From: a virus
Taxonomy: Duplodnaviria > Caudoviricetes
IMG/VR virus record: IMGVR_UViG_3300021399_003927
Coordinates: 65,492 to 129,491 of that record
Direction: 5' to 3' (one strand)
Length of the DNA: 64,000 nucleotides
Part shown: piece by piece, positions 1-64,000 of the stretch
Layout of the letters: every line of letters begins with the position of its first letter
How positions within the stretch are numbered: the stretch's first letter is position 1
Notes under the pieces: model-generated
The model's input: only the letters and a program-made list of their open reading frames with translations
What the model was told of the DNA's origin: nothing
The model's database searches: none
Position numbers and translations under genes: made by a program

Positions 1-185
1 AAGTGTCCACCATTGCGCCTAGATGTAATTACTCACACCCTCAGTAGCTGTTAATTCAGTTAACGTTAGCCCACGCTTGTACCCCTACGCCTCTATCGTA
101 AGTTTATTGATTAAGGAATTGGAAACGCTAAAGTCACACTATGAAACTCTCTACCTACTCATCGTAGCATTATCCAAAACCTTAG

Positions 186-259
186 TGGAGCCAGTGGGAG
201 TCGAACCCACGACCCCTTGCTTGCAAAGCAAGTGCTCTAGCCAACTGAGCTATGACCCC
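186..259 (-). tRNA. tRNA-Ala(TGC)
   Basis: Cloverleaf GGGGTCA/TGGCTCC, G3-U70, anticodon loop TTTGCAA, T-loop TTCGACT. Confidence 0.95.
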
Positions 260-501
260 AAAACTTGTGGATTTGAAACAAACTCTCCAACTATTTTAGG
301 CTACCCTTCCGTATAATGTCCATTCGTCTGTTATAATAGATTGATGAACGAACTCAAGTAGTCAAGGAATCGTTATCTTTGAGAAGAACGGCATAAGAGT
401 CATCACTTTCTTTCCGAAGTCCGAAAGATATATTCTCTAATGAGAGCAGACCACAAAAACTACTCTGTTCCTTTAAAAACCTAGAATTAGTTAATATCTT
501 G

Positions 502-542
502 TCACCCATTATGGAGTCGAACCATAAAATACCACTTGGGCA
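502..542 (-). ncRNA. tRNA minihelix-like remnant (acceptor + T arm only)
   Basis: TGCCCAA-GTGGTATTT-TATGG TTCGACT CCATA-ATGGGTG-A; no D stem or anticodon arm. Confidence 0.45.
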
Positions 543-551
543 TTGGAGAAT

Positions 552-878
552 TTAAAGTATCTCCACAACTTTACCATAGATTTGATTTCTACCTACCCAT
601 CCATTCATATGACCATGATTGTTACCAATTAGGTACTCACTATCATTCTTAATGGCATGGATTAGATGCAAATAATGATGACCTCTAACCTTACATAATA
701 CAATGTCCTTTTTGTTAAGTTTAGTGTCATCTTTCACAGGTTCGCATATAACTGCTTGCCTTGATTTCAAAATAGGTGTCATAGAATTACCAATTCCAGT
801 CACCTTACATGTTTCACCTGCTCTCAGATGGTTGCATGTCTCTTGGTTTTCAAAACCACTATAAGTAAAATCTCTCAT
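552..878 (-). CDS. Peptidase S24/S26-like small protein
   Basis: GNSMTP serine motif, DIV, HLIH and GNN motifs typical of the S24/S26 fold. Confidence 0.65.
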   Translation of the reverse strand: MRDFTYSGFENQETCNHLRAGETCKVTGIGNSMTPILKSRQAVICEPVKDDTKLNKKDIVLCKVRGHHYLHLIHAIKNDSEYLIGNNHGHMNGWVGRNQIYGKVVEIL

Positions 879-897
879 AATAAAAAAAGTTTACTTG

Positions 898-1021
898 CAG
901 GGACTGATGGACTCGAACCACCATTGTTCATTAACAGTTAAAGGCGTAATCTGTTCCGCAGTCGAGACTACGTTAATTCCTTAAGACGTAACAAACCACT
1001 TTACCATTAAGCTAAATCCCT
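898..1021 (-). ncRNA. tRNA-like RNA (Asn-like) with about 50-nt insertion in the anticodon arm
   Basis: Acceptor AGGGATT/AGTCCCT+G, normal D and T arms, extended stem GTTTGTTA/TAATGAAC, CTGTTAA just before the 3' strand. Confidence 0.7.
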
Positions 1022-1035
1022 ATATAAATATACAA

Positions 1036-1820
1036 AAGACTGAGAATGTTGTCTTATTGTTGATGCCATCACACAACGGTTGGACGTTGCTCTTCACACG
1101 CTGCCTTACAGCAGACGTAGACACCATGCACGATGATTTTGCGAAAACCACCCAAAAAACTTACTAGTTTAAACCTCTCGGTGCAGCATCATAGCTTTCA
1201 GTTCTTCGCCAAGCTCTTGCGGATTCATAGGATGCCTCCTATTAACTCAGACGAGTACTTTTACACGCTCATTGAATTCCTTGCGAGTCCTCAATGTCTT
1301 CATATTGCAGAAGAATAAGTGCATTTTAGCTGCCTAGTGTCGCACACTTTTGCTACTCTAAAAACTGTTTGAACCTTATTTCAAATTTTTTAAATTCCGC
1401 TGACCTTGGAAGACGAGGTGCGACCCATCGCATTCGTACCTTTTGAGTACGACCCACGAAATCGCCTTCCTACAAAGACTCACCACAAGTCCAATTGTTG
1501 TTATCTGCTATCAGCCTTACGGTTCTCACGCCTTTCAGCGCAAGACTAGCGAATAACTAAACCCAACACGCCAACTGGTGATTATTGCATCGAGTTCAGC
1601 ACAGTAATCTATTGTGTCACCACTCATCCAAAGACTCCTCACCCTTGGAAGCCTACACCTATGGTGTTACCCACGATGTAGACAGTACCATGCTCTTTTC
1701 AGTGAAATGCCTCAGTCACCCAAGACATCTGCAACGCTACTTGGTCAATTTCACGCCACATTTATCCTATTACTAGATTATCCTTAATGGCTACGAAAGC
1801 TAGCAAAACCCCTTGCGAGA
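1036..1820 (-). ncRNA. GOLLD-like large structured RNA (~780 nt)
   Basis: GC-elevated, no credible ORF, many hairpins with GNRA loops (GCAA, GAAA, GTAA), GTACTCAAAAGGTAC hairpin, ends ...ATTCTCAGTC-TTTT, lies inside a phage tRNA array; boundaries approximate. Confidence 0.55.
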
Positions 1821-1825
1821 TTCGT

Positions 1826-1935
1826 TGGTAAGAAGAGATTTGCACTCTTGAAGCCTCCGAAGAGGCACATCAAGCACGAACTTGATGCCCATTTGTCTAC
1901 ATCAGTCTCTCGACTGTTCTCCTCTGGTACTTACC
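1826..1935 (-). ncRNA. tRNA-scaffolded RNA with bipartite guide loop, copy 1
   Basis: Acceptor GGTAAG/CTTACC, T arm AAGAG-TGCAAAT-CTCTT, V arm GCCTC-TTCG-GAGGC; D arm replaced by CCA[GAGGAGAA]CAGTC-GAGA-GACTG[ATGTAGACAAA]TGG. Confidence 0.8.
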
Positions 1936-1972
1936 AAAAGGTGGTTTTTCAATTTGTCCACCACAAAATAGT

Positions 1973-2079
1973 TGGTAGAGCTAGATTTGCACTAGCGAAG
2001 CTACCTAAGTAGCACAATACTTACCGTATTGCCGATTTGTCTACATCAGCCTTGCGACTGTTCTCCTCTCGTATCTACC
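1973..2079 (-). ncRNA. tRNA-scaffolded RNA with bipartite guide loop, copy 2
   Basis: Same fold as copy 1 with compensatory stem changes; identical GAGGAGAA / ATGTAGACAAA loop strands. Confidence 0.8.
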
Positions 2080-2086
2080 AAATGAG

Positions 2087-2159
2087 TAGCGGCAGAAGGA
2101 TTTGCACCTTCGAGACTCTAGGTTATGAGCCTAGCATGATACTACTTCACCATGCCGCA
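2087..2159 (-). tRNA. tRNA-Met(CAT), initiator-like
   Basis: CTAGG-CTCATAA-CCTAG; 1-72 mismatch (T:T); A73. Confidence 0.85.
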
Positions 2160-2173
2160 ATGTTAAAAAATAA

Positions 2174-2249
2174 GGAAACGTGCTCAGAATGCGACTTTTT
2201 GTTTTTTCAAGAAACATTTACATACTTAAGTTAGTTGCTGTACGTTTCC
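2174..2249 (-). ncRNA. ACAGCAA-stem RNA 1 (short, no tRNA cargo)
   Basis: GGAAACGT-ACAGCAA ... ACGTTTCC. Confidence 0.75.
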
Positions 2250-2287
2250 ACTATTCTATGGATTTTATTATCTTTTTTCCAACTGTG

Positions 2288-2319
2288 CAAAGATATATAT
2301 TTTTTTTCTAACTTCCAAA
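2288..2319 (-). promoter_or_regulatory. Bacteroidetes sigma-A-type promoter (one of about 20 in the window)
   Basis: TTTGG(-33) ... TATCTTTG(-7). Similar sites near 2612, 4230, 6279, 12854, 13681, 14938, 20109, 24631, 26227, 29777, 30600, 34117, 35227, 39297, 41704, 43285, 45109, 50672, 53120, 57362. Confidence 0.85.
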
Positions 2320-2323
2320 TTTT

Positions 2324-2590
2324 TTATGAACTTTTTTCAGCTTTTTTGAAAAATTCTTTCAACTTGGTCAATTCTGCAAGTTGGAAGGTGTATTCATCAG
2401 CACTGATTATCAATTCATCTTTATCTTCTTCAATGCTAACAATCTGTGCCTTTAGCTTTTCAATAAGGCTTGCTTTTAATGCCTCACGATACTTGACGCT
2501 AACTATATTAGTAGCTTCACCTTTACTGTATCCAGCATCACATAAGTTTTTATACAACTCGTTTCTAAACTCTTTGTCTAATATTTTCAT
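2324..2590 (-). CDS. Hypothetical protein
   Basis: 88-aa ORF downstream of a promoter motif, phage-like composition. Confidence 0.7.
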   Translation of the reverse strand: MKILDKEFRNELYKNLCDAGYSKGEATNIVSVKYREALKASLIEKLKAQIVSIEEDKDELIISADEYTFQLAELTKLKEFFKKAEKSS

Positions 2591-2644
2591 AACCGTTTTG
2601 TTTTTAACAGTGCAAAGATATATAAAATATTTGAAACTTCCAAA

Positions 2645-2896
2645 TTATTTATGAACTTTTTTCTTAAAAATCACAATTTCTTTTGATTTTTCCCATATAG
2701 CCCATCCCATCATCACAAAAAAGGCAAATATCATAAATATTAGCACAAGCCAAGATAATGTACAACATATCAAAGCAGCAATGATGTCAGATAGCCTAAT
2801 TTCATCAATTCGGAGTTTTTCACTTCTATCACATCGTACTAGTAGAACTAATAGAAATGCAACAAAGCACCCAATAAGATAAATTGTCATAACCAT
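2645..2896 (-). CDS. Hypothetical membrane protein
   Basis: Two hydrophobic segments. Confidence 0.65.
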   Translation of the reverse strand: MVMTIYLIGCFVAFLLVLLVRCDRSEKLRIDEIRLSDIIAALICCTLSWLVLIFMIFAFFVMMGWAIWEKSKEIVIFKKKVHK

Positions 2897-2916
2897 TTGT
2901 CCATCAATTTGTTAAG

Positions 2917-3274
2917 TGGAGCTAGAGTGAATCGAACACTCGTCCATACTACCATCCCATAAGAGATTACACAAGCTTTAAAATTGGAAAGTTGACATTG
3001 CTGTCCTCACCGCCACCTCATTTTGCGAAAACGAGGAAAACTAGGGGGATGACTAGAGTCATCAGTCCACCATTCGGTTTCAAAAAACCGACAAAAAGTT
3101 GCATGGATGTTCTGTTCCTAAGAGCCATGCCTCTCGGCTCACATTACGCTGCTACAGCGTACTCGTAAGCAGGAGAATCAACATTCTCGCCGTTTATATT
3201 TTTTTGCTATTTCTAGTGTATGCCCACTGCTTGTCTCTTACCAAATGTATAGCTGTCTATACCATTGTAGCCCC
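2917..3274 (-). ncRNA. ssrA: tmRNA, tag peptide GENVDSPAYEYAVAA (3144-3191)
   Basis: 5' GGGGCTA...GAC, 3' T arm + TAGCTCCA with G3-U70; resume codon after ATAAAC; tag ends AVAA*. Confidence 0.93.
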
Positions 3275-3301
3275 ATTATGTCAAAGAACTCTTTCTTATT
3301 G

Positions 3302-3378
3302 TCGAGACGGCAGGAGTTGAACCTGCGTGTGACCTACTACACTTTCTACTCCTTATCAGGGAGAGGTGATACGTCTCG
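3302..3378 (-). tRNA. D-armless tRNA-Ile(GAT)-like RNA with long variable hairpin
   Basis: CGAGACG/CGTCTCG+A; 8-nt linker in place of D arm; CTCC-CTGATAA-GGAG; GTG-TAGTAGGT-CAC in variable region; normal T arm. Confidence 0.7.
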
Positions 3379-3381
3379 CTG

Positions 3382-3591
3382 TTATAAAAATACTGTTTTA
3401 GCCTTGCTTAAAAATTCATCCACATTACCATTAAAAGTGAAACTATTACCTCCTACTCTAATATAGGTTTTTTCTTCACCATCACGGTTTTTATAGTCAT
3501 AAATATAATTTATATCAGCTTTTCTAAACAAATTTTTATGACCATCTGGATTAGTTATTTCCAAAAACGAATTTGTATAATCGTAATTCAT
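3382..3591 (-). CDS. Hypothetical protein
   Basis: 69-aa ORF. Confidence 0.6.
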   Translation of the reverse strand: MNYDYTNSFLEITNPDGHKNLFRKADINYIYDYKNRDGEEKTYIRVGGNSFTFNGNVDEFLSKAKTVFL

Positions 3592-3610
3592 ATTTCTATC
3601 TTAAAAAAAC

Positions 3611-3674
3611 GGAAGCGATTTTCTAGAATTATCAATTAAAAGTTGAGTCCTATTAGAAATTGCTGTAAGCTTCC
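3611..3674 (-). ncRNA. ACAGCAA-stem RNA 2 (short)
   Basis: GGAAGCTT-ACAGCAA ... GCTTCC; starts 2 nt after the upstream tRNA CCA. Confidence 0.75.
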
Positions 3675-3675
3675 T

Positions 3676-3754
3676 TGGTGCTTGCGATAGGATTTGAACC
3701 TACTGTACCCCACTATAAGATGGCGTGTGTCTGCCAATATATCACCCCTCAAGC
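3676..3754 (-). tRNA. Degenerate tRNA (Leu-type D arm, 6-nt loop CTTATA, encoded CCA)
   Basis: GCTTGAG/CGCAAGC-ACCA, T arm GTAGG-TTCAAAT-CCTAT; anticodon ambiguous. Confidence 0.5.
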
Positions 3755-3943
3755 ATGTTCGCACTCTGTACTCTTTCAAGCCATCGAGCACTTGTCTTGC
3801 ATTATCGTAGTTAAGACCAATATACGGCATTCTTGACCTAAAGTATGCTTACGGTGGAGTTAAATGTGTGTCCTCTGTTTTAAGTCCGCGCAATTTCCCC
3901 ATAACTCCCAAGAGACTTATGCGCTTGACTGATACTCAAGTAG

Positions 3944-4019
3944 TTGGAGGTAACGGATTCGAACCGATGACCTTCTGCTTGTAAGGCAGACGCTGCTGAA
4001 CCAACTGAGCTAACCTCCA
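3944..4019 (-). tRNA. tRNA-Val(TAC)
   Basis: TCTGC-CTTACAA-GCAGA, full cloverleaf. Confidence 0.93.
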
Positions 4020-4023
4020 ATTT

Positions 4024-4173
4024 GGGAGCGTTTGTTTTATGTGTGACTCGCCCTTTCAACAAGACCTGAGGTTTCCGAAGATTCCACTATTACAGTTCTC
4101 TTGTTCCACAATCCCTATCGTCTGTTTACTTGTCCATCAGAAACTTATATCCGAAAACTCCACAAACAGCACC
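4024..4173 (-). ncRNA. Candidate structured RNA
   Basis: Terminal pairing GCTGTTTGT/ACAAACGC and internal TTTTCGGA/TTCGGAAA; lies between a promoter and tRNA-Val. Confidence 0.4.
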
Positions 4174-4280
4174 AACAATAAATGTAAGCATAATAATTTT
4201 TTATTAGTTAGACATTTGAATTAACAATGCAAAGATATATAAAATATTTGAAACTTCCAAATTTTATTCCTTAAAAAATG

Positions 4281-4952
4281 TTACCATTTGTCTATATTGT
4301 CAGCTACCCATTGTTTTACTTCTTTCTTTTCGTATTCCTCTTGGATTGCGTCAGCGTCAGCAGCATCAAACTCATCTTCCAATTCACTTTCATCAAACTG
4401 AACATGCAATCCATATTTTTTCTTATGAGGCTTTTTGCAAGTTTCTTGTTTGCATATTACTGCATTCTTGCCGTCACCCCAACGGTATTGTAGCCACCCT
4501 TCGTATTCTCCAGTGTCAAATAAATATCCTTTTGGAATTTCATCATCACCTCTGAAAAAATCATCAAGCATTTCTAGCCCAATGCGTACAGTTCCGCGCC
4601 ATGTTTTCATAACATTGCGATGATATTGGTAAATACCATCACCGCCTATTTTTAATATCTTGCTTTTTTCAAAATCAAGAACCAAATATCCCCAAAAACG
4701 GCTTTCAATTTTAAACTCCCAAATTTCTTCATGCCATTTGGAGCGCAAATTAGGAACTTTATATGGCCTTGGCGTGTCCGCATAGACCTCTTCTATGAGG
4801 TTAACCTCTTCCTTCCATTCAGCTTCGGTATCAAATTCTGTCTCAGAATGAGAATATTCCTTCAAATTATACAAATCTTGCATATCCCTAGCTGTAGGGG
4901 ATTTGCCCCACATGGAAAAAATTACCATATATCTTTTTGTATGCTTTTTCAT
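4281..4952 (-). CDS. Hypothetical protein
   Basis: 223-aa ORF, start overlaps the upstream stop. Confidence 0.8.
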   Translation of the reverse strand: MKKHTKRYMVIFSMWGKSPTARDMQDLYNLKEYSHSETEFDTEAEWKEEVNLIEEVYADTPRPYKVPNLRSKWHEEIWEFKIESRFWGYLVLDFEKSKILKIGGDGIYQYHRNVMKTWRGTVRIGLEMLDDFFRGDDEIPKGYLFDTGEYEGWLQYRWGDGKNAVICKQETCKKPHKKKYGLHVQFDESELEDEFDAADADAIQEEYEKKEVKQWVADNIDKW

Positions 4953-5566
4953 GATTCTTTTCTTTTTCTAAAAGATGTCTTCAAATCAAAACCGTGAGCT
5001 AATATTTTACCTTCGTTGGTTTGTGTTTTCACACCCTCTGGAGAACCAAATAAATCACAGAAACAGTCATGTTTAAACACATTTATTTCTTTCTCATCAT
5101 ATTTATTTTCATGTAAAAAAGCAACGATGTTATTCATCACCTTTTCCAAATCACTAATGAGGTGGTCTTCAATTCCGTTTCCAATCAAATCCCAAGGTCT
5201 AATTTCATGACCTATTGAAGTGTTATTCCTATTTGTTAAATAACTTATTTCATAGTAGCCACCTTGAAAGTTTATCCTATACACCTTTCTAATGCCTTCC
5301 TCTTGGTATTTTTTCTTATTGTTTAAAGAACTTTCGCTTTTGTAGTAGTAAAAGCCCAAAGGAGAGAGACATTTCAAATTCCTTCCACCTTTACCTACAC
5401 GGCTAATAACTCTTTCATCACGGACAATTTCTTCTCCCTTTTGAAAGGTAATGGCATTGCTATATATAAATTGAGCATTAATTGTGGGGTTTTCTACTTT
5501 CTGTACAATAACCTCACATTTACTGAACAATGTTTTCCTTTTTTCTCTTACCTTATTGTCTTTCAT
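4949..5566 (-). CDS. Hypothetical protein
   Basis: 205-aa ORF, translationally coupled. Confidence 0.8.
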   Translation of the reverse strand: MKDNKVREKRKTLFSKCEVIVQKVENPTINAQFIYSNAITFQKGEEIVRDERVISRVGKGGRNLKCLSPLGFYYYKSESSLNNKKKYQEEGIRKVYRINFQGGYYEISYLTNRNNTSIGHEIRPWDLIGNGIEDHLISDLEKVMNNIVAFLHENKYDEKEINVFKHDCFCDLFGSPEGVKTQTNEGKILAHGFDLKTSFRKRKES

Positions 5567-5775
5567 GACACGAAACTTTCAAACCAATTTTTAATAAGTT
5601 TTACAGGCCAAAAGAACATAAGGAAAACTATAAGCAGAATAGCCATAGGCTCTTCAACCTCGTCAATGTCTTTCTCATATTCGTATTCTGGTTTATATTC
5701 ATCATTCCACCACACTAGTGCTAGAACCAAACCTATTATAAAATAAGCTATTAATATAACTTGACCTACACTCAT
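5563..5775 (-). CDS. Hypothetical membrane protein (start at MSVGQ)
   Basis: Two TM segments; the longer ORF call overlaps a tRNA. Confidence 0.65.
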   Translation of the reverse strand: MSVGQVILIAYFIIGLVLALVWWNDEYKPEYEYEKDIDEVEEPMAILLIVFLMFFWPVKLIKNWFESFVS

Positions 5776-5798
5776 AACAATAAAAACTAAATTAACAG

Positions 5799-5883
5799 CT
5801 CGCAGGGTGCGATTCGAACACACGGTAGCGTAAGCTACGACAGTTTTGGAGACTGCTGGGTTAAACCACTCCCCCACCTGCGA
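5799..5883 (-). tRNA. tRNA with CCA (Trp) anticodon and long variable arm
   Basis: GCAGT-CTCCAAA-ACTGT; V arm GTAGC-TTAC-GCTAC; G73. Confidence 0.85.
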
Positions 5884-5889
5884 ATGTTG

Positions 5890-5963
5890 TGGACCGTAAG
5901 GGATTCGAACCCTTCCTATAGGCTTGCAAAGCCCACGTGCTAGCCAACTATCACTAACAGCCC
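5890..5963 (-). tRNA. tRNA-Ala(TGC)
   Basis: G3-U70, loop TTTGCAA. Confidence 0.92.
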
Positions 5964-5980
5964 AAATTGCAGTCTATGAT

Positions 5981-6262
5981 TTAGTTCAAATACCCATGTT
6001 CAATAAGGTATTTTTCACCTTTCTTTGTAGCATGGTACTTTGTTCTTATTATCTCTCCATACCTCTGTCTGTATTCCTTTGTACGATACTTATGCCTATC
6101 GGCAACCTTTTCAATGATAAAGTTTTTCCTAATCAGCATTTCGATTGAAAAACTAATACCATAATCGGAAATCGTCTTCAAATATGGGAGTTGTTCTACC
6201 TCACCATAAGACATCGGCATTGCATGTATGCTAGCTAATATTTTTTCAGTCACTTCTAACAT
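5981..6262 (-). CDS. Hypothetical protein, possible winged helix (start MLEVT)
   Basis: Follows promoter at ~6279; YHATKKG wing-like motif. Confidence 0.6.
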   Translation of the reverse strand: MLEVTEKILASIHAMPMSYGEVEQLPYLKTISDYGISFSIEMLIRKNFIIEKVADRHKYRTKEYRQRYGEIIRTKYHATKKGEKYLIEHGYLN

Positions 6263-6314
6263 ATTCTGTAGTTTTTTGCAAATATACGAAAAAAAATTCA
6301 TATAACAAAATCCT

Positions 6315-6890
6315 TTAACGTATATTAACAAAATCTATTGCCAATATGTCTTTATCCGTTCCTTTTTTAAGTGTCTTTTTGTTATTCAATTTGGCAAACA
6401 ACCAAGGAAACCAATCATCAATTATCTTAGGGTCTTGAACTGACGAATATACAGCCTCCTCAGTTGGCTCATACTCATACTTATAGTCAAATTCCCAATT
6501 GTAAAGATTCCTACCACAATAGAATTTTATATTAGGAAACCTAACTTCCATAGCTTGACAGAAATCCTTGAATCTTTCAACGCTTTCTTTAGTATATTGT
6601 TTTTTGTTCCTTGCCTCATGCAACACCCTAACAATACACCCATTATCATTCATGAACTCCAAATGCTTCATTAAAGTCATGTAGTTAATGTCAAATTGAA
6701 AGAATCCATGAGCAATTACAATTCTGCCCTTTTTGTCGAATCTTATCCTCAAATCAAAACTTCTAACACCATAATCATAATATTGGTGATATATTGAAGC
6801 TTTTTGGCATCTAGCCATAAATCTAAATGGTCTTAACCACCATTTCTCTGGTCTTAAATATGACCACGAATTGTGAGATTGTAATATCAT
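6315..6890 (-). CDS. PI-PLC-like phosphodiesterase
   Basis: SHNS, GVRSFDLR and AHG motifs of the PI-PLC X domain. Confidence 0.75.
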   Translation of the reverse strand: MILQSHNSWSYLRPEKWWLRPFRFMARCQKASIYHQYYDYGVRSFDLRIRFDKKGRIVIAHGFFQFDINYMTLMKHLEFMNDNGCIVRVLHEARNKKQYTKESVERFKDFCQAMEVRFPNIKFYCGRNLYNWEFDYKYEYEPTEEAVYSSVQDPKIIDDWFPWLFAKLNNKKTLKKGTDKDILAIDFVNIR

Positions 6891-6910
6891 TTGCTTTCCA
6901 TTTATATTAG

Positions 6911-6982
6911 AGGCTTCACCCAGAATTGAACTGAGAACTAATCCATACCACAGACTTGTTTTACCATTGCTACTATGAAGCC
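6911..6982 (-). tRNA. tRNA-Thr(GGT), somewhat degenerate
   Basis: AGTCT-GTGGTAT-GGATT; GGCTTCA/TGAAGCC. Confidence 0.7.
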
Positions 6983-6987
6983 ATTTG

Positions 6988-7059
6988 AGCTGGTGATGGG
7001 GGTCGAACCCACAGCCTGATGATTACAAATCACCTGCACAACCATCGTGCTCCACCAGC
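6988..7059 (-). tRNA. tRNA-Thr(TGT)
   Basis: GGTGA-TTTGTAA-TCATC. Confidence 0.92.
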
Positions 7060-7065
7060 ATGTAA

Positions 7066-7196
7066 GGGTACATAAAACCAACATTTCAACCCCTCCAAGT
7101 TTAAATAAATATTTGCGGAGGGGGTAGGAATCGAACCTACGTTACACAAATTGACAGTCTGCTTGAAGTGTAAATTTAAACTTGCTGTGTGTACCC
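7066..7196 (-). ncRNA. ACAGCAA-stem RNA 3 with permuted tRNA-Asp(GTC) opened in the D loop
   Basis: GGGTACAC-ACAGCAA ... TTCAA, GCAGA-CTGTCAA-TTTGT, T arm, CCCCTCC-G, linker, GGAGGGG, TTGAA ... TGTACCC. Confidence 0.8.
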
Positions 7197-7203
7197 ACTT
7201 TTG

Positions 7204-7276
7204 AGCCTTGTGTCGGAATCGAACCAACGACATTCACGTTACGAAGGTGACGCTCTACCGACTGAGCTAACAAGGC
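7204..7276 (-). tRNA. tRNA-Thr(CGT)
   Basis: Loop TTCGTAA, full cloverleaf. Confidence 0.9.
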
Positions 7277-7580
7277 ATTAACTTTAATGCGTCACATAAA
7301 ATAAGACCCATATTAATTGTATAAACAACCCTATCAACGCTAATGTCTTCTAAATACCCAAATATATTACCATTCAAATAATATTTTATATCACGTTCTA
7401 AATTTGTTGCTTCTGATTTATGCATTTTACCAACAACACCAAATTCTACTGTAAACGAATCATGCCCACCTTTCGTATTTTCAAGATATACGTGGTCTAA
7501 ACACTTGAATTTAACCACAACACTATCAGTAGTATTAATGTGTCTGTTTTCTGTTTGTACTATTTCATCAAAACTAACTT
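7267..7580 (-). CDS. Hypothetical protein (start uncertain; both ends abut or overlap tRNAs)
   Basis: Open frame with protein-like composition between two tRNAs. Confidence 0.45.
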
Positions 7581-7584
7581 TTTG

Positions 7585-7656
7585 TTCTCCCAGAGGATTC
7601 TGCCACCTCGACCCCATGTTTAAGAGACACGTGCTCTACTTCTGAGCTATGGGAGA
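7585..7656 (-). tRNA. tRNA-Lys(CTT), atypical T loop
   Basis: CGTGT-CTCTTAA-ACATG; T loop TGGCAGAAT. Confidence 0.8.
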
Positions 7657-7663
7657 AAATTAG

Positions 7664-7738
7664 TGCGCCTAGTGGGAGTCGAACCCACGTAGTCACAGAT
7701 TAAAAGTCTGGTGCATAAAGCCACTCTGCCATAAGCGC
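7664..7738 (-). tRNA. tRNA-Lys(TTT)
   Basis: Loop CTTTTAA. Confidence 0.9.
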
Positions 7739-7746
7739 AAATATTG

Positions 7747-7819
7747 TGCGCTCAGAGGGATTCGAACCCTCGCCCCACAGGTTAAAAGCCTGTTGCTCTA
7801 CCAACTGAGCTATGAGCGC
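7747..7819 (-). tRNA. tRNA-Lys(TTT)
   Basis: ACAGG-CTTTTAA-CCTGT. Confidence 0.95.
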
Positions 7820-7842
7820 AATTTCTACTATTTTACCTATAG

Positions 7843-7930
7843 TTAAAAGAGGCCGCAGCTCTACCGTTAAGCTATAGGAGCAATTATCTATACCTTATTC
7901 ATAACGCTCCTAGTCCAACGGTGTTGGTAC
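7843..7930 (-). ncRNA. Degenerate permuted tRNA-like element lacking the ACAGCAA stem
   Basis: 3' acceptor strand TAGGAGC precedes 5' strand GCTCCTA + D arm (GCTTAACGGTAGAGC). Confidence 0.5.
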
Positions 7931-8023
7931 TCGACAGAGCGTTACATCTGTTTACGTTTTATGCACTTTATCTTTCTCATACGTTTATTTGTTTTTTTTT
8001 TTTAATCTTCAACTTCTTCTTTT

Positions 8024-8269
8024 TTACTTAATTTTGATTAGTGTGTCGTTTTCATTGGCTCTCCTAATCCACCTCATAAGAAGCACACCCTTCTCTGTAG
8101 GCTTGAATGCAGCAGTCTCACCGACATCATGTTTGTCTGAAAGGTCTATCTCTAACTGATACTTATTGCCATCAACATCAAAGATGTGATAAACTGCAAT
8201 ACCTCCAGACATGATATACTGCAACTTAGCGATTCCTTTAACAATCGGTTTAATATCTTGTACTACCAT
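8024..8269 (-). CDS. Hypothetical protein
   Basis: 81-aa ORF. Confidence 0.7.
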   Translation of the reverse strand: MVVQDIKPIVKGIAKLQYIMSGGIAVYHIFDVDGNKYQLEIDLSDKHDVGETAAFKPTEKGVLLMRWIRRANENDTLIKIK

Positions 8270-8271
8270 TT

Positions 8272-8580
8272 TTACTTCTTTTTCTTATATTTATTAAGTT
8301 CATTTAAGAACATTTCCTTAGTGTTTAAATTATCCAATTCATACTCCTTCTTTTTTTCACTGTATGTGTTTAAATCCCACGCGCCTATGACAAAATTAAG
8401 TGCTGCCAATATGAATTGACCACATAAAGCACAACCTATGGCAACTAAAGTAGCACCTATGGTCATAAACAACCAACCAAGAACAACCTTTTTTTGGTCA
8501 ATATTCATCGTAAGAGATAGACCACAAAGGATGAACACTAGACATAATACTGAAAAAATCGAACCAATAATTGAAATCAT
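8272..8580 (-). CDS. Hypothetical membrane protein
   Basis: Three hydrophobic segments. Confidence 0.7.
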   Translation of the reverse strand: MISIIGSIFSVLCLVFILCGLSLTMNIDQKKVVLGWLFMTIGATLVAIGCALCGQFILAALNFVIGAWDLNTYSEKKKEYELDNLNTKEMFLNELNKYKKKK

Positions 8581-8602
8581 AACACTTAGTTTTAAAATTA
8601 TG

Positions 8603-8688
8603 CGGAGGGGCAGGAATTCGAATCCTATACCCTAATGGGTACGTTCTGATTAGCAGTCAGACCCAGTTCCTTTCTGGTTGCGCCCTCC
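8603..8688 (-). tRNA. tRNA-Ser(GCT)
   Basis: TCTGA-CTGCTAA-TCAGA, long V arm, G73. Confidence 0.88.
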
Positions 8689-8835
8689 TTTATATTTTCT
8701 ACTATTATACGCCACTATTTAAATACTTACATTCCACTATCTCGTACAACTGTAAAGAATACCTTGATAAATGATATATTCCATCGTTGCCTACGATAAC
8801 TTCTTCAAGTAATTAGCTTGATGTTTCCTTCAGTA

Positions 8836-9129
8836 TTATAATGTTCCATTAAATTCTATACTTTTAATATTAGCCCTTTCTAGTGTCACATAAAGATTTT
8901 CCTTGTGCAAATGACTTGGCGAACTAATTACCCATCTATGTTGTTCAATTACTAAATCAACTGAATCATTATTGAATTTTGCCTTTATTATTTTATCGTC
9001 AGCAAATGAATGGCATAACAAATTCCACCTATTATAGAATTCTCCATTAACTTCTACAGATTCAAACAAATCAATTCGATAAGTTTCATTAATTCTTCTC
9101 TTCCAGTCATTCCAAAATTTTTTAGTCAT
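8836..9129 (-). CDS. Hypothetical protein
   Basis: 97-aa ORF. Confidence 0.7.
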   Translation of the reverse strand: MTKKFWNDWKRRINETYRIDLFESVEVNGEFYNRWNLLCHSFADDKIIKAKFNNDSVDLVIEQHRWVISSPSHLHKENLYVTLERANIKSIEFNGTL

Positions 9130-9158
9130 TTTATATCAACCGCCACCAACTATATTTG

Positions 9159-9533
9159 TTACTCCCCTAATGTTGGAAGGGATGCTTTTCTTATCATTGT
9201 CGGCATAAGTGGGTCATCAGTTCTTTCAAACCCAAATTTCTTATAGAAAGCAACCAAACCGCTTACAGTTCTATGATTGATACTTTCATCCACTCTTGGC
9301 ATAGGTACTACGTTTAGACGTAATTCATAACCTTTAAAGTCTTCAATCATCTTGTTCAACATAGAGGTTGCTATACCATTTCCACAAGCTGATAGGTTAG
9401 TTATGACATATATAATTTTAGCAACTTTTCCATCGACATATACGCCCAACTTGCCTATTCTGTTGTCGTTATTGTCAAAAGCATTAACATAATAATAGTC
9501 TTTGCCTCTTTTAACTTGTAGTTTATACTCCAT
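9159..9533 (-). CDS. GNAT acetyltransferase
   Basis: CGNGIAT acetyl-CoA motif; FYKKFGF. Confidence 0.8.
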   Translation of the reverse strand: MEYKLQVKRGKDYYYVNAFDNNDNRIGKLGVYVDGKVAKIIYVITNLSACGNGIATSMLNKMIEDFKGYELRLNVVPMPRVDESINHRTVSGLVAFYKKFGFERTDDPLMPTMIRKASLPTLGE

Positions 9534-9539
9534 AACTAT

Positions 9540-10340
9540 TTAAATATTTTGCAAATTGTTTAATATATGTTCTTTCCAATAATTTCTTCTAGTGCTGTTT
9601 TTATTTTTTGACTTAAATGTGTCTAACTGACTATCACAATTAGGACATATCATCCGCAAATTTTCTCTTTTGTTGTTAGAAGCATCACCATCAATATGGT
9701 CTAGTACAAATACTAACGGTTTACCATTATGTTCTGGTTTACCTCCACATATTGGGCATATACCACCTTGTTCCTTTAAGAATTCTTTTTTAAAAGCTTT
9801 TGGTGTATAATTTCCTCTACAGTATTTATTGTTATTTTCTAGAAAATCTTTATAAGATTCTCTATGCCTATGTTCTGCAACACATTTTTCAGAACAATAT
9901 TTAGCATCTTTTACTGTAGTTTCAAAATATTTTCCACAAACAACACATTTTTTTGTATATTTAATTAATTTCTTTTCTTTTTTAATGTGTTCTTTTTTCG
10001 TTTTCTTTAACTTACTAGCAATACCATCATAAACAGATTTATCCCTATGTTCATTGTTATACTTCGCAGCACAAGAACGGCAACAAAATTCCTTACCCCA
10101 TTTATTAGTAATTTCTTTTCCGCATTGCTTACAATATTTAATTATTTTTTTCTTTTTATAAGTATCTAAATCAAATCCAACTGACGTTGCAATTTCTTTC
10201 AAATATTCAGAACCTTGTTTATTATCGCTTATTCCGAAATATTCATGTGCTTGATTTTTGCTAGTAAAACTATCAAATTTATCAAAGACCTCTTTCTTTT
10301 TTTCTTCTGTACTAATGTCAATAATCTTTCTTTTCCTCAT
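9540..10340 (-). CDS. HNH homing endonuclease with Zn-ribbon repeats
   Basis: LDHIDGDASNNKRENLRMICPNCDS; several CxxC motifs. Confidence 0.9.
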   Translation of the reverse strand: MRKRKIIDISTEEKKKEVFDKFDSFTSKNQAHEYFGISDNKQGSEYLKEIATSVGFDLDTYKKKKIIKYCKQCGKEITNKWGKEFCCRSCAAKYNNEHRDKSVYDGIASKLKKTKKEHIKKEKKLIKYTKKCVVCGKYFETTVKDAKYCSEKCVAEHRHRESYKDFLENNNKYCRGNYTPKAFKKEFLKEQGGICPICGGKPEHNGKPLVFVLDHIDGDASNNKRENLRMICPNCDSQLDTFKSKNKNSTRRNYWKEHILNNLQNI

Positions 10341-10429
10341 AATTAAATGTATTATATATAATATATAATACTTTTTGCGGAAAAATCAAGGTTTTGACCA
10401 AACTTTTTTTTGTTTTTTTTTTTGAAATG

Positions 10430-10524
10430 CGGTGGGAGTAGGATTCGAACCCACGCTCCGATATATCTCAACCGAACTAAGAGATTTCAAGTCTCCCCCC
10501 TTATAACCACTTGGGTATCCCACC
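10430..10524 (-). tRNA. tRNA-Ser(TGA)
   Basis: GGAGA-CTTGAAA-TCTCT, long V arm. Confidence 0.92.
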
Positions 10525-10530
10525 AAAATA

Positions 10531-10769
10531 AAGGAATATACTAGCGAATCGTGTGTTGTATTTCACTCCACGTCTTTGACCACTACCATTTCGTCTACCA
10601 TACTTTCACATGTTTGGAATAATTAGATAATCAGTAATAACGACTATAGTCTCCTGAAGTTTGTCCATCTAATCCATGTTATTCATACAGCCTACTCTTT
10701 CATTTGTAATTTAATACAGATGATACTCTATGCATCACGAACTTACTGTTCTTCCGACCTTTATTCCTT
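10531..10769 (-). ncRNA. Candidate structured RNA between tRNAs
   Basis: 8-bp terminal stem AAGGAATA/TATTCCTT filling the inter-tRNA gap. Confidence 0.35.
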
Positions 10770-10771
10770 TG

Positions 10772-10844
10772 TGGAGCTGAAGAGAATCGAACTCTCCCAC
10801 GAACCTTGCAAAAGTCCATCGCCAGCCTTGGAACATGCAACCCC
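10772..10844 (-). tRNA. tRNA-Ala(TGC), atypical D arm
   Basis: G3-U70, loop TTTGCAA. Confidence 0.8.
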
Positions 10845-10848
10845 AAGC

Positions 10849-10983
10849 AATGCACAGCAGCAGTATCGTTGGCTTAGTGCGTCCTTACGGCTAGGTAAAA
10901 ACCAATCCATCATGGGGGGAACAACCCTAGCCACTCATATGTACATCTTTGAGTGTTGTTTTAGACCCACGTCTGGGTGCGTT
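10849..10983 (-). ncRNA. Candidate structured RNA
   Basis: Terminal stem AACGCAC/GTGCATT; internal ACTCA/TGAGT and GGCTAGG/CCTAGCC. Confidence 0.45.
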
Positions 10984-12054
10984 CTATTTCTTGTCAAATA
11001 TCACCCCATCTGGTAAATCATTGTCTACCACTTTCTTCTCCTTGTAGTAGTCCAAATAGGCATTTCCATCGTCATTGATGATGTATTCGATGCCTCTTGA
11101 ATATTCATAGGTAGATGCAACACCTTGCAGCATAAAGAAGAAAAATCCATCCTTATCTACTAGTCGCAACCAATGGGAATCATTTGTATTTTCCTCTTGT
11201 ATGATTTTGTACTTGTCCGTTGCCTTTACCTTTTCTATGTATTTGTTGAAAGTTGGGGCAAACTTACCAGTTGCACAATCACCTCTGAAACGAACAGATT
11301 CAAACCCTATTTTCTTAGCCCATTCGACAAAATTCTCAACGAATGTAGGAAAGTTCTCAATTTCCTTATACACAACACTCACTGCTGATGTTGTTATGTT
11401 TCTGTCAAGAAGCTGTACTATCAAGCTAGTAAGCTCTTCGTCTGTCGGAATTCTCCAAGTGTTAAATATCTCTCTTCGTGCATCTAAATTATAATGATGA
11501 ATTGAAATATTTACATAGTTAACCACGCCAATTAATGAATCTAAAACTTCATTCAGCTTATATCCATTTGTGGTAAGGGTCACTCTGTTAATTTTATCCA
11601 ACCATTTAGAGTTTTTTAGCCTCCTTAACACTTTCCTTAACAAGTCTGGATTGAACGTTGGTTCATTTCCAGTTATGTCAAGACTAATTGGCTGTTTGCC
11701 GTATACTCTATCAACCACATCGCCAAGAGAATCAATAAATCTGCTCAAGAATAAGTCATAGTCATGCTCCATGTTCTTATATCCGTTCATAAAACAAAAC
11801 TCACACTTTGCTTGGCAGAAAGATGGGATTATCAACTTAATTGAAACCACATTCTCATAGTCAACTCTTACGTTGTAATTGTCAAGTACCCATAAATGCC
11901 ATTTTGCAGCATTCACAACATTTTCATTCTCATGCTTTAGAAGAGATTCAACATAACCTCTGTCCAAGGTAAAATCCTTTTTCAGCTTATGGTATATGTC
12001 TGTCCATTTCTCCCTTTTGTGTTCTAAAATTGTCTTTTTGACATCTTTCCACAT
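10984..12054 (-). CDS. Radical SAM protein
   Basis: CQAKCEFC (CxxxCxxC), TGNEP, TTNG, NISIH. Confidence 0.9.
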   Translation of the reverse strand: MWKDVKKTILEHKREKWTDIYHKLKKDFTLDRGYVESLLKHENENVVNAAKWHLWVLDNYNVRVDYENVVSIKLIIPSFCQAKCEFCFMNGYKNMEHDYDLFLSRFIDSLGDVVDRVYGKQPISLDITGNEPTFNPDLLRKVLRRLKNSKWLDKINRVTLTTNGYKLNEVLDSLIGVVNYVNISIHHYNLDARREIFNTWRIPTDEELTSLIVQLLDRNITTSAVSVVYKEIENFPTFVENFVEWAKKIGFESVRFRGDCATGKFAPTFNKYIEKVKATDKYKIIQEENTNDSHWLRLVDKDGFFFFMLQGVASTYEYSRGIEYIINDDGNAYLDYYKEKKVVDNDLPDGVIFDKK

Positions 12055-12084
12055 ACTACTGAGTTATTAATTGATGAAACATTG

Positions 12085-12155
12085 CGGAGGTAGAGGGAAT
12101 CGAACCCACACCTAATGGTTAACAGCCACTTGCTCGACCTTCGAGCTACACCTCC
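12085..12155 (-). tRNA. tRNA-Asn(GTT)
   Basis: AGTGG-CTGTTAA-CCATT. Confidence 0.9.
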
Positions 12156-12162
12156 AATTTTG

Positions 12163-12240
12163 TGGATGCAATAGGATTCGAACCTATGTTTTTTTACCAT
12201 TGTATATGGTCACTCCCCAGAGGAGTCCTTACACGCATCC
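12163..12240 (-). tRNA. Atypical tRNA-like RNA (Val TAC-like loop, aberrant D arm)
   Basis: GGATGCG/TGCATCC, normal T arm, ACTCC-TCTGG-GGAGT, ACCA-TATACAA-TGGT. Confidence 0.55.
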
Positions 12241-12244
12241 ATAT

Positions 12245-12436
12245 TTAGTCATTACAAAAATGTACCCAATAGGTATCATCTTTAATATCCTTTAAAACTT
12301 TTTTCCTATCCCAATTATGTAGTATACATAATTTCCATAACATTTTTTTAGATAAAGGATTTATACACCCAAAAGGTGTAGTTCCAATAAGAGAATTTAA
12401 CACCTCAATATGCTTTGTGTTACGTATTTTATGCAT
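12245..12436 (-). CDS. Hypothetical protein (start MHKIR)
   Basis: The longer ORF call overlaps tRNA-Asp. Confidence 0.55.
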   Translation of the reverse strand: MHKIRNTKHIEVLNSLIGTTPFGCINPLSKKMLWKLCILHNWDRKKVLKDIKDDTYWVHFCND

Positions 12437-12458
12437 AGTTATTATAATTTCAATTTTG

Positions 12459-12530
12459 CAGTGACGATGGGATTCGAACCCACGACTTTTGGTTAGACAG
12501 ACCAACGCTCTACCACTGAACTACGCCACT
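12459..12530 (-). tRNA. tRNA-Asp(GTC)
   Basis: TTGGT-CTGTCTA-ACCAA, G73 (unusual U37). Confidence 0.85.
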
Positions 12531-12548
12531 ATTTGAACTAATTTTTTG

Positions 12549-12621
12549 AGCCGTGTGAGGGATTCGAACCCACGACATTCACATTACAAGGGTGACGCTC
12601 TACCAACTGAGCTAACACGGC
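12549..12621 (-). tRNA. tRNA-Thr(TGT)
   Basis: Loop CTTGTAA. Confidence 0.9.
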
Positions 12622-12703
12622 ATTGTTAAACTAGGTCTGCACTCCCCTCGCATGCTACGTGTCGGAGTTACTTGCATTGCTGCATTTGTTGTTACCTAGT
12701 TTG

Positions 12704-12776
12704 TGGGGCTGGGTGGAGTTGAACCACCGACACGAGGATTTTCAGTCCTCTGCTCTACCACCTGAGCTACAGCCCC
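12704..12776 (-). tRNA. tRNA-Phe(GAA)
   Basis: GAGGA-CTGAAAA-TCCTC. Confidence 0.95.
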
Positions 12777-12924
12777 AATATTCATTTGTCAATTTTATCA
12801 AGAATCTCTTGAGCCAAATTTATCATCTTGCCTAATTTTCCCATTTTTTTTTGCAAATATATGATTTTTTTTTCAAATAGCCAAATTTTTTCTCCACTTT
12901 AACATACCTTAACTATAGGCACAT

Positions 12925-12967
12925 AAAAAAGCTGCTGAATACTTTTTTGAGAGTTCTTCAACAGCTT
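12925..12967 (-). terminator. Intrinsic terminator, possible attenuator
   Basis: AAGCTGTTGAA ... TTCAGCAGCTT followed by T-run. Confidence 0.65.
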
Positions 12968-13006
12968 GGGAAATATATAGTGAAGTAAGTGCCTACATTA
13001 AACCTT

Positions 13007-13132
13007 TCATACCTCTATATCACCGTCTAGCTGTTCTAGAACTGCGTCTGAATTAAACACAACTGTATCATTCCATTTACTATTCGCAAATGAATCAGAT
13101 GTCTTAACGATATTTTTAATAGTTGTGTTCAT
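13007..13132 (-). CDS. 41-aa small ORF, possible leader peptide
   Basis: MNTTIKNIVKTSDSFANSKWNDTVVFNSDAVLEQLDGDIEV, directly before the terminator. Confidence 0.45.
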   Translation of the reverse strand: MNTTIKNIVKTSDSFANSKWNDTVVFNSDAVLEQLDGDIEV

Positions 13133-13216
13133 GATATAAAAGTTTAATTGATTTTTCTATAATTATATATTAACTCTCAAAAAGTTCTATTTTTTTGTAA
13201 TTTTTTTTGTATTTTT

Positions 13217-13648
13217 TTAATTTAAGTAGTTTTCATACTTTTTGCACTTTTCTTTCACCTCATTAAAATACTGCATGGCAGCTTCATTTGAAGTAAATCT
13301 TTTATGTACATTGTTGTTATAATCAGAACAATACACATCGACCTCTGCTTTAAAATATACGGTGTCATTCTTTAGGAAATAATGATGCCATCCATACTTA
13401 CTTTCAGCAGCATCTTTCAATTTTGCAAAACGGCACATACGGCCACTTGCTTTGTATAAGTTATGTTTCGCATGAAGTGGAATAAGAGGTATTATCCCCC
13501 AAAGTTTCCAAAAATAAATTTTTCCCTTCGGTACTGCTACCTCCATTTTTTCACCTTCTTGTACTGGAGTAAACTCTATGCTTTTAATACTTCTGTAAAA
13601 AGCTCCACCTTCTAATCTAATAGGTGCGTATGTTTCATTATTGTCCAT
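13217..13648 (-). CDS. Hypothetical protein
   Basis: 143-aa ORF after a promoter. Confidence 0.75.
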   Translation of the reverse strand: MDNNETYAPIRLEGGAFYRSIKSIEFTPVQEGEKMEVAVPKGKIYFWKLWGIIPLIPLHAKHNLYKASGRMCRFAKLKDAAESKYGWHHYFLKNDTVYFKAEVDVYCSDYNNNVHKRFTSNEAAMQYFNEVKEKCKKYENYLN

Positions 13649-13771
13649 TGTTAATATGGTTATTTAAAAATTTCACAATGCAAAGATATAAAAAATATCT
13701 TTAATTCCCAAATTTTTTCAGAAGTTTTTAAAAAAAAATTCAAAAAATTCAAGTATTTGAACTATTTTTTG

Positions 13772-13859
13772 TATAGGGGGTGGGAGTCGAACCCACAACT
13801 ATCTTTCGATAGACTGGTTTCGTAGACCAGGACGGTCATCCATTACGTTTTACCCCTAC
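13772..13859 (-). tRNA. tRNA-Arg(ACG) with long variable arm
   Basis: CTGGT-CTACGAA-ACCAG; V arm CTATC-GAAA-GATAG. Confidence 0.85.
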
Positions 13860-13865
13860 ATAAAA

Positions 13866-14024
13866 AGGAACGACCAATTTTATGTCTTGGCTCGACATTC
13901 GCTCTTACTTAAGGAGCATAGGTAAGTGCCTCGCAATGATGATTTAACGCTTCTCTTACCCTTGTCTAGTCTGAATTAAAAAATGTTGTTCGTGTAAATT
14001 TTAATCAAACTGCTGTACGTTCCT
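13866..14024 (-). ncRNA. ACAGCA-stem RNA 4 (non-tRNA multi-hairpin cargo)
   Basis: AGGAACGT-ACAGCAG ... CGTTCCT; internal GGTAAG/CTTACC, GCTC/GAGC, ATGTC/GACAT. Confidence 0.7.
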
Positions 14025-14067
14025 ACTGACACGCAGCTAGGCGCAACTGGGCTTCCTAGATACGATG

Positions 14068-14602
14068 TACATCCGCTGGGACTCGAACCCAGAACCTACG
14101 GCTTCGTACTACTCTATGTTACCATAGCCAAACTTAACAATAACGTATATACGAGGCACATGTCCCCATGCATCCAACCGATGATGCGTTAAATTTGTTG
14201 TAGTCTGGAATACATCTTTACCATATTGAAATTCTTGCGCAAGTTGAGCGTGCTTTATACGTTTACACTACTATACACGGTTGAGTATCTTATTGCCTCT
14301 CAATTTCAACTTAGGTATCTCCTATATACTCTCTACACATTTATGAGAATCTTTCACTATCCATCTTCTTCCATTTTATTGATGGCTCTTCTCAATTTAG
14401 CACGGTATAATCCTTACACATTATTGGTTAGTGTGTTTTTCATAAGCGATTGGGCATCTTTGTGTTCCAATGTAACTTCAACTTATTACTCTAACTTAAA
14501 AGAACTTCCACCGTTTTAGGGAGATTCTACTATGGGATTTCTCGCCATAGCATCCAATTTTACATAGAAGGCCGTTGCTCTAATCCATTGAGCTACGGAT
14601 GC
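14068..14602 (-). tRNA. tRNA-Arg(TCT) interrupted by a group I intron (exons 14566-14602 and 14068-14104)
   Basis: Joined exons give ACGGC-CTTCT|AA-GCCGT and a complete cloverleaf. Confidence 0.92.
14105..14565 (-). mobile_element. Group I intron (461 nt) at tRNA position 36/37
   Basis: Exon ends in U paired to G in P1 (TCT|A with TGGA); terminal G; P7 GAGTAT/GTATTC in GTAGAGAGTATA and AAGATGTATTCC. Confidence 0.88.
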
Positions 14603-14969
14603 ATTTACATTAACTCAATGTTGGGTCATTTTTGGGGTCGTAGTCATCGTGCAAAAAAGGCTCTGTTGGTGGAACTTCTACTGCATTGCGAAATTCATAC
14701 ACCATTATGCCTATAAATGCTACTAAAAACGCCAATACGATTATTCCAATTATTCTCATTTTTATTTATTTCTTTTTTTAGAATATTCTTCCAACTCTTC
14801 TTTAAAGGATTTCATTTTTTCCTTTTTACTTGGACGTTTCTTAGGGGAAAAACAAACTAGCATAATAAGCATGTATCCCCATATAAACAAAAATAAAATA
14901 AATAGTAACCTTCCCATAACATTTTCTATTTACGTTGCAAATATATGAAAAAAAATTGAAATAGCCAAA

Positions 14970-15992
14970 TTATTTTGACCTTTTTAACTTATTTCTATAC
15001 CAATTTTTCAAAATATCATAAATTCCTTTATTTCTTTTAACAAATATATCACCTTGTGGAATCTCCTTTGATGAATATTTTTTGAAACTACCTCTAGCAG
15101 TACCATTTTCCTCATTCCATCTTCCAATGACCCTTCTCATTTTCTTAATCAAATAAGAAATGTTGGCATCGCATAATTTAAAATAGTTTTTTGGTTCATC
15201 TATTCTCCTAATAGATGCATCAATATATTCTTTTGTGTTATCTTTTGTGTAATAATCATCTTTTGAAACATACACTCGTTTCAACAATTTGTAGTCTTTA
15301 ATTGTACCAGATAGCATTTTATAGGTCTTAGTGTCTCTGATGTCATTTTCATATTGTGACTCCATATACATTTCTTGAACCCACGCATCTATTTCGTCTC
15401 TATCTAATCTATAATATATCCAAGGTATCGTATAATCTACAATTTGTTTAATAGGGGTATTTGCGGCTGAATTAAAACCAAATTTGTTTTCTATTTCTCT
15501 TTGCGCCTTTGAATACTGGGGTGTGATATTAGTACCACCTCTTCTATATGACTGATAAGCATGTTTTATTTCGTGATTAATTGTAGATACAATATAGTTT
15601 TTTTCCCTATGAGGTATAGCATCTGTCATTGCCCACACAAACGAAAATGTTATCACTCTATTACTAGGAGAAAAGTTATTTTTCAAATAGCCATTACTAG
15701 AAATAAAATCCATAACGTCATCAAACGTTTCATTCTGTGGGTTATAATAATACAAATTGACAGTAATTCCATTTAAAAAAGACAATGTTTGAATATTATC
15801 AATATCTAAATTAAATGTTTTACCATATATTTTTTTATCACCAATCTGGAACGTTTGGCTTCTATATTCTCTATGATGTTCATATATCAAATTAAAAATG
15901 GCTATAGATATTTGCATAATATCATTTGACACGCCACCATATTCTAATATTACTTCTTTTACTATGGATTCTATGAGATTATTTTTAATCAT
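14970..15992 (-). CDS. Hypothetical protein with HExxH (zincin-like) motif
   Basis: NHEIKH plus downstream EIDA. Confidence 0.75.
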   Translation of the reverse strand: MIKNNLIESIVKEVILEYGGVSNDIMQISIAIFNLIYEHHREYRSQTFQIGDKKIYGKTFNLDIDNIQTLSFLNGITVNLYYYNPQNETFDDVMDFISSNGYLKNNFSPSNRVITFSFVWAMTDAIPHREKNYIVSTINHEIKHAYQSYRRGGTNITPQYSKAQREIENKFGFNSAANTPIKQIVDYTIPWIYYRLDRDEIDAWVQEMYMESQYENDIRDTKTYKMLSGTIKDYKLLKRVYVSKDDYYTKDNTKEYIDASIRRIDEPKNYFKLCDANISYLIKKMRRVIGRWNEENGTARGSFKKYSSKEIPQGDIFVKRNKGIYDILKNWYRNKLKRSK

Positions 15993-16047
15993 AACAAAAA
16001 TGACATCTATTATTTTAATTTATAATAAATATCATTTTAAACTAAAA

Positions 16048-16369
16048 ATAACTGAATGTGTTGTTACACCAAAGACAACGTATATACTTTACGCCTCACG
16101 ATTCACGTTTACAATTCGACCAAGAATCCAGCAGCGGCTTTAAAGGTTCTCCAACTTGACTTCACGAGCCTCATTCGGTCTTATATTTCAGATTCTCAGA
16201 CTTCGACCTCTCGTCTCTCGCCTATTAGGGATTTGCAACTCCCAAGTTATTTGGATGCACCTAGGGTTTTTATACGAGGTGTAAACCCATAAAACATACT
16301 ACCTCACCACTTACTGAGTACTGTCACTCCTTAGAAGATGGACACTACCAATCCTACTTTTTCAGTTAT
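16048..16369 (-). ncRNA. Candidate ~320-nt structured RNA
   Basis: 9-bp terminal stem ATAACTGAA/TTCAGTTAT, GC-elevated, no credible ORF, directly after tRNA-Leu. Confidence 0.5.
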
Positions 16370-16374
16370 CTATG

Positions 16375-16462
16375 TAGGGTAGAAGGGATTCGAACCCCCA
16401 CAAACCTCTCGGTTTCCACATCCTAAGTGTGGTGCGTCTCAACCTAATTGCGCCACTACCCC
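16375..16462 (-). tRNA. tRNA-Leu(TAG)
   Basis: CCACA-CTTAGGA-TGTGG, long V arm. Confidence 0.92.
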
Positions 16463-16475
16463 ATAATAAAAACTC

Positions 16476-16602
16476 GGAAACAATTGTTTTTAGACTGCCG
16501 TGTTTAGCCACTCCACCAACTTTCATCTAAGAAAGTGTGGGATTCGAACCCACGAAATCAATTACGATTAGCTGTTTTGAACAAATATTGCTGTTTGTTT
16601 CC
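16476..16602 (-). ncRNA. ACAGCAA-stem RNA 5 with permuted type-II tRNA module
   Basis: GGAAACAA-ACAGCAA ... ACAGC, V arm, T arm, ACTTTC-TTAGAT-GAAAGT (capped acceptor), D arm, GCAGT ... TTGTTTCC. Confidence 0.8.
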
Positions 16603-16630
16603 TTTATAAAAAAAAGCGATTGAATAATTG

Positions 16631-16704
16631 TAGGGGCGATGGATAATGCTCCCACTATCTCATGCTTATAAGGCATGTGCTTTTACTGTCTAAGCTACAC
16701 CCCA
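16631..16704 (-). tRNA. tRNA-Ile(TAT)
   Basis: CATGC-CTTATAA-GCATG; atypical T loop AGCATTA; T1:T72 mismatch. Confidence 0.8.
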
Positions 16705-16898
16705 ATCTTCCAATATGGATAATTCCTCTTTTCAGATTCTGGCGTATCTGTTAATTCATACCTTGCGCCACAGTAAGGACAATGGGCATAAGTCACCATT
16801 GCATCGTCTTCTTCACTCAAATCTTCTCCGTTGATTTCACTGAGCATAAAGTTTCCCTCTAGAATTAGGTCATGCTCACAACGCATACATTTTTCCAT
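16695..16898 (-). CDS. Small Zn-ribbon protein
   Basis: CMRC ... CPYC. Confidence 0.65.
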   Translation of the reverse strand: MEKCMRCEHDLILEGNFMLSEINGEDLSEEDDAMVTYAHCPYCGARYELTDTPESEKRNYPYWKIGV

Positions 16899-16916
16899 AT
16901 TGAATTAGTTTTATTG

Positions 16917-16988
16917 AGCAGTGTAGGAGATTCGAACTCCCTCCTTGACCTTGGCAAGGTTATATGCTACCATTAACACCAACACTGC
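16917..16988 (-). tRNA. tRNA-Gly(GCC)
   Basis: Loop TTGCCAA, U73. Confidence 0.9.
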
Positions 16989-17157
16989 AAAGTCAGTTTT
17001 TATAACCGTAAAACTGAAAAACTTCCTCCACCTACGATGAGGCAATAGTTTGAATTCCTTCAGGGACTACTGACGTTACGTTGAGCCTCAAATCTCTTTT
17101 GATGGTCTTTTTTAACGTGCAGATAATCTAGCAAGTAGTATGTACACGATATTTTAA

Positions 17158-17303
17158 GGAAACGTTTGTTGTTTATTTTAAGTGCTCTAGCCGACTGAGC
17201 TACCACGCTATGTTATTATAATTTAGCAGCGTGGGCAGGACTCGAACCTGCGACCCCTAGCTTGTAATGCTTTTTTAAACGATATACATTGCTGTACGTT
17301 TCC
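17158..17303 (-). ncRNA. ACAGCAA-stem RNA 6 with permuted tRNA (Val TAC-like)
   Basis: GGAAACGT-ACAGCAA ... TTACAAGCTAG, T arm, CCACGCT-G, AT-rich linker, AGCGTGG, D arm ... CGTTTCC. Confidence 0.82.
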
Positions 17304-17309
17304 ACGTTG

Positions 17310-17867
17310 AGCGAGTGAACGGAATCGAACCGTCATATTCAGCTTGCTTACCACACTATGTTACCATAGCCAAACAAATGCTTCCCTTTCAAGGCATATT
17401 TAACTCTTCTAAGCTCATTTGTCTGTTGTAGTCTGGAATACATCTTTACCATATTGAAATTCTTGCAAGATATATTTGAACATTCTTCCTCTTCTTTTTC
17501 CCAATAGGCTCTATATATTACGCAAAGAGTTGTACGCTATTATCCTCTTGGCAAGTTCAAATATAAATTTCAACTTAGGTATCTCCTATATACTCTCTAC
17601 ACATTTATGAGAATAAACTATTGGTTAAATAGACTTACTTACAAGGTTTTTCCTTTTCTTGTACCTATTATTCTCAATTTAGCACGGTATTATCCTTCCC
17701 CATTATTGTTTAGGAGGCACTGATAGTCTTATACAGTACGATTTATTATTATACTACTCGTAAGGACTTCCACCGTTTTAGGGAGATTCTACTATGGGAT
17801 TTCTCGCCATAGCACTTCATTTTCAGTCCTTTGGAGGGCTGACATTCTACCATTGAACTACACTCGC
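17310..17867 (-). tRNA. tRNA-Gly(TCC) interrupted by a group I intron (exons 17834-17867 and 17310-17346)
   Basis: Joined exons give TCAGC-CCTC|CAA-GCTGA, GCGAGTG/CACTCGC+U73. Confidence 0.85.
17347..17833 (-). mobile_element. Group I intron (487 nt) at tRNA position 35/36
   Basis: Core near-identical to the Arg intron; terminal G; exact 5' splice site inferred. Confidence 0.82.
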
Positions 17868-18015
17868 TTGGTGAACTAACTTAGTGATGTTCCACAAATG
17901 TATTTTATGAACACATATATTTAATGAAAAGACAAGAACATCTAGTTTGGTATTAGTTCGTGAGCTGTTTACTTTTCGCAGCAACCGTTTATCTAACTAC
18001 CTACTTTGCAGAAAT

Positions 18016-18031
18016 GAGGAGAATGTAGACA
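18016..18031 (-). promoter_or_regulatory. Putative target site of the guide-loop RNAs
   Basis: TGTCTACATTCTCCTC is complementary to GAGGAGAA+TGTAGACA and overlaps the ATG of an 11-aa ORF (17997-18032). Confidence 0.5.
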
Positions 18032-18106
18032 TTTGATAGTCGATAAACTTGCGGTTTTAACGATTCACCGCCAACGCCTTATTTTTTAGTATTCTCCTAA
18101 AACTCT

Positions 18107-19129
18107 TTACTGAACAGTAGTTGGCTTAACGATTGCCAAACGGTTAAGCTTAACACCCTCACCTACGGCCTTATTAACTCTCACACCACGAGCCTTAAGG
18201 TACTCTGCAACAGCATCTGCTCTGCGCTGTGAAAGCTCCTTGTTATAAGCTTCACTACCCTCTGGTGATGCATATCCGAACACGTCAACGATACCATCTT
18301 GTCCGATTGTGTTAAGAACTGCCTTTGCATCACTTGTAAGCTCTGCGCTATTGAAAGCGAACTCAACCGTCCACTCATTAGTCTTTTCAACAACACGGAA
18401 GATAGGTTTCTCAACAACAACTTGCGTTACAACCGTATCAACTGGATGTAGTCTCTGACACTCATCAAGAGCACCATTGAGTCGGCTAATCTCAGCATTC
18501 ATTGCGCCAATGTCATAAGTCTTGAAGTGATGAGTACCGTTGCTAGTCTTGAAGTGGTATACATAACTTACGTTAAGTGCCAACTGTGAACCACGCTTAT
18601 CAAACTGAATATCACCAAACTTGTGGAGATTCCAATAGATTGCTGGAGTCAAGACCAACGAATGAGCCTTTTTCTTACCAATGTTCCAAGCAAAGTCAAG
18701 ACCTGTCTTAGAACTTAGATAGTTGTTACTTGTGTTCCATGTATGAAGCCAACCGATACCTGCAATTGCACTAACTTCAAACTTCCTAGGAGTACCTTGG
18801 TATCCACCAAATACATTTGACAAATTGAGTGCGCCATTAAGACCTACGTTTGTTGCCTTTACTGATGTCTTGATGTCAGTGAAATGGTTGTCATTCAAAA
18901 ATGCCAAACCTTCTACTTGGAAACCGAATGCTGGAGTGAAATCCTTAGTGAACTTAAGACCAACATTTGTGTTGAGAGGGAAAACTGAGTTGAAGTCAAG
19001 CGGAGTTGAAACGCCACCAGTGATACCGATGCCAATGTTATCAAGTGCTGAACTGTTCTCAGTTGCAATCTGTGCCTTTGCACCAACTACGGCACTAAAA
19101 AGTGCCAACATTAAAATTAATTTTCTCAT
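18107..19129 (-). CDS. OmpA family outer membrane protein
   Basis: Signal peptide, beta-barrel region, C-terminal FAFNS ... GYASPEG ... YNKELSQRRA. Confidence 0.92.
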   Translation of the reverse strand: MRKLILMLALFSAVVGAKAQIATENSSALDNIGIGITGGVSTPLDFNSVFPLNTNVGLKFTKDFTPAFGFQVEGLAFLNDNHFTDIKTSVKATNVGLNGALNLSNVFGGYQGTPRKFEVSAIAGIGWLHTWNTSNNYLSSKTGLDFAWNIGKKKAHSLVLTPAIYWNLHKFGDIQFDKRGSQLALNVSYVYHFKTSNGTHHFKTYDIGAMNAEISRLNGALDECQRLHPVDTVVTQVVVEKPIFRVVEKTNEWTVEFAFNSAELTSDAKAVLNTIGQDGIVDVFGYASPEGSEAYNKELSQRRADAVAEYLKARGVRVNKAVGEGVKLNRLAIVKPTTVQ

Positions 19130-19208
19130 AACTTTTTTTAATTGTGCTATTTTTTAATAATGTTATTTCAAATGCAAAAATATACAAAAAAATTGTAAAT
19201 CCCAAATT

Positions 19209-19514
19209 TTAGAATGGTAATTTATCAATTTTCTTTAATTTCCATTTGTATGTATACGTTCTAACCCCATTGTTCTTAACCATTTTATATGTTGGAGTGC
19301 TCACATAAAAACTTTTTCTTGTGAACGCTTTTATTATCAACGTAAATGCATCAGAACAATAAGGATAACTAGATGTTTCTATTGTAACCTCTATTTCATC
19401 ACCGACATTTTTGACGTCATATTCATCAATGCTGTCTTGAATTTCCTTAATGAAGAAATAGCAATACCTTGGAAAATCAATATGCTCTTTTGTTATTTTT
19501 TGATATTCGCCCAT
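19209..19514 (-). CDS. Hypothetical protein
   Basis: 101-aa ORF. Confidence 0.7.
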   Translation of the reverse strand: MGEYQKITKEHIDFPRYCYFFIKEIQDSIDEYDVKNVGDEIEVTIETSSYPYCSDAFTLIIKAFTRKSFYVSTPTYKMVKNNGVRTYTYKWKLKKIDKLPF

Positions 19515-19534
19515 AACATTTAATTAAAAAAAAC

Positions 19535-19648
19535 GGATACTTTTGTTTTAACCAATACCTCCGAAGAGGCTTTCTTCCTATTTTTGACGGAAAAATTTGG
19601 ATTCGAACCAAAAAGCTGTAACAAAAGTCACACTTGCTGTTAGTATCC
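19535..19648 (-). ncRNA. ACAGCAA-stem RNA 7 with minimal permuted T/acceptor/D module
   Basis: GGATACTA-ACAGCAA ... TTTGG-TTCGAAT-CCAAA, TTTTTCC ... GGAAGAA, GCCTC-TTCG-GAGGT ... AGTATCC. Confidence 0.78.
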
Positions 19649-19652
19649 TAGG

Positions 19653-19784
19653 TTGATGGTATGGGATTCGAACCCATGTTGCCGATAGGCTGCGCTCCTA
19701 CAAAATCATTCGCCCATTCATAGGATTCACTACTCTCTAGTTTCTTTTAGTGCCGCCTTGCGCAATCCTCTTACTGAACCATCA
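19653..19784 (-). ncRNA. tRNA-like RNA with ~65-nt domain replacing the anticodon loop
   Basis: TGATGGT/ACCATCA+A, perfect T arm, stemless D loop with AGAGGA, TGCGC/GCGCA, GCC-TATC-GGC. Confidence 0.7.
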
Positions 19785-19789
19785 ATTTG

Positions 19790-19862
19790 TCTAGGTGACC
19801 AGACTCGAACTGACAACCTCAGCATCCCAAATGCCGTGCGCTACCTATTGCGCCACACCTAG
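19790..19862 (-). tRNA. tRNA-Pro(TGG)
   Basis: CGGCA-TTTGGGA-TGCTG. Confidence 0.93.
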
Positions 19863-19963
19863 ATAAAACGATGCAAGTGATAAACCTCGCAGTTTTTTTA
19901 TTTAACGTGGAGAACCTTGGATACTTCCTGCGTTACCAAACTCCATTCCTACCTTATGGTTTC

Positions 19964-20098
19964 GGAAACATTTTTTTGCTTTCTCTACCAACTGAGCTAC
20001 CTCCCCAAGTTATCTGATTTTGTGGGGAGGGTGAGACTCGAACTCACGACCCTTTGATTATCAGTCAAATGCTTGCGTAATACTTGCTGTATGTTTCC
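19964..20098 (-). ncRNA. ACAGCAA-stem RNA 8 with complete circularly permuted tRNA-Ile(GAT)
   Basis: GGAAACAT-ACAGCAA ... CA-TTTGA-CTGATAA-TCAAA-GGGTC-T arm-CCTCCCCA, 16-nt linker, GGGGAGG-TA-GCTCAGTTGGTAGAG ... ATGTTTCC. Confidence 0.88.
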
Positions 20099-20158
20099 TT
20101 ATGTTTTGCAAAGATATACAAAATATTTTTTATTTCCAAATTTTCAAAGAACTTTTTT

Positions 20159-20341
20159 TCAATCCACCTCTATTTTGTTTCCGCAACTTGGACAAGTGAT
20201 AAACTTACCAATATAGGTTTCTCCAGCATATGACTGAACACCATAGGAACACTCTTTTTCTTCAATGTCAGATGCACTATATTCCAAATAAGAACAGCAT
20301 TTTGAACATTTAACTATATTTCCTTCTAATTTTTTTACCAT
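20159..20341 (-). CDS. Small Zn-ribbon protein
   Basis: CSKC ... CPSC. Confidence 0.65.
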   Translation of the reverse strand: MVKKLEGNIVKCSKCCSYLEYSASDIEEKECSYGVQSYAGETYIGKFITCPSCGNKIEVD

Positions 20342-20496
20342 TTTTTTTTTGACGTTAAAATCCCATTTCTTCTTTGGTAGGTTCTTCTGAACCGCCTATT
20401 CTTATACCTTCTGCCAATAGTTTCAGCATTTCCCTATCTTTTTCGTTTGGAAATCTTTTTTCTGCCATTCGATAAAATTTTCTTTTTTTCATATTT

Positions 20497-20528
20497 GGGT
20501 GTACGACAGGATTCAAACCTGCGTATAC
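20497..20528 (-). pseudogene. Orphan tRNA 3' half (His-like end ...CACCC)
   Basis: GCAGG-TTTGAAT-CCTGT-CGTACAC-CC directly after the HNH stop. Confidence 0.6.
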
Positions 20529-20530
20529 AT

Positions 20531-20941
20531 TTATTCTATTAATTTAATTTTACTTCTATGAAATCTCTTACTATTTTTATTTAAACTGCCAAAATTTTCT
20601 GTTAAACAATGGCAGTTGGGGCATAATAATTGAAGGTTTTCTAATTTATTATTTGTACAGTCCCCATCAATGTGATGAACCTCTAATGGAATGTTGTGTG
20701 TTATTGGGTGTTCTTCTCCCCAACCGCATTTTTCGCATTTATTATTATGCAACTCCATTAAATATTTTTTTATAAATGTTGGTATTTGATGTCCACCTTT
20801 CACAAAATTTTCTCCACTTAACCATCTTTGAATTAACTCATTATATCTATATTCAGCTGAACATTTATGACAACAAAATTTATTGTTTCTTTGTTCGTAT
20901 GTTAATTCTTTACCACAGTTAGTACATATATGCTTTTTTTT
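20531..20941 (-). CDS. HNH endonuclease (no ATG; frame open up to tRNA-His)
   Basis: EVHHIDGDCTNNKLENLQLLCPNCH; upstream in-frame KKHICTNCGK ... FCCHKC Zn ribbon. Confidence 0.75.
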   Translation of the reverse strand, partial: KKKHICTNCGKELTYEQRNNKFCCHKCSAEYRYNELIQRWLSGENFVKGGHQIPTFIKKYLMELHNNKCEKCGWGEEHPITHNIPLEVHHIDGDCTNNKLENLQLLCPNCHCLTENFGSLNKNSKRFHRSKIKLIE

Positions 20942-20944
20942 TAG

Positions 20945-21017
20945 GGTGAAAGGAGAATTTCGAAATCTCGCCCTCTTGGTTCACAGCCAAGCGCTCTTCC
21001 TCTGAGCTACAATCACC
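20945..21017 (-). tRNA. tRNA-His(GTG)
   Basis: G-1:C73, CTTGG-CTGTGAA-CCAAG; two acceptor mismatches. Confidence 0.85.
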
Positions 21018-21209
21018 ATATTTGAACAGTAGTATATACCATTACGAGCATATACCATTACTAGTTACTATCAATTACCTCAACATATCGTTATCATTTT
21101 TACAGTACTACTATTATATGACTATTGTTTGCCTACTTCTTATCAAGTCTGTTCTTCTATGTAGACTTCCGAGCATTGTCCAAAGCGGTGACTACAATCC
21201 CCCAATGCG

Positions 21210-21294
21210 TAGGCTGTATGGGACTCGAACCCATCGTTCTGTATGGTCTTCGTGCGCCTAACCGACTAGCGTTTCCCTACCACATTGACAGCCC
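21210..21294 (-). ncRNA. tRNA-like RNA without anticodon arm; D-like hairpin displayed on a stalk
   Basis: GGGCTGT/ACAGCCT, perfect T arm, TGTGGT/ACCATA enclosing CGCT-AGTCGGTT-AGGCG. Confidence 0.6.
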
Positions 21295-21306
21295 ATGTTA
21301 AAAAAC

Positions 21307-21419
21307 GGAATCCTTTAAACTAAGGTAGGTAGGGAGTCGAACCCTAATCTCTTGGTAAAATCCAAGGCTCTACCATTGAGCTACCCATCTGGAGTTTTTA
21401 CCTTATGCTGCAAGATTCC
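21307..21419 (-). ncRNA. RCAGCA-stem RNA 9 enclosing a non-permuted tRNA-like body
   Basis: GGAATCTT-GCAGCAT ... full cloverleaf with 6-nt loop ATTTTA ... GGATTCC. Confidence 0.72.
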
Positions 21420-21423
21420 TTTG

Positions 21424-21506
21424 TCAGGTGGGTAGGATTCAAACCTACGAACTTCTGCTATATCAACACGGCTATATTTGCAGAACAATGATGCCGTTTC
21501 CACCTG
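21424..21506 (-). ncRNA. tRNA-like RNA with possible D-region/anticodon-loop pseudoknot
   Basis: CAGGTGG/CCACCTG+A, T arm, TTCTGC/GCAGAA with 21-nt loop; ACGGC can pair with GCCGT. Confidence 0.6.
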
Positions 21507-21511
21507 TTTTG

Positions 21512-21584
21512 TCTAGATGAAAGGACTCGAACCTTCGACCCCAGCATCCCAAATGCCGCGTTCTACCTACTGAACTACACCTAG
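21512..21584 (-). tRNA. tRNA-Pro(TGG)
   Basis: CGGCA-TTTGGGA-TGCTG. Confidence 0.93.
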
Positions 21585-21593
21585 ATAGTTTTG

Positions 21594-21687
21594 TCGAGGG
21601 GGTGTGACTTGAACACACTTACTGCGAGTCCACTACGACAATTTGTTAATGCAGGGCGGTTTTACAGACCGCTGCCGTTACCCCTCG
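21594..21687 (-). tRNA. D-armless tRNA-Tyr(GTA) with extended variable domain
   Basis: CGAGGGG/CCCCTCG+A; 8-nt linker; GCGGT-CTGTAAA-ACCGC; CTGC ... GTC-GTAGTG-GAC ... GCAG; T arm. Confidence 0.75.
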
Positions 21688-21819
21688 AATTAAGCATAGG
21701 TTTCTCAACCACAATCCTTTCGAATTGACCACAGTGGTGAACTGTGTATGCTTTTATGTTTATTTAATTTTGGTAACGATATACCTGTTGGCTATATCTT
21801 TAAATTATTTTTATTAGAA

Positions 21820-21912
21820 AGTCAGTGGCGAGAGCATCGCCTGGTAAAATATTCACATACTCCACCAAGCTAAGTTGGATAAAATATATTAGAGTATGCT
21901 CTGCCACCGACT
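21820..21912 (-). ncRNA. Candidate ~93-nt hairpin RNA
   Basis: Long terminal helix AGTCGGTGGC-AGAGCAT / ATGCTCT-C-GCCACTGACT. Confidence 0.5.
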
Positions 21913-21919
21913 ATAGTAA

Positions 21920-21980
21920 GTGGTGCTTGCTGTTACACGCAATTTAAGAGAATGACTGCTTCCAAGCCAACTCACACCAC
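21920..21980 (-). ncRNA. 23S rRNA H43-H44 (L11-binding domain) mimic
   Basis: GTGGTG-TGA-GTTGGCTTGGAAGCAGTCATTCTCTTAAATTGCGTGTAACAGCAAG-CACCAC resembles 23S GTTGGCTTRGAAGCAGCCAT ... TTAAA ... GCGTAAYAGC. Confidence 0.75.
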
Positions 21981-22135
21981 ATATGGTTTAACCAAATAAG
22001 ATTCAGAAGAACGACTTACTGCATGAACAGACCTATGAATATCAGAGACAAAACTACCCATCTTGATATACGGTATGAACTTTTGTTCTTCCTTTCTTGA
22101 TTTATTCAACTTCATATCTCAATCTTGTTTATTCG

Positions 22136-22465
22136 TTATAAAGTATGTTTCATCCACACATAATCAGCATCTTCATCATCGTAACAGAAATCACTATATC
22201 CGTGATTAGCATACCAATCGTGTACCCAAGATGATTTTAGCACCTTCAGACATATTACAGTATAATTGTACTTCTTGACTTCTTTATCAGCAAGTTCAAG
22301 TATTCTGTTACCAAGTCCACGACCTCTTGCTGATTGCTCTACCTTTACGTTTGATAGATACATAGTATTCTTATCATCATTATAGGCATATAGAGCAAAC
22401 CTACAGCAATCATTCTTGTAATGATAAACTACACCCCAATCTGTTGTTTCTTTCGTGATGTTCAT
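22136..22465 (-). CDS. GNAT acetyltransferase
   Basis: V ... ARGRGLG; WYANHGY. Confidence 0.85.
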   Translation of the reverse strand: MNITKETTDWGVVYHYKNDCCRFALYAYNDDKNTMYLSNVKVEQSARGRGLGNRILELADKEVKKYNYTVICLKVLKSSWVHDWYANHGYSDFCYDDEDADYVWMKHTL

Positions 22466-23017
22466 ACCTTATTTATTATACCCACGCTGCTGCTTCTCTT
22501 GCATCAGCACGGTAGTTCTCACTGTCTACTGCGTCCTTAATGGCACGTTGAATTTCTTCATCGTTCTGTATCAGTTCTAATAATTCTTCTCTTGTCATAG
22601 TAACAAATATTAATAAGGTGGATATAACGAACTAACAATAATATTCTCTGAGAATTCTGTAGCAAGTTCTTGCAATATCTCTGCTGCATACTTATCACCA
22701 CGCATCAATCCGTGCTTAGAAAGCGTATTCTTGATGTCATTTTTAATTTCTGGTTTCAATAAATCTTGTATCATATTTATCATACATTATAATGAAAGTC
22801 TTTGCATTTCATCTTAGACAAAATTAAACTTGATTTGGTTTCACGCTCAAGTTTTTTAAGTCTCTCGTTCATTGCAATTGTCTCTTCTGTAATTTCTTTC
22901 TTATCCATATCTCAATCCTCCTTTACTTTACTGTGTTGACCTAATTTGTAGCCAATAAGGAACGTGAACAAACACGCTAATAAAAATTGAATAAATGTAC
23001 TCATATTTCAATCTCAT

Positions 23018-23617
23018 TTATATGCCTAATGCTGTTTTATACTCTTTTGTCAAATCGTCACCGTAGATACTATTCCACCTCATATAGTGTTTACTGTAAA
23101 TGGTCTGTTTCGTTGTATCGAAATCCATATTATTAGGACTCAAGTACAGAAGATTAGAATCGTATGATGATGCCTTGCTCGTTCTGTTCTGTAAGCATAC
23201 ATTAAGCATCACATACTTGTATGGCTCACTGAACCTCTTGAAGCCAAACATCTGATATAATCTGCACAACCCCTCTGACTCAGCCTCTACAACAACTGGA
23301 CGTTTGAATTGTTTCAATATGTCTATCACCCTATTCATTACCTCTTTGGATGAACGTCTATGGGCTGTATCAATGATGAAATAATCAACTACTACGAACT
23401 CATTGAGTTTTACACCTGATAGCATACCTATCAACTCACCGTCATCTTCAATCTTGTAGACGAAGTAATCTTCTCCGCTATACAGTTTACTATAGTTCTC
23501 AGTGTAATAGACAAACTCATTGCTTGAGACTATTTCGTGAGGTTTGAAATATTCTCGCATCAATGCTTGAACCTTTGCCAAGTCATCTATGTTCTTCGTG
23601 CGCTGGATGTTTATCAT
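23018..23617 (-). CDS. GNAT-fold protein
   Basis: VDYFIID..HRR, RLYQMFGF. Confidence 0.65.
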   Translation of the reverse strand: MINIQRTKNIDDLAKVQALMREYFKPHEIVSSNEFVYYTENYSKLYSGEDYFVYKIEDDGELIGMLSGVKLNEFVVVDYFIIDTAHRRSSKEVMNRVIDILKQFKRPVVVEAESEGLCRLYQMFGFKRFSEPYKYVMLNVCLQNRTSKASSYDSNLLYLSPNNMDFDTTKQTIYSKHYMRWNSIYGDDLTKEYKTALGI

Positions 23618-23846
23618 ACGCTACCCCTTTCATATTTTCTCAATTCATTTACGAAGTCATAGACACCTACGACAACTATAAGTATTAGTCCAAATAGATT
23701 TGATGCCATACGCTATTTATTTACCTACATTCAAGATTTCTTTAATACCTTTCAGTATATTGAAGCCTACATAGCACAAATATCCTGCTACTGATACAAC
23801 TATAATTAACCCAATTGCTATCAGTATAAGTGTAATCGTATTCATA

Positions 23847-24587
23847 TCAACTCTCCTTTATTGCAGATTCTTTTTCTACGGCATCTATAGTTGATGTAAC
23901 CTCTTTCAAACAACTAAAGAAGCCACTCCACCACATACCATAACCCTTAGAATGTAATGGGTACTCTTCTTCTTCGTGTTCAAGAACATACTTAGCCTTC
24001 ACAATTAGAGGCAGCAGAGTAGCACCATCAGTCTTCTCGCACTTGACAGCAATCACCTTGCCACCACGCTGAACCATACCGAACACAGGTGTCTTGGTCT
24101 TGGTTGAACGACCTTGAGTTCCTGGTGTGCGTCTGCTCTTGTGCTTGTTATTCTCTCTACCACCGATGTAAGCCTCGTCACACTCAACATCACCCTCAAG
24201 GGCGATAGTGTCATCTTGTGCGAACAGAGTTCTAATCTTCTGTAGGATGAACCAAGCGGTCTTCTGAGTCACGTCAATGTCTCTTGCAAGCTGATGGCTG
24301 CTGATACCCTTCTTGTGAGAAGAAATCAGATACATCGCCATAAACCACTTGCGAAGGTCAATCTTGGTGTTATTGAATATTGTACCAACCTTCTCACTAA
24401 AGTTCTTGTGACAGTTGGAACAACAGAAACGACCATCGGCTCTCTTGTGGCAATGGTGCTGACCGCAGTGAGGGCATACGACATCATCACCCCAACGAGA
24501 CTCAACGAGGGCTTGTTGGCATTTTTCCTCAGTGTTAAAGTAGGTAGCCACTGAGTACAGCGAATTGAATTTACTGAAATTAATCAT
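23847..24587 (-). pseudogene. Truncated IS1595-family (ISXO2-like) transposase fused to an unrelated ORF tail
   Basis: Zn ribbon RWG..VCPHC, HTH ISSHQLARDIDVTQKTAW, VECDEAYIGG; recognisable transposase sequence stops at LLPLI (~24001), before the later catalytic motifs. Confidence 0.8.
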
Positions 24588-24892
24588 AATGTCTCTAATA
24601 TATTTTATCCGTATCTTATTTATCTGTGTGCAAAGATACGAAAAATATTTGAGAAAAACAAATTTTTCAGCAACTATTTTCAGTCTGTACCTCATTTTTA
24701 GCTTATTTTATATCTTTTTGTAGCCAACAAGTATATCGTTACCTTAATTTTTCTATTTCATTTATTTATTATCGTCATAACAACACGGATATGGACATTT
24801 CACCCTTAATGCTCTATCACGCCCATCACAAGGGTTACAAGAGCATGCGTCACAACGTTTCTTCCATCTTTCATTATATTCATCCATAATAC

Positions 24893-25330
24893 TCATTTAA
24901 ACTTCCCTAATCTAATACCTTCTACAAGGTAGTTATACAATATCTCCCAATCTGTTTCTGCCTCAAACCCAAACTTGTCATCAATACCTACGTTGAAATA
25001 TGTTTTCTCATCGAAACAAGACAACGATGTATTTTCCGTTTCAGTGTTTCGGTTAATATAATCAAACCGAATGCCATTAGCTTTAAAATATCCAATATAC
25101 TCATCTATTATGCTTTTATAAGTTGATGTCCATAGTATGAGAGAAATCTGCTGTGCATGACTCATAATGTCCAATGCTTCTTTTGCAAAAGGATACCACT
25201 TATACTCTTCTTTCTCGTGATAGCAAGCCTCAAATACAGTGTCGTGAATATCCACAAGCACGTATATTTTCTCCCAATTACGGTCTTTCATTCGTTTGAA
25301 AGCACTATCGAAACTTTTTTCTATACTCAT
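24893..25330 (-). CDS. HAD-superfamily hydrolase-like protein
   Basis: DIHDT, ILWTS, IDDK motifs. Confidence 0.7.
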   Translation of the reverse strand: MSIEKSFDSAFKRMKDRNWEKIYVLVDIHDTVFEACYHEKEEYKWYPFAKEALDIMSHAQQISLILWTSTYKSIIDEYIGYFKANGIRFDYINRNTETENTSLSCFDEKTYFNVGIDDKFGFEAETDWEILYNYLVEGIRLGKFK

Positions 25331-25620
25331 AATATAATTTCATTTTAGAAAAGATTCCTACATCTGTCATAGAGCAATTAACTCAAAGGCAAATAGACTT
25401 CATATTCGATGTAGAATTACTTCTACAAGTTTTCAATCCATCACCACTTTTATTTACCTCGAAGTGCAGATTCTCACTGCTTTTCCCTTTCACAGTCTCC
25501 ATCTGGTTGCTTTACCAATCACACTGACCTCAATCACATGTTTGCCACTACAAGGTCTTCCAACTGTCAATTCAGTATCCCCATTGAAATAAATTATTTC
25601 GCCCTCGGAATCTTTTTTTG

Positions 25621-25817
25621 CTACATCGGTGGGATTCGAACCCAACGTAGAAACTAAAGCGTTTCGAGTCATGTCTAACGTGGGTATCATTGTTTAAGGT
25701 CTCTGCTAGCAACGACCCCCTCATTTCATTGACTGTATCTCTCATTTGTCCCAGATGTGGCATTAAGACTTGCAATTTTCTTAAATAATCCATACCCATT
25801 CCTCTGATACGATGTAG
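25621..25817 (-). ncRNA. ~195-nt tRNA-like RNA with large insert
   Basis: TACATCG/CGATGTA, T loop TTCGAAT, stemless D loop with AGAGGA, TGGGTAT/ATACCCA enclosing about 100 nt. Confidence 0.65.
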
Positions 25818-25820
25818 TTG

Positions 25821-25893
25821 TTGGGATTAAGGGAATCGAACCCCTACAGACCAAGAGTCAGAGTCTTGCGTACTACCATTATACTAAACCCCA
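25821..25893 (-). tRNA. tRNA-Gln(CTG)
   Basis: CAAGA-CTCTGAC-TCTTG, U1-A72. Confidence 0.9.
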
Positions 25894-25900
25894 AAGTAAA

Positions 25901-25976
25901 GGGAACATTTTTAACCGTATTCTTAAAACCCAAATTTAATTACTTGTTAATTCAATAATACTTGCTGTAAGTTCCC
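25901..25976 (-). ncRNA. ACAGCAA-stem RNA 10 (short)
   Basis: GGGAACTT-ACAGCAA ... GTTCCC. Confidence 0.75.
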
Positions 25977-25981
25977 ACTTG

Positions 25982-26053
25982 TAGCGCATAGCGGAGTCGG
26001 ACCGCTCTTCCCAGAATGAAAATCTGATGTACTAACCGATATACGAATGCGCC
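25982..26053 (-). tRNA. tRNA-Glu(TTC)
   Basis: TCAGA-TTTTCAT-TCTGG. Confidence 0.88.
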
Positions 26054-26130
26054 ATTAAAGAAAGATGCTGTGTTGGAGGCGTGAATCTCTCGCCCACTTT
26101 TCGAACTACACCTTTTCTAACATCTTTTTG

Positions 26131-26203
26131 TATTGGGTACGAGGCTCGAACTCGTAGTCTTCACAGTGAGAGTGTGATGCCTTACCAATTTGGCCAACCC
26201 AAC
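26131..26203 (-). tRNA. tRNA-Glu(CTC)
   Basis: TCACA-CTCTCAC-TGTGA. Confidence 0.9.
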
Positions 26204-26545
26204 ATAGTGTTTTTGTTTTCACGTTGCAAATATATGAAAAAAAATCGGAATATCCAAATTTTTAGCCAATTTTTAACGTATTTAAACAATTTAAGGTGGA
26301 TAATCCGTAGACTACCCACCTATACATTATATTTTGCCGATGTAAGAAGAAATCTTGTTTAAATATAATAATAAAATGATTGAGTCTACACTTAACATAT
26401 GGACATGCCACCTAGTCTTGGGTATTCATATCCAAGCTCTCTAGGCTGTTCTATATGTAGACTAAAAGTAATCATATTATTATTAACTGTTTATTATAAA
26501 TATAATGTATTTCAAAAAAAATTAAATGGAAAATGAAAAATATTT

Positions 26546-26974
26546 TTATTCCCCATTATGTTCTTCCCAAGAGGCTCTTATTTCGTCAGTAACCTGTTGG
26601 TATATGTCCGTGCCCTTTGCAAGGCCATAGACTTTCTTTGTCCATCCGAAAACGGACGTTCCAGTGCTACCAATTTTAAACCAAAGTTCATGATTGTGAC
26701 TTGAACTTGATATTTCCCACACTTGGTGCACCATAGGATATTCGTTGCCGTATCCGTCATCAATAAGGCAGAATACACAATCGCCTCTTTGAACGTCATG
26801 TGGAACACAAGGTTTAATCTTGCAGTATTCCATGTGGTTAATCAACGGACGAAGTGATGTTCCAGCTTCCCAATGATATACGGTTTCACCATTTTTAAGG
26901 GCTTCTTCGATTTCCTTATAATCTTGAACTACCCTTATTCCGTCTATTTCTTTTGGCTCATTTACTATTCTCAT
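26546..26974 (-). CDS. Peptidase S24/S26-like protein
   Basis: GTSLRP, GDCVF, MVHQV; similar layout to 552-878. Confidence 0.55.
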   Translation of the reverse strand: MRIVNEPKEIDGIRVVQDYKEIEEALKNGETVYHWEAGTSLRPLINHMEYCKIKPCVPHDVQRGDCVFCLIDDGYGNEYPMVHQVWEISSSSHNHELWFKIGSTGTSVFGWTKKVYGLAKGTDIYQQVTDEIRASWEEHNGE

Positions 26975-28434
26975 AGCATTTCAAATAAATTATAAAGTTT
27001 GTTTGTATCATCATCAATTGTAATTTTTCTATTCTTTTTTACGCCACTGAGTTTACACATTGTGTTCAAGTCTTCTTTCATAATTGCGATAGAAGAATTA
27101 AGAGACTTCACATAGTTGCTCAGAGAGTTTACCATCATGTCAACTGATGCCACACTACCATTGAAATTCATTCGTGGCAAAGAAGGAATTGTGGGCATTT
27201 TAATGTTGTAGTTTTTCATTCTGAAAACTGCTGCTTCTGCCCTTTTCCTTTGTTCTTTGATTCTTTTTTCCTCTGCTTCTATTATTTTACGTTTTTCTTC
27301 CTCTTCTCTTCTAGCCCTTTCAGCAGCTTCTTTAGCTTTCCTTTCCTTTTCAGCTTCGTACTCTTCAATGGTAATTGCACCTAGTTCATCCCAACTAATT
27401 GTGAAATACTCATTTGGGTTAACACCATCGAAATAAGCCCTATCAACGCCAAAACATCTATCAATTGAGTCTTCTACACCTTCTTTCGTTAGTTTGATTA
27501 AGATGTAAATAGTATCCTCAGATGATATGAAATTGCCATGATTGAACAGAATACCTTTTGGATAAACAATCTGAATATCCAAATTTGTTTTATCTTTGGT
27601 GATATAACCGTTGCCATATACTAGTGGTTCAATCGTCTGAATCCTTACACTCTTCTCAAACTGCTTTTCGGTGATAAGATGACCACTAGGAGTTAGGACA
27701 TACCCATCAAAGTAATCCTTAAACCCATCAAGTCTTATAAGTATGTTTCTAACGGTGTTATCAATGTCTGACAATGGAGTAGTACCTAAGTTGTTCTTAT
27801 CAAATGGTATAATGTCTTTAACCCTTTTCCAAGCTAGTTTCTTAGGAAAAAGCTGCAAACCAGTCTGATATTCAATTCCAAGCTGTGCACAGTCATTTTT
27901 AGATAATGTGAATATTAATCCTTTTTCTCCACCTACTTGTTTTACGATGACAGAATCAACTTTAACTCCATGAAACTCATCAACTATACCAACAAGTTCA
28001 TAGACTTTCTCTTCCATCTTAAACCCATCGCAAGCTACACCCCTTAAAGCATACTTCTCACCTTCAATAAACTTAGGTATCATATGCTTTGGTTCACTTA
28101 CCACGCTCATGTCGGTAAAGTCAACAGCTTCAAACAACTCTTTAGGCTGAGAAAATAGCTTCTCAACCTTTGGTGTGCTGCGTTTGCGAGGGTAGCCCAT
28201 AGCTTCCCAAGCAGCGTTGTTAATTTCGTCTATTAGCATTAAACTTCTTGCACTTTTATATAAAGCCATTTCACTAGTGTCTATCATCATAGACAACGGA
28301 AAAATAATACCGCTATCTGTGTCTAATAAAAGATTATTACCTTGTATGTCTGTTACTATCTTAACAGCACCTAACCCACTAGGGAGTTTAACCCTAGTGG
28401 GAGGCGGTATTCTAGATGGAATTATTTTTGCCAT
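26971..28434 (-). CDS. Hypothetical protein with C-terminal coiled coil
   Basis: 487-aa ORF coupled to the TelA-like gene. Confidence 0.85.
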   Translation of the reverse strand: MAKIIPSRIPPPTRVKLPSGLGAVKIVTDIQGNNLLLDTDSGIIFPLSMMIDTSEMALYKSARSLMLIDEINNAAWEAMGYPRKRSTPKVEKLFSQPKELFEAVDFTDMSVVSEPKHMIPKFIEGEKYALRGVACDGFKMEEKVYELVGIVDEFHGVKVDSVIVKQVGGEKGLIFTLSKNDCAQLGIEYQTGLQLFPKKLAWKRVKDIIPFDKNNLGTTPLSDIDNTVRNILIRLDGFKDYFDGYVLTPSGHLITEKQFEKSVRIQTIEPLVYGNGYITKDKTNLDIQIVYPKGILFNHGNFISSEDTIYILIKLTKEGVEDSIDRCFGVDRAYFDGVNPNEYFTISWDELGAITIEEYEAEKERKAKEAAERARREEEEKRKIIEAEEKRIKEQRKRAEAAVFRMKNYNIKMPTIPSLPRMNFNGSVASVDMMVNSLSNYVKSLNSSIAIMKEDLNTMCKLSGVKKNRKITIDDDTNKLYNLFEML

Positions 28435-29738
28435 TACTTCTCAAGAATTCTTATGCCATCATTTTGAAGTTCCTTGGCAATAACACGCTGTGTCGATTCA
28501 GCAACACCAAGTGCTGTCTGAGACATCTGTTTCTCCAATTTGGCAATTTCAGCCTCAGCAGCAGCACGCTTCTGAGCACCCTCTTGCTGTGCTTTCTGAA
28601 CACCTTCAACCGTAGCTAACAAATCTGTCGTAGTCTTACGAAGCGTTTCAATGTCAATGACAGTGCGCTGATTCTGCTTTGCAACTTCAATTGCTTGAGT
28701 CTTCATCATTTCAGAATTCTTCTTGAAGATTTCATTGGTTGCATTTGCAACCTTACTACTAACTTCAAGGCTTTGCTTCTGATTATACAAAGCCACTGCA
28801 AGTGAAAGCTGATTCTTCCAAAGAGGAATTGTCATGGCAATCTGAGACTCTGTATTGTTGGCATCCATGATATTGGTGCGCTGAATAATGCGAATCTGCG
28901 TGAGAGACTGCTTAAACGCATAGCGAAGCATTGTAAGGTCTGTGAGACGCTTATCCAAAGAATTTTTGTACTCTTCGATGTCGCTAATCTGATAGTCCTC
29001 ATACTCACTTGCCCTAGACTTCATGTCTTCAATCAGTGTTCCAAGCTCATCGGACTTAATCTTACCTGCAATGATAAGGTCTTCAAGTTGGCCTACATAA
29101 TCACAGTTGTTTTCAAACTGCTTCTGCAAAAGGTTGTTGTCACGAATTGCAATCTGACGAGTGGCCTCAAGCTTATTGACAATACCATCAATGTTCTTCT
29201 GAATGGTGTTGTACTTGGCTTTAATCTGTTCAACAGATACCACAAGTTTGCGCAGCATAGGAATCTTACGCAAAAACCTCTTCATCTTACTAGGTGCTTC
29301 AAGGTCATCAATGTTGACTTCATGCAATTCACCCAAAAGATTGGAAATAAGCTCTGCTGATTCGATGCTTGTACGAGAGTCCATCTGCTGAGACAAGAAA
29401 TCATTGGAATACGTGTCCATAGCCCTCTGTAGGTCAGAACCATAGCTAGAGATACTTGTCAAGTCCTTTTCGTCAAGAACTTTTGCAATTTCAGCATAAT
29501 AAGCTTTCTTTTGAGCTGGCAAGTTTTCCGTGTTAATCGTACCATCATCAGATACTCTCTTCTGAGGCAGATTTCCACTAATGTTCTCACCATTAAGCTC
29601 TGCTTCTGCTTCTTCCACAATGGTTTCAGCTACTTTCTTAGCCTTACGTCTTGACACAGTTTTCTTAGGAGCTACATCTGTTACTTCGTAGTCCTTCACA
29701 TCAACTACAGTTTCTACTGTTTTAGCCTTAGTTGCCAT
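28434..29738 (-). CDS. telA: Toxic anion resistance protein (TelA/KlaA family)
   Basis: YG..LQ, QIRIIQ.TN, TIPLWKNQL, QR.VIDIETL motifs. Confidence 0.88.
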   Translation of the reverse strand: MATKAKTVETVVDVKDYEVTDVAPKKTVSRRKAKKVAETIVEEAEAELNGENISGNLPQKRVSDDGTINTENLPAQKKAYYAEIAKVLDEKDLTSISSYGSDLQRAMDTYSNDFLSQQMDSRTSIESAELISNLLGELHEVNIDDLEAPSKMKRFLRKIPMLRKLVVSVEQIKAKYNTIQKNIDGIVNKLEATRQIAIRDNNLLQKQFENNCDYVGQLEDLIIAGKIKSDELGTLIEDMKSRASEYEDYQISDIEEYKNSLDKRLTDLTMLRYAFKQSLTQIRIIQRTNIMDANNTESQIAMTIPLWKNQLSLAVALYNQKQSLEVSSKVANATNEIFKKNSEMMKTQAIEVAKQNQRTVIDIETLRKTTTDLLATVEGVQKAQQEGAQKRAAAEAEIAKLEKQMSQTALGVAESTQRVIAKELQNDGIRILEK

Positions 29739-29879
29739 ATTATTCTAAAAATTAAAGTTATTATTCAACATTTTTGCAAATATATGAAAAATAAATGAAA
29801 TAGCCAAAATTTAAGCGTTAAAAAATATGAATTCATAAAAAACTACCCATCATTAAAGGTGGGCAGTATTAAATGTTAA

Positions 29880-30308
29880 TTAAAATGGTAAATCATCAGC
29901 TTCGTTTGTCTCATTTTTTGCAGTGGCTGCTGCAACTGCTGGTTCCTTTTTCTTGAAAGTTCCTGTTTCAGCAACTGCTTCATTAGACTGAGTACCACCG
30001 CTATTGCTTGATACGAAATCAACTCGGTCTGCAAACACTGAAACGTCTATTGCAGACTCTCCGCTCTTAGCCTTGTACAAAGAATACTTAGGCGTACCAT
30101 TAATGATTACTTGGCTACCCTTTTTCAAGTGCTCTGCCATTTTAACAGCTCTCTCACCACCCCATAGGACACTAATCCATGTGGTAAGATTCTCTCCACC
30201 AATGAAGTCATTGCTAGCGACTCTCATTGTTAAAAACTGTTTTCCATTTTTTGAAGTCTTGAGTTCAGAATCAGCCCCAAGTCTTCCGATTACTTGTAAA
30301 TATTGCAT
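29880..30308 (-). CDS. ssb: Single-stranded DNA-binding protein
   Basis: IGRLGAD, LKKGSQV, C-terminal DDLPF. Confidence 0.93.
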   Translation of the reverse strand: MQYLQVIGRLGADSELKTSKNGKQFLTMRVASNDFIGGENLTTWISVLWGGERAVKMAEHLKKGSQVIINGTPKYSLYKAKSGESAIDVSVFADRVDFVSSNSGGTQSNEAVAETGTFKKKEPAVAAATAKNETNEADDLPF

Positions 30309-30315
30309 GTTTTAA

Positions 30316-30579
30316 TTAGTTTTTTAAATATAACACTAAAAATTTATTATCTTCTGTAAAAGCCCAACCTTGTTTTTTCAATGTTTCCAATTCACTTGAT
30401 GGAAAATCCGATTCAAGTAACTCATTAACATTTATTTCGTAATAATAATCAAGAGTTTGAAAATCCATTTGCAAATTGACATTCACAAATTTATAAATGT
30501 TAACCAATTCTGCTGTACTAACTGAACAGTATTCTACTTTGTTGTCCTTTAACGTTTCCTTTAACTCCTCTAAACTCAT
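30316..30579 (-). CDS. Hypothetical protein
   Basis: 87-aa ORF after a promoter. Confidence 0.7.
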   Translation of the reverse strand: MSLEELKETLKDNKVEYCSVSTAELVNIYKFVNVNLQMDFQTLDYYYEINVNELLESDFPSSELETLKKQGWAFTEDNKFLVLYLKN

Positions 30580-30658
30580 ATTTTACTATTTTAACATTGC
30601 AAAGATATACTTTTTATTTTAAAAAACCAAAATATTTATAGTAAAATTTACAAGAAAT

Positions 30659-31156
30659 ATGAAAAAACCTAGTAAAATTAAAGCAGTAACGGCTAAAATA
30701 GCCTTTTTGCTACCTTCAAAATTCAGAATAATAAACCTTTTTGGCGTTGCTTATTGCAATAAAGTTAAAGACGCGCAAGAAATCAACAAAAGCGGTGATA
30801 AAATCGACAGCGTTCTAAAATGCCATGAAACAATCCATGTTAGGCAAGCAGAAAGCACTAAAAACTCTTGGCTCTTATATTATCTAAAGTATATATGGCA
30901 ATGGATATGCAATTTCCCATTGGTATTCGTTGGTTGGCACATGGCTTATAAGTTCATACCATTTGAACTAGAGGCATATGCAAACGAAACAAACTACGGC
31001 TACGCTTATGGCAAAGCTGAACAATGGAGGCTATTCAAACAATTAACACTGAAAGAAAAACGTAATTACTCAAAACAATATAAAAATGCTCACTGCGCAT
31101 TTAGAGATTTTATAAATAATGTCATGTTACAAGAAATGATTGGAGGCTATTATTAA
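30659..31156 (+). CDS. Hypothetical zincin-like protein
   Basis: HETIH.RQ ... PFELEAY; one of two credible plus-strand genes. Confidence 0.75.
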   Translation: MKKPSKIKAVTAKIAFLLPSKFRIINLFGVAYCNKVKDAQEINKSGDKIDSVLKCHETIHVRQAESTKNSWLLYYLKYIWQWICNFPLVFVGWHMAYKFIPFELEAYANETNYGYAYGKAEQWRLFKQLTLKEKRNYSKQYKNAHCAFRDFINNVMLQEMIGGYY

Positions 31157-31172
31157 CCTCCAATCATTTTTA

Positions 31173-31400
31173 TTATTCCTCTGATGCCTTGATGTTCATT
31201 TTAGGCTTCATGAAGAACAAGATATTCACAGTTGGCTCTATGTTTTTGACAATCTCTTCCATTGGCTTATAAGCATCTGGAGCCTCATCCAATGTCTGCT
31301 TATCAGCAGTTGTGGTATAGATGCCAGCTTCAGCCATCTGCTTCTGAAACTCTTCCACGTCAAGGTTCTGTTTTGCTGCTGAACGAGACATAATACGTCC
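31173..31400 (-). pseudogene. Displaced 3' fragment of rtcB
   Basis: GRIMSRSAAKQ ... TLDEAPDAYKP ... MKPKMNIKASEE parallels the RtcB C-terminus. Confidence 0.88.
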
Positions 31401-31403
31401 TAG

Positions 31404-34100
31404 TTACTTCTTCCTATATATAAAATAGGTGAACATATTATGTCGGTCATAGCTAGTAATCTCAAAACCAATCTCAATAGCACCGCTAAAATACAAACTC
31501 TGGTCAATTTTATCAGTAGGTTCTGCAACATACATTATTCCACCTTTCTTAAGCATTCTATAGGCTTCCTTGTAGTAGTCAATTTTATTTACACCCCACA
31601 AAGACAATGAATATATAGCGATGTCCAAAGACTCGTTATCAACATATGACGATAAATCTGTCGTATCCGCTTTAATAACAGTTTCATCCCCTAATTCGTT
31701 GCTATGGTCAAATGACAACCACTTATTATACGGTATTGCTACTTTGTTTTTTAACTCATTTCTACCACATCCAAGGTCTGCTATAGTCCCACAATATTGT
31801 AACTCATTAATTTTACTCGCAATCACATCTTGTGGGTCTTCTTCCCAAGTGGAACGGATAATATCTCTAGCATCGTGATACTTAACCAATTCTTCTGGGT
31901 GCTCAGAATAATGTTTATGGGCAGTTGAAGAATTTGCTCTATTAACAAAGCAATGAGTATCTTTGACAACTGATAAACTACGAGATTTTACTACCTCTTG
32001 TGTTTCGACTTCCAAATTAACAGTAATACCACTATCTTGCCGAACAAAAATATCATCAGAGTTAACTCGTTCCTTCCAGGTCTTCAATGCTTCTACGGAC
32101 TTTCTGTATAAAGTCTCACGAGTATAAAACTGCATCTGTGGTATGACACCATCAATTACACAATCGGCTAGGGTTTTCTTATATTTAATAACATCAAATC
32201 GTTGCTTATCCCAACTCCATTCTTTGCCGTTAGCATCGTGAACAATTACTTGTGGGATAATAATCCTAACAGTTGCGTCTTCGTTCATTCCTTGACGATA
32301 AATTCTCCCTTTCAACTGTTCAAAATCAGCATTAGTCCAAGGAAGGGTTATTAGAATCATTGTATCACAAACCTCTTGCAGTCTATCCACTCCAGTAGTA
32401 ACAGGGTCAGACGCTATCATAATATCGGCACTGCCATTACGGAAACGTCCAAGTTCATCGTCACGAGTTTCTCTGTTATCAGAGTATATAGCTGTTGAGA
32501 AGCCTTTACTCTCAACAAATTTACGTATGGGTATTATAAAGTCAGTGGTATAGTGTGTGTATATCAGCACCCCTTTTTTAAGAAAAGGTACGATAGCATT
32601 CAACTTATCCATAACAAACATTTTCTCAGTATCAATTGACTTAATCCCCTTCAAGCTCTCAAGATACTTATCCCCATTTATTAACAAAGAGTCAGTATTA
32701 TCACTTGTAAGCATAACTAATTCCTTGTCATACTTAGGAACAAATCTTAAACCATGTATCAAAAGCATCTGATGAAGCTTTAGAGCATTAGATAAAGTTC
32801 GATTAGTCTTTATGTCATCAAACTTGTTATTGGTTAACAGTGATAATAAAGACTTAGCCTCAGATAATTCATTAATGACTGGTGTTCCAGACATAACCAT
32901 ACCAAACATATCCTTATTTATCTCTCTTGACCAATTAATCAGTTTAACAAGTCTTTCCCTCCTTGCTGATTCCTTCACGTCTTCTCCACGTTTTTTAGCC
33001 TTATGTACTTCATCAATGATAATGAAATCAACCCTATAATCAGCAATGCGCTTCAAGCTAGGTTCTTCATTGGCTTGAGAAAACCTACTATAAGGTATAA
33101 GTACATAATTATACTTGCTCATGTCGAACTCAATATTATCATACTTATTATCATCTATGATGCGCACATAAGTTCCAGTAGATTCTGGAAATGCATTGAG
33201 AATATCGTTTTTCCACTGCTGCATTGTGCTATTTACGCCAACAATAACGGTTAAATGCGACTCAACTTCTCTTGACGATATGATGGCCGATAAAGTTTTA
33301 CCAGAACCCATTCCAGACCAATTGCCGTACCAATGATTCTTCTTAACTCTATGAACCATTAACTTCTGCATAAGGTTAGGCTCAACTACTACGATATTGC
33401 CATTTTTTCTCACCTTATACCCAAAACCGCTAGGAACTTTATATCCTATAACGTCTTTATATTCATCAATAAAACGCTCAAACACAATCTTAGAATATTT
33501 ACCACAATTTTTGTGCTCCTGGTAAATATCGTCTAATGTGATAACGTTGTTTATAACAGATTCCCATAATTTTCTCATTTTGTTGGTAATAAGCACTTCT
33601 ATGGCCTCACCATCATCTATGGCGTTTACTAGGGAATTATCAATTGTTTTAAGATTTTTCACAAGACGTAACTTAGCAAGCTTCTTGTCATCTTCATCAT
33701 CTTCTGATGACTTACTTTTTTCACTATCTGTTGTGTTATTGCGCTTACTACTTGAACTATTAGATGATTCTTCTTCATCCTCTTCTTTGTCTTCTGGTAT
33801 TTCATTGCTATCGTAAGTTGACTTTGATATATCTTCGCCACCATCAATAGCAGTCTTTATACCTTCCAAAACCGTTTTTCTCTGGTCTGAGAATGGTTCT
33901 GTGGTAAGTATACTCCTAGTAGAGTCATTATTTGGTAATATACCTTGGTTAATGATTGTCAATAAATCAACTGAGTCCATTGCCAAAAGGTCACTGTCTT
34001 CAATATTGTTAAGCAATTCAGTGAACACCTTACCGCATATTGAAACAGCACCACTTTGTCTTCCTATGTTTTTTCCTCTTATAATCATATTATCAATCAT
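31404..34100 (-). CDS. SNF2-like helicase fused to Rrp8-like (Methyltransf_8) methyltransferase
   Basis: GMGSGKT, DEVH, SGTP, QLKGRIYR; C-terminal IADLGCG, AIYSLSLWG, EAYRMLKKGG. Confidence 0.82.
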   Translation of the reverse strand: MIDNMIIRGKNIGRQSGAVSICGKVFTELLNNIEDSDLLAMDSVDLLTIINQGILPNNDSTRSILTTEPFSDQRKTVLEGIKTAIDGGEDISKSTYDSNEIPEDKEEDEEESSNSSSSKRNNTTDSEKSKSSEDDEDDKKLAKLRLVKNLKTIDNSLVNAIDDGEAIEVLITNKMRKLWESVINNVITLDDIYQEHKNCGKYSKIVFERFIDEYKDVIGYKVPSGFGYKVRKNGNIVVVEPNLMQKLMVHRVKKNHWYGNWSGMGSGKTLSAIISSREVESHLTVIVGVNSTMQQWKNDILNAFPESTGTYVRIIDDNKYDNIEFDMSKYNYVLIPYSRFSQANEEPSLKRIADYRVDFIIIDEVHKAKKRGEDVKESARRERLVKLINWSREINKDMFGMVMSGTPVINELSEAKSLLSLLTNNKFDDIKTNRTLSNALKLHQMLLIHGLRFVPKYDKELVMLTSDNTDSLLINGDKYLESLKGIKSIDTEKMFVMDKLNAIVPFLKKGVLIYTHYTTDFIIPIRKFVESKGFSTAIYSDNRETRDDELGRFRNGSADIMIASDPVTTGVDRLQEVCDTMILITLPWTNADFEQLKGRIYRQGMNEDATVRIIIPQVIVHDANGKEWSWDKQRFDVIKYKKTLADCVIDGVIPQMQFYTRETLYRKSVEALKTWKERVNSDDIFVRQDSGITVNLEVETQEVVKSRSLSVVKDTHCFVNRANSSTAHKHYSEHPEELVKYHDARDIIRSTWEEDPQDVIASKINELQYCGTIADLGCGRNELKNKVAIPYNKWLSFDHSNELGDETVIKADTTDLSSYVDNESLDIAIYSLSLWGVNKIDYYKEAYRMLKKGGIMYVAEPTDKIDQSLYFSGAIEIGFEITSYDRHNMFTYFIYRKK

Positions 34101-34167
34101 TATTTATTTGACGGTGCAAAGATACGAAAAATTTACTAGTCAGCCAAATATTTTGTGTTAAAAATAA

Positions 34168-35229
34168 TTAATATAGCTCCTTACGATATTTTACAAACTT
34201 ATTATTGGATATTTTATAATCACCAAATTCAGACTCAATGTGTTCTTTCGCATATTCCCAAGCATTATCATCAAACACATTGTTGGATAGGTCAAATACC
34301 CCACCAATAAAAGATGGCATCCCAATAAAAGAAGATAAATTTTCATCCTTACATATAAAATCGCCAAACACTCTTCTTGGACATCCTTCAAAAGTATTAA
34401 CCCTTTCACCTTGAATCCATTTCTCAGTAAATGAATCCCACATCTTTGACGTTATGGTAAATCTGCTTACTATTGCTTCACCAAACTTTATATACTCTGG
34501 TATGGATTTGTCTTCAACTGACACTGAAACTCCTTTATTTGGGTTGTTAAGACCTTGCCAAGCATATTCATATCCAGGTTCAATATCAATGGTGTAGTCA
34601 TCATTGATAAAATATGTATAGTATATATTGGGAGTTATATTACTATTAAGAAAGACTACGATTTTATTAACCAATGCTTTGTCCTTGCATAATGGACTCA
34701 CACATATATCCTTATCTTGTTGACTTCTTGGGTGTGCAATATATAACTTTTTATCGTGAGCACTAAATCCATATCTTTCCATTCTACAGATTGGACATAG
34801 TTTGCTACCATTTAGAAATTCTTGTGGATATGTTTCAAATGATATGTTGTGATTCTTACAAGTAACTTTAATCTGAGAGTTCTTTGACGTTAAATTAGTT
34901 GCCTCCATTCCCCAGTATGTCTTATAGTTAAACTCAAACTCATTATCCATATGTTTTTTCAACGCAGCGTTTAAAAAGTCTTTAGTTAAAATATTAACTT
35001 CTTTCGCCTCATTACTTACAATTGGACACCATTCTGGTTTAACGCCATACCCATAATACCAGTTTTCTGAGTAATGTTTGCCTATGCCGCCAGAAAGTAG
35101 ATTATATTCTTCTACTACGTTTTCTCCAACTTCCTTCATATCAGAAGCGGAACAACATAATTTTTGTCCATTCCAAACACAATATGTACAATCAAAATCA
35201 CACATTTTACTTATATTTTCTTGGTGCAA
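34168..35229 (-). CDS. Hypothetical protein (Zn-ribbon and LRR-like tail)
   Basis: TCKNH ... CPIC; FEGCP..V.GDF repeats; start uncertain. Confidence 0.7.
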   Translation of the reverse strand: MHQENISKMCDFDCTYCVWNGQKLCCSASDMKEVGENVVEEYNLLSGGIGKHYSENWYYGYGVKPEWCPIVSNEAKEVNILTKDFLNAALKKHMDNEFEFNYKTYWGMEATNLTSKNSQIKVTCKNHNISFETYPQEFLNGSKLCPICRMERYGFSAHDKKLYIAHPRSQQDKDICVSPLCKDKALVNKIVVFLNSNITPNIYYTYFINDDYTIDIEPGYEYAWQGLNNPNKGVSVSVEDKSIPEYIKFGEAIVSRFTITSKMWDSFTEKWIQGERVNTFEGCPRRVFGDFICKDENLSSFIGMPSFIGGVFDLSNNVFDDNAWEYAKEHIESEFGDYKISNNKFVKYRKELY

Positions 35230-35471
35230 AGTTACGAAAAAAGATTGAGATAACCAAATTTATCCCAATCTTTTAACATTATTTACCATTACCCTTAGTT
35301 TCCTTATTAGTTATTGGATTATCAACATCTTTGAATTTCCTATCTCCAGGGAAACGTTGCCTTGGGCATTTGGTTAGAGCTATTTTTATTTTCTCCATTT
35401 TTTTTTAATTTTTAAATGAGTCTTAACGACTCTTATTTTATATTCAAAATATAAGATGTTTTTAATAAAAA

Positions 35472-36557
35472 TCAAGTACTTCCCTTACTTTTTTTAACCA
35501 TCCACGTATAATCATTAAGCCAACCATTACGTTGAGCAGCTTGGTATGCAGCACCATTCTTTTTCTTGAACTCGAACTTACCACTATACTTCTTAGCCTC
35601 TTCCATTGCCTTCTCGTAAGTCCATTTCCTAGGTGTCTTAGATGTGTCGAACCAAGTATATGTATCAAGCCACTCATTACGGATACTAGCCTTATACGCT
35701 CCAGGTGCTCTCATAGCAAACTGCTTCTTAGTGCCACAAGTCTTGGCGAACTCATAACACCTCTCTTGAGTCCAATAGTCACAGTCTTCTTGGTATGGTA
35801 TAAACCAAGTATATTCATTAATCCACCCTCTCTTTCTAGACACATTGAATGCCCTCTGATATTTTTCTTCAAACTCAGACCTACAACTGCACTCTTTGGC
35901 TGCTTTGTAACAAGCATCATAAGTCCACTTACCGTTTCCTAGACCACCAACAGACCCACTATTAACACCAGTTTTGCCAACATTGATGATGTTGTACCCA
36001 TCAGCCTTATATTTGTTTTTCCAGTAGTCCTCTCTTGCTAGTCCTTCCTTAATGGTAAGATTTTCTTCAAGTATTACCATTTTAGGGACTTCTAAGCCGT
36101 GTTCTACTGAGTGTCTACGTACTGTGTCATCCTTGTCATAAAGATGCCTACTATGCCTCTCGTCTTGCCTTATCATCAATGTTCTACCAACATACACAGA
36201 GTTAGTTTCTGTGAAGATATAGCAATACACAGAATCAACCTTTGCACCATCAGCTTTAAGGTTAGGTAGCCAGCCGAACTTGTCTAGCCATCCGTTCTCC
36301 TTGCATATATCATATGCCTTTCTGTTCTTGTCGTGGAACTCCCTTCTGCTCTTATACTTCTTAGCTTCCTCATAGCAATGGTCATAATCCTTCCAATAGC
36401 CATTCACTCTCTGGCTTCTAGCCAACCAAGTAAACGTCTTCATCCATCCCTTTCCATATGCAAAGCTACAGTATGCTGGATTCTTCTTATAAAATTCTCT
36501 GAGAGTTGAATATTTCTTTGCTTCATTGAAGCATTGTTCATAGGTAATGTTAATCAT
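35472..36557 (-). CDS. GIY-YIG homing endonuclease with tandem W-rich repeats
   Basis: VYCY ... VYVGRT ... R...H, E..W, IIN; repeats WTYE.C..EAKKY..R.EF ... GWL. Confidence 0.8.
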   Translation of the reverse strand: MINITYEQCFNEAKKYSTLREFYKKNPAYCSFAYGKGWMKTFTWLARSQRVNGYWKDYDHCYEEAKKYKSRREFHDKNRKAYDICKENGWLDKFGWLPNLKADGAKVDSVYCYIFTETNSVYVGRTLMIRQDERHSRHLYDKDDTVRRHSVEHGLEVPKMVILEENLTIKEGLAREDYWKNKYKADGYNIINVGKTGVNSGSVGGLGNGKWTYDACYKAAKECSCRSEFEEKYQRAFNVSRKRGWINEYTWFIPYQEDCDYWTQERCYEFAKTCGTKKQFAMRAPGAYKASIRNEWLDTYTWFDTSKTPRKWTYEKAMEEAKKYSGKFEFKKKNGAAYQAAQRNGWLNDYTWMVKKSKGST

Positions 36558-36661
36558 ATTATAAAGAATTATACTATACCTATAAATATCTGCATACCGC
36601 CAAAAGTTCCGTTTTTTAACAAAAAAATTCACCTACATTCTCAAGTGTAGGTGAACTAAGT

Positions 36662-38014
36662 TTACTCAGCAGCTTTGATGTTCATGCGAGGTTTCATCAT
36701 ATATAGAACATTGACTGTAGGTTCTATCAGTTTGACTATTTCCTCATAAGGTTTATAAGCTTCTGGGGCTTCGTCTAACGTGGAGGCATCTGCTGTAGTT
36801 GTATATACCCCTGCTGCTGCCATTTCAGCCTTAAAGTCCTCTACGTTGAGCTGCTGATGGGCTTTCGTCCTTGAGAGTGACCTACCACAGCCGTGCGGAG
36901 CTGTATAGTTCCAATCCTCATTTGACTTACCCTCACAGATTGAAATACCATCCCTCATGTTAAATGGAATAATTACCCTTTCGCCAGCGTAAGCACGAAT
37001 AGCACCTTTACGAATCATCATATTAGGCTTACCCATAAGTGCCTTAAGGTCATAGTCGATGTAGTTATGCGTAGTGTGAATGGTATCAATTATACTTGCA
37101 CCTTTCGCCATCTTCCTATAGATGTCAACCACTTGCTCAATAATTGTCTCGTGGTTCAAACGAGCATACTCTTGTGCAAGCAATACATCAACAAGATAAC
37201 CCATAAGGTTCTCACCACTCAGATAACCTGGAATCTTCTTTGACAGATATTCCTCTTTTGCTGCTTTGATTTCTGACGCAAGGTTCTTCTTATCCGTGTT
37301 CTTTTCTTTTACGGAATCGGTAAGCATTTTCATTTCCTCTTTGGTAATCACCATGCTCTTGGCAATCTTATTCCAGTAGTTAAATACCTTTAGACCAAGA
37401 TTACGTGAGCCGCAGTGCACACAGATACAATACTTACCCAACTCATCATTTACATCATACTCAAGAAAATGATTACCACCCCCAACAGTACCGATAGACT
37501 TGAGGAACACACCGTAATCCATGTTTATCTTCTTACACCATGCCTCCAAATCCCTCTCTGTAGTCATTTCTACGCGATAAGGGGCAAGCTGTGGATAGAA
37601 TGAACACATACGGTTAAGAGCGGCGTTAAAACGCTTTATAACGAATTTGACATCTATCTTCTTCTTGTCATTGATTTCAAATCCAAAAGGAATGGCCTTT
37701 CTAATTTTGTGTTCAAACTCCTTCATTGCATCGTCACCAATAGGTTTGTCGAAAAACACAGCAGATATGGTACAACCTAAATCGCATCCCACCACTTCTG
37801 GCGAAACAAAATCATGCTCAATATCTATTGGGCAAGAAAAACCGATGACGCAACCCTTTCCTTGGTGTACATCTGGCATTATTCTTATTTTTTTATTTTT
37901 ATAAGCCATAGATTCTGCCATTTTGTATATGGTAGATAATGCTTCTTTTTCTATATTATCCGTAAATATTTTAATATCTTTACAATATTTCCCTTTCAAT
38001 TCTAATGCGTCCAT
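36662..38014 (-). CDS. rtcB: RNA ligase RtcB
   Basis: MPDVH, GCDLGC, GGGNHF, HCGSR, HNY, HGCGR, DEAPEAYK. Confidence 0.95.
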   Translation of the reverse strand: MDALELKGKYCKDIKIFTDNIEKEALSTIYKMAESMAYKNKKIRIMPDVHQGKGCVIGFSCPIDIEHDFVSPEVVGCDLGCTISAVFFDKPIGDDAMKEFEHKIRKAIPFGFEINDKKKIDVKFVIKRFNAALNRMCSFYPQLAPYRVEMTTERDLEAWCKKINMDYGVFLKSIGTVGGGNHFLEYDVNDELGKYCICVHCGSRNLGLKVFNYWNKIAKSMVITKEEMKMLTDSVKEKNTDKKNLASEIKAAKEEYLSKKIPGYLSGENLMGYLVDVLLAQEYARLNHETIIEQVVDIYRKMAKGASIIDTIHTTHNYIDYDLKALMGKPNMMIRKGAIRAYAGERVIIPFNMRDGISICEGKSNEDWNYTAPHGCGRSLSRTKAHQQLNVEDFKAEMAAAGVYTTTADASTLDEAPEAYKPYEEIVKLIEPTVNVLYMMKPRMNIKAAE

Positions 38015-38952
38015 AACTCTTTTACTATTTTATTTATGAATTTGTAACGGCAACAAAGTCCGTAACATGTTCTACTATTTTCTCTAAATTCTTTTCTTGA
38101 ACTATACTTACTAGCTTCTTCTAAACAGTTCTCGTATGTCCAATATCCATTGTTGTGTATCTTCTCCTTGAGCCAATCATACTCATCTATCCATTTGTTC
38201 TTTCTAGCTGCCCTATATGCGCCATAACAAGTTTTTTGGAACTCAGTTCTAGATGAATACTTCTTGGCTTCCTCATAGCACAATTCATATGTCCATTTTT
38301 TCAACGAGCCACCTAAAGAGCCACTATCCTTGCCAGTTTTACCTGTATTCAGAACATTTACCCCCTCCTCTCTAAGTTGCTGTACATAATGGTCTTCCAT
38401 CTTACGAGCATCTTCAGCGTTAAGGTTCTCTTCTAAAACAATTGGCTTTGGTATAGGAAGATTGTTACCATCCGCATATTTTTTAACTATACTGAGGTAT
38501 GTCTTACCGTTTTTCCTAATTTCCTTTTTGTGAGTCCTATCACGCTCTCTGAGGTCTTTGGTGAGTCCAACGTAGGCTGTATTAGTTTCTTCCCACAAAT
38601 ACTTGTATACAACATATTTCTTCGTATCTAGGTCATACACGCCCATATCGTTGACAAGCCAAGTAAAATCTTTCAACCAATCCATTTTCAAACACTTCCT
38701 GTACACCACGTAGTTGTTAGCATTGAAGTTAGAGTATGAGGTATATTTCTTAGCCTCTTCCTCACACCTCTCGTGCGTCCAGTATCCAATAGGCTTGGAA
38801 TTTGGTCTTGTCTCAAACCAGTCCTTTAACCAGCCCTTCACATATGCTTTGGCAAATGCGCCACTTTCTTTTTTTCTGAGTTCTCTAGCACTCTTACAAG
38901 TCTTAGCTAGTTCCTCGCATCTTTCGTATGTCCAATAACCGTGTGATTTCAT
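38002..38952 (-). CDS. GIY-YIG homing endonuclease with tandem W-rich repeats
   Basis: VYKY ... AYVGLT ... R...H, LN; paralog of 35472-36557. Confidence 0.8.
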   Translation of the reverse strand: MKSHGYWTYERCEELAKTCKSARELRKKESGAFAKAYVKGWLKDWFETRPNSKPIGYWTHERCEEEAKKYTSYSNFNANNYVVYRKCLKMDWLKDFTWLVNDMGVYDLDTKKYVVYKYLWEETNTAYVGLTKDLRERDRTHKKEIRKNGKTYLSIVKKYADGNNLPIPKPIVLEENLNAEDARKMEDHYVQQLREEGVNVLNTGKTGKDSGSLGGSLKKWTYELCYEEAKKYSSRTEFQKTCYGAYRAARKNKWIDEYDWLKEKIHNNGYWTYENCLEEASKYSSRKEFRENSRTCYGLCCRYKFINKIVKELWTH

Positions 38953-39008
38953 ATCTCTCTTTTAATATAAATATCATATTGGTGTAAAAAGTGTTATGTA
39001 TATTGGAT

Positions 39009-39080
39009 TTATTTTTTTATAAATTTCAAATCGGTAAAAATCTTAACGTCCTTACAATATTGTCCTTTTATTTCTAACAT
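39009..39080 (-). pseudogene. Displaced 5' fragment of rtcB
   Basis: MLEIKGQYCKDVKIFTD(LKFIKK*) versus RtcB LELKGKYCKDIKIFTD. Confidence 0.85.
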
Positions 39081-39086
39081 AATGTT

Positions 39087-39287
39087 TTATTCTTTATTAA
39101 CTGTTATAAACTTGTCTATTAAGCCACCATTGTTATTAACATAACATAGTTTTAGTTCTCCGTCTATCGTGTGAAATGAAATAGAATGGTCTTTAGGACA
39201 CTCTACTATCGCCTTGACAATCTTATCAAAATCCACATATCTTCTATCAAGCGGAAGCCATAAGTCTGAATGAGGGTATTTAACCAT
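39087..39287 (-). CDS. Hypothetical protein (start MVKYP)
   Basis: Follows promoter at ~39297. Confidence 0.6.
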   Translation of the reverse strand: MVKYPHSDLWLPLDRRYVDFDKIVKAIVECPKDHSISFHTIDGELKLCYVNNNGGLIDKFITVNKE

Positions 39288-39364
39288 TTTTTTTTGCAAA
39301 TGTACGAAAAAATTCTGAGATAGCAAAACATATCTCAGAATTTTAACATTATTTTACTGCCTAT

Positions 39365-39622
39365 TTAGAATTTAATGGTTTTGACGTAGTTTGTTCTTTT
39401 GAACTTGTTGTGAACGTCTTGAAGAAGGTCATGAGATTCTTGCTTCATCTGTCTAATAACATTTTCCAAAGCACTGATACACTCACTAGCATTGCGAAGA
39501 CTTGCGATAGCGTAGTCAAAACTACCGTTATCCTCGCCATTCCTTTTCACTTCTGTATTGGCTTGGTCAAGTCGCATGTTGAAATTGTCAACACACGCTT
39601 CAACGTAAAACTTATCTATCAT
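39365..39622 (-). CDS. Hypothetical protein
   Basis: 85-aa ORF. Confidence 0.7.
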   Translation of the reverse strand: MIDKFYVEACVDNFNMRLDQANTEVKRNGEDNGSFDYAIASLRNASECISALENVIRQMKQESHDLLQDVHNKFKRTNYVKTIKF

Positions 39623-39629
39623 AGTTGTA

Positions 39630-40535
39630 TTACATTAAATTACCGTTCTTCTCAAGAATGTTGCCATTATAAATGTCAATCACAAAAGGACGCTGCTTGC
39701 GCTTAAACTCAGAGCGTACAGAACGCATAATAACTGATTCTACAGTTTCGCGCCCATGCTTCTCACAAAGCTTCTTGAACACGCCATAGTCAAAATAATT
39801 TGCTAGCACATGGCTCTTAATCCTAGAATCAAGTCCAACCCATGCGTGCAGAATCTCATCAACATCGTCATAGGTCTTTCCTGGTGCAATCTGAGCCAAG
39901 TCACCACCAGCCTTTACACCATTGCCATCAGTAGGAATAATTGCAATTGCAGCCTCAAGTGCCTTAGAATCCTTGTAGACGTTTTCCTTCATCCACTTGG
40001 CAAGGCCATACACCTCATGCTTCCACAAGCAACCAATGGGATTGAAATCACCGTCATCGCCATGAATAGTCCAGAAGCCAAGGAAATGTTCTGTAAGGTT
40101 ATCTGTGTCAACGACAATACCACCAACCTTTGATGCTATATCGTATAGCGTGACCATACGTAAACGTGCCTTAATGTTACCTTGTGAAATTGGAGTACTA
40201 TCCAAATCACTAGAATCCTTGCAAAAACTTTCAACGGTTTCAAACGTTGACTGGAGATTAATCTCCTTAAACCTTGTACAAAATTCGTTTCCAGTTAAGG
40301 CTGCTGAACTGATTTCATCTGACCCATTTGTTGAGCAAGGCATACTAATCCCAATCAAAGGAATGTTCGATGACTTGCACAAAGCAGCAACGACTGTCGA
40401 ATCGATTCCACCACTGATACCAAGAACAAGTGTCTTGATATTATTCTTCTCACAATAAGACTTAATGCCGCTGACAAGAAGATTATACACGTTCTTGTAA
40501 TCCAATGGTTCTACTCTATAACAACTAATTTTCAT
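39630..40535 (-). CDS. nadE: NH3-dependent NAD+ synthetase
   Basis: LGISGGIDS, NIKARLRM, T.N.TE...GFWT.HGD. Confidence 0.93.
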   Translation of the reverse strand: MKISCYRVEPLDYKNVYNLLVSGIKSYCEKNNIKTLVLGISGGIDSTVVAALCKSSNIPLIGISMPCSTNGSDEISSAALTGNEFCTRFKEINLQSTFETVESFCKDSSDLDSTPISQGNIKARLRMVTLYDIASKVGGIVVDTDNLTEHFLGFWTIHGDDGDFNPIGCLWKHEVYGLAKWMKENVYKDSKALEAAIAIIPTDGNGVKAGGDLAQIAPGKTYDDVDEILHAWVGLDSRIKSHVLANYFDYGVFKKLCEKHGRETVESVIMRSVRSEFKRKQRPFVIDIYNGNILEKNGNLM

Positions 40536-40538
40536 ATG

Positions 40539-41036
40539 TTATTTGTTTATTAAATTTTCTACTGTTTTAATTCTTTTATTCTCTAAATTGTAGTTCATTG
40601 CAGTGTTATTACACTTCTTAATAAAATCATCTATTTCTACGCCATACCCAATACAATATCTGAGGTACAAGTCTGTCCTACCGCCATCACATGCTGATGG
40701 CTCGAAATCTACAACAAATTTTAAATTTAGATTTTTATCAACTGCGATATAAGCAATTAACCCACAATATCTTTTAGCTTCAATTTTAAGATGAAATTTA
40801 TCATAAGGCTTCCTAACTTGATACTCATTAGACTGCATAAAATTTTCGAACCTCTTATTGAGACTATTAACCCAATTAAGTGTAATTGGGTCATACTTAC
40901 ATTTTTTAATTAACATATTGTAATCACATAACACTTTTCCTTCGGTTTTATCCTTTTGCTCCTCGTGGTCGTTGTATATTGACACAATGCACAAAAGGAT
41001 AAAAATACCAACTCCTATTAACATAAACTGTAGCAT
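40539..41036 (-). CDS. Hypothetical protein with N-terminal TM helix
   Basis: 165-aa ORF. Confidence 0.7.
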   Translation of the reverse strand: MLQFMLIGVGIFILLCIVSIYNDHEEQKDKTEGKVLCDYNMLIKKCKYDPITLNWVNSLNKRFENFMQSNEYQVRKPYDKFHLKIEAKRYCGLIAYIAVDKNLNLKFVVDFEPSACDGGRTDLYLRYCIGYGVEIDDFIKKCNNTAMNYNLENKRIKTVENLINK

Positions 41037-41037
41037 A

Positions 41038-41685
41038 TTAACTCTTAATTATTGCGTTAATTTTATTTTTAACTTCCTCAAAATTGACACATTCATAATC
41101 AGCACCAACCAAATTCCACTCAAGTAAAGGTGTACTCAATTCATCGTCATAGTTCACCATGACAAATACCTTGTTTTCACCCTTTGTAAGCGCATCTTTC
41201 ATATCCCTTACATAGTCAGTTTCCTTTGATGATAATGGCTCTCCTCCTTCACCTTTTACCCCTAATGAATTCAACAACTTCACGCAAGACTTAACTTCAT
41301 TGCTTGAAGATAATACAAATTCAAATGAGGCATTGTTTTCTCTCATATACTTCTGAAATACTTTAGCCTTGCTCTTTAGTATCTGAAAACAAACAGTAAC
41401 TTCGCCACTTTCCTTATTTTCAGGCTTTGAATACCTAACAACTATGCTGTTGTTGCCCTTGAAATATTCAGCCGCTAGAAGCATCGTTTTTGAAAAGGCT
41501 CTTGCTGACGTAAAACTACTAGCCTTGAAAGTAATAGGCTCAACAGTGATTTCAGTTTCTTTGATTTTATCCATCACAATGTTGGCCTCTTCAAGTGCAG
41601 CCTTATTCCTAACGTCTAACTCTTCATCAGACATACAATGTGTTCTAGCCCATTCAATAAGCCATTCAGTTGTTAGATATTCCAT
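41038..41685 (-). CDS. Hypothetical protein
   Basis: 215-aa ORF. Confidence 0.75.
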   Translation of the reverse strand: MEYLTTEWLIEWARTHCMSDEELDVRNKAALEEANIVMDKIKETEITVEPITFKASSFTSARAFSKTMLLAAEYFKGNNSIVVRYSKPENKESGEVTVCFQILKSKAKVFQKYMRENNASFEFVLSSSNEVKSCVKLLNSLGVKGEGGEPLSSKETDYVRDMKDALTKGENKVFVMVNYDDELSTPLLEWNLVGADYECVNFEEVKNKINAIIKS

Positions 41686-41781
41686 ATTATTTTATGTTTT
41701 TTGCAAATATACGAAAAAAAGTTGGATTAACCAAACGATTAACCCAACTTTTAACATTATAGATAGAAAAAGTCGATTTTT

Positions 41782-43056
41782 TTAAGAATTTTTTGCAACT
41801 ATAAGGCAATAATCCTTTTTACCTTTCTGTAGAAGAACATATTTACCCCAAGGGTTAGTAAACACCGCTTTTTCATCGTTTACCTTCTCTCTGTTGACCG
41901 AAAAGCCGTTTGCCTTGATGAGCTTACGAGCCTCGGACTTTGAAGGAACTTTGTCATGCATGAGAGCTAAGTCTAGGGCTGTAATGCCGTTAATTTTATC
42001 CTTTTCAACTTCAATGGTTGTTACCTCTGACTTAATGGCTTCCCAACCATTTTCATCAAGTTCCGATACAGGCAGACCACCGAACAGAAAGTCAGTTGCT
42101 TGCTGAACTCCAACCAACGCATCCTTGCCATGCACAAGTTCAGTCATATACTTAGCAAGCTTATTCTGTAGCAAACGTTTGCTTGGGTTCTCACGATGCT
42201 GTTTAATCATTTCGTTAATCTCGTCAAGAGGAATGAGTGTAAACAGCTTAATGAAACGTTCAGAGTCTTCGTCAGACTGATTCAACCAAAATTGATAGAA
42301 TTCATATGGACTTGTCTTTTCTGCGTCAAGCCAAATATTACCCTTCTCTGACTTGCCAAACTTAGTGCCGTCAGCCTTAGTCACAAGAGGCCATGTAATC
42401 ATGCAAGCATCTGTGCCGCCAACCATCTTACGGATAAGCTCAATGCCAGTTGTACCATTACCGTATTGGTCACTACCACCAATCTGCAACTTACAGTTGT
42501 ACTTTCTGTAAAGCTCTACAAAATCGTAGCCTTGAATCAACTGATAAGTAAATTCTGTAAATGACATACCGTTGCCATCACGCTCAAGACGCTTTTTAAC
42601 GGATTCCTTTGCCATCATGTAGTTTACGCTGATACACTTGCCAACCTCACGCGCAAAATCAATGAAAGAAAAATCCTTCATCCAATCATAGTTATTCACC
42701 ATGATTGCACCATTCGGTTCGTTTGAGTTGAAATCAAGCAATTTGCTCACTTGGGCATGAATACCCTTAATGTTATGTGCCACAGTCTCAGCACTAAGCA
42801 GTTTACGTTCCTCTGCCTTAAACGAAGGGTCTCCGATAAATGCCGTAGCACCGCCTAAAAGAACGATAGGCTTATGGCCATACTTCTGCAACAGTTTAGC
42901 GGTTGTAAAGGCAAGCAAATGGCCTAAATGAAGACTATCTGCTGTAGGGTCAGTACCCACGTAAAACACGGTTGGTGTCTTTAACAATTCCTCTAGATTG
43001 CCAGAGGTGCTTGCAAGAAGACCTCTTTCTTTAAGTTCTGAAATTAATGGATTCAT
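41782..43056 (-). CDS. tyrS: Tyrosyl-tRNA synthetase
   Basis: DPTADSLHLGH, QIGGSDQYGN, KFGKS, C-terminal S4 domain. Confidence 0.96.
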   Translation of the reverse strand: MNPLISELKERGLLASTSGNLEELLKTPTVFYVGTDPTADSLHLGHLLAFTTAKLLQKYGHKPIVLLGGATAFIGDPSFKAEERKLLSAETVAHNIKGIHAQVSKLLDFNSNEPNGAIMVNNYDWMKDFSFIDFAREVGKCISVNYMMAKESVKKRLERDGNGMSFTEFTYQLIQGYDFVELYRKYNCKLQIGGSDQYGNGTTGIELIRKMVGGTDACMITWPLVTKADGTKFGKSEKGNIWLDAEKTSPYEFYQFWLNQSDEDSERFIKLFTLIPLDEINEMIKQHRENPSKRLLQNKLAKYMTELVHGKDALVGVQQATDFLFGGLPVSELDENGWEAIKSEVTTIEVEKDKINGITALDLALMHDKVPSKSEARKLIKANGFSVNREKVNDEKAVFTNPWGKYVLLQKGKKDYCLIVAKNS

Positions 43057-43396
43057 CTGTATTTTATTTTAATATTAAAGGTTTTACTACAATGTTTCTG
43101 CATAAACCACCAATCTTTTTTTCCTTATTATGGAATCAGAAATAGCGGCTAACTGTTCATATGTTAGGCTTCCCTTTTTTGTCTTAGAAGATGAATTCGT
43201 TCTATTTCTTTTCCTTTTTGATTTACTTTTCTTGAAAAAAAAGAACATGATTATATTACTATTTATTGTTTACAATTTTCAATGCAAATATATATAAAAA
43301 AAATTACAATTACAAGATAGTTAACATTGTTTAACAAAAAAAAATGAGCATAGACTTTCGTCAATGCTCATGAAAACAGTAAAAGTATAGAATCAG

Positions 43397-45070
43397 TTAC
43401 ATATTGATGTAACTCAAAATCTCTTGGTTAAGAGCCTTGGCAACAAGTTCCTCTGCGGTCATTTGACGAACTTGTCCAGTCACCTCGTCAATGACCTTTG
43501 TTTCTCCTAGGAGCAATGAAATAATCGAGCCATCATAGCCACTAAAGAAATGACATCCTGGGGTCAAAGCATTTCCCTCAAAGTCTTGCGTCCTACGTGA
43601 AGCGCAATCCCACCAAATCCACTTCATATTGTCCACAAAGTCACTTGGGAACACAGTCTTCAATGACCTTACAGAATACTCGTAGTTGGTAGGCTCTGTA
43701 CGCCTTGAACGCCAACCATAGCCAACAGGATTGAACTGCATATCACTGACAACTAGGATGGTTGTAGGATACTGCTCAAGAGGAATCTCTGGGTGCTCCT
43801 TCCTAATCTTGATGATTTCATCAACGGCAGATTGGAAGTTAGTGCCGCCACAGCCCACACTTGGAAGGTTCATGATGCGGTCACAGAATGACTCTCCCTT
43901 CATGTCGTAAGGATATGACACGTCATCGAACATGATGACCTTGTTGTGGAAAGGTCCAGTATTGAGGTCAGCGAAGAACAATGCAAGTGAACTTGCAATA
44001 TCCTCACAAGTGATGTCCTTAATACCTTCTGCTTGACGGCTCATAGAACCGCTAGTGTCAAGACAGCACCAAACGTTCTCCGTAATCTTGCCATCGGCAC
44101 GTGCCTTATCAACAAGACCCTTGAACTGAGCGTCAAGCGTGTGCTTAACCTCAATAGATATGTTCTTACTACCGCCATAGTAGCCCCTACTACCGCGTGC
44201 CTCACGCAGCTTACGAGCAAGCTCGAAAACGTAGCCTGTGAATTTGGCCACTGGCTGTGCCATAATCCACTTCGTGTACTCATCCTTCAAATTGTGGTTT
44301 GAAAGGAACTTAGAGGTCACAAGGAGATTAAGTGCACGTCCTGGAATGTGACTCCAATTCAAAGCGTCATAGTTACGAGAACAGATGAGCTTTTGGAAAT
44401 CGTGTCCATTACCACTAGTCTTGAGCTTGTTGTACTCCTTATAGGTAAGACCCATGTGCTCTGCAAACTCCTTTGCAAGACCATTGGTAATCTTAGTCCA
44501 AGGAGTCTTACACTTGCTCTGAGACTTGATGCGAGGCATATACTTCTTCACTAGGTCAACATGCGTGTCGCAAAGAAGACCTTGCGCAATAACCTCATAG
44601 ATGGTCTTACGATTAACCACATTGGTAGCCTCGTTGATGTCATAGAACATCAGAGTCCAAAGGTCTTTCCAAGAACCAACAAGAGGGAGTGCCCAAATGT
44701 TGTTGTTGAAAACCTCTGAATGCTCTTGAGCAATCCAAAGCAAACGCTTGAATGACTCGTCACGAGCACCTTGGCCGTTCTGAACCTTATCGGTCTCATT
44801 GTCAGCGTTCACCTTCACCTTACGAGTAATCATACGCAAGTAGAATGGGAAACGCAAAGCAGCCTCTGCATTCTCAGCCCAAATCTGAGCTTGGTCTGCA
44901 AACACCTCTGCAATAGGACGGCCTCTAAAATTGCCAGCCTTGCCAAACTGGTCAACAATTGCGCTGCCAGTTGATACGTTTGTTACTGCGCCATTCTCAG
45001 TCAAAGTAGTTGACTTGTAGTTAACGGCATTGATAAACGCATTTGTCTTAGTTGCTGTCTTTGTATTCAT
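43397..45070 (-). CDS. DUF2828 / TROVE(Ro60)-like protein with C-terminal vWA domain
   Basis: TENGA, GQGAR, GSWKDL, KYMPR helical region; MIDAS DTSGS, GGTNF, SDMQF. Confidence 0.8.
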   Translation of the reverse strand: MNTKTATKTNAFINAVNYKSTTLTENGAVTNVSTGSAIVDQFGKAGNFRGRPIAEVFADQAQIWAENAEAALRFPFYLRMITRKVKVNADNETDKVQNGQGARDESFKRLLWIAQEHSEVFNNNIWALPLVGSWKDLWTLMFYDINEATNVVNRKTIYEVIAQGLLCDTHVDLVKKYMPRIKSQSKCKTPWTKITNGLAKEFAEHMGLTYKEYNKLKTSGNGHDFQKLICSRNYDALNWSHIPGRALNLLVTSKFLSNHNLKDEYTKWIMAQPVAKFTGYVFELARKLREARGSRGYYGGSKNISIEVKHTLDAQFKGLVDKARADGKITENVWCCLDTSGSMSRQAEGIKDITCEDIASSLALFFADLNTGPFHNKVIMFDDVSYPYDMKGESFCDRIMNLPSVGCGGTNFQSAVDEIIKIRKEHPEIPLEQYPTTILVVSDMQFNPVGYGWRSRRTEPTNYEYSVRSLKTVFPSDFVDNMKWIWWDCASRRTQDFEGNALTPGCHFFSGYDGSIISLLLGETKVIDEVTGQVRQMTAEELVAKALNQEILSYINM

Positions 45071-45208
45071 CTTTTTTGCTGTTTTTGTTTCACGTTTAAA
45101 TTACTTTGCAAATATATGAAAAAAAATTGGAATAACCAAATAATTTAACACTTTTTTTCAAAAAAAATTGTATTTATTGTATATATAACGTTATAAATGT
45201 AATTTATT

Positions 45209-45703
45209 ATGAATAGAATTGATAATATAATTAACGAAGAGATTAATAAAGCTATTATTACAGAAGGAGTGCTAGATTATTTACGTAATCTTTTTAGAAA
45301 ATTCACGAATAAGTCTCATAAGAAAGATGATGATGAAAAAGAAATTAAATCTAAAGAGGAAATTCGTAAAGAAAGAAAACGCAAGAAAAAAGCTGAGAAG
45401 GATAAGAAAGGTAGAAAGAAACTCCGTAAGCTCGTAAAAGGTGGTAGTAAATACTATGACTATGATGACTATGAGAGAAAGCATAGAAAACTAAGTAAAG
45501 GTGATACTGATTCAATTACCGATACTGTTGACCAAGATAACACCGACATTGCTGCCGTAGCTAGGAGCGTATTTCCAGACCATACAGAAGAAGGTGCTCA
45601 ATCACAGCTTAGAAAAATTCTTAACCATGAACGTCCTATGACAAAGGACGTTGCATCAAAACTAGAGAAAATGATTTCTAGAGGTAAAATAGCAGTTAAA
45701 TAA
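45209..45703 (+). CDS. Hypothetical basic protein, possible C-terminal HTH
   Basis: Plus-strand ORF ending at a bidirectional terminator. Confidence 0.7.
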   Translation: MNRIDNIINEEINKAIITEGVLDYLRNLFRKFTNKSHKKDDDEKEIKSKEEIRKERKRKKKAEKDKKGRKKLRKLVKGGSKYYDYDDYERKHRKLSKGDTDSITDTVDQDNTDIAAVARSVFPDHTEEGAQSQLRKILNHERPMTKDVASKLEKMISRGKIAVK

Positions 45704-45730
45704 AAGGAATGCATTTTGTACATTCCTTTT
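45702..45730. terminator. Bidirectional terminator
   Basis: AAAAGGAATG ... CATTCCTTTT between convergent genes. Confidence 0.7.
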
Positions 45731-45741
45731 ATTTTTTATGA

Positions 45742-46641
45742 TTAGAGCAAAGTGCTTATTCTACTGCCGTACTCATTTCTAAGTTTTCTAATTGCTTCTT
45801 GTTCAATCTGTCTTACTCTTTCAGATGTCAAACTAAGCTTTTCCGCAATTTCAGTCAATTCGTACTCTCTTTTCAGTCCATCGCCATCGTAAAGACCAAA
45901 CCTCATCATTATAATTTCCTTCTCACGAGGCTTAAGCACCTCTAAAAGGGAAGAAACCAACGTTGAGTTATAATCGTCAGACTCTTTCACCTCATACTCA
46001 TTGACTGATGCACTAGCTTTGTTGTAATCCGTAACGTCACCAAATGCATAGCTCTCATCGTCTTCGTTTTCAACGTCAATGCTAGCAATATGTGTATCCA
46101 ACAAATCATTTTTGTCTTTAATGCCCTTGCCATATGTTTCATTGACAATCTCAAGCAGTTCTTCTTCGCTAGGATTGCGTTCAGTCTCTTGCATGAATTT
46201 GTTCCTAGCCTTTGAAATCACATGGAAAGTCTTGAAATAGTTTGGCTTCTGAACAACTTGTGCAGTACCATACTTATAGGTGTTTATTGCCCTAAGAATA
46301 AACCACATTGCATAACTAGCAAACTTGACTCCTTTCGTCACATCAAACTTCTCCACAGCTTCGATAAGGCCAAAGTTTGCTTCGTTTATGTAATCAGTCA
46401 AAGTTTCTGTAGTAGCATAATTCTTAGCTGCTGCAACTACAAGTCTCTGATTGCACTTAATAATGTAATCACGCGCATGTTCTCTTTCTTTTGGAGTGCC
46501 CTCCTTCATCAAAGTAAACCATTTAACCTCATCCTCACGGTCAAATGTTTCAAAATCTTTGATGTCCTTATAGAATCTAGTTGTATTTTCTGAACGGTCT
46601 ACAAGACCAGTATCTGCTTTAAGATTTATTACGAAACCCAT
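45742..46641 (-). CDS. Sigma-70 family RNA polymerase sigma factor
   Basis: NQRLVV..AK.Y, GLIEAVEKFD...G.KFASYAMW, region 4 LTSERVRQIE..AIRKLR. Confidence 0.92.
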   Translation of the reverse strand: MGFVINLKADTGLVDRSENTTRFYKDIKDFETFDREDEVKWFTLMKEGTPKEREHARDYIIKCNQRLVVAAAKNYATTETLTDYINEANFGLIEAVEKFDVTKGVKFASYAMWFILRAINTYKYGTAQVVQKPNYFKTFHVISKARNKFMQETERNPSEEELLEIVNETYGKGIKDKNDLLDTHIASIDVENEDDESYAFGDVTDYNKASASVNEYEVKESDDYNSTLVSSLLEVLKPREKEIIMMRFGLYDGDGLKREYELTEIAEKLSLTSERVRQIEQEAIRKLRNEYGSRISTLL

Positions 46642-46658
46642 TGTTTTACTGTTTTATG

Positions 46659-47186
46659 TTATTTTTTCTTTTTCAAAATCACAACTGTTTTGTTAGCCTC
46701 ATCTATTGGGGCAGACTCAGGAACCGCAACGTCTTCCAACATCACGATAAACTCAAGAATGGACTTTTTATTCTCATCCCTTCTCATAAGTTCTCTACCT
46801 TTCATGGAAAGCGTGACTCTAACTCTGCAACCTTCTTCAATAAATCTTCTTGCGTTATTTGCTTTTGTCTGCAAGTCATGCGTAGCAATGTTAACGCTAA
46901 GTTGTATTTCTTTAAGAGGTTTCGCATTCTGTTTAGTTTTCTTTGCGATTTTCTTAAGCTCATACAACATTTTTTCATAATTACAAATCCTAATGATGGG
47001 AACATCAGACTTACCTTGTATTTCAACTAAGTCTAATTCCATTTCATCGGCAATTTTACGTGCCTTGGACATAGGAACGATTTCACTCTCAATTCCTTCT
47101 CCAACAATTCTGACGTTACCGTTAAAACGTATTTCATCGTTCACACGGTACTTTGAAGAAAAGTCATTCTTGTTACCTTTCGCCAT
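46659..47186 (-). CDS. infC: Translation initiation factor IF3
   Basis: NDEIR, LDLVEI, YEK.LYE, KEIQL..NI..HDL..K, KGRE. Confidence 0.93.
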   Translation of the reverse strand: MAKGNKNDFSSKYRVNDEIRFNGNVRIVGEGIESEIVPMSKARKIADEMELDLVEIQGKSDVPIIRICNYEKMLYELKKIAKKTKQNAKPLKEIQLSVNIATHDLQTKANNARRFIEEGCRVRVTLSMKGRELMRRDENKKSILEFIVMLEDVAVPESAPIDEANKTVVILKKKK

Positions 47187-47490
47187 TTAATTCGTTTTCT
47201 AATTTTTTTATTTTGTCCTCTAAATCTTTAATCCTATTTTTCCTCTCTTCCAACTCCCTTTCTTGAGATTCTAAGAAGAACTTTTGAAACGCAAGGTCAC
47301 GTTTTAAAGCCTCCAAAGTAGGAGGCTCATTCATGCGTTTTTTAGCCTCTTCTTCTACCTTGGCAGCTCTTTCTAGAAACAAACGTGCTGATTCACCACT
47401 TAACGTAGGTACATCTTTACCCACGTCAGTTGCTAATGCAGTAGGTTCGTCATCGGTTGCAAATTTACGACTTTTTTCCGACATAGCCAA
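47173..47490 (-). CDS. Hypothetical coiled-coil protein
   Basis: 105-aa ORF. Confidence 0.7.
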   Translation of the reverse strand: MAMSEKSRKFATDDEPTALATDVGKDVPTLSGESARLFLERAAKVEEEAKKRMNEPPTLEALKRDLAFQKFFLESQERELEERKNRIKDLEDKIKKLENELNGER

Positions 47491-47547
47491 AATCTTTTAT
47501 GTTAAACTTTGTTAAACGCTTATTATAAATGGAAAAAAAGTCGCATT

Positions 47548-47913
47548 TTATGAGCAAAATTCCCATACCATTTCGTTGTCTTTTGCTTTGTAATGCCCTG
47601 GTTTTATACCCTCAAACACCTTTTGATGCAAAAGTGTCTCAATTAAATACAGATTTTCAGACACATAGTTATATGTATCTAACATATATTGTTCTACATC
47701 ATCAGGATATGCTGCTCCATCTGCATCTTCCTCTGTGTTTTTAATGGCTTTGTCTCTAAGTCCTAGAATCATTGCCACATCATCCAATATGTGAGTCTGC
47801 ATTGTGAGCATCACCTTTTTATTAATGGTGAGCACATCATCGTCTTTGTCTTCAATGTTCAAAAATCTAACCAACTTGAGGTGGTCTTCTGTTAGGTTTA
47901 AATGTAATATCAT
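47548..47913 (-). CDS. Hypothetical protein
   Basis: 121-aa ORF. Confidence 0.75.
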   Translation of the reverse strand: MILHLNLTEDHLKLVRFLNIEDKDDDVLTINKKVMLTMQTHILDDVAMILGLRDKAIKNTEEDADGAAYPDDVEQYMLDTYNYVSENLYLIETLLHQKVFEGIKPGHYKAKDNEMVWEFCS

Positions 47914-47916
47914 ACT

Positions 47917-48534
47917 TTAATATCTTCTATGTCCGTTATTTTTAAATCTTTCTTCTGCTTGTTTCTTACGCTCCGCTACAGCCTTATTATAAGCCTCGTA
48001 GTCGCGTTTTTTAAGCTCTTGCTCATTGGTGTACCATTCTTTCATTTCTTCGGCTCTAGACTTCTGGAAATAGTCAAAAATCGTAACGTCCGTATCTGTC
48101 ATACATTCATTAAAAATTTTGTATATTCTTTCCTTATCGCCATTACCATCAAAACGACTTGAGCCAAGCAAAGGGCAAGCAATTTTCTTACCCTTATACT
48201 TGATGTTAACAAGTTTCAAACAACTCTCAAGTGCTTCATAAGAAAGGTAGTCTTTTTGTAAATCAGGTCTGAAATTATATCCAACTGTAATGAAACATAA
48301 ACAGAACGTAGGTTGTCCGTCTGACTTACATTCCAATATAGTGCCTAATTTTTCACTGTCACCATACTTAGTGCCAAGATTGGATTCATAAGCATAGTGA
48401 TAGTTAAGCATTACTTTAAGTTGAATACCTTGTGACATGGTACAATAAAGGTTAGTACCTATCAATATCGCATCATACTCTGAAAAATGGTCGTATATGT
48501 CAATATCTTTTATAACATTAATCATTAGCTGCAA
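47917..48534 (-). CDS. Macrodomain-like protein
   Basis: DI ... DAILIGTN..TMSQGI, YEALESCL, IACPLLGS. Confidence 0.7.
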   Translation of the reverse strand: MQLMINVIKDIDIYDHFSEYDAILIGTNLYCTMSQGIQLKVMLNYHYAYESNLGTKYGDSEKLGTILECKSDGQPTFCLCFITVGYNFRPDLQKDYLSYEALESCLKLVNIKYKGKKIACPLLGSSRFDGNGDKERIYKIFNECMTDTDVTIFDYFQKSRAEEMKEWYTNEQELKKRDYEAYNKAVAERKKQAEERFKNNGHRRY

Positions 48535-49549
48535 ATCCTACAACTCTTTTATTACATTGACTACCCTCTAGTGCAGGATGAGGCTCATTTGCTGGGGCAT
48601 CAGCCGCATCTTCATCCACTTCTGCACCCTCTGTGACAAAACCTATTTTTTTACTTTCCTTTTCACCTTCTGTTACCTTTACTTTGCCGTCCTTTTTAAT
48701 AAGGTCTTCCAACCTATCAAATATAGCAACCTCAGATATACCGTCAACATAGATGCCTTGAATTACTTCTTTGACGAAATCGAAAGTATAACCCTCAGTC
48801 TTTTCCACATACCTTTGTATATCCCTCTTAACGGTTTCATCTTCAATGTCAATTCCACTGTCAGAAAGTTTCATTTCCATGTATGCTTTCCTTATTTCAG
48901 CCGTAGGCTTCTTATATTCAATGACAAGATTGAATCGGCTAGGTCTGCATGTAAACCTTTTCTCCAATATCTCTGGATAATTGGTCGTTGCTATTGTTAC
49001 AACGTTGTCAAACTGACCATTACCGTCCAACAATTGTAAAAGCATTGCGGCATAATAATCATCCTTTGCCAACCTTTCAAAGTCTTCGATAAGAGTGATA
49101 ATCTTTCTATTAGGTTCAACACTTCTTAATCTGTCCATGCAAGGACTATAAGCGTTAAGTTCATCAATGTTATCTATGCAAATGACTACGCCATCATAAT
49201 CATCAATGAGTGTCTTGCATATGATGTTGATGAGAGAAGTCTTACCATTTCCTGGAAGTGAATACAGTAATATATTCCTCTTATAAACTTGTCCAAACTG
49301 TCTGTATCTTTCTTCTGACTTCCAAAACCTTTTGATGTCATCTAAAATTCCAATCTGAACATCATTCGGTAGGGTGTACAACTTAGGCATAATCACATCT
49401 TTACTAGAAAAGAAATATCTACCATTGTATTTATCCCACACTGGTTTATAGAACCCACTTGGTAACATTTCTTCGGTGATACCAATAGGCTCATACATAT
49501 TACCAACTTTCTCGTAACGAGTAAAATGTTTCTCTTTTTCTTTTGCCAT
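48518..49549 (-). CDS. AAA+ ATPase
   Basis: SLPGNGKT, IEDFE, ATTNYP ... RPSRF. Confidence 0.9.
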   Translation of the reverse strand: MAKEKEKHFTRYEKVGNMYEPIGITEEMLPSGFYKPVWDKYNGRYFFSSKDVIMPKLYTLPNDVQIGILDDIKRFWKSEERYRQFGQVYKRNILLYSLPGNGKTSLINIICKTLIDDYDGVVICIDNIDELNAYSPCMDRLRSVEPNRKIITLIEDFERLAKDDYYAAMLLQLLDGNGQFDNVVTIATTNYPEILEKRFTCRPSRFNLVIEYKKPTAEIRKAYMEMKLSDSGIDIEDETVKRDIQRYVEKTEGYTFDFVKEVIQGIYVDGISEVAIFDRLEDLIKKDGKVKVTEGEKESKKIGFVTEGAEVDEDAADAPANEPHPALEGSQCNKRVVGFAAND

Positions 49550-49559
49550 AACTTATATT

Positions 49560-50642
49560 TTATTTAAAATGTTCTTCTTGTCTAAGTTGTCCTAACAAGG
49601 CTTTTTCGTTGTTATTTAATTGGGTTGGCATATCCACCTCTATAATAACAATCATATCACCATTCCCATTACTTCCGTAGATAGGCATACCGTAACCTTT
49701 GAATCTGAATTTGTGGCCATTGTTAGTTCCTTGTGGAATCTTAACAGTTAACTTCTTTTTATCAATCGTATCTACCACCACTTCACAGCCTAGTATGGCA
49801 TCTACGACCCCTATACAAAGGTTATAGTGTAAGTCATTACCAACCAAATCAAATTTATCATGTTCGATTGCTTCAATAGAAACAATAAGGTCTCCAGGTG
49901 TTCCTTTTCCTTTTGGTGGGAAATTACCTTTCCCTTGTATAATAAGATTCATTCCTGGAATTACACCTTTTCCTACCTTTATTTCAGTCTCATTGCTTGT
50001 TTTTTGGACAATTCCATGCCCCTTACAATGAGGACAAGGATTCTCTATGATGTAGCCTTGACCGCCACAAGTAGGACAAGTTTGTGAGAATGACATAAAC
50101 CCACCACCAAAACTGTTGCCACCTATTACAGTACCACTACCGCCACAAGTTCTACAAGTCTTCCTACGGCTCTCAGCAGTCATGCCACTACCATTACAGT
50201 TGTCACAAGGTTCAAACCTCTTATACTTTACTTTCTTGGTAACACCATCATGCATTTCCTCTAAAGTAAGTTTAAGGTTAATCCTAATGCTACTACCTTT
50301 TATATTCTGCTCCCTTGGTGTACGATTTCCAAAACCAAAGTCACCCATGCCCATATTGGTAAAATGTCTAAGAATTTCATCCATTCCCATACCCCCAAAA
50401 TCAGGACCTCCACTAAAGTTGAAATTACTTTGTGGGTTATCGTACTCCTTTCGTTTTGTTTCGTCACCTAGTACAGAATAAGCTTCTGCGATTTCCTTGA
50501 ATTTCTCTTCTGCTTGCTTACTTCCTTGATTCCTATCTGGATGATACTTAATTGACAGTTTACGGAAAGCCTTTTTAATATCATCTTGAGAAGCTTCCTT
50601 ATTAACTCCTAAGATTTTATAGTAATCTTTTCTTTCTGCCAT
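49560..50642 (-). CDS. dnaJ: Chaperone DnaJ
   Basis: J domain HPD, four CxxCxGxG repeats. Confidence 0.97.
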
Positions 50643-50785
50643 ATTAGTCTTAAATTAAGTTATAATTTATGCAAAGATATAAATAAAAAATTAAATTCCA
50701 AAATAAAACACCAAAAATCTGAGGAACTTATTTATAAAAATCCCTCAGATTTAATGGAAATATTTATAGACCTTGCCAAGTCAAA

Positions 50786-52702
50786 TTACTTAACCTCTTC
50801 AAAATCAGCATCTTGGATGTTTTCACTAGCTGCTTCCTCTGCTGCTGCTTCATCAGTAGTTGCATTGGTCTGAGTTTGCTGAGTTTGCTGAGTCTGTTGC
50901 TGATTTGCATAAACGCGCTGAGAAATGGTGTTCCACTCAGTGTTGAGTGCTGCTTCAATCTCATTAATCTTATCAACGTTCTTTGCGCTTACAGCATCTT
51001 TCAAGTCCTTAATCAAACCCTCTAGCTTTGTTTTCTCGTCAGAAGTGATGTTATCCTTCTGCTCTTCAATCATTTTCTCTTGAGTGAAAGCGATTTGGTC
51101 TCCTTTGTTCACAGCATCAGCGATTTCACGCTCTTTCTTGTCGGCATCAGCATTTGCCTCTGCCTCTGCTTTCATGCGTTCAATCTCTTCCTTGCTGAGT
51201 CCGCTAGATGCTTCAATACGAATGGACTGTTCCTTGCCAGTAGCCTTATCCTTTGCAGACACCTTGAGAATGCCGTTTGCGTCAATATCAAACGTAACCT
51301 CAATCTGAGGAATACCACGCTGTGCTGGCATAATACCTGTCAAGTTGAACCTACCAACTGACTTGTTCTGAGCTGCCATAGGACGTTCACCTTGGAGCAC
51401 ATGGATTGTAACCTCGGTCTGATTGTCTGCTGCCGTGGAGAACACTTCGCTCTTCTTGCATGGAATTGTGGTGTTAGCTTCAATAAGCTTTGTCATAACT
51501 CCACCAAGGGTTTCAATACCCAACGTCAAAGGAGTAACATCAAGCAGCACAATGTCACCAACACCATCCTCCTTGTTAAGGATTGCGCCTTGGATTGATG
51601 CACCGATAGCAACTGCTTCATCAGGGTTAACTGCCTTTGAAGGCTCTTTACCGAAAATCTTCTTCACCAACTCTTGAAGGGCTGGAATTCTTGTTGAACC
51701 ACCCACAAGGATAACCTCATCAATGTCCTTTGGCTCAAGCTTTGCGTCAGCCAACGCCAATTCGCATGGCTTCATATGACGCTTAATAATGCTGTCTGCC
51801 AACTGCTCAAACTTTGCGCGAGTAAGAGTCTTAACCAAATGCTTTGGCTGTCCTTCGACAGGCATGATGTAAGGCAAGTTGATTTCTGTCGCATTTGAAG
51901 ATGACAACTCAATCTTAGCCTTTTCAGCAGCATCCTTCAAACGCTGAATTGCCATTGGGTCAGTTGATAAGTCAGCACCCTCATCGTTCTTAAACTCTTG
52001 CACGAGCCAATCAATAATCACTTGGTCGAAATCGTCACCACCAAGGTGTGTGTCACCGTTGGTTGAAAGCACTTCGAATACGCCTCCACCAAAATTAAGG
52101 ATTGAAATATCGAATGTACCACCACCTGCATCAAATACGGCAATGTTCATATCCTTGTCTGACTTGTCAATACCATACGCAAGTGCAGCAGCAGTAGGCT
52201 CATTCACAATTCTACGGACGTTAAGTCCTGCAATCTGACCAGCCTCCTTGGTTGCTTGACGCTGTGAGTCACTGAAATATGCTGGAACCGTAATAACAGC
52301 GTCCGTAACATCTTGGCCAAGATAGTCCTCTGCCGTCTTCTTCATCTTCTGTAGAATCATTGCAGAAATCTCTTGAGGTGTATATTTACGACCTTCAATG
52401 TCAACACGAGGATAACCACCCTCATTCACAACATTAAATGACACACGCTCTGCTTCACTCTTAGACTGGTCATAGGTTTCACCCATAAAACGCTTAATAG
52501 AGTAAACTGTGTTCTTAGGGTTAGTAATTGCTTGACGCTTTGCAGCATCACCAACCTTACGGTCTCCATTCTCAGCAAAACCGACAATTGACGGAGTAGT
52601 TCTCTTACCTTCACTGTTCACAATAACAGTTGGTTCATTTCCCTCATAGACTGATACACATGAGTTAGATGTACCTAAATCAATACCAATAATTTTTCCC
52701 AT
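50786..52702 (-). CDS. dnaK: Chaperone DnaK
   Basis: [35 protein letters not shown]. Confidence 0.98.
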
Positions 52703-52727
52703 TGTTTAAAACAATATTTATTTTACG

Positions 52728-53027
52728 TTATTTTATTTTTTCCCATCTAGGCTCTAATTTACCTTCACTATTTAAAAATGGTAAACTAGCACGAGTTCCG
52801 AACAAATTTTTAGCCCCATATTCTACCATCATTGATTTATCGTGGCTTTTAACCACAATTGGGTCTTCTTGCGGTATCCTTGAAGTACCAATGTACCAAA
52901 CAAGGCTTAATGTTCCGTCATTCATGACAGTAAGAACATACTTTGAAGCCATTATTGTTCCATTCGTTACGTATAATTCCTTTATATTATCCATAGCAAA
53001 TACCGTGCCAAAATTAGAAATGTGCAA
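52728..53027 (-). CDS. Hypothetical protein
   Basis: 99-aa ORF; start uncertain. Confidence 0.55.
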   Translation of the reverse strand: MHISNFGTVFAMDNIKELYVTNGTIMASKYVLTVMNDGTLSLVWYIGTSRIPQEDPIVVKSHDKSMMVEYGAKNLFGTRASLPFLNSEGKLEPRWEKIK

Positions 53028-53226
53028 TCCTATATTTGGTCACGGACATTAAAAGTAATGTGTATGCGGCAACTCCGCAAAAAACTAAAAACAAATCTTT
53101 CATAAAATTTCAATTTTTGCAAATATACAAAAAAAAAATTGGAATAACAAAATATTATCCCAACTTTTAACATTTTTTAGTACCATTCTATTATATCTTC
53201 AATGAAACGAAGGAAAAAAGTCAACT

Positions 53227-53637
53227 TTAAGGTAAAAATTCATCAATGTTTTCACAAATGTGATTCAACTTCACAATCAACTCAGCCTCTATTGCATCGT
53301 CTGTAAGCATTGTGACATTGTTTGTCTCTAGAACGCCTAGGTTTTCACCTTTGTTGATTCTACTCAACGCAATCTCAACACCCTTTTGTTCATCGAAATC
53401 ATCTGATGGGTGACAAATTGACACACCTAATGTCAACTTTCTCCTCATTTTCTTTGGTTGATATGTCAAAATGCCATCAATAAAAGTGTTAGGTTTTACT
53501 TCGACATCTACAAACTCTTGGACAATCTCTCTGTTCCGAGTCTGCTCAAACTTTCCCACAACCGTTACGTAATGCTTCTCTCCCTTGGAGTCGATTGCCT
53601 TTCCGTAAACATTAAAAATCTTTGTTCTTGTACTCAT
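53227..53637 (-). CDS. Hypothetical protein
   Basis: 136-aa ORF, GVSICHP.D.FD...G..IA motif. Confidence 0.75.
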   Translation of the reverse strand: MSTRTKIFNVYGKAIDSKGEKHYVTVVGKFEQTRNREIVQEFVDVEVKPNTFIDGILTYQPKKMRRKLTLGVSICHPSDDFDEQKGVEIALSRINKGENLGVLETNNVTMLTDDAIEAELIVKLNHICENIDEFLP

Positions 53638-53655
53638 AACTATATAGTTTTTAGT

Positions 53656-53964
53656 TTAATTATTTTTCTCGTATTCTTTGTCTCTTCTTTCAATTTCATC
53701 AAATGGCGATACTCCCATTGGAAGGGTTGTAATTTTTTCAAACCCATTTTCCTCAGTGATAAGTGAATCCTTTTCTGAAACACAACCTTCATAACGCTCT
53801 CCATAAGAGCCAGTCATCTTCTTTGTTGCTGGGTCTAAATCACCCCAATCTGCTGAATGTGTGTTTCCTATCACCTCAACAAAATATTTCTTTCCAGTGA
53901 CCTTTGACTTAACAATAAAACGTCCAGTTTTATCGCTATCTTTTAAAAATCTATTAGAATTCAT
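53656..53964 (-). CDS. Hypothetical protein
   Basis: 102-aa ORF. Confidence 0.75.
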   Translation of the reverse strand: MNSNRFLKDSDKTGRFIVKSKVTGKKYFVEVIGNTHSADWGDLDPATKKMTGSYGERYEGCVSEKDSLITEENGFEKITTLPMGVSPFDEIERRDKEYEKNN

Positions 53965-54154
53965 TTTTATTAATTTTTATTTTCTTCACATAATTTGAAT
54001 CATTTACCAAATTAAGGAATATGTCGTTATATGATGGTGGAATTGGGCCTCCATTTACCCACACTTGCCCCCTGAAGCATATAATTTCAGTTCCAACTGG
54101 CAACACACCATATTTGCATTCATAAGATTTGGTTAATACATACTTTTCGTTCAT
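53954..54154 (-). CDS. Hypothetical protein
   Basis: 66-aa coupled ORF. Confidence 0.65.
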   Translation of the reverse strand: MNEKYVLTKSYECKYGVLPVGTEIICFRGQVWVNGGPIPPSYNDIFLNLVNDSNYVKKIKINKNEF

Positions 54155-54636
54155 AATACTACTTTATTTAGGTTGACGCTGATATGTTCCAATATCGGTG
54201 TCATTATTTTATCCACTTCAACCCAATCAACATATGGCCTAGTACAGTCTTCATACCATTTAACTGGTATGTTCACATTTCTGTCATCAACTGAAAAAAC
54301 AGCAAATGCCTTTGGAACTGTATTACCGTCTTTGTCTTGCTGCGGATTCTTTCTTAAACCATATAGTTTTACCCCATATTTTTCAAGAGTTTCTAATGGT
54401 TCTTTTAAAATTTCATCATGCCTCATGGTATCCAATATAAATCCAACGTTATAATCTTTTATCCAACGCTTCATAATATCAAACGCCTCAGTGTTGATTA
54501 CCATTTCTCCACTTTCCCATGACGAACACTTGGTAAGTGTGTAATCCCAATCCACTACAATAGGAATTATCCACCTTCCGTCTTCACTTCTTTCACTATA
54601 GAAAAGAATTTCATCAATTATTCCATCGTATTTCAT
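54151..54636 (-). CDS. HAD-superfamily hydrolase-like protein
   Basis: DWDYT, ILDTMR, VDDRN. Confidence 0.7.
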   Translation of the reverse strand: MKYDGIIDEILFYSERSEDGRWIIPIVVDWDYTLTKCSSWESGEMVINTEAFDIMKRWIKDYNVGFILDTMRHDEILKEPLETLEKYGVKLYGLRKNPQQDKDGNTVPKAFAVFSVDDRNVNIPVKWYEDCTRPYVDWVEVDKIMTPILEHISVNLNKVVL

Positions 54637-54778
54637 AACCTATTTACATAATTTTCACAACTCTCTCCATGAAGAGACATAAATATAGTTTCCTCTTCTT
54701 CGTTTAACGATTCAGTCAATTCTTTTAAAACCCTACAATTTGGAAATGATAAACAATTAAAACAAGTTCTTTCTTTCA

Positions 54779-55345
54779 TTAATCTATTTCTGTGATTTCA
54801 GACTTTATTAAATCTTCTGGATACTCTGCCTCATCATTCTCATAGTCATACATCCTATGTTTCTTCCAATAAGCGTGTTTAAGCCTCCTAAGAACACCTT
54901 GATTAAGTATTGTTGTGTAGCTGTTCCTATCATCATATTCAACTTCTATACCCTTATCATTGCATAATCTATATATAAATTCAAAAATCGCACGAGAACG
55001 AGACATTCCAGCTCTACAGTGACCTTCAATACATTCTATATCACTATGAATAACTTTTTCAATAAAATCAACAGTTTTCTCAGCTTGTTCCATACTCATT
55101 GTTCTAAATATATGACCATTATAATTAACATCTGTTGAAGTATCGTCAAAATCAAGATTTAATACATTTGGATGGTCTTTAAAGTAATGCTTAGTATCAC
55201 TTTCATCCAAATAGTATTTCAAACATTCTTCAGTACCTATAATTGATATAAATGCCATATTGACGTCTTCAACGTTATTGTCGTTAAGATTCATTTCCTT
55301 CATATCTTCATCAAAAAGATAATGAGATAACACTTTAAGCTTCAT
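54779..55345 (-). CDS. Protein-tyrosine/dual-specificity phosphatase-like protein
   Basis: HCRAGMSRS (CX5R). Confidence 0.85.
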   Translation of the reverse strand: MKLKVLSHYLFDEDMKEMNLNDNNVEDVNMAFISIIGTEECLKYYLDESDTKHYFKDHPNVLNLDFDDTSTDVNYNGHIFRTMSMEQAEKTVDFIEKVIHSDIECIEGHCRAGMSRSRAIFEFIYRLCNDKGIEVEYDDRNSYTTILNQGVLRRLKHAYWKKHRMYDYENDEAEYPEDLIKSEITEID

Positions 55346-55954
55346 TTAAAATAATTTTATAAATTCATCTTTATTATATACATTCCCATATTTGTATATT
55401 ACATTGTCTGTTATATATTTTTTATCATCAACAACATAAATCACTTTGACACCATTTTCTGTACACTTATTAAATTTTTTTATATCATTACTAATATTTT
55501 TTTCCAAATTTTCATTTTTATCGTTTTTACCGCCAAAACTTTCTGGTTTAAAGTGCTGTATTCCTTGGCATTCAATACAAAGTTTCATTTCTGGGATATA
55601 AATATCTAATCTTTGTCTTCCTAACCAAGACAAGTTTTTTTTACTACATTCATGAATAAACTTTATTTTCCGTTCATTAAGTGTATTAACAACAAATTGT
55701 TCTAATTTAGACATATTGCACTTAGGGCAACCACATTTAAACCCCAATATATGATGACGTGGCATTTGCCAGAATTCACCATGTTTAGGGCATATTATAC
55801 AAACGTGATTCTCTAAACCATCATATTCCACTTTTGAATAGTCATATTTATCTCCATGAATTTCTTTAGCTTTTTTTATAAATTCTTCTGTGGTCATTTT
55901 TACATTATGCTTACAATATTTACACCCCTTTCCTTCTAAATGACCATTTGGCAT
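55346..55954 (-). CDS. Putative homing endonuclease (CPKHG Zn repeats + Vsr/DUF559-like nuclease)
   Basis: HGDKYDYSKV..IICPKHG; RLDIYIP...IECQGIQH. Confidence 0.75.
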   Translation of the reverse strand: MPNGHLEGKGCKYCKHNVKMTTEEFIKKAKEIHGDKYDYSKVEYDGLENHVCIICPKHGEFWQMPRHHILGFKCGCPKCNMSKLEQFVVNTLNERKIKFIHECSKKNLSWLGRQRLDIYIPEMKLCIECQGIQHFKPESFGGKNDKNENLEKNISNDIKKFNKCTENGVKVIYVVDDKKYITDNVIYKYGNVYNKDEFIKLF

Positions 55955-55970
55955 TTGCCATACTTTTTAA

Positions 55971-56366
55971 TTAAAGTTCATTTATTGCTGACGTATAAGT
56001 ATAAGTAGGGATATATTGAACAGCGTAGTTGGCAGTATTGGCAGCAGTGGTTATTGTGTAAGCACCATTGTCATCTTGCCTTAACGAAACTCCATAAACA
56101 TTGCTATAATCGTTATAATAGAATTTTTTCTTTTCATAATTCAACTGTTGTTTTATCCCAAATGTCGTTTGCCTATACTTCAAGTTAGAGTTTTTCAAAA
56201 AGTAAAACGCCAAATGCAGATAATCGTCTTCATTGTCAGTACACAATTTGAACGTGTTAATAGCAATACTAACGCTAAACTCGCCTAAGACTTTTTTTAA
56301 GTTCTCTAACCTTTTGACAATTTCATCATGTCCGTACCTTTTAATCATAGTAGCTCCTCCCCCCAA
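55971..56366 (-). CDS. Hypothetical protein
   Basis: 131-aa ORF; start uncertain. Confidence 0.6.
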   Translation of the reverse strand: MGGGATMIKRYGHDEIVKRLENLKKVLGEFSVSIAINTFKLCTDNEDDYLHLAFYFLKNSNLKYRQTTFGIKQQLNYEKKKFYYNDYSNVYGVSLRQDDNGAYTITTAANTANYAVQYIPTYTYTSAINEL

Positions 56367-56493
56367 TTTTCAAAATCCTTAGACATACTATCTGTCTGCT
56401 TATTTAAATGCTTGTGCAAGTTTTCCGTTGTCAAAGACAATACAACACTCAATCCTACTATGCTTCCTAATATAAATATTTTTGCTTTTGTTT

Positions 56494-57345
56494 TCATAAC
56501 ACTTCTCTTAATCTATCTGTTACACTTTGTAATGGTATTAGTTCATATTCCCCATCATCTTTAAGCCATACTATCCTTCTAGCTATCACCTTCAATCCTA
56601 TGTCCTCTAGAGGAATCTGATATGCAGACAATTGAAGAGTGTAATATGACAATGGCTCTTCAAATAAATCACCAAACGGAGGTGCTAAGAACCTTCCCAT
56701 TTCTCTACTGAAATCCTTTTTTAATTCCTTGTTGGTTTTAAAGTCGAATATACACAATCCACTTTTTGAATCATCTTCCTCATCTTTATAATAGAAAAGA
56801 ATGTCAAATGTTCCACAATAGTCTTGTTTAAGGTTTGTAAGCTGTTTGTTCTTTCCTGTGTATACCTTTGTTTCAGCTAGGACAAAATGAAGATTGGAAT
56901 GTAATTCGTTATAAAACTTCATTATTGCTTCTTCTTTTGGCCTCGTTGGTATTAACCAACCCTTATCTTTTATATATTTGCATTTGTTTTCTTCTGTTAT
57001 AAACTCTGGATGACCATTCCTTAGCCATCCCAATGATTCCCCATATGCATGAACCAATGTTCCGCTTGTCGTTGCTTTTAAATTGGTGAATTTCCATTTA
57101 TCCAACCAATATTGTGGTGTTTCACCATGTTTTTCAGCATAAGCCACCGATTGTGCTTGTTCGTCAAATGGATATGCGCAAAACTGATGCGTTACCTCTG
57201 ATACTGATGGTAATTGCTGCCCATTAAGGAAATACTTATGCCCATCTTCTATAAATTGAAGGTCTTTGAATTCTGATAATATATTATTTCTTATATCTGT
57301 TACTTCCTTTGGTTCTCCATCTACTTTGATTAGTTTTTTAGTCAT
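56494..57345 (-). CDS. PD-(D/E)XK exonuclease (start MTKKL)
   Basis: PSVS, GTLVH, CGTFD, DFKT, Y.LQLSAY. Confidence 0.85.
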   Translation of the reverse strand: MTKKLIKVDGEPKEVTDIRNNILSEFKDLQFIEDGHKYFLNGQQLPSVSEVTHQFCAYPFDEQAQSVAYAEKHGETPQYWLDKWKFTNLKATTSGTLVHAYGESLGWLRNGHPEFITEENKCKYIKDKGWLIPTRPKEEAIMKFYNELHSNLHFVLAETKVYTGKNKQLTNLKQDYCGTFDILFYYKDEEDDSKSGLCIFDFKTNKELKKDFSREMGRFLAPPFGDLFEEPLSYYTLQLSAYQIPLEDIGLKVIARRIVWLKDDGEYELIPLQSVTDRLREVL

Positions 57346-57468
57346 TATTCCAATATTTTTGCAAATATATATAAAAAATATTAAAAAAACAAATTTTATA
57401 ATAATAAAAAAATATCTCATATTATTTTTAATATAATACAAGATATTTTAATATATTAAATAAAATTT

Positions 57469-58713
57469 TTATCTACAAGGACTAATATATCCACAATCAC
57501 CATAAAGATAGCCAGATGACCAACTATTTCTCATCAACTGTATTGGATAATTTCCAATAGTAACATTTACGCACCAACAAGTGTTACCATCAGAGAAATT
57601 TGGAAGATGATGAGTGCCGTTATTTGAAAGTGTAATTTGTAAAACACTTCCATCCGAAGTAGCATTTAAAATCAAATCTTTTACTTGGCTAGCACTGACA
57701 ATTTCCGTAAAAGATGTTGTTCCTGTTGCTGTACCTGTCGAATTTGCATAATATTTGTATGACCAAGTTATATTGAACCCATTTGTTATTGTGTCTGCCA
57801 AAGTTTGTCTTTTTGACTGGGTAATCATTTCATTATTACACATGCGGAAATGGCATTTTAAAACTGAATGTTGTGCATTCTTGTTTGGTTGTATGCTAGG
57901 GTTACTTAAAACAACTTGAAGATTGTTTGTTTGCCATAACCATTCTTGTGCTTGAGTTATAACTGTTGAAGCTGTTTTACCCAAACAGTCTGTTACAGTA
58001 ATTGTAGCACTTCTAGTACCAGTAGCATTATTGATGCTAGTGAAAGTATCGTTGAAATATAAACGCACAACGCCATTAGAAGCATCATAAGTTCTACCTG
58101 TAACCCAACTCTCAGATGATGTTACTGCGGTTATCGGTGCATCACAAGAACCTAACGTTACTGGGTAGTATGTACCGTCTGAACAACCCCAAACAGTTTG
58201 AGTTGCTGGTACTGTAGGTCTAGTACAACTACTTACATTAGGAGTAAGTCTTATTGAAAAAGTCACACTTCTTCCGCAGTTGTTAGTAACAGTAAACTGT
58301 TGTGTTATCGTGCTTGAAGGTGGTTTAAGAATGCTTATTTCCACGCTATAAATTGCAGCTTGAGGATTAGTTAAAGTAGGCGTGCCCACACTAAAATACT
58401 GTGAGCTTCCTCCGTTTATTGTCACGGTTGGTGTTCTAGGGTCACTAGCACTTGAACCATAAGACTGTATTGACACCATTTGACTTGCAGTACACGATGC
58501 AATTGTAACTAGATATATTCCATCAGTAGGGCCTAGGACTTTCAAGTAACATGACGCTTTAGGTACTGTATATACTAAATTTCCAGTACATCCATCATTG
58601 TCTGTATATTTGATAGTATATACTTTGTCACTAGTAGTCGTATTAGCTGGAAAATTAACAACACCACTGCTACTAATTGAAACATCACTAGGACTTATAT
58701 TCCATGTTGCCAT
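57469..58713 (-). CDS. Putative tail fibre / adhesin with BACON-like domain
   Basis: Thr/Ser-rich, SESWVT ... RSATITVT ... ITQ. Confidence 0.7.
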   Translation of the reverse strand: MATWNISPSDVSISSSGVVNFPANTTTSDKVYTIKYTDNDGCTGNLVYTVPKASCYLKVLGPTDGIYLVTIASCTASQMVSIQSYGSSASDPRTPTVTINGGSSQYFSVGTPTLTNPQAAIYSVEISILKPPSSTITQQFTVTNNCGRSVTFSIRLTPNVSSCTRPTVPATQTVWGCSDGTYYPVTLGSCDAPITAVTSSESWVTGRTYDASNGVVRLYFNDTFTSINNATGTRSATITVTDCLGKTASTVITQAQEWLWQTNNLQVVLSNPSIQPNKNAQHSVLKCHFRMCNNEMITQSKRQTLADTITNGFNITWSYKYYANSTGTATGTTSFTEIVSASQVKDLILNATSDGSVLQITLSNNGTHHLPNFSDGNTCWCVNVTIGNYPIQLMRNSWSSGYLYGDCGYISPCR

Positions 58714-58754
58714 ATATTATATTTTTTTATTAATCTATTATTAATTTAGTTTTA

Positions 58755-58790
58755 TAAGATACCCTAAGTATTAACCCTAGGGTATCTTAT
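58755..58790 (-). terminator. Inverted repeat / terminator
   Basis: ATAAGATACCCTA ... TAGGGTATCTTAT. Confidence 0.6.
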
Positions 58791-58802
58791 TTAAACATGT
58801 TA

Positions 58803-61800
58803 TTAACAAGTAGGATTAGAAGGTGAGAATGTTACTTGACCTCCACTTGATGTTACTTGTTGACTTGCACTGACTGTTATCGTGCCACACTTGCTAACTG
58901 CAATGGTTTTTCCACTACATACACTTCCATTTACATATAATTGTATGGTTGCGCTAGATTTATTGTTAGTTAAAGACGTAATTACTACGTTTCCGTTGCT
59001 AACAGAAGCACCAAAACAACTTGGCTTAGAAGACTGTGCTGTCACAGTACCTCCTGCACAACCTACTAATTCATATGGAACGCTAGCAGTTGATGCGGTT
59101 AATACTACCGAACTAGCACCTAATACCAAGTTGCTACATGCGCAACTAGGTGCATTAGCATATATGTCAACTAAATCAGAAGTATAACAGCAATCTGCTT
59201 CATCTGTAGTTAGCGTCTTATACAACTTATATCCAAGTGTTCCAACCTTTACTGGAAAATCAACATTAGTAAAGTGACTAATATCACCAATCGTTACTTG
59301 AATTGTCGTAACATGGCTAGTTGTGTCCGTGCTAACGCTACAACCATATGCGCTTATCAAGTTTGCTACTACATTGGCATTTCCACAAGGATGAGATATG
59401 GTAAACACTGTGATTGTACTACTAGGCGCACCTGAAGTTGCACCTGTCGTTGTTGTAAACAATCCACAGCTACATCCTGCTGCTTGAGTGAACGTTACAG
59501 TTTTACATAAAGTACCATTCAAGTAGAAGCGGATATATCCAATTCTAACTGCATTGACACCATTCTCTGCGACTTGATAAGTAACCGTCTTAGTTGAAGC
59601 ATAATGGTTAATAGTAATCCAATTAACTGTAGAATAAGCACTGACGCTACCACAATTAGCAGTATACGTTATTGAATCATTTGTTGCTCCTGAACCAACA
59701 CTTTGACTAGTACCAACACTTAAAGCAAAGCTTGAAGTTGAACAGTTACATCCTTGTGCCGCTTGCGTTATACTAAATTCTTTACAAGCACTGCCTCCGT
59801 TTACGCTTAAGTAGAAATGAGCCGTTCTAGAACTAAACGTAGTATTGGTTTGTGCAGTAATACTAAGTTTCAACACACGAGTAGACATATCTATAGTAAC
59901 TGCGGATGTAAACCAAGATGCACTTCCACCAGAAACACGGATGTTTGAGTTGTTAGGACATGTAGAAGATACAATTACTATGTCTCTATATACACCTGAA
60001 CTAGATGGTAATGGGTTGGTAGTTGTGCCAGATGTTTGTCTTACACTTGCTGAAACCACATCACAATTACATGTTTTTGAGTATCTATAGGCGTTAAAAC
60101 TAGCGCAGCAACCTGTATCACCTTGAGTACAAGTTAAACTATCAGTTCCAGTACGTATTGTAACAGTTGTCGTTCCTGTATCGGCTGCATCAAAACCTGT
60201 GCTTGGTAGCAATCTTATATATGCTTTACCTTTGTACAACGTACCACTTGAATTTGTAGTAGTGCTAGTTAAAACTACAGATGAATTACTTCTATCAAGC
60301 AAGCCTGATGATGGATTAGGATTCGTTTCTGACAAGTAGAAATTAGGCGTGCAAGTAGTTGCAGTGTTTGGAACAGCTTTTTGCCACTCTACATAAGCAT
60401 CAGTGTTACCGTCTCCATCAAAAAACATCATAGTGCTAGCAGAAGATGGAACTGTCCAAGCAGTAAATGTTTGCTGGTCACAAGCGCAATCAGGACTTGG
60501 ACATGCGCTTCCTGCACCTTGTACTACTGGGAAGTCATAGTAACATGGATGTCCTTCAAAACCAACCATACCTCTTATGACGCCAGTTCTTGCTGGAGCA
60601 CCACATTGCTGTGCAGTTGCACCTGTAATTGTTACATAATAACTTCTAGAAGTGTCGCTTGTTCCTGTTATGTTGAAATCTGCTCCTTGAACCCAACTTG
60701 GACTTGATACAACGTATATACCAGCTTGTCCGATACAAGAGAAGAAATCAGAACTTGCTTTTCCTCCACTTATTTGTAAACGATTACTTGAACTACCTGT
60801 ATAACCAGTGCTTGGAACAATATTACTGCTATACTCTGTATATACCACGTTTTGACTACATTCACCTATACAATCACATATTGGTAAAGCGTCTTGCTTC
60901 CTTATCATGGTAAACGTACATGAAGTAGTATTACCATAACCATCGTTGTGAGTTCCTGTAAACGTGAAAGTAACACTTCTCTCAGAATTACCACATAACT
61001 GTGCAGTACAGTCTCCTGTTAAGTAATACTCAGTGTTCATGTAACTTTCAAGACCTAAAGTATTATCATCTACCCAATTAGCATTACTTGTAATGGAAAT
61101 GTTCGACATACAATTTCCAACTGTTACCATTGGCAATGAGAACGTTGTTGCTGTAGCTGGAATTGTTATTCCACTGTAAGTGCTTTCTGAATGTGCGGTT
61201 AATTGACTACTACAGTTATTACAGCTACAAGAAGTGCGTCCATCTTGCCAAACAGTGAATGTCTTTGCACATGTCAAAGGACTAGTTGCTGCAACACTAT
61301 AGTTAAACGTTACAGTTCCACTTCTAGGGTAAGATGTTTTAAGGCAATCTCTTTCTGCTACTGTTCCCCAAATATACACATTTTTAAGATTGACAGGTGG
61401 ACGAGAAGCAGTATATTGTGTTCCGTTTTCGTCACCATAATAAAGATTTGTAATCCAAGAAACATTAGTGGTAAGTCCTGTTAAATCTATCGTTACACAG
61501 TTTGAAGTAAGACTTATATCACCGTTAAATACCACTTGAGCTAAATTAACAGTACCTCCACTATAAGTAGCACCACTTGATTTTGAAGTTAATGCGAATA
61601 AACTCTCAACTCCGTCATCACAGTCCATGCCTGCACATGGGTTACAACTTGAAGGGTTACCTGCTTGTGTTACGCTTATGGTATCACTTGTACAAGACAA
61701 TCCGTTGCTTAAGTGAGCAATAAGTTTGAAACTGTCAGTTCTAGAAGGACTTTCACAAGCTGAGTTACTAGTAGTATTAGCTGTTACTGTACCATCTGAT

Positions 61801-64000
61801 TTAACTGTGATGTTGGTTAACCATGAACCTGTAGTTACACTAGTATCAACAGTAACTGAAGTTACACATGAACCAGAGATATATGTAGCAACTTTGACAC
61901 CACTGTGAGAAGAGTTGGTAAGTGTACCTACTCCTGCAACGTTAAAGTTAGCAGTTTCACAAGTGGCTGTAATACATGGGTTACATCCACTGCTACACAA
62001 TGCGCCTTGAGTAAATGTTACACTATCACTTTGTATAGTACCACCAGTTTCGTCTGTTATTGTATAATAATACATTCCTGTCAGTTGTCTGTTCAGACAG
62101 TTATCATGCTCTAATGGGGCATATTTAGTACCATTAAGCTGCATGTAATTATCACCAGTTGAGAAATTCCAAGTAATATCGTAATCTTCATAAAGAATCC
62201 AATCACCTTGTCCACTAGGATTTGTACATTTTCTCATCACTACAACTGGAAATTCACAAGGTTCTGTAGCACATGCTCCACAAGCTGGTAAAACAATGTC
62301 CTCCAAACCACTTACACTCCATGTCCATGAACTACATGGGCAACTTATGCAAGGTCCTGCACTTTGAGTTACTGTAAAGTCCTTATATGTTGCAGTTATT
62401 CCATTAACTGATGCAACAATCCTATAACTATAGCTCCTAGAACTTGAAGAACAGTTGTAATTGGTGCTGCTGTCGTATCTAATACTGTGGCTCGTATTAT
62501 CTATATTACCAAATGCTTGAGTATTTCTATCCACTATATTTACGGTAGCTTCACCGAAATAGTCTTCCCATTGGCTACTCCAAGTAGCACATCTTGTCTG
62601 TATGCCATAGTTAGGATAAAGAACACCACCACATGCACTGATGTTATATGTGGAATCACCAGTTACTCTATACTCTACAGTTGGACATTCACAATTTCCA
62701 GTGCAATACCCAGCAGTTTGGTCAAATCTGTAGTTACAATAATCAACATTACTATCCCATGAAGCATTTGGGTCGTTTGCTATTACTGCCGTTACTTTCC
62801 ATGTAGAATACTTAGAGCTTGGAGTGCAATTATTTGCGACTGCAAATGTATTGCCTTGAGCTATATAAAGCATATCTGCGTCACCACCAGTATTAGTCCA
62901 TACGTAAGAAACAGCACCTTCATAATCGTGCGCATCTGCCCAACTTTCTCCCTTACTAGAGCAAATCCACTTAACAGTAGGAGTAACTATGTTCTTAATT
63001 CCCTCATCACACTCAGAGCTACTATAAGCCGTTGTGCTTGGGCAATAAATTTTGTATTCAACTTCAGAACAAGAACATGATGAACATTGCCCAGCTTTCT
63101 GTTTAAACTTAACAGTAACCGCGCTTTCAGTCTGATTTGTTCCATCTAGCTTATGAATAACAACTGTTAAATTATAAACTGATTCTGCTGTACTAGTAGT
63201 ACAGTTTGTTGGAACTGACCAAGTACCATTTGTTGAATTAACTGTTGCGTTACCACTAACTTTAGTCCAAGTAGCAGTAAAATCGGTATATGACTGCCAC
63301 TCTTCTGCTCCAAAAGTAGTACATCTATATTGAACTGTCAAATCTGGTAAATTATCAGAATTGCCACATTCAGAAATATTCTCTACATCATATGCTCCTT
63401 GACTGTAAACAAACCTGTATTCATAATTCTGGCATCCACAACATGTCTGACATGGTCCAGCTACTTGACTGAATGTCACATCGCAATAGTTATTTCCTAC
63501 CCATGAGACGTTGCTGTCGCTTGGAGTAAATGTAAATCTGATAACTTCGCTTCTAGCTGAATCACAGTTACAGCTTGCAGCCCAATAATAATTTCCGTTA
63601 CTCTTACTAATGGTTATGAAATTAGCACCACTCTGATGAGACCAAGTAAGACCAGTTGAGAAATTAACTATGTACCATCCTTCAGTCGATGGATTTTGAC
63701 ATTGCTTGTATATCTCCATTCCACCTAACACACCGTTAGTAGGACAAGCTTGGATACCACTAACACCATGGAAGCAATACTCCATTTCATATAGCCAAGA
63801 TGTGCATGGGCAAGTAGAACAAGGTCCAGCTGCTTGAGTGAACGTTACGTCACAAGTTAATGCAGTAACAGTTGTACCACCACTAGTAACTGAAACATTC
63901 AAACCAAGTGTAGCACTTTTAGCTGTTGAATCACAGTTCTTATCAATTGTCCATGTGTGGTTGCTGTTGTTTACTGTTACGGCTGCTGCACCACTCTTCT
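58803..64000 (-). CDS. Large Cys-rich BACON-like repeat fibre protein (5' end outside window)
   Basis: More than 1730 aa open to the window edge; ~110-125-aa repeats W ... N.C...R ... C..TFTQ.AG.C..C.C. Confidence 0.8.
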   Translation of the reverse strand, partial: KSGAAAVTVNNSNHTWTIDKNCDSTAKSATLGLNVSVTSGGTTVTALTCDVTFTQAAGPCSTCPCTSWLYEMEYCFHGVSGIQACPTNGVLGGMEIYKQCQNPSTEGWYIVNFSTGLTWSHQSGANFITISKSNGNYYWAASCNCDSARSEVIRFTFTPSDSNVSWVGNNYCDVTFSQVAGPCQTCCGCQNYEYRFVYSQGAYDVENISECGNSDNLPDLTVQYRCTTFGAEEWQSYTDFTATWTKVSGNATVNSTNGTWSVPTNCTTSTAESVYNLTVVIHKLDGTNQTESAVTVKFKQKAGQCSSCSCSEVEYKIYCPSTTAYSSSECDEGIKNIVTPTVKWICSSKGESWADAHDYEGAVSYVWTNTGGDADMLYIAQGNTFAVANNCTPSSKYSTWKVTAVIANDPNASWDSNVDYCNYRFDQTAGYCTGNCECPTVEYRVTGDSTYNISACGGVLYPNYGIQTRCATWSSQWEDYFGEATVNIVDRNTQAFGNIDNTSHSIRYDSSTNYNCSSSSRSYSYRIVASVNGITATYKDFTVTQSAGPCISCPCSSWTWSVSGLEDIVLPACGACATEPCEFPVVVMRKCTNPSGQGDWILYEDYDITWNFSTGDNYMQLNGTKYAPLEHDNCLNRQLTGMYYYTITDETGGTIQSDSVTFTQGALCSSGCNPCITATCETANFNVAGVGTLTNSSHSGVKVATYISGSCVTSVTVDTSVTTGSWLTNITVKSDGTVTANTTSNSACESPSRTDSFKLIAHLSNGLSCTSDTISVTQAGNPSSCNPCAGMDCDDGVESLFALTSKSSGATYSGGTVNLAQVVFNGDISLTSNCVTIDLTGLTTNVSWITNLYYGDENGTQYTASRPPVNLKNVYIWGTVAERDCLKTSYPRSGTVTFNYSVAATSPLTCAKTFTVWQDGRTSCSCNNCSSQLTAHSESTYSGITIPATATTFSLPMVTVGNCMSNISITSNANWVDDNTLGLESYMNTEYYLTGDCTAQLCGNSERSVTFTFTGTHNDGYGNTTSCTFTMIRKQDALPICDCIGECSQNVVYTEYSSNIVPSTGYTGSSSNRLQISGGKASSDFFSCIGQAGIYVVSSPSWVQGADFNITGTSDTSRSYYVTITGATAQQCGAPARTGVIRGMVGFEGHPCYYDFPVVQGAGSACPSPDCACDQQTFTAWTVPSSASTMMFFDGDGNTDAYVEWQKAVPNTATTCTPNFYLSETNPNPSSGLLDRSNSSVVLTSTTTNSSGTLYKGKAYIRLLPSTGFDAADTGTTTVTIRTGTDSLTCTQGDTGCCASFNAYRYSKTCNCDVVSASVRQTSGTTTNPLPSSSGVYRDIVIVSSTCPNNSNIRVSGGSASWFTSAVTIDMSTRVLKLSITAQTNTTFSSRTAHFYLSVNGGSACKEFSITQAAQGCNCSTSSFALSVGTSQSVGSGATNDSITYTANCGSVSAYSTVNWITINHYASTKTVTYQVAENGVNAVRIGYIRFYLNGTLCKTVTFTQAAGCSCGLFTTTTGATSGAPSSTITVFTISHPCGNANVVANLISAYGCSVSTDTTSHVTTIQVTIGDISHFTNVDFPVKVGTLGYKLYKTLTTDEADCCYTSDLVDIYANAPSCACSNLVLGASSVVLTASTASVPYELVGCAGGTVTAQSSKPSCFGASVSNGNVVITSLTNNKSSATIQLYVNGSVCSGKTIAVSKCGTITVSASQQVTSSGGQVTFSPSNPTC

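Follow-up and report, generated by a model that had tools for sequence, protein, structure and literature searches.

A family of tRNA-derived, probably non-decoding RNAs in huge rumen phages with an invariant D-loop pocket complementary to a second phage RNA

Results

Organization of the locus

The window, i.e., the whole stretch of 64,000 nucleotides analyzed here, belongs to a huge rumen phage and carries on its minus strand two tRNA-derived RNAs with the type II cloverleaf and its long variable arm (Table 1). All 26 tRNA and tmRNA genes called by ARAGORN in the window are on the same strand. The ordinary tRNA(CAU) which opens the array has the UGCAAAU T loop, U1, A73 and C74 in common with the two tRNA-like RNAs, and includes a U1xU72 mismatch. 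TAnnTTTG is the consensus of the -7 element in Bacteroidota; on its own the motif shows no enrichment, with 97 matches in the window versus 84 +/- 8 in shuffled sequences. As a side observation, part of positions 1000-3300 is indexed in 15 RNA runs, at the level of an index match only.

Downstream of copy 1 is a large RNA which the Rfam GOLLD model (RF02032) matches over 1037-1470 with 73.7 bits (E value 1.5e-18; model coverage 1-416), below the gathering score of 150 that none of the ten related loci reaches either. Over its whole length this RNA shares 70-84% identity across 11 loci, and it fits GOLLD as described in PMC12286853, i.e., about 800 nt, phage-borne, and beside tRNAs. The same source (Kretsch et al. 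2025) places GOLLD near tRNA islands, with env-38 downstream of a Met-tRNA and tRNAs within the GOLLD linker. The distance between the last tRNA-like RNA and the aligned GOLLD-like region is tens of nucleotides in at least seven loci and about 150-400 nt in L009, L014, L026 and L038. The 124-nt type of tRNA follows the GOLLD-like RNA in the window as well as in all ten related loci scanned.

Table 1. Positions of the features of the window that are discussed in the text
Feature	Coordinates	Strand	Basis and remarks
124-nt tRNA with ~50-nt insertion	898..1021	-	Rfam tRNA 38.8 bits; 3' of GOLLD-like RNA
GOLLD-like large RNA, 794 nt	1030..1823	-	starts ~10-20 nt after copy 1
tRNA-like copy 1 (type A)	1824..1936	-	model R1, 131 bits; fold and alignment
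D-loop pocket of copy 1	1892..1924	-	GAGGAGAA, CAGUC-GAGA-GACUG hairpin, AUGUAGACAAA; pattern match; strands predicted unpaired
Spacer between copies	1937..1970	-	leader hairpin GGUGG...CCACC, then UUU; from sequence
tRNA-like copy 2 (type B)	1971..2080	-	model R1, 117.9 bits; fold
D-loop pocket of copy 2	2036..2068	-	GAGGAGAA, CAGUC-GCAA-GGCUG hairpin, AUGUAGACAAA; pattern match and fold
tRNA(CAU), first of array	2087..2159	-	ARAGORN; Rfam tRNA 55.4 bits
TATCTTTG box of promoter-like repeat	2288..2295	-	proposed start of the tRNA(CAU)/tRNA-like/GOLLD-like unit
Partner non-coding RNA, ~165 nt	17936..18103	-	kept in 5/5 related genomes; alignment A4, 11 unique sequences
Predicted target site UGUCUACAUUCUCCUC	18016..18031	-	complementary, without a gap, to AUGUAGACA and GAGGAGA(A); in partner apical loop
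AGGAGAA, partner 5' end	18092..18098	-	same letters as tRNA-like 5' loop strand; able to pair internally with UUCUCCU in the partner loop
OmpA-family ORF, 340 aa	18107..19129	-	Pfam OmpA, E value 4.6e-11; N terminus signal-peptide-like

Structure of the two tRNA-like RNAs

The original prediction had proposed two RNAs which keep their stems by compensatory changes and have no real anticodon. The stems and the changes are real in both copies. Minimum-energy folds are cloverleaves (z-scores -3.0 and -3.4) with an acceptor stem of 7 bp, a D stem of 3 bp, a stem at the anticodon position, a variable arm of 5 bp, and a T stem of 5 bp; the T loop is UGCAAAU and the 3' end AAC in both. Copy 1 has the acceptor UGGUAAG/CUUACCA, a variable arm, and an extended anticodon-position stem topped by a UUCGUG hexaloop, and here the absence of an anticodon holds. 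It does not hold as plainly for copy 2 (acceptor UGGUAGA/UCUACCA), whose 7-nt loop CGGUAAG presents GUA at the anticodon position, though with G rather than U at position 33.

The D loop of each copy consists of GAGGAGAA, a GNRA-capped hairpin and AUGUAGACAAA. As had been noted, the two strands are identical between the copies, and the folds predict no pairing of one strand with the other. This bipartite pattern occurs twice in the window and never in 100 shuffled sequences. The 3' part of the spacer between the copies (AAAAACCACCUUU) is found again directly 5' of many members of the family described below.

Neither ARAGORN nor the Rfam tRNA model (RF00005; detection threshold 29 bits), at the gathering score or at E values up to 10, calls a tRNA in 1824-2080, and the Rfam covariance model of C4 has no match in 700-3500 at E values up to 10. 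Three other readings of the sequence were set aside or gave little. On the plus strand the folds are weaker, and many G.U pairs are compatible with the minus strand alone; for a D-loop intron, no bulge-helix-bulge is seen, and type A copies have no anticodon anyway; and inspection of the pocket by eye gave no convincing match to a K-turn or loop-E motif.

Members, covariation and loop constraint

A covariance-model search, as the original prediction had proposed, was carried out with a model designated R1 and gave 56 matches of 67-135 bits; in viral contigs, 27 of 41 loci retrieved by pattern contain members, corresponding to 40 unique sequences. In all, the family comprises 134 unique sequences from huge rumen phages of 240-415 kb. 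Covariation supports all six helices, with double-sided changes in 26 of 33 pairs of the family-wide alignment, and 97.8% of cells form pairs versus 75.5% in shuffles, none of 500 shuffles reaching the observed value. Among prokaryote genomes, 45 stretches fit the pattern, none of which the model matches as a prophage or host copy.

The constraint on the loop was measured without using the D loop, i.e., on members fetched by a pattern of the anticodon arm and T loop. Both D-loop strands are present in all 21 viral loci found in this way. In metagenomes the same pattern yielded 142 matches to the model, or 118 unique sequences. Both strands are in canonical form in 102 of these, and the core GUAGAC is present in all 118; free variation of the strands among homologues, which the original prediction had named as an argument against recognition, is thus not what is observed. 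Of 131 members, 129 terminate in AAC at the 3' end. Genomes contain three to five paralogues which differ in their acceptor and anticodon-position arms, and in each complete genome there is also a solitary copy distant from GOLLD. These RNAs constitute a new and well-supported family of tRNA-derived non-coding RNAs that is missed by standard tRNA and Rfam searches.

The putative partner RNA and its predicted target site

A sequence-recognition role for the conserved strands had been suggested, together with a scan for TGTCTACA(T)TTCTCCTC. This pattern is found once in the window, without the optional T, on the strand of the tRNA-like RNAs and inside a conserved non-coding RNA (Table 1), which supports the role in the form of a predicted target. 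The 14-nt core of the site, GUCUACAUUCUCCU, is unchanged in all 11 unique homologues, while both flanks vary, and it recurs in the divergent L171 (12/12). Each of five genomes has a single site, with no match to the reversed control; the site is always on the strand of the tRNA-like RNAs, 16-17.5 kb upstream of their array, and all six contigs longer than 200 kb with a tRNA-like RNA also have the partner. By our estimate (a 16-mer, four gap options, 128 kb), the chance expectation is about 1e-4.

The partner RNA consists of a 5' AGGAGAA, a hairpin P1, a long stem P2 with the target in its apical loop, and a conserved 3' domain. In P2, 18048-18035 pairs with 18001-17987, with double-sided changes in 6 of 14 pairs and nine G.U cells compatible only with the minus strand. 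An Rfam search with this RNA returned no match, and its predicted stability is no better than that of shuffled sequences (z -0.39). The 5' AGGAGAA is present in 10 of 11 homologues and reads GGGAGAA in the remaining one and AGGAGGG in L171; in the minimum-energy fold of the partner alone, it pairs with the target. The stop codon of the OmpA-like ORF is directly 5' of the partner RNA, and the site is within the tRNA island.

Relatives were missed by the exact target pattern because their site ends in U, not C, and their partner homologues were found by similarity instead. The exact pattern TGTCTACA(0-3 N)TTCTCCTC matched 55 stretches in viral contigs, none of them in family-bearing contigs, and these are read as chance level. 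A one-mismatch site in G010 (GTCTACGTTCTCCT) is in an unrelated intergenic region with no partner homologue. Two other complementarities were also rejected: CUGUCUACAUC at 1675-1685, in the 5' half of the GOLLD-like RNA, is complementary to the 3' loop strand, is missing from the GOLLD-like RNAs of all the other loci and is attributed to chance, and pairing of the UUCGUG hexaloop with CACGAA of the partner 3' domain would be possible in no more than about 7 of the 11 homologues of the partner. Separately, AACGGUUG of the partner is an 8-mer complement of a GOLLD hairpin in six of eight genomes and is lost in two; about two such matches per pair would be expected by chance.

Predicted pairing

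Minimum-energy co-folds of tRNA-like and partner contain 7+9 intermolecular pairs flanking the D hairpin. The predicted energy is -81.7 kcal/mol for copy 1 with the partner versus -70.4 for the separate RNAs, and -78.2 versus -66.7 kcal/mol for copy 2; the intermolecular pairing would displace the AGGAGAA:UUCUCCU helix within the partner. Co-folding was used in place of duplexfold, which on the full RNAs returned meaningless long-range pairings. Natural variants of the pocket are mostly compatible with pairing: AUGUGGAC gives G.U, AAGGAGAA gives A-U with the U present in the sites of relatives, and GUGUAGAC gives G.U or a junction nucleotide. A few paralogues, in the minority, have mismatches beside the junction (AGGUAGAC, ACGUAGAC, GCGUAGAC and GAGUAGAA). 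There is no covariation between the tRNA-like RNAs and the partner, both sides being invariant in every lineage found, and the pairing is therefore deduced from complementarity. Together, the D-loop pocket and the partner loop point to a new pair of RNAs that would bind each other near the GOLLD-like RNA.

Discussion

Comparison with known systems

The original prediction had likened these RNAs to C4 of phages P1 and P7 and to H/ACA guides, and both likenesses stand as analogies. C4 too is a phage-encoded small RNA of tRNA-like or cloverleaf shape, with two segments complementary to a target of the same phage. According to PMC5320573, RNase P frees C4 from a longer transcript, and C4 binds its target with complementary segments in two different loops, a' and b'. 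In the tRNA-like RNAs, by contrast, a single D-loop pocket supplies both guide segments, one on each strand, for a contiguous target rather than two loops for two sites. An entire type II tRNA, variable and T arms included, serves as the scaffold, there are several paralogues per genome, and the predicted target is the loop of a non-coding RNA 16 kb away, whereas that of C4 is a ribosome-binding site just downstream. In keeping with the lack of a match to the Rfam C4 model, the bipartite complement at 18016-18031 shows a C4-like way of working, as read from the predicted pairing, and not membership of C4. A 5' end made by RNase P would be in keeping with the acceptor stem and T arm.

No H/ACA particles are known from bacteria or phages. 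As in an H/ACA pocket, internal-loop strands below a hairpin would pair with a single target strand; the parallel ends there, since the target would be paired contiguously with no unpaired nucleotide in the pocket, whereas an H/ACA pocket leaves the target U and one neighbor free. Furthermore, neither a hairpin-hinge-hairpin nor an ACA box is seen, the 3' end being AAC.

YrlA, which Ro60/Rsr binds, is a non-coding tRNA mimic that is in some cases encoded by phages and located near tRNAs. For jumbo phages, PMC7824862 mentions a ROT/TROVE protein whose partner is tRNA-like. None of five genomes with the present family matches TROVE/Ro60 (PF05731), while control genomes do; moreover, the 5' and 3' ends form an acceptor stem rather than a Ro-binding stem, and there is no Rfam match. 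The tRNA-like RNAs are not members of the C4, H/ACA or Y-RNA families.

Among known arrangements of RNAs, MALAT1/mascRNA offers an analogue of a tRNA-like module beside a long non-coding RNA. With GOLLD and its linked tRNAs the likeness is that a tRNA-shaped element adjoins a large structured RNA, and tRNA-processing enzymes could therefore set the ends of the large RNA. What sets the present RNAs apart is that they form a family of their own, non-decoding, whose pocket is invariant and has a dedicated complementary RNA, and that solitary copies away from GOLLD occur as well.

Proposed interaction and alternative explanations

In our judgment the two RNAs probably belong to a family of small phage RNAs that derive from tRNAs, do not decode, and dock on a partner RNA by means of their D-loop pocket. 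We infer the first and last of five steps; the three between them are drawn from sequence complementarity and predicted thermodynamics. In the first step, the tRNA-like RNAs would be co-transcribed with tRNA(CAU) and the GOLLD-like RNA. They would probably be processed like tRNAs because the acceptor stem, the T arm and the tRNA core are kept, RNase P and RNase Z presumably excising them and CCA being added as for tRNAs. The enlarged D loop would then constitute a two-strand pocket around the GNRA-capped hairpin, in which AUGUAGAC(A) on the 3' side and GAGGAGA(A) on the 5' side would pair with the contiguous (U)GUCUACAUUCUCCU(Y). About 16 intermolecular base pairs would thus form with the apical loop of the second phage RNA, as a junction around the D hairpin. 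Because the 5' AGGAGAA of the partner can pair with the UUCUCCU half of its own site, we propose that the free GUCUACA half serves as a toehold, after which the tRNA-like RNA would displace the internal helix. Finally, several paralogous tRNA-like RNAs may dock on one hub site, the candidate outcomes being that the partner transcript is controlled, that the tRNA-like RNAs are titrated, or that a larger RNA complex assembles.

Conservation of the strands might instead have its cause in cis or in a protein, the complementarity to the partner being without function; the strands would then build a special tRNA elbow with the unusual UGCAAAU T loop or a structured motif to which a factor of the phage or the host binds. 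In one copy a T loop of the canonical type, UUCAAAU, occurs together with GUGGAC in place of GUAGAC, and where ordinary tRNA(CAU) genes have the UGCAAAU T loop, their D loop, AGUAGUCAAA, resembles that of the family. Because the two loops change together and the tRNA(CAU) D loop is similar, the T loop may be a docking site for the A-G of GUAGAC, so that the 3' strand would probably have a cis role in part; binding of the partner would then need the elbow to be opened. Invariance on two sides without covariation suits a constraint other than pairing, and the GNRA loop in 68 of 70 14-nt D hairpins is typical of tertiary docking. A special elbow would explain few nucleotides, however, against 8+11 invariant letters, and a 14-16-nt complement that is invariant in 12/12, single-copy, on the same strand and exposed in a loop is very unlikely by chance. 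We therefore regard an exclusively cis-acting or protein-bound role as unlikely.

Nor do we think it likely that the RNAs are mainly modules for the processing or architecture of the GOLLD-like RNA, whose 5' end RNase P and RNase Z would set or to whose cage they would stay attached, the D loop and the partner being secondary. In all 11 loci with a GOLLD-like RNA, the last tRNA-like RNA is upstream of it on the same strand; in five homologues (L005, L014, L038, L040 and L042) a tRNA is found within the GOLLD-like linker; and the proximity of GOLLD and tRNAs is as described in PMC12286853. Against this are the solitary copies away from GOLLD in each complete genome, the one in G004 coming with a promoter-like box and a terminator of its own, and the fact that two to five copies are not required for tRNA punctuation, and neither is an invariant pocket matched by a conserved complement. 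Lak megaphages, moreover, have a GOLLD-like stretch of 69-70% identity with no tRNA-like RNA within 4 kb of it or in either of two whole genomes.

Derivation from tRNA-Tyr could also mean that the RNAs are working tRNAs or aminoacyl carriers, type B decoding or accepting an amino acid and type A being charged independently of the anticodon and donating off the ribosome. As in a type II tRNA such as tRNA-Tyr, there are a 7-bp acceptor stem, U8/A9, a 3-bp D stem, a long variable arm, a 5-bp T stem, a 7-nt T loop, and A73, the 3' end AAC is nearly constant, and some copies, of type B, have GUA at the anticodon position. The metagenome member L186:3505-3614 is the sole one with the loop CUGUAAA of the phage's ordinary tRNA-Tyr, and a gene for a CCA-adding-type nucleotidyltransferase is present in 5/5 genomes. 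The departures are an expanded D loop that reaches about 33 nt and includes an inserted hairpin, the T loop UGCAAAU, and an anticodon loop that is a hexaloop or has G33 or C33: position 33 is G or C in the majority of type B loops, and a 7-nt loop is absent from type A. Neither ARAGORN nor the Rfam tRNA model accepts any of the copies, a normal tRNA-Tyr already exists in the complete relative G004, and the complementarity to the partner would be left unexplained, all of which makes a role in decoding or aminoacyl transfer very unlikely. Scarcely credible is a ribosome decoy or minimal start-stop frame, in which GAGGAG as a Shine-Dalgarno-like element and a hairpin bringing AUG-UAG near can be read in the sequence, but natural copies have AGG, ACG, GCG or GUG for AUG and UGG for UAG, ACAAA is kept beyond the supposed frame, and the partner site is not accounted for.

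Significance

Many tRNAs are found in large phages, as is the enigmatic GOLLD RNA, a cage former with a solved structure. In the main texts of the literature on GOLLD and on tRNA-like or antisense RNAs of huge phages we found no description of the present family; GOLLD alignments in the supplementary files may show such elements labeled as tRNAs. The D loop of a tRNA rebuilt as a two-strand antisense pocket would, as far as we know, be without precedent. Docking of the tRNA-like RNAs on a partner RNA, as predicted from sequence, would be a specific RNA-RNA interaction open to study with simple transcripts and compensatory mutants, and the fixed genomic link to the GOLLD-like RNA provides GOLLD research with a candidate co-factor or cargo system. 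In a bolder reading, which we consider improbable, the tRNA-shaped modules would be cargo-recognition arms of a natural RNA nanocage: attached to the GOLLD-like transcript or co-assembled with it, their D-loop clamp would capture, by toehold strand displacement, one specific phage RNA, the partner loop at the 3' end of the OmpA-like/tRNA-precursor transcript. If this were true, GOLLD would gain a sequence-programmed means of RNA loading or tethering.

Structure of the tRNA-like RNAs and of their family

Both tRNA-like RNAs fold as cloverleaves, with z-scores of -3.0 (copy 1) and -3.4 (copy 2). Each has a 7-bp acceptor stem with U1-A72 as its first pair, then U8 and A9, a D stem of 3 bp and a further stem at the anticodon position. 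The variable arm and the T stem both have 5 bp, the T loop is UGCAAAU, and the 3' terminus is AAC, with CCA not encoded. Read 5' to 3', the D loop consists of GAGGAGAA, a 5-bp hairpin with a C-G closing pair and a GAGA or GCAA cap, and AUGUAGACAAA. Pairwise alignment bore out the compensatory stem changes and the identity of the single D-loop strands described in the original prediction, and the window has two occurrences of the bipartite D-loop pattern, against none in 100 shuffles. The region 1824-2080 is not called by ARAGORN and has no Rfam match at the gathering score or at E values up to 10. The absence of a real anticodon, claimed for both RNAs, needs qualifying: in copy 1 a UUCGUG hexaloop lies atop an extended stem, and the 7-nt loop CGGUAAG of copy 2 has GUA in the anticodon place, though with G33.

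The family and its fold are supported by computation. A scan of viral contigs with the bipartite pattern returned 41 stretches, 27 with tRNA-like genes and 14 that are chance matches in unrelated sequence. In an alignment of 40 unique full-length sequences, 97.8% of cells are paired under the proposed structure, as against 75.5% in shuffles, and double-sided changes occur at 26 of 33 pairs; none of 500 shuffles reached the observed values, and pairing falls to 34-44% when the partner columns are slid. With the tRNA-like covariance model, R1, 56 matches score 67-135 bits across the window and the 27 loci; the 16 further matches, none above 34 bits, are ordinary tRNAs. Tandem arrays contain up to five members, with three copies per genome in complete genomes and five in one that is 75% complete. 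What sets paralogues apart is the acceptor stem and the arm at the anticodon position, which has either a UUCGUG hexaloop or a YGGUAAR loop; the same genomic position keeps the same acceptor across phages, e.g., UGGUAAG/CUUACCA in the GOLLD-proximal copy. The D hairpin varies freely by covariation, with a GNRA cap in 68 of 70 14-nt hairpins, and it tolerates large additions, since two metagenome members carry an 83-nt insertion there. The 3' end is AAC in 129 of 131. The family is not described in the literature searched; supplementary GOLLD alignments may include these elements.

Constraint on the D-loop strands

Because the first scan had required the loops, retrieval was repeated with a pattern comprising only the anticodon-position arm and the T loop. 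In viral contigs this pattern found 21 loci, all with the D-loop strands, and added just the locus L118 and a further copy in L042. The metagenomes gave 114 stretches, 80 of which were examined and yielded 142 R1 matches and 118 unique sequences. Both strands are canonical in 102 of the 118, two truncated ones counted. Variants are AAGGAGAA with ...ACAAC (nine sequences, one of them truncated), GAGGAGAAA together with GUGUAGAC (two), AGGUAGAC (one), and single other changes in four (GAGUAGAA; GCGUAGAC; ACGUAGAC; GAGGGGAUA with GUGUAGAC). Variation is restricted to hairpin-adjacent positions and the outer ends, and all 118 sequences keep the core GUAGAC; free variation of the strands among homologues, which would have told against the prediction, was not seen. 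The pocket formed by the two strands is under constraint.

Genomic setting

The source record is 129 kb (CheckV completeness 44%), of which the window is the second half; complete relatives measure 295-413 kb. ARAGORN places 25 tRNAs and a tmRNA in the tRNA island of the window, all on the minus strand, and Rfam counts 27 tRNAs and the tmRNA. The closest GenBank phages are Prevotella Lak megaphages, with 69-70% identity limited to part of the GOLLD-like RNA. Transcription units are preceded by a repeated promoter-like element with TATCTTTG at its end; TAnnTTTG is the Bacteroidota -7 box, but the bare motif shows no enrichment here, with 97 matches in the window vs 84 +/- 8 in shuffles. A Bacteroidota host can therefore reasonably be inferred, rather than counted as a result.

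The genomic link between the tRNA-likes and the GOLLD-like RNA is fixed. The match to Rfam GOLLD spans the model from end to end and scores 73.7 bits (E value 1.5e-18), short of the 150-bit gathering score. Across 11 loci the whole GOLLD-like RNA retains 70-84% identity and always shares its strand with the tRNA-likes, downstream of the last of them. The gene order is promoter-like box, tRNA(CAU), two to five tRNA-likes, GOLLD-like RNA and a 124-nt tRNA with an insertion. A tRNA lies within the GOLLD-like RNA, in the linker, in five loci, and tRNAs in GOLLD linkers are described by Kretsch et al. (PMC12286853). Each complete genome also has one solitary tRNA-like copy elsewhere; in the complete relative G004 this copy is accompanied by a promoter-like box of its own and by the same leader hairpin, as well as by another odd tRNA-like and a strong terminator. 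In Lak phages the GOLLD-like RNA is present and the tRNA-like was not found in two whole genomes.

Positions of features (in the window unless a locus or genome is named)
Feature	Position	Strand	Remarks
124-nt tRNA	898-1021	-	~50-nt insertion in anticodon region, perhaps an intron; trails GOLLD-like RNA in window and all 10 related loci scanned
GOLLD-like RNA	1030-1823	-	794 nt
Rfam GOLLD match	1037-1470	-	
tRNA-like copy 1	1824-1936	-	
Leader hairpin	1937-1970	-	GGUGG...CCACC then UUU; immediately 5' of tRNA-like; also precedes many family members; may be a processing signal, a terminator for the preceding unit or another element
tRNA-like copy 2	1971-2080	-	
tRNA(CAU)	2087-2159	-	1x72 mismatch, UGCAAAU, A73-C74
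tRNA(CAU), related genome	G000:C1:65290-65372		as preceding row
tRNA(CAU), related locus	L013:901-983		as preceding row
tRNA(CAU), related locus	L016:2618-2699		as preceding row
tmRNA	2914-3274	-	tag peptide GENVDSPAYEYAVAA; near-identical tag in relatives
HNH-endonuclease-like ORF	9540-10340	-	below Pfam cut-off; within tRNA island
Radical SAM ORF	10984-12054	-	within tRNA island
tRNA-like 5' half	17700-17870	-	GCGAGUGUAGUUCAAUGGUAGAAU..., then long insert; downstream of partner
Partner RNA	17936-18103	-	~165 nt, non-coding
Target site	18016-18031	-	
tRNA	21322-21390	-	2-nt 'anticodon' (tt) per ARAGORN; kept in G004 (L303:4827-4898)
IS1595-family transposase ORF	23847-24695	-	within tRNA island
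Second tRNA-shaped RNA, G004	L003:5440-5520	-	immediately 3' of solitary tRNA-like; non-canonical; acceptor UGAUAGG/CCUAUCA; T loop canonical; 3' end AC; odd anticodon loop CAUCUAA; not called by ARAGORN; sequence also after solitary copy in L018, L022, L037, L041
tRNA, G004	L301:19272-19363		92 nt, anticodon CUA (amber suppressor); ARAGORN label Pyl
Member with UUCAAAU T loop	L013:3014-3128		
Members with 83-nt insertion	L213:1032-1213; L219:3305-3486		metagenome

Probable ancestry and probable role in cis

The unusual T loop UGCAAAU is common to the tRNA-likes, the tRNA(CAU) of the window and the 82-83-nt tRNA(CAU) genes of relatives; the variable arm of the latter is long, which is unusual for a Met or initiator tRNA. 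The tRNA(CAU) genes of this type, with AGUAGUA or AGUAGUCAAA as D loop, are the best-scoring ordinary tRNAs under R1 (28-43 bits), and the tRNA-like scaffold probably evolved from them. An origin from tRNA-Tyr is suggested by the type II architecture, A73 and the GUA of the 7-nt loops, and the loop CUGUAAA of the ordinary tRNA-Tyr of G004 recurs in one metagenome member. The full tRNA set of G004 includes tRNA-Tyr and a CUA suppressor, and the tRNA-likes are therefore not needed for decoding. In this clade, some genes may use TAG as a sense codon. A CCA-adding-type nucleotidyltransferase is encoded in five of five genomes.

A T loop of canonical type (UUCAAAU) occurs in just one family member, which also has GUGGAC; this single co-change suggests that the A-G of GUAGAC may replace G18-G19 at the tRNA elbow. 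Part of the pocket is likely to act also in cis. If A-G docks at the elbow, the free RNA would be L-shaped, and binding of a partner would have to open the elbow.

A putative partner RNA and its predicted pairing

A conserved, single-copy, exposed complement of the pocket is present in a second conserved RNA. The target foreseen in the original prediction, UGUCUACAUUCUCCUC, is the complement of the joined strands and occurs once on the strand of the tRNA-likes, where about 1e-4 matches are expected by chance (estimated for a 16-mer, four spacing options and 128 kb). It is located in a non-coding stretch which starts just past the stop codon of an OmpA-family ORF and is kept at 77-85% identity in five of five related genomes. 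Two further homologue scans, one of which did not use the site, gave 13 loci with 11 unique sequences including the window. The 14-mer GUCUACAUUCUCCU is unchanged in all 11, with flanking nucleotides that vary on both sides, and is retained in a divergent homologue, L171 (on the contig of L030), whose 3' domain shows the compensatory change GCUG/CAGC to ACUG/CAGU. In five genomes the 14-mer occurs exactly once (reversed control, 0); in each case it shares its strand with the tRNA-likes and precedes the array by 16-17.5 kb. The partner is present in all six contigs above 200 kb that carry a tRNA-like. The tRNA-like 5' half downstream of the partner is called by neither ARAGORN nor Rfam, and could belong to a tRNA that contains an intron.

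In the RNAalifold structure the site lies in an apical loop of 33-38 nt that caps P2, a 14-bp stem with double-sided changes at six pairs and nine G.U cells compatible with the minus strand only. The stability of the whole RNA is no better than that of shuffles (z -0.39), and the partner, for which there is no Rfam match, is modestly structured, with a single well-supported stem. Of the 11 homologues, 10 have AGGAGAA at the 5' end and one has GGGAGAA; L171 has AGGAGGG there, and all three variants are able to pair with UUCUCCU; in the minimum-energy fold of the monomer, 5' AGGAGAA pairs with the UUCUCCU half of the site.

In the minimum-energy co-fold of either copy with the partner, GAGGAGA is predicted to pair with UCUCCUC and AUGUAGACA with UGUCUACAU. 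The D hairpin lies between these two intermolecular helices, so that with the D stem the complex would be a four-helix junction. The co-fold energies are -81.7 kcal/mol for copy 1 and -78.2 kcal/mol for copy 2, compared with -70.4 and -66.7 kcal/mol for the separate RNAs, which makes the modelled complex thermodynamically plausible. The natural pocket variants are mostly compatible with such pairing. The variant AUGUGGAC would form a G.U pair with the site, AAGGAGAA an A-U pair with the site-terminal U of relatives, and GUGUAGAC is accompanied by an extra A on the opposite strand; a few (AGGUAGAC, ACGUAGAC, GCGUAGAC and GAGUAGAA) would lose one pair near the junction. Covariation between tRNA-likes and partner was not found among the homologues compared, which is the main gap in the case for pairing; slow change of pocket and site would itself be expected, because several paralogues would dock on one site.

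Among known systems, the C4 RNA of P1/P7 is by analogy the closest functional counterpart, being described as a cloverleaf-like phage RNA that is excised by RNase P and binds its target through two loops (PMC5320573). Membership in C4 fails because the tRNA-likes do not match the C4 model, and the geometry is different. The suggested likeness to H/ACA guides did not survive, as the predicted pairing lacks the unpaired target nucleotides that define them and the tRNA-likes lack the ACA box. Identity with the Y-RNA-like YrlA was rejected, as a Ro60/TROVE protein was found in none of five genomes.

The AGGAGAA of the partner has the same letters as the 5' strand of the tRNA-like, and nucleation followed by displacement would therefore be the simplest mechanism: the free GUCUACA half of the site would nucleate pairing with the tRNA-like, which would then displace the internal AGGAGAA helix of the partner. 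That such pairing serves the loading of GOLLD cages seems to us improbable; we lean, with some reserve, towards pairing of the two RNAs inside infected cells.

What the first reader, a model, noticed from the sequence alone, without database searches (positions are those of the whole stretch)
2174..45070. Candidate new system: ten ACAGCAA-stem RNAs with permuted tRNA modules, a Ro60/TROVE-like DUF2828 protein and RtcB
Seen in sequence: ten minus-strand elements (2174-2249, 3611-3674, 7066-7196, 13866-14024, 16476-16602, 17158-17303, 19535-19648, 19964-20098, 21307-21419, 25901-25976). Each begins with exactly 8 nt followed by RCAGCA (ACAGCAA in eight), and its first 6-8 nt pair with the 3' end. 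The stems covary (GGAAAC/GTTTCC, GGAAGC/GCTTCC, GGGTAC/GTACCC, GGATAC/GTATCC, GGAATC/GATTCC, GGGAAC/GTTCCC). Five enclose tRNA modules in permuted order (T arm and 3' acceptor strand before the 5' strand and D arm), one encloses a linear tRNA-like body, four carry other cargo. Six start within 8 nt of an upstream tRNA 3' end. Established: bacterial Ro60 (Rsr) binds the terminal stem of Y RNAs, YrlA RNAs contain a tRNA-like module with a loop-capped acceptor stem, and Salmonella rsr-yrlBA is co-operonic with rtcBA. Inference: the DUF2828/vWA protein (43397-45070) is a Ro-like clamp whose handle is this stem+ACAGCAA rather than the canonical Y RNA GGUCCGA. It could present interchangeable tRNA mimics as decoys for anticodon nucleases, as tethers for RtcB repair, or as precursors of real tRNAs.
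Basis: partly seen in the sequence, partly recalled or inferred. Interest (0 to 1): 0.95.

Follow-up and report, generated by a model that had tools for sequence, protein, structure and literature searches.

The report
Phage Ro60-like protein with handle RNAs
A large phage carries a dozen small RNAs that share one short "handle" but display different look-alikes of tRNA parts, together with a ring protein shaped like the RNA-binding autoantigen Ro60; the same pairing sits in many phages, laboratory ones included, and is probably an undescribed relative of the Ro60/Y-RNA particle.

Summary
All ten minus-strand elements exist as written, and two more lie just before the window. Each has 8 nt, then RCAGCA, and a covarying 6-8-bp stem joining its ends.

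The 557-aa DUF2828 protein folds like Ro60 (Z 24.3 over 410 residues) and keeps the MIDAS motif.

The RNA-protein link cannot be seen in this window, where the nearest RNA is 17 kb from the gene. It shows elsewhere:
- In 80 metagenomic phage loci encoding a relative of the protein, 98 strict ACAGCAA elements lie on the gene's strand and 3 on the other. Many form tandem arrays touching the gene or overlap its start codon.
- 11 of 14 sampled cultured phages show the same, including Felix O1, Listeria P100 and a mycobacteriophage.
- A covariance model built only from distant loci recovers three window elements with exact ends (E 4e-11 to 0.003).

The cargo mimics tRNA: YrlA-like permuted tRNA bodies and anticodon hairpins, Lys(UUU) commonest. 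RtcB is only an occasional neighbour (9 of 26 records). The handle matches that of Dictyostelium Class I RNAs.

Binding and function are untested. A decoy or tether role in conflicts over tRNA is my best guess. This scan has already reported the same system on many other genomes.

The parts
2174..2249 (-). Handle RNA, 76 nt. Stem GGAAACGT/ACGTTTCC, ACAGCAA. Cargo includes a hairpin with a 7-nt loop CTTGAAA.
   Evidence: Model R1, built only from distant phages, hits it with exact ends at 22.4 bits, E 0.0031.
3611..3674 (-). Handle RNA, 64 nt. Cargo is an anticodon-stem-loop look-alike TCAA[CTTTTAA]TTGA, Lys UUU type.
   Evidence: R1 hit with exact ends at 51.6 bits, E 4e-11. Pair counts on alignment A4: 97.1% of cells paired, 7 of 12 pairs changed on both sides.
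7066..7196 (-). Handle RNA, 131 nt. Permuted tRNA-like body: anticodon-type hairpin (GUC), T arm, loop-capped acceptor, weak D arm.
   Evidence: Orthologues in G001, G002, G004 and G005.
13866..14024 (-). Handle RNA variant, 159 nt. Stem AGGAAC/GTTCCT, ACAGCAG, other cargo.
   Evidence: Orthologues with AGGAAC or AGGGAC heads in G002-G006 and G013.
16476..16602 (-). Handle RNA, 127 nt. Permuted tRNA-like body: T arm, capped acceptor, D-arm-like part.
17158..17303 (-). Handle RNA, 146 nt. YrlA-like module: T arm, capped acceptor, full D arm.
   Evidence: Rfam YrlA RF02553 at 41 bits, E 5e-6, below the gathering score of 69. Compensatory changes in T and acceptor stems among 8 orthologues.
19535..19648 (-). 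Handle RNA, 114 nt. T arm, capped acceptor, and a GCCTC-TTCG-GAGGT hairpin in place of the D arm.
19964..20098 (-). Handle RNA, 135 nt. Whole tRNA-Ile(GAU)-like cloverleaf in permuted order with a loop-capped acceptor. Preceded by a TAnnTTTG-type promoter-like motif.
   Evidence: Rfam YrlA at 31.3 bits. Alignment A2 of 6 orthologues: 100% of 173 cells paired and 7 of 29 pairs changed on both sides, against at most 52% paired in slid controls. Upstream sequence.
21307..21419 (-). Handle RNA, 113 nt. Stem GGAATC/GATTCC, GCAGCAT, linear tRNA-like body with a 6-nt 'anticodon' loop.
25901..25976 (-). Handle RNA, 76 nt. Lies between tRNA-Glu and tRNA-Gln, with a hairpin cargo.
   Evidence: R1 hit with exact ends at 30.7 bits, E 1.8e-5.
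43397..45070 (-). Ro60-like protein, 557 aa: helical ring plus a vWA domain with MIDAS D338-x-S340-x-S342. Proposed partner of the handle RNAs.
   Evidence: Pfam DUF2828 + DUF7788 + weak VWA_2, with no TROVE hit at E<=0.01. PHROG 850 'RNA-binding protein', E 2.6e-45. AF2 pLDDT 91.5. Ro60 1yvp_A at Z 24.3, rmsd 3.9 over 410 residues. Invariant MIDAS in 74 homologues.
36662..38014 (-). RtcB RNA ligase. An occasional neighbour of the system, not a constant part.
   Evidence: Pfam RtcB E 1.4e-59. Present in 9 of 26 DUF2828-encoding records.

Best explanation
These are the small-RNA partners of a phage branch of the Ro60 family, a second kind of Ro/Y-RNA particle.

Each RNA has two parts.
- A constant handle: the two ends pair in a 6-8-bp stem whose sequence is free to covary. 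On the 5' side the stem is followed by one or two nucleotides and the single-stranded ACAGCAA. On the 3' side it is preceded by an A-rich strand. A U-run often follows.
- A variable cargo that imitates tRNA. This is either an anticodon stem-loop with a 7-nt YU-NNN-RN loop, or a whole tRNA body in permuted order with the acceptor end sealed by a loop, as in bacterial YrlA.

Inferred: the ring-shaped DUF2828 protein grips the handle and leaves the tRNA look-alike exposed.

Inferred, less sure: the particle offers these look-alikes to proteins that recognise tRNA. It would act as a decoy or sponge for host tRNA-cutting defence nucleases, or as a tether that brings repair or decay enzymes to damaged tRNA. 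Either way it would protect the phage's translation.

Copies of the handle that overlap the protein's own ribosome-binding site or start codon in several lineages suggest that the protein also represses its own mRNA.

Shown here: the RNA structures (by covariation), the Ro60 fold, and the genomic coupling. Not shown: binding, processing and function.
For: 1. RNA family is real.
- Closure of the stem in 96 of 100 heads, against 19-28% in controls.
- 67 distinct 6-nt stems among 98 strict elements.
- Pair counts: A4 has 97.1% of cells paired and 7 of 12 pairs changed on both sides, with 0 of 500 shuffles as high. A2 has 100% of 173 cells paired and 7 of 29 pairs changed on both sides.

2. Protein is Ro60-like.
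- Z 24.3 / 410 residues / rmsd 3.9 to Xenopus Ro60. All ten top entries are Ro60, including phage phiLo at Z 16.6. The next fold class scores 10.7 or less.
- The 12 best Foldseek rows are all Ro60 structures (ranks 1-12, 10 PDB entries).
- A profile search of PDB sequences gives Ro60 first, E 7.7e-4.
- MIDAS is invariant.

3. Coupling of RNA and gene.
- Five complete relatives carry 10-16 motif hits each, against 0-2 for the reversed pattern.
- In 80 IMG/VR loci encoding homologues (down to about 33% identity), strict ACAGCAA elements number 98 on the gene strand and 3 on the other. Within -2.5..+4.2 kb of the start the counts are 60 and 1, in 30 of 80 loci.
- Arrays of 2-6 elements about 6-7 nt apart lie directly after the stop or before the start.
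- Elements overlap the RBS or start codon in L071, L073, L090, L100, L103, L106 and L123.
- 11 of 14 sampled cultured phages have same-strand elements within about 2 kb of the gene.
- Model R1, built from 19 elements of distant loci only, gives as its three best window hits 3611-3674, 25901-25976 and 2174-2249 with exact ends.

4. Cargo is tRNA mimicry.
- Rfam YrlA aligns the T arm, capped acceptor and D arm of 17158-17303.
- 25 of 63 short elements from other phages carry an anticodon-type hairpin, against 2.5 in shuffles. Of these, 12 have a UUU loop.

5. Literature (passages read).
- Ro60 binds the Y RNA stem (PMC12135203).
- YrlA was proposed as a competitive inhibitor of an anticodon nuclease (PMC7790460).
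- In a P100-like Listeria phage the homologue CKA15_055 lies within 2 kb downstream of three very highly transcribed unannotated regions and is found in virions (PMC12282133).
- Bas63 gp130, with a Ro60-like fold and sitting upstream of the tRNA genes, counters the Ppl defence (preprint PMC11482910).
Against: - No binding evidence of any kind. The tools fold no RNA-protein complex.
- In this window the nearest element is 17.4 kb from the gene, so the coupling rests on other genomes, and relatives share features by descent.
- The handle does not match the canonical Ro-binding helix. The stems are mispaired in the YrlA alignment, and Pfam TROVE does not hit the protein. The binding mode therefore cannot be carried over by homology.
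- 50 of 80 metagenomic loci have no strict element within -2.5..+4.2 kb. Some of these have arrays further off, and some are short contigs.
- 3 of 14 cultured loci fail the filter. One of them, phiAS5, shows nothing even by eye.
- My relaxed finder gives 17 hits in 327 kb of unrelated viral loci, so single loose hits are unreliable.
- For Dictyostelium Class I RNAs, which share the handle, the one protein reported to bind directly is an RRM protein (PMC7919456), not a Ro-like protein.
- RNA-library data here are contigs only. They show presence, not transcription, ends or abundance of the elements.
- I did not verify that the three abundant CKA15 RNAs are the three P100 elements.
Confidence: 0.65

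Rival explanations
1. Permuted tRNA genes. The elements would be precursors whose ends are cut, joined by RtcB into a circle and then opened at the acceptor by RNase P/Z to give working tRNAs, as in the red alga Cyanidioschyzon (recalled).
For: - 19964-20098 holds every part of a tRNA-Ile(GAU) cloverleaf in permuted order.
- RtcB is encoded 16.6 kb away, 36662-38014 against 19964-20098.
- An orthologue in G002/G004 has ACCA after the acceptor 3' strand.
Against: - RtcB is absent from 17 of 26 DUF2828 records, including five with elements.
- Most cargo is not a whole tRNA: anticodon hairpins alone, missing or replaced D arms.
- In G005 the acceptor is sealed by a 4-nt loop.
- The contig already has conventional tRNA-Ile(GAU), Cys(GCA), Lys(UUU), Asp(GUC), Ser(UGA) and Pro(UGG). 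All 7 cargo anticodons in G000 duplicate conventional genes.
- The same handle is kept on every cargo type.
- I saw no bulge-helix-bulge at the junction, by eye only.
Confidence: 0.05
2. Punctuation of tRNA operons. The stem plus U-run elements would be terminators, processing sites or stabilisers of polycistronic tRNA transcripts, with no link to the DUF2828 protein.
For: - In this window all elements sit inside the tRNA array, 1-7 nt from tRNAs in several cases.
- 52 of 96 are followed by a run of 4 or more T within 12 nt, against 9 of 96 upstream.
Against: - In many phages the elements follow or precede the DUF2828 gene where no tRNA array is adjacent, for example Leptolyngbya phage and L099, L105, L107.
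- An invariant single-stranded ACAGCAA and tRNA-mimic cargo are not needed for termination.
- The 98:3 strand coupling to the gene.
Confidence: 0.1
3. The handle is bound by another protein, of host or phage, for instance an RRM-type or other small RNA-binding protein as reported for Dictyostelium Class I RNA. The Ro-like protein would be only a frequent neighbour acting on other RNAs such as damaged tRNAs.
For: - Class I RNAs with the same handle design bind the RRM protein Rnp1A directly (PMC7919456 passages).
- The canonical Ro-binding helix is absent.
Against: - Tight same-strand adjacency, and copies overlapping the gene's own start codon, in lineages with 33-50% protein identity.
- I saw no other gene that travels with the RNAs, but I did not test this systematically.
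Confidence: 0.12
4. Miniature mobile elements. The complementary ends would be terminal inverted repeats of a MITE-like element or targets of the nearby GIY-YIG/HNH endonucleases.
For: - Many copies with inverted ends.
- Homing-endonuclease ORFs and an IS1595-type transposase lie in the region.
Against: - The ends differ between copies while staying complementary, which is covariation, not conserved repeats.
- Orthologous copies occupy the same slots in related genomes.
- Inner helices also covary.
- Near-total strand bias.
Confidence: 0.03

Closest known systems
Ro60 (Rsr) with Y RNAs, especially tRNA-mimicking YrlA (Rfam RF02553; Chen et al. 2014, PMC4201824), including phage cases (mycobacteriophages, CcrColossus, Bacillus phage G, Thermus phage phiLo; PMC12135203)
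   Same: - A ring protein of the Ro60 fold with a vWA/MIDAS domain.
- Small RNAs whose 5' and 3' ends pair in a terminal stem.
- RNA genes beside the protein gene on the same strand.
- A tRNA-like module with T arm, loop-capped acceptor and D arm in five of the ten window elements.
   Different: - The protein is the DUF2828/DUF7788 branch, with no Pfam TROVE hit and 10-15% identity to solved Ro60s.
- The handle is a free-sequence stem plus ACAGCAA, not the conserved Ro-binding helix.
- There are 10-16 RNAs per genome instead of 1-4.
- Cargo includes bare anticodon hairpins and tRNAs opened in the D loop rather than the anticodon loop.
- Scores stay below Rfam's threshold (41 against 69 bits).
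Class I RNAs of dictyostelid social amoebae (Rfam RF01414; Aspegren 2004, cited only; Mosig 2006, PMC5054030; Kjellin 2021, PMC7919456)
   Same: - About 60-nt RNAs with a short covarying stem joining the 5' and 3' ends, a conserved 5' G, a conserved single-stranded motif next to the 5' strand, and a variable rest (passages).
- The published search pattern GTTGRCCTTACAGCAA ... GTCAACTG contains the same ACAGCAA after a 6-nt stem strand.
- Rfam RF01414 aligns two Listeria phage P100 elements end to end at 23.1 and 19.1 bits.
   Different: - They are eukaryotic and were reported as unique to Dictyostelia.
- Spacing is 9 nt before ACAGCAA instead of 8.
- No tRNA-like cargo has been described.
- The known direct binder is an RRM protein.
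- The two window elements I tested (3611-3674, 25901-25976) give no RF01414 hit at E<=10. All hits are below the gathering score of 41.5.
- I could not test whether amoebae pair these RNAs with a DUF2828 protein.
Salmonella rsr-yrlBA-rtcBA RNA repair operon (Hughes et al. 2020, PMC7790460)
   Same: A Ro-type protein, tRNA-mimic RNAs and RtcB in one genome. A proposed link to tRNA cleavage, with the mimic as a possible nuclease inhibitor.
   Different: - Here RtcB is 5.4 kb from the protein gene, separated by other ORFs, and is missing from 17 of 26 related records.
- I did not look for RtcA or RtcR.
Ro-like proteins already noticed in laboratory phages: CKA15_055 of a P100-like Listeria phage (PMC12282133), Bas63 gp130 (preprint PMC11482910), 'Ro-like RNA binding protein' of cluster L mycobacteriophages (PMC13148394)
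   Same: - The same protein family by tblastn. Listeria, Felixounavirus and Mycobacterium records are among 593 hits.
- The authors guessed that neighbouring abundant RNAs or 'tRNA genes' might be Y RNAs.
   Different: In the passages I read, those papers do not define the RNAs: no handle, no ACAGCAA, no cargo rule. I found the elements in P100plus (3, directly upstream), Felix O1-type FO1a (4, downstream) and Gardann (2) myself.

Membership tests
Ro60 / TROVE protein family | Closed ring of helical (HEAT-like) repeats followed by a vWA domain | tested here: met
   AF2 model pLDDT 91.5, pTM 0.91. 1yvp_A at Z 24.3, rmsd 3.9, 410 residues aligned over model 18-526. All ten best entries are Ro60.
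Ro60 / TROVE protein family | MIDAS motif (DxSxS) in the vWA domain | tested here: met
   D338, S340 and S342 are invariant in 74 homologues.
Ro60 / TROVE protein family | Sequence membership (Pfam TROVE PF05731) | tested here: not met
   Pfam gives DUF7788, DUF2828 and weak VWA_2 only, at E<=0.01. The profile against PDB reaches Ro60 only in the vWA part, E 7.7e-4.
Ro60 / TROVE protein family | Binds the terminal stem of Y RNAs | not testable with these tools
   Only genomic coupling is shown.
YrlA-type Y RNA (Rfam RF02553) | 5' and 3' ends pair in a terminal stem | tested here: met
   10 of 10 window elements.
YrlA-type Y RNA (Rfam RF02553) | tRNA-like module: T arm, loop-capped acceptor stem, D arm | tested here: met
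   Aligned to the model in 17158-17303 and 19964-20098. Present in 5 of 10 elements. The other 5 lack it.
YrlA-type Y RNA (Rfam RF02553) | Conserved Ro-binding helix, and a score at or above the gathering threshold | tested here: not met
   Best score is 41 bits against 69. The outer stems are marked as non-pairs in the alignment.
YrlA-type Y RNA (Rfam RF02553) | Encoded next to the Ro gene (within 4 kb in Chen et al. 2014) | tested here: not met
   In this window the nearest element is 17.4 kb from the gene. The feature is met in 30 of 80 related loci and 11 of 14 cultured phages.
Dicty_Class_I_RNA (Rfam RF01414) | Short covarying terminal stem with a conserved 5' G, plus a single-stranded motif containing ACAGCAA beside the 5' strand | tested here: met
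   Architecture from PMC7919456, pattern from PMC5054030. Window elements.
Dicty_Class_I_RNA (Rfam RF01414) | Score at or above the gathering threshold (41.5 bits) | tested here: not met
   No hit at E<=10 on window 3590-3700 or 25890-25990. P100plus elements score 23.1 and 19.1 bits.
Permuted tRNA genes (circularised precursors) | 3' half upstream of the 5' half, with all cloverleaf parts present | tested here: met
   Met for 19964-20098 and its orthologues only.
Permuted tRNA genes (circularised precursors) | Junction motif for an endonuclease and ligase, and a mature re-joined tRNA | not tested
   I saw no bulge-helix-bulge by eye. No read-level RNA data. RtcB is absent from 17 of 26 related records.
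Rtc RNA repair operon | RtcB co-encoded with the Ro-type gene and its RNAs | tested here: inconclusive
   Present in this contig and 8 other records, absent from 17. Present 1.3 kb downstream of the gene in Listeria phage P100plus. RtcA and RtcR were not searched.

The most novel reading that the evidence does not exclude
The ACAGCAA-handle RNAs of phages and the Class I RNAs of social amoebae are one ancient RNA family, and DUF2828 proteins are their common partner. Together they would form a second Ro/Y-RNA lineage spread over viruses, bacteria and eukaryotes. In phages the particle would be a programmable display rack. Swapping the cargo (anticodon loops of Lys, Asp, Tyr, His, Cys, Ser and others, or whole sealed tRNAs) would retarget it against whichever tRNA-cutting immune nuclease the host carries. 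It may even travel inside the virion to act at the moment of injection.
Probability: 0.25. Interest if true: 0.95.

Novelty: new variant of a known kind. Interest (0 to 1): 0.88.

Why it matters
Ro60 and Y RNAs are studied in autoimmunity and bacterial RNA quality control, yet what the tRNA-like Y RNAs do is still open.

- **Scale and access.** This family (593 cultured-phage records by tblastn) has a partner RNA that can be recognised from sequence alone. It has a fixed handle and exchangeable tRNA-mimic cargo, and it occurs in phages that can be grown in the laboratory (Felix O1 group, Listeria P100 group, cluster L mycobacteriophages).
- **Testability.** Binding, structure and counter-defence roles become directly testable.
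- **Published puzzles.** It would explain the very abundant unannotated RNAs beside CKA15_055 and the counter-defence phenotype of Bas63 gp130.
- **Annotation.** It gives a rule for annotating hundreds of unlabelled intergenic RNAs in phage tRNA regions.
- **Class I RNAs.** The shared handle offers a concrete candidate partner for Dictyostelium Class I RNAs, which have lacked a mechanism for twenty years.

Tried and rejected
- **DNA search of cultured phages.** Megablast of window 15000-27000 against the phage collection gave no match.
- **Rfam.** At gathering thresholds only tRNA and tmRNA were found.
- **First alignment for a handle model.** Alignment A6 of 63 short elements was ragged at the 3' end, so I did not build a model from it. 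I used a flush 19-sequence subset instead. That model is tuned to short anticodon-hairpin cargo. The long-cargo elements appear only as weak partial hits (E 1-7) that begin at the true 5' ends at 16602, 7196, 20098, 19648 and 17303. I do not count these as evidence.
- **IMG/VR-wide exact scan.** The 18-letter pattern returned 42 loci. Of these, 35 are single unclosed hits of an unrelated repeated sequence or chance. 7 carry at least one closed element: 6 are multi-element arrays and one, L173 (a 1,390-base locus), holds a single closed element. 5 of the 7 lie on contigs already known to carry the gene and 2 lie on contigs too short to tell. This is too close to kin to count as an independent test.
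- **Motif in the window's own DUF2828 leader.** ACAGCAA occurs 6 nt before the start codon and again inside the first codons (45076-45082 and 45052-45058). The leader is not kept in the closest relatives, and the coding copy is explained by the conserved N-terminus. I drop it for this window. The operator idea rests on other lineages.
- **RNA libraries.** 20 listed runs hold part of the stretch, and 4 were laid. Contigs from RNA libraries cover 13866-14024, 19535-19648 and 21307-21419 without differences (X1), 19971-20102 (X6) and 16416-17102 (X2, a relative). These are contigs, so they show neither transcription nor ends nor levels of the elements. Parts without cover say nothing.
- **ESM Atlas.** It returned only the protein's own DUF2828/DUF7788 clusters. 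It gave no view of eukaryotic members, so the amoeba protein link is untested.
- **Papers I could not read.** Burroughs & Aravind 2016 (NAR 44:8525) and Sim et al. 2020 (Annu Rev Microbiol) are not held. They may already place DUF2828 in the Ro/TROVE group or mention its RNAs. Supplements (Chen 2014 phage table, CKA15 coordinates) were closed, so I could not check whether any of their phage Y RNAs are handle RNAs. I also could not check that the three abundant CKA15 RNAs coincide with the three P100 elements.
- **Claim 'not in print'.** This rests on searches only.
- **Note from an earlier scan.** It says that part of the same claim fell when checked on other DNA. I could not learn which part.
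- **Complex prediction** was not used, because it takes proteins only.

Full report
**What the window is.** The window is the last 64 kb of a 129,491-base viral contig, estimated 44% complete. Its close relatives are complete phage genomes of 295-412 kb. The left 26 kb of the window is an RNA-gene region on the minus strand. ARAGORN tRNAs and a tmRNA. Rfam at its own thresholds finds only tRNA and tmRNA. The right part encodes, on the same strand, TelA, a helicase-methyltransferase, RtcB (36662-38014), NAD synthase, TyrRS (41782-43056) and the DUF2828 protein (43397-45070).

**The observation.**
- Each starts with 8 nt followed by RCAGCA, which reads ACAGCAA in 8 of 10.
- In each, the first six bases are the exact complement of the last six.
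- A blind scan of the whole contig for '8 nt + RCAGCA + closing 6-mer' returns these ten plus two more just before the window. All twelve are on the minus strand within 39 kb.
- ACAGCAA is about twice as frequent in the window as in shuffles (23 against 12.3; 0 of 100 shuffles reach it).
- Across 539 kb of this phage and relatives, heads of the form GGNNNC-NN-RCAGCA are closed in 96 of 100 cases, against 28% and 19% for two kinds of control head.
- The seventh base pair, which I did not require, forms in 49 of 59 distinct elements with four pair types.
- An A-rich tract precedes the 3' strand.
- A run of T follows 52 of 96 elements, against 9 of 96 upstream.
- The statement about six adjoining tRNA 3' ends is only half backed by a tRNA finder.

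**The RNAs are structured and conserved.**
- Five complete relatives carry 10-16 pattern hits each, strand-biased and clustered. The reversed pattern gives 0-2.
- Orthologous copies keep their helices through compensatory change. In the tRNA-Ile-like group (6 sequences), 100% of 173 cells pair and 7 of 29 pairs change on both sides. Slid controls reach at most 52%.
- In 12 short elements from seven genomes, 97.1% of cells pair and 7 of 12 pairs change on both sides. No shuffle in 500 is as high for cells paired or for the covariation score.
- In the Ile-like group the D stem is formed between the two ends of the cargo. The tRNA is therefore opened in its D loop, and the handle grows out of that opening. 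In the window's own copy the break is near position 24/25.

**The cargo.** Rfam's YrlA model aligns the T arm, loop-capped acceptor and D arm of 17158-17303 (41 bits, E 5e-6) and of 19964-20098 (31 bits). It cannot pair the outer stems, and both hits stay below the gathering score of 69. So the module is YrlA-like and the handle is not.

The short elements carry hairpins with 7-nt loops of anticodon-loop form.
- 3611-3674 has CTTTTAA, the Lys UUU type.
- Orthologous slots in related genomes hold GUC, GUA, GCU and GUG loops.
- Among 63 short elements from distant metagenomic and cultured phages, 25 have such a hairpin against 2.5 expected, and 12 of them read UUU.
- The cargo anticodons mostly repeat conventional tRNA genes of the same phage. 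In this contig all 7 do, including Ile(GAU) at genome 63756-63832. This argues against the elements supplying missing tRNAs.

**The protein.**
- Pfam gives DUF2828 (N-terminal), DUF7788 and a weak vWA hit, but no TROVE. PHROGs gives family 850, 'RNA-binding protein'.
- With an alignment of 74 homologues (invariant DxSxS), AlphaFold2 gives a confident model (pLDDT 91.5).
- The 12 best Foldseek rows are all Ro60 structures (ranks 1-12, 10 PDB entries).
- VIA-align gives Z 24.3, rmsd 3.9 A over 410 residues to Xenopus Ro60 with RNA. Human, Deinococcus and Thermus-phage Ro60 score down to Z 13.9. Everything else is vWA-only at Z 10.7 or less.
By sequence it is a separate branch.

**The link between RNA and protein.** In this window the nearest element is 17.4 kb from the gene, so I looked elsewhere.
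- Twenty further IMG/VR records encoding homologues show clusters of the GG-type pattern down to about 50% protein identity. One 179-kb phage at 34% identity has four elements with fully compensated stems next to the gene.
- Several lineages that seemed to lack the pattern turned out to carry variant stems directly in front of the gene. Some have the 3' strand of the stem lying on the ribosome-binding site or start codon (L071, L073, L083, L087, L090, L100).
- A relaxed finder was run over 80 loci (1.45 Mb). It accepts any covarying 6-bp stem, requires one extra pair, the 8-nt offset and an A-rich 3' strand. It gives 134 elements on the gene's strand, 13 on the other and 17 in reversed sequence.
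- With exact ACAGCAA the counts are 98 against 3. Within -2.5..+4.2 kb of the start they are 60 against 1, in 30 of 80 loci, with 67 different stems.
- In the smaller, more distant phages the elements form tandem arrays 6-7 nt apart, directly after the stop or before the start.
- Unrelated viral loci give 17 loose hits in 327 kb. Single loose hits therefore mean little. The arrays, the strand and the position are what count.

**Cultured phages.** tblastn finds the protein in 593 phage records. I sampled 14 loci.
- Same-strand elements within about 2 kb occur in 11: Felix O1-type FO1a (4), Listeria P100plus (3, directly upstream, in a stretch unannotated in all 54 Listeria records that hold it), mycobacteriophage Gardann (2), Enterococcus Ben (1), Leptolyngbya phage (4), Bacillus Chewbecca (3, inside its tRNA array), Staphylococcus SEP9 (1), Vibrio BUCT194 (2), Campylobacter CP39 (1), Citrobacter Moogle (3) and a Klebsiella phage (1).
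- Two more (phiN3, K566) have short copies before the ATG that I saw only by eye. One (phiAS5) has none.
- P100plus also has RtcB 1.3 kb downstream and 18 tRNAs upstream.

**An independent test.** A covariance model was built from 19 elements of distant loci, none from this phage or its close kin. It was run without filters over the window.

**RtcB.** The Pfam RtcB model hits 9 of 26 DUF2828-encoding records. It misses G007, G008, G010, G011 and G023, which carry elements. RtcB is an occasional neighbour, not a defining part.

**What is in print** (passages read unless stated).
- Chen et al. 2014 found YrlA RNAs within 4 kb of TROVE genes in 254 bacteria and 22 phages.
- The phiLo study shows that a phage Ro60 binds two Y-like RNAs through a conserved CGAA motif.
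- Iyer et al. 2021 mention a ROT/TROVE protein in some jumbo phages.
- Hughes et al. 2020 suggest that YrlA's tRNA-like domain may inhibit an anticodon nuclease.
- The CKA15 paper reports a Rsr-like protein (by HHpred) present in virions. Three very highly transcribed unannotated regions lie within 2 kb upstream, and the authors guess these are Y RNAs.
- The PhageMaP preprint reports that Bas63 gp130, with a Ro60-like fold and sitting upstream of the tRNA genes, counters the Ppl defence.
- LeBron gp53 ('Ro-like') is toxic when overproduced.
- None of these passages defines the handle or the cargo rule.
- Five papers contain 'DUF2828', none about RNA.
- I could not read Burroughs & Aravind 2016 or Sim et al. 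2020.

**The amoeba connection.** A note of this scan pointed to Dictyostelium Class I RNAs. I checked it.
- Kjellin et al. 2021 describe about 60-nt RNAs with a short covarying stem joining the ends, an invariant 5' G, a conserved single-stranded 11-nt motif beside the 5' strand and a variable rest.
- Mosig et al. 2006 print the search pattern GTTGRCCTTACAGCAA ... GTCAACTG.
- Rfam RF01414 aligns two P100 elements end to end at 23.1 and 19.1 bits, below its threshold of 41.5.
- Two window elements give no hit.
- The design is the same. Common descent or a common partner is not shown.

**How it most likely works.**
- Shown: a conserved RNA handle with exchangeable tRNA-mimic cargo, a Ro60-fold protein, and their tight genomic coupling.
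- Inferred from Ro60/Y RNA: the protein holds the handle.
- Inferred from cargo and context (tRNA arrays, tmRNA, TyrRS, sometimes RtcB): the particle presents tRNA look-alikes to tRNA-recognising proteins, most plausibly host nucleases that cut anticodon loops. It may instead tether repair or decay enzymes. That such nucleases target Lys(UUU) and the Asp/Tyr/His/Asn group is recalled knowledge, not tested here.
- Copies over the gene's own start codon suggest autoregulation.
- I put 0.65 on the RNP reading and roughly half of that on the decoy role.

**Verdict.** The RtcB part is weak. It is a new variant of a known kind (Ro60/Y RNA). It is widespread and experimentally accessible, and I found no description of it in the searches I could run. 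This scan has already reported the same system on many other genomes.

Noticed in passing
window ~14031-14570 (-) and ~17310-17800 (-): Two paralogous tRNA genes are each split in the anticodon loop by a ~450-480-nt insert. The two copies share blocks of 100% identity (alignment A5). Rfam finds no group I or II intron there, and ARAGORN misses both tRNAs. Contigs of four gut metatranscriptome runs laid on these inserts have by far the highest summed depth of the 7.7-kb stretch (up to 33,548 against under 100 in most other bins), with many variant joints. Each insert-bearing tRNA lies just upstream of a handle RNA and downstream of paralogous 340-aa ORFs.
   Followed up: partly
window 1037-1470 (-): Full-length sub-threshold match to GOLLD RNA (RF02032): 73.7 bits, E 1.4e-17, gathering score 150.
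   Followed up: no
contig 63924-64009 (-), 1.5 kb before the window; also in the tRNA arrays of G001-G005 and G013: A tRNA with anticodon CUA (amber-suppressor type, called 'Pyl' by ARAGORN) is kept across the related phages. This hints at TAG read-through or recoding.
   Followed up: no
window 31188-31400 (-): A second, 76-aa open frame matches only the C-terminal end of RtcB (model positions 352-425, E 4e-13). It lies 5 kb from the full-length rtcB.
   Followed up: no
window 23847-24695 (-): IS1595-type transposase ORF (DDE_Tnp_IS1595 plus zinc ribbon) inside the RNA-gene region. GIY-YIG ORFs flank rtcB at 35472-36632 and 38002-38952, and an HNH ORF lies at 9540-10340.
   Followed up: no
window 45100-45130 (-), 20100-20125 (-), 2255-2300 (-); leaders of L009-L019: A recurring upstream motif of the form ...TTTTCATATCTTTGCA... 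(TAnnTTTG type) precedes the DUF2828 gene and two handle RNAs. It resembles the Bacteroidota promoter consensus as I recall it, which suggests a Bacteroidota host and that some handle RNAs are primary transcripts.
   Followed up: no
window 19649-19720 (-) and 21420-21500 (-): T arm plus acceptor-like 3' strands end 4-5 nt before two handle RNAs, yet neither ARAGORN nor Rfam calls a whole tRNA there. These may be further remodelled tRNA-like genes.
   Followed up: no
L188 (Listeria phage P100plus) 5654-5916; 54 Listeria phage records: The three handle RNAs directly upstream of the DUF2828 gene lie in a stretch carrying no annotation in any of the 54 records that hold it at 90% identity or more.
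   Followed up: partly

Follow-up and report, generated by a model that had tools for sequence, protein, structure and literature searches.

Two group I introns in phage tRNA genes and a putative C.A pair at the 5' splice site of the tRNA-Gly intron

The tRNA-Arg(UCU) and tRNA-Gly(UCC) genes of a large tailed gut phage (Caudoviricetes; IMG/VR record IMGVR_UViG_3300021399_003927) are each split in the anticodon loop by an inserted element. The window, which is the whole stretch analysed, covers 64,000 nucleotides (positions 65,492 to 129,491 of that record). A structural model, covariation and homology to a relative scored by Rfam indicate that both elements are group I introns, as the initial annotation had held. 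The G.U wobble at the 5' splice site is a textbook recognition element of group I ribozymes. It is fairly probable that both elements are ORF-less self-splicing introns and that the Gly intron uses a C.A pair at the cut site. A fuller reading is held more tentatively and falls a little short of an even chance. It states that a natural, functional A+.C replaced G.U when an intron for CUU|C jumped to the CUC|C of a C33-type tRNA-Gly and a change of its guide from GAG to AAG restored the wobble, all within an undescribed, module-shuffling family that colonises phage tRNA anticodon loops at four positions.

Both genes lie on the minus strand, and the span first annotated (14105-17833) runs from the last base of the Arg intron to the first base of the Gly intron. 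The 5' exon of tRNA-Arg (14566..14602) ends with ...CCTTCT, U36 being at 14566. The Arg intron (14105..14565, 461 nt; ARAGORN i(38,461)) is inserted at 36/37 and ends in a terminal G (omega G) at 14105. The 3' exon (14068..14104) starts with AAGCC at 14104, which is A37. The guide TGGA (14556-14553) pairs with TCT|A, and G14554 forms the U.G wobble with U36. The site, the canonical U.G and this guide pairing, all previously claimed, are seen in the sequence. Joining of the Arg exons in silico at 36/37 gave a clean cloverleaf tRNA-Arg(tct) in ARAGORN, and the nearest-neighbour energy of P1 was –1.5 kcal/mol.

The 5' exon of tRNA-Gly (17834..17867) covers positions 1-35 and ends with ...CAGCCCTC; C33 is at 17836, U34 at 17835 and C35, the –1 nucleotide, at 17834. 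The Gly intron (17347..17833, 487 nt) is inserted at 35/36, begins with CAAAGG and ends with ...GTGGTAAG, where omega G is 17347. The 3' exon (17310..17346) starts with CAAGCTGA, has C36 at 17346 and runs through the discriminator. The exons form the acceptor stem GCGAGTG/CACTCGC, the anticodon stem TCAGC/GCTGA and the loop CCTC|CAA; when joined in silico at 35/36, they gave a clean cloverleaf tRNA-Gly(tcc) in ARAGORN. The internal guide TGAAG (17815..17819) pairs with CTC|CA. In this pairing G17815 meets C33 and A17816 meets U34, while A17817 stands opposite C35, so that U.G is absent from the 5' splice site. G17818 and T17819 pair first with C+1 and A+2 of the intron (P1) and later with C36 and A37 of the exon (P10), and relatives form P10 likewise. 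The claimed 35/36 site with C35 opposite A17817 is borne out by the aligned terminal G and by the family-wide guide register, since the guide has the same spacing from P2 as the G-first guide triplets of relatives. The Gly P1 is weak (+2.4 kcal/mol by nearest-neighbour energies) compared with that of Arg, and a competing local fold reaches –2.5 kcal/mol.

The exon joining also confirmed the C33 that had been predicted for spliced tRNA-Gly(UCC), the loop of which reads CCUCCAA. Since the same CCTCCAA loop is present in intronless tRNA-Gly(TCC) genes, namely in L047, in 17 more viral contigs and in 4 contigs from the DNA run of the source sample (X1), C33 is native to this tRNA-Gly lineage and no consequence of the intron.

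A P1-P10 model was built by hand on 26 complete introns and comprises 64 pairs in 12 helices. In this model 94.5% of 1657 cells are paired, against 37.9-45.5% with partners slid by 1-3 columns. Both sides change in 21 pairs; the mean of shuffles was 12.7, and 0 of 500 shuffles reached 21. The helices follow the order P3 P4 P5 P5' P4' P6 P6' P7 P3' P8 P8' P7', which is a double pseudoknot. Covariation is found in P2, P6, P9 and P9.0, with one double change each in P3 and P7. The catalytic helices P4, P7 and P8 hardly vary; they fit the model, and covariation cannot prove them. The four unalignable regions coincide exactly with the loops L5, L6, L8 and L9.

The Gly intron is laid out accordingly, all on the minus strand. 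Its P2 hairpin (CTATGG...CCATAG, 17792..17812), in which 4 of 6 pairs change on both sides among relatives, precedes the P3-P6 core (17581..17787). P3 joins ATCTCC (17787-17782) with GGAGAT (17586-17581), and P4 joins ACGGT (17776-17772) with ACCGT (17688-17684). J4/5 is GGAAG (17771-17767). Variable arms are borne by P5 (TCCTT/AAGGA) and by P6 (TGAGAA, 17676-17671, with TTCTCA, 17613-17608). P7 pairs G[A]GAGTA (17597-17591) with TATTCC (17440-17435) and encloses P3' and P8 (17579-17566 with 17462-17449); J8/7 is TAAAGATG (17448-17441). The 3' domain (17347..17431) contains P9.0 (CTACA, 17431-17427, with TGTGG, 17355-17351), P9 (17425-17416 with 17380-17371) and P9.1 (CTATG-GTAA-CATAG, 17369-17356), and closes with the tail TAAG, the last base of which is omega G. 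In P7, the G-C pair beside the bulged A is presumed to be the guanosine-binding site. It is invariant in 24 of 26 rows, and through the compact relative L185 the two P7 strands align with the complementary AGACUA and UAGUC of the Rfam Intron_gpI consensus. P9.0 covaries (columns 944/1629: UA 12, CG 9, UG 5, unpaired 0). A G is the ninth base after P9.1 (CATAG) in 22/22 members, found without any condition on the tail, and in the 3 copies of this genome.

In the Rfam check proposed earlier, the window introns matched RF00028 (Intron_gpI) neither at the gathering score nor at E <= 10, even when a 511-nt stretch was searched alone. L185, however, matches RF00028 with E 8.3e-7 and 36.1 bits, a score below the gathering score of 50. 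The blocks common to L185 and the window introns are GTGTAGAGA.TATA, AAGA..TA.TCCAGACTACAAC and GCTATGG.AACATAG.GT.

Chance is excluded as the origin of the common blocks by their recurrence at 40 places, which come from 37 sources. One of these places, elsewhere in this genome, holds a third copy, the CAT intron. The family sits in phage tRNA anticodon loops at 33/34, 34/35, 35/36 and 36/37, and its settings are Leu 33/34, Leu 34/35, Arg 34/35, Ser 34/35, Tyr 35/36, Gly 35/36, Arg 36/37 and CAT 36/37. The introns are 444-1085 nt long, with long arms on P5, P6, P8 and P9 that are shuffled between members. HNH endonucleases are carried by some members, among them L021, which has an HNH homing endonuclease (NUMOD4-HNH_3-NUMOD1). 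The family is best explained as a large, mobile and recombining one that occupies tRNA anticodon loops in big phages of gut and rumen.

The guide triplet always lies 1 nt plus GC before P2 and covaries with exon positions –1 to –3 across six guides, while the bases 5' to the triplet pair with the start of the 3' exon. A sensible tRNA parse was obtained for 20 of the 27 complete members. Among these 20, the –1 pair is U.G in 19 and C.A in one, the Gly intron of this genome; the –2 pairs are CG, TA or GC, and the –3 pairs are TA, CG or AT. Nine further tRNA members parsed by eye (L003, L018, L024, L025, L026, L036, L037, L042 and L046) all have U.G. The first guide base is therefore G opposite U(–1) in 28/29 tRNA cases, the exception being Gly with A opposite C35. 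An A at this guide position occurs in just one other member, L014, which is not in a recognisable tRNA. Targeted junction scans of viral contigs yielded 0 further Gly cases, and a second tRNA-Gly intron was absent from two metagenome scans (0 hits in one; 3 hits in the other, none in tRNA-Gly).

The initial annotation had described the Arg and Gly introns as ORF-less sisters with long identical core blocks, differing peripheries and guides, and a recent movement between the two genes. The alignment agrees with the shared blocks, which are 49, 49 and 43 nt long and identical, with a further 27-nt block bearing one difference. The stretches between the blocks are unalignable, and identity over aligned columns is 275/397 (69%). 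The ORF-less state also holds, as no sense-strand ATG-started ORF of >34 aa was found in either intron; an endonuclease was likewise absent from the five ORFs neighbouring the window introns. Sisterhood and recent movement between these two genes found no support. The family tree is star-like and the peripheral modules form a mosaic. A Leu(TAA) 33/34 intron from another phage contig clusters with the Gly intron (support 100/99, identical P6 arm), and the Arg intron has its P6 and P9 arms in common with a Tyr(GTA) 35/36 intron. On this tree and these modules, the two introns are no true sisters. Guide retargeting between tRNA genes is supported family-wide by the eight tRNA/site settings.

The Gly intron is inferred to be self-splicing, with A+.C geometry at its cut site, and its course would be as follows. 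In pre-tRNA-Gly, P1 would be formed by the guide 5'-UGAAG-3' with C33-U34-C35 and intron bases +1 and +2. C35 would face A17817 at the place where every relative has the U.G pair, and the two would presumably make a protonated A+.C wobble isosteric with G.U. A free guanosine, bound at the P7 G-C pair, would attack after C35. The guide would then hold C36-A37 (P10), and P9.0 would place the terminal G17347 in the guanosine site. In the last step, C35 would attack after G17347 and release tRNA-Gly(UCC). The likely ancestor is an intron with a guide (..UG-GAG) targeting CUU|C, like that of the Arg 34/35 members. It may have entered the look-alike CUC|C of a C33-type tRNA-Gly, one position further 3'. 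There its guide would have made a Watson-Crick C-G at the cut site, until a single G-to-A change in the guide replaced this pair by a wobble-shaped C.A.

The best surviving alternative, itself unlikely, is that this copy of the intron is dead or impaired in splicing, with C.A as a plain mismatch, so that little or no mature tRNA-Gly is made. Its standing as the sole one of 29 tRNA members without U.G, the weak P1 and its competing hairpin agree with such a loss. Decayed settings do exist in the family (L039, L044 and L040b with truncated 5' exons, and the free-standing copy L029), and among the joints listed, which come from contigs and not reads, there is neither a ligated Gly exon junction nor a Gly circle junction. 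On the other hand, selection on the ribozyme is favoured by the contrast between the Gly core blocks, all identical to the family consensus, and the arms, which have diverged past alignment. The two intact exons together give a normal tRNA fold, and the guide fits the Gly exon at –2, –3, +1 and +2, which would be needless in a decaying copy. In the RNA run of the source sample (X2), exact contigs of the Gly-specific arms have a depth of 116-192 against 4-6 for the flanks (19-47 times), although per-contig depth is a poor measure of abundance; in DNA run X1 the same arms stand at 29-30 against 24-25. The Gly intron RNA therefore looks enriched in the source sample. In one contig of X2 the final 6 nt of the CAT intron are followed by its first 24 nt. 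This is the junction of a full-length circle and gives indirect evidence that this sibling ribozyme is active there. Circle-like joints of relatives were found in runs X9 and X11.

The C.A reading also has to be weighed against a cut after C35 with P1 slipped by one base (C32-G17815, C33 opposite A17816, U34-A17817, C35-G17818), giving a Watson-Crick pair like that of Leu.3Cg. This pairing is possible on paper, and 72 natural tRNA-Leu introns with C(–1):G, of untested splicing, are known from Proteobacteria (Williams 2020, bioRxiv 10.1101/2020.01.27.920355). However, the reactive pair would lie one step off the register kept by all 28 U.G relatives, P10 would be lost as C36 would face T17819, and the energy would be 1.5 kcal/mol worse than in the C.A register (+3.9 vs +2.4). 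We regard it as improbable. A cut after U34, the sole U next to the anticodon, through another guide pairing is very improbable. U occupies –1 in 98.5% of bacterial tRNA introns (Williams 2020) as it does in 28/29 of the family, but with the terminal G fixed at 17347 (22/22 relatives in register) such a cut would leave a 6-nt loop without C35, unlike the CCTCCAA of intronless relatives, and no G of the guide region pairs with U34 while keeping its neighbours paired. That the elements are some other insertion or repeat, or that A17817 is an assembly error, is scarcely credible: the missing Rfam match of the window introns and the lack of the P1-P2 stretch (17792-17833) from the exact contigs listed for the source DNA are outweighed by the structure statistics, the Rfam-scoring L185, the HNH of L021, the RNA circle junctions and the single changed place, a G>T, in the whole stretch in run X1.

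A point against the C.A reading is that the Tetrahymena intron is inactivated when this pair is not a wobble (Williams 2020). U.G is near-universal rather than strictly defining, as the same work reports 72 natural C:G cases. Like Leu.3Cg, the Gly intron is a natural tRNA intron with C before the 5' splice site; it differs in its tRNA and site (Gly 35/36) and in having C.A, which can keep the wobble geometry, instead of Watson-Crick C:G. C.A+ can replace G.U at the reactive P1 pair of the Tetrahymena ribozyme in vitro, according to the passage of PMC5769748 that cites Doudna, Cormack and Szostak (1989). That pair was a laboratory mutant, whereas the Gly pair would be naturally fixed, with guide and exon both changed. 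If so, it would be an evolutionary confirmation of the 1989 result, in which shape and not sequence is read, and would offer a native substrate for the pH dependence of the first step. With a functional A+.C, tRNA-Gly splicing could be pH-sensitive. The design rules for retargetable group I ribozymes, used in trans-splicing and circular-RNA production, would also be widened; as worded in passages of PMC12355055, the current rules require a pyrimidine that pairs with the guide or forms a G-U wobble with it.

The family resembles the bacterial tRNA introns Leu.3Ug, Arg.5Ug, fMet.2Ug and Ile2.5Ug (IC3; Williams 2020) in its anticodon-loop setting, 3-bp exon-guide helix and terminal G, in U.G at the cut site (in Arg here and in 28/29 of the family), and in the settings Leu 34/35, Arg 36/37 and CAT 36/37. 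It differs in its phage hosts, its long shuffled arms, its escape from RF00028 and the additional settings Leu 33/34, Arg 34/35, Ser 34/35, Tyr 35/36 and Gly 35/36. The IC3 resemblance rests on the tRNA setting and the motifs common with L185. A 2014 review (PMC3984707) placed every phage group I intron known at that time in a protein-coding gene, although phages have many tRNA genes. The present family has heavily colonised phage tRNA genes, using four positions of the loop and guides that follow their targets. Ectopic, guide-directed insertion, a process with scarce direct evidence, would be expected to leave this kind of pattern. The introns of crAss-like and Jug gut phages come from the same habitat; in passages of PMC7886860 and PMC12880540 they are described in protein-coding genes, whereas the present family is in tRNA genes, and the main text of PMC12880540 has 0 occurrences of tRNA. 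Over about 50 nt, IAS virus and phage cr116_1 match the P7-P3 block of the window introns at 90-95%, and the match in cr116_1 is flanked by two DNA primase gene pieces.

Minus-strand reading and alignment of the loci confirmed the initial annotation that two tRNA genes of the window are split by introns. The window is the second half of the source virus record (129,491 bases, CheckV completeness 44%), and ARAGORN found 26 tRNA/tmRNA genes in it, all on the minus strand. The tRNA-Arg(UCU) gene (minus strand) consists of exon 1 at 14602-14566, an intron of 461 nt at 14565-14105, and exon 2 from 14104. The tRNA-Gly(UCC) gene (minus strand) has exon 1 at 17867-17834, an intron of 487 nt at 17833-17347, and exon 2 from 17346. 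ARAGORN with introns allowed recovered the Arg gene as a split tRNA-Arg. It called the Gly gene a tRNA-Trp(cca) of 95 nt with a 464-nt intron, and this call was rejected because the conserved intron hairpin P9.1 was borrowed as a variable arm. The exons joined in silico gave two ordinary cloverleaves, Gly(tcc) with the loop CCTCCAA and Arg(tct). Between the two introns, three blocks (49, 49, and 43 nt) are identical and a fourth, of 27 nt, has one difference; four unalignable stretches lie between the blocks. No sense-strand ORF longer than 34 aa was found in either intron. A third intron of the family lies outside the window on the minus strand of the same record (G000:C1, about 60230-60800; locus L003, 1332-1930), where it splits a tRNA with anticodon CAT at 36/37. 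It measures 599 nt from the guide triplet to the terminal G and has the guide GTG and a U.G pair.

Rfam group I classification had been named as a check in the initial annotation. Rfam Intron_gpI gave no match in the whole window (gathering score), in 13700-18200 (E <= 10), or in the Gly intron alone (511-nt stretch, E <= 10). Therefore, relatives were collected. Two exact-block scans of IMG/VR yielded 36 loci, which together with the own genome amounted to 40 copies, and a structure model was built by hand on 26 complete copies (MAFFT alignment). The model consists of P2, P3 (ATCTCC/GGAGAT), P4 (ACGGT/ACCGT), P5, P6, P7 (G[A]GAGTA/TATTCC, enclosing P3' and P8), P9.0 (CTACA with the five bases directly before the last four), P9, and a GTAA-capped P9.1. 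Standard pairs occupied 94.5% of 1657 cells, compared with 37.9-45.5% when the partners were slid by 1-3 columns. Both-sided changes were observed in 21 pairs, and 0 of 500 shuffles reached any of five measures. Across the 26 copies, the covariation is carried by P2, P6, P9, and P9.0. P4, P7, and P8 are compatible with the model and unproven by covariation because they scarcely vary. TGTGTAG with CTACAACA was initially taken as P7 and then given up, as the T/C variation in CTACA was never compensated there; this variation covaries with the base preceding the terminal G, which is P9.0. The four unalignable stretches coincide with L5, L6, L8, and L9, where group I introns carry extensions. L185, a compact metagenome relative of about 185 nt, scored 36.1 bits (E 8.3e-7) against RF00028, below the gathering score of 50, and has the P7, J8/7-P7'-P9.0, and P9.1 motifs in common with the window introns. 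Another member, L021, carries a NUMOD4-HNH_3-NUMOD1 endonuclease ORF inside the intron. Identity of the P7-P3 block to crAss-like phages is 90-95%, and one of these matches lies between two pieces of a DNA primase gene. From the model, the covariation, and the L185 relative, we conclude that the Gly and Arg introns are to be classed as group I introns. By analogy with bacterial tRNA introns, the family likely belongs to subgroup IC3.

The splice sites were read from the registers of the terminal G and of the guide, the intron bases pairing with the exon in P1 and P10. In 22 of 22 members, collected without any condition on the tail, the terminal G stands ninth after the P9.1 hairpin, and the three copies of the own genome keep the same register. 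The P9.0 pair is U-A in 12, C-G in 9, and U-G in 5 of 26 copies and unpaired in none. Therefore, G17347 is the last base of the Gly intron and the 3' exon begins with CAA, which in a seven-base loop makes the 5' exon end at C35. The guide triplet always stands one base plus GC ahead of P2, and it tracks the exon. GGA goes with an exon ending in TCT (Arg 36/37), GAG with CTT (Leu, Ser, and Arg 34/35), GGT with ACT (Leu 33/34), GTG with CAT (36/37), and GCA with TGT (Tyr 35/36). With an automatic parse anchored on the acceptor, 20 sensible tRNAs were obtained from the 27 complete members, of which 26 are in the alignment; the last 5' exon base (-1) forms U.G in 19 of these and is a C opposite A in one, the Gly gene of the window. 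Five unparsed members and two with truncated exons, which were parsed spuriously, were left out of this count. U.G at -1 was also read by eye in nine more members, giving 28 of 29 in total. Of the 40 copies, 32 have G as the leading base of the guide; seven exceptions lie outside recognisable tRNAs and the eighth is Gly. In the Gly guide AAG, G17815 pairs with C33 and A17816 with U34. G17818 and T17819 pair initially with intron bases 1 and 2 and then, in P10, with C36 and A37, like in the relatives. The C.A pair proposed in the initial annotation is upheld, since both registers put A17817 opposite C35.

All seven tRNA-less cores are without G at the usual guide position, and thus their P1 is evidently built differently. 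L014, L019, L020, L032, and L041, which are family cores outside recognisable tRNAs, share an upstream element (ggtcagtggtggagg...cagcccctaacaa); only its first part occurs in L035, and it is absent from L015. In the Leu(TAA) gene of L038 (2228-3050), C33 stands opposite the A of the guide GAG at P1 position -2. The anticodon stem of L023 contains an A.C mismatch.

In X2, an RNA run of the source sample, exact contigs on Gly-specific arms reached depths of 191.7 (17443-17614) and 116.3 (17585-17791), compared with 4.1 and 6.2 in the neighbours. In X1, the DNA run of that sample and the one in which the window is best represented, the depth of the same pieces was 29-30 vs 24-25. The enrichment of Gly intron RNA in X2 is only a hint because per-contig depth measures abundance poorly. 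One X2 contig joins the last 6 nt of the own CAT intron straight to its first 24 nt. This joint marks the closure of a full-length intron circle, a known by-product of group I catalysis, and it fixes both ends of the CAT intron as predicted. Similar 3'-end-to-P1-loop joints of relatives were present in two other RNA runs, X9 and X11. No exon-exon or circle junction of the Gly intron was among the joints listed from such contigs, an absence of no weight either way. An impaired copy would fit the isolated Gly P1, which is weak (+2.4 kcal/mol vs -1.5 for Arg, with a competing fold at -2.5), and the lack of a second Gly-type example in the viral and metagenome contigs scanned. The Gly 3' junction pattern had 0 matches in viral contigs and the pattern of the Gly 5' exon plus guide had 0 in metagenome contigs; a relaxed 3' junction pattern had 3 metagenome matches, 0 of them in tRNA-Gly, and a scan for A-first guides had 1 viral match, L014, outside any tRNA. 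On the other hand, the Gly intron keeps the core blocks of the family consensus and has arms too diverged to be aligned, every guide position but the first fits the Gly exon, and both exons are intact. All of these count for function. The Gly intron probably has a functional C.A splice site, and an impaired copy is unlikely. A P1 slipped by one base, which would place a C35-G Watson-Crick pair at the cut site, is highly improbable. C35 opposite A17817 is the best-supported reading of the cut site, because the slipped register loses P10, departs from the register kept by the family, and is 1.5 kcal/mol costlier (+3.9 vs +2.4).

Two fungal introns with C.G at the cut site were reportedly described in 1995. 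According to the main text of a survey of bacterial tRNA group I introns, 98.5% have U(-1) and a terminal G, and the sole real exception class is 72 Leu introns with Watson-Crick C:G (Williams 2020, bioRxiv 10.1101/2020.01.27.920355). That text mentions no C.A; a Gly setting or a C.A case may stand in its Table 1 or supplements. In vitro, C.A+ can replace G.U in P1, as stated in a passage of PMC5769748 citing Doudna et al. 1989. A review section places all phage introns known by 2014 in protein-coding genes (PMC3984707), and only protein-gene introns are described in the sections concerned of the papers on crAss-like and Jug phages (PMC7886860, PMC12880540). Neither a natural C.A cut-site pair nor group I introns in phage tRNA genes were found in the literature searched, outside which most subscription journals lie. 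The family of phage tRNA introns to which this intron with its probable C.A cut-site pair belongs seems undescribed.

The initial interpretation was largely borne out, except for an implied link of the intron with C33 and for the description of the Gly and Arg introns as sisters after recent movement. The spliced tRNA-Gly does have C33, as the joined exons indicate. However, intronless tRNA-Gly genes share its loop. A 153-kb viral contig (L047) carries an unsplit tRNA-Gly gene that has the 5' half of the window gene and the loop CCTCCAA, and 4 contigs of X1 show an intronless relative with this loop in the source sample. The loop occurs in tRNA-Gly(tcc) of 17 further viral contigs (at least 7 different sequences), compared with CTTCCAA in at least 118. 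Therefore, C33 is a minority but recurrent trait of phage tRNA-Gly(UCC). As for kinship, good support is confined to 2 of the 24 inner branches of a star-like intron tree; no donor intron can therefore be named, and recent movement between the two genes is not borne out. Neither of the two window introns has the other as its nearest relative. The Gly intron groups with the Leu 33/34 intron of L016 (support 100/99), with identical P6 arms and different P5, P8, and P9 arms, and the Arg intron has its P6 and P9 arms in common with the Tyr 35/36 intron of L040. In this family, arms are exchanged among conserved cores, presumably via recombination in the identical blocks. Among the Arg(TCT) members, 8 are split at 36/37 and 3 at 34/35; thus, retargeting is common. 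The Gly site CUC/CA differs by one base from the Arg 34/35 site CUU/CU, and so does the Gly guide (..TG-AAG) from those of the Arg 34/35 members (..G-GAG; L018, L031, L034). This suggests that an intron may have entered a look-alike site offered by the C33 loop, and that a G-to-A change of the guide would then have restored the wobble shape at the cut site.

Several relatives carry inserts or unusual exons. In L021 (3831-4915, Leu 34/35), the HNH homing endonuclease ORF (4275-4790) is inserted in the region of the P7 3' strand between TATT and CC, where L045 carries a short insert. In L023, L027, L040 (both copies), L043, and L045, P3' and P8 are separated by about 57 nt of additional sequence with a conserved hairpin pair; common to members in different tRNAs, it is another shuffled module. 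In L039, L044, and L040 (820-1332), a family intron precedes a normal tRNA-Arg 3' exon, and of the 5' exon only the acceptor strand is left, without D arm and anticodon stem. This layout is kept in the three contigs, with a class-II-like tRNA (loop CTTCTAA) just upstream. L029 (about 1038-1220, minus strand) has an intact tRNA-Arg(TCT) and, after it, a free-standing copy of the intron with the Arg-type guide GGA. The compact relative, in L183 and L185, stands in an apparent protein-coding region with repeated N-rich codons and adjoins a weak RT-14 RNA match (36.4 bits, E 0.016); the context may be that of a retroelement.

Other features of the window were also observed. Just downstream of tRNA-Leu(TAG), the RNA contig depth at 16086-16358 is far above the surroundings (X2 60.8, X9 733.9, and X11 up to 2443 by bin). 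This stretch has no Rfam match, and the predicted fold of 16080-16372 is not more stable than those of shuffled sequences (z +0.68). Permuted tRNA-like modules closed by a long stem lie at 17151-17279 and 16474-16578 (both minus strand). Matches to YrlA (Y RNA-like) are sub-threshold (41 bits, E 8.6e-7, and 16.9 bits; gathering score 69), and no Ro60/TROVE gene was found in the 129-kb record, compared with one in the control genome of Bacteroides thetaiotaomicron. The minus strand also carries a phage-encoded tmRNA at 2914-3274 with the tag GENVDSPAYEYAVAA, a tRNA-like gene at 21322-21390 with a two-base anticodon according to ARAGORN, and an OmpA-family outer-membrane protein gene at 18107-19129 (OmpA domain E 4.6e-11, weak beta-barrel match).
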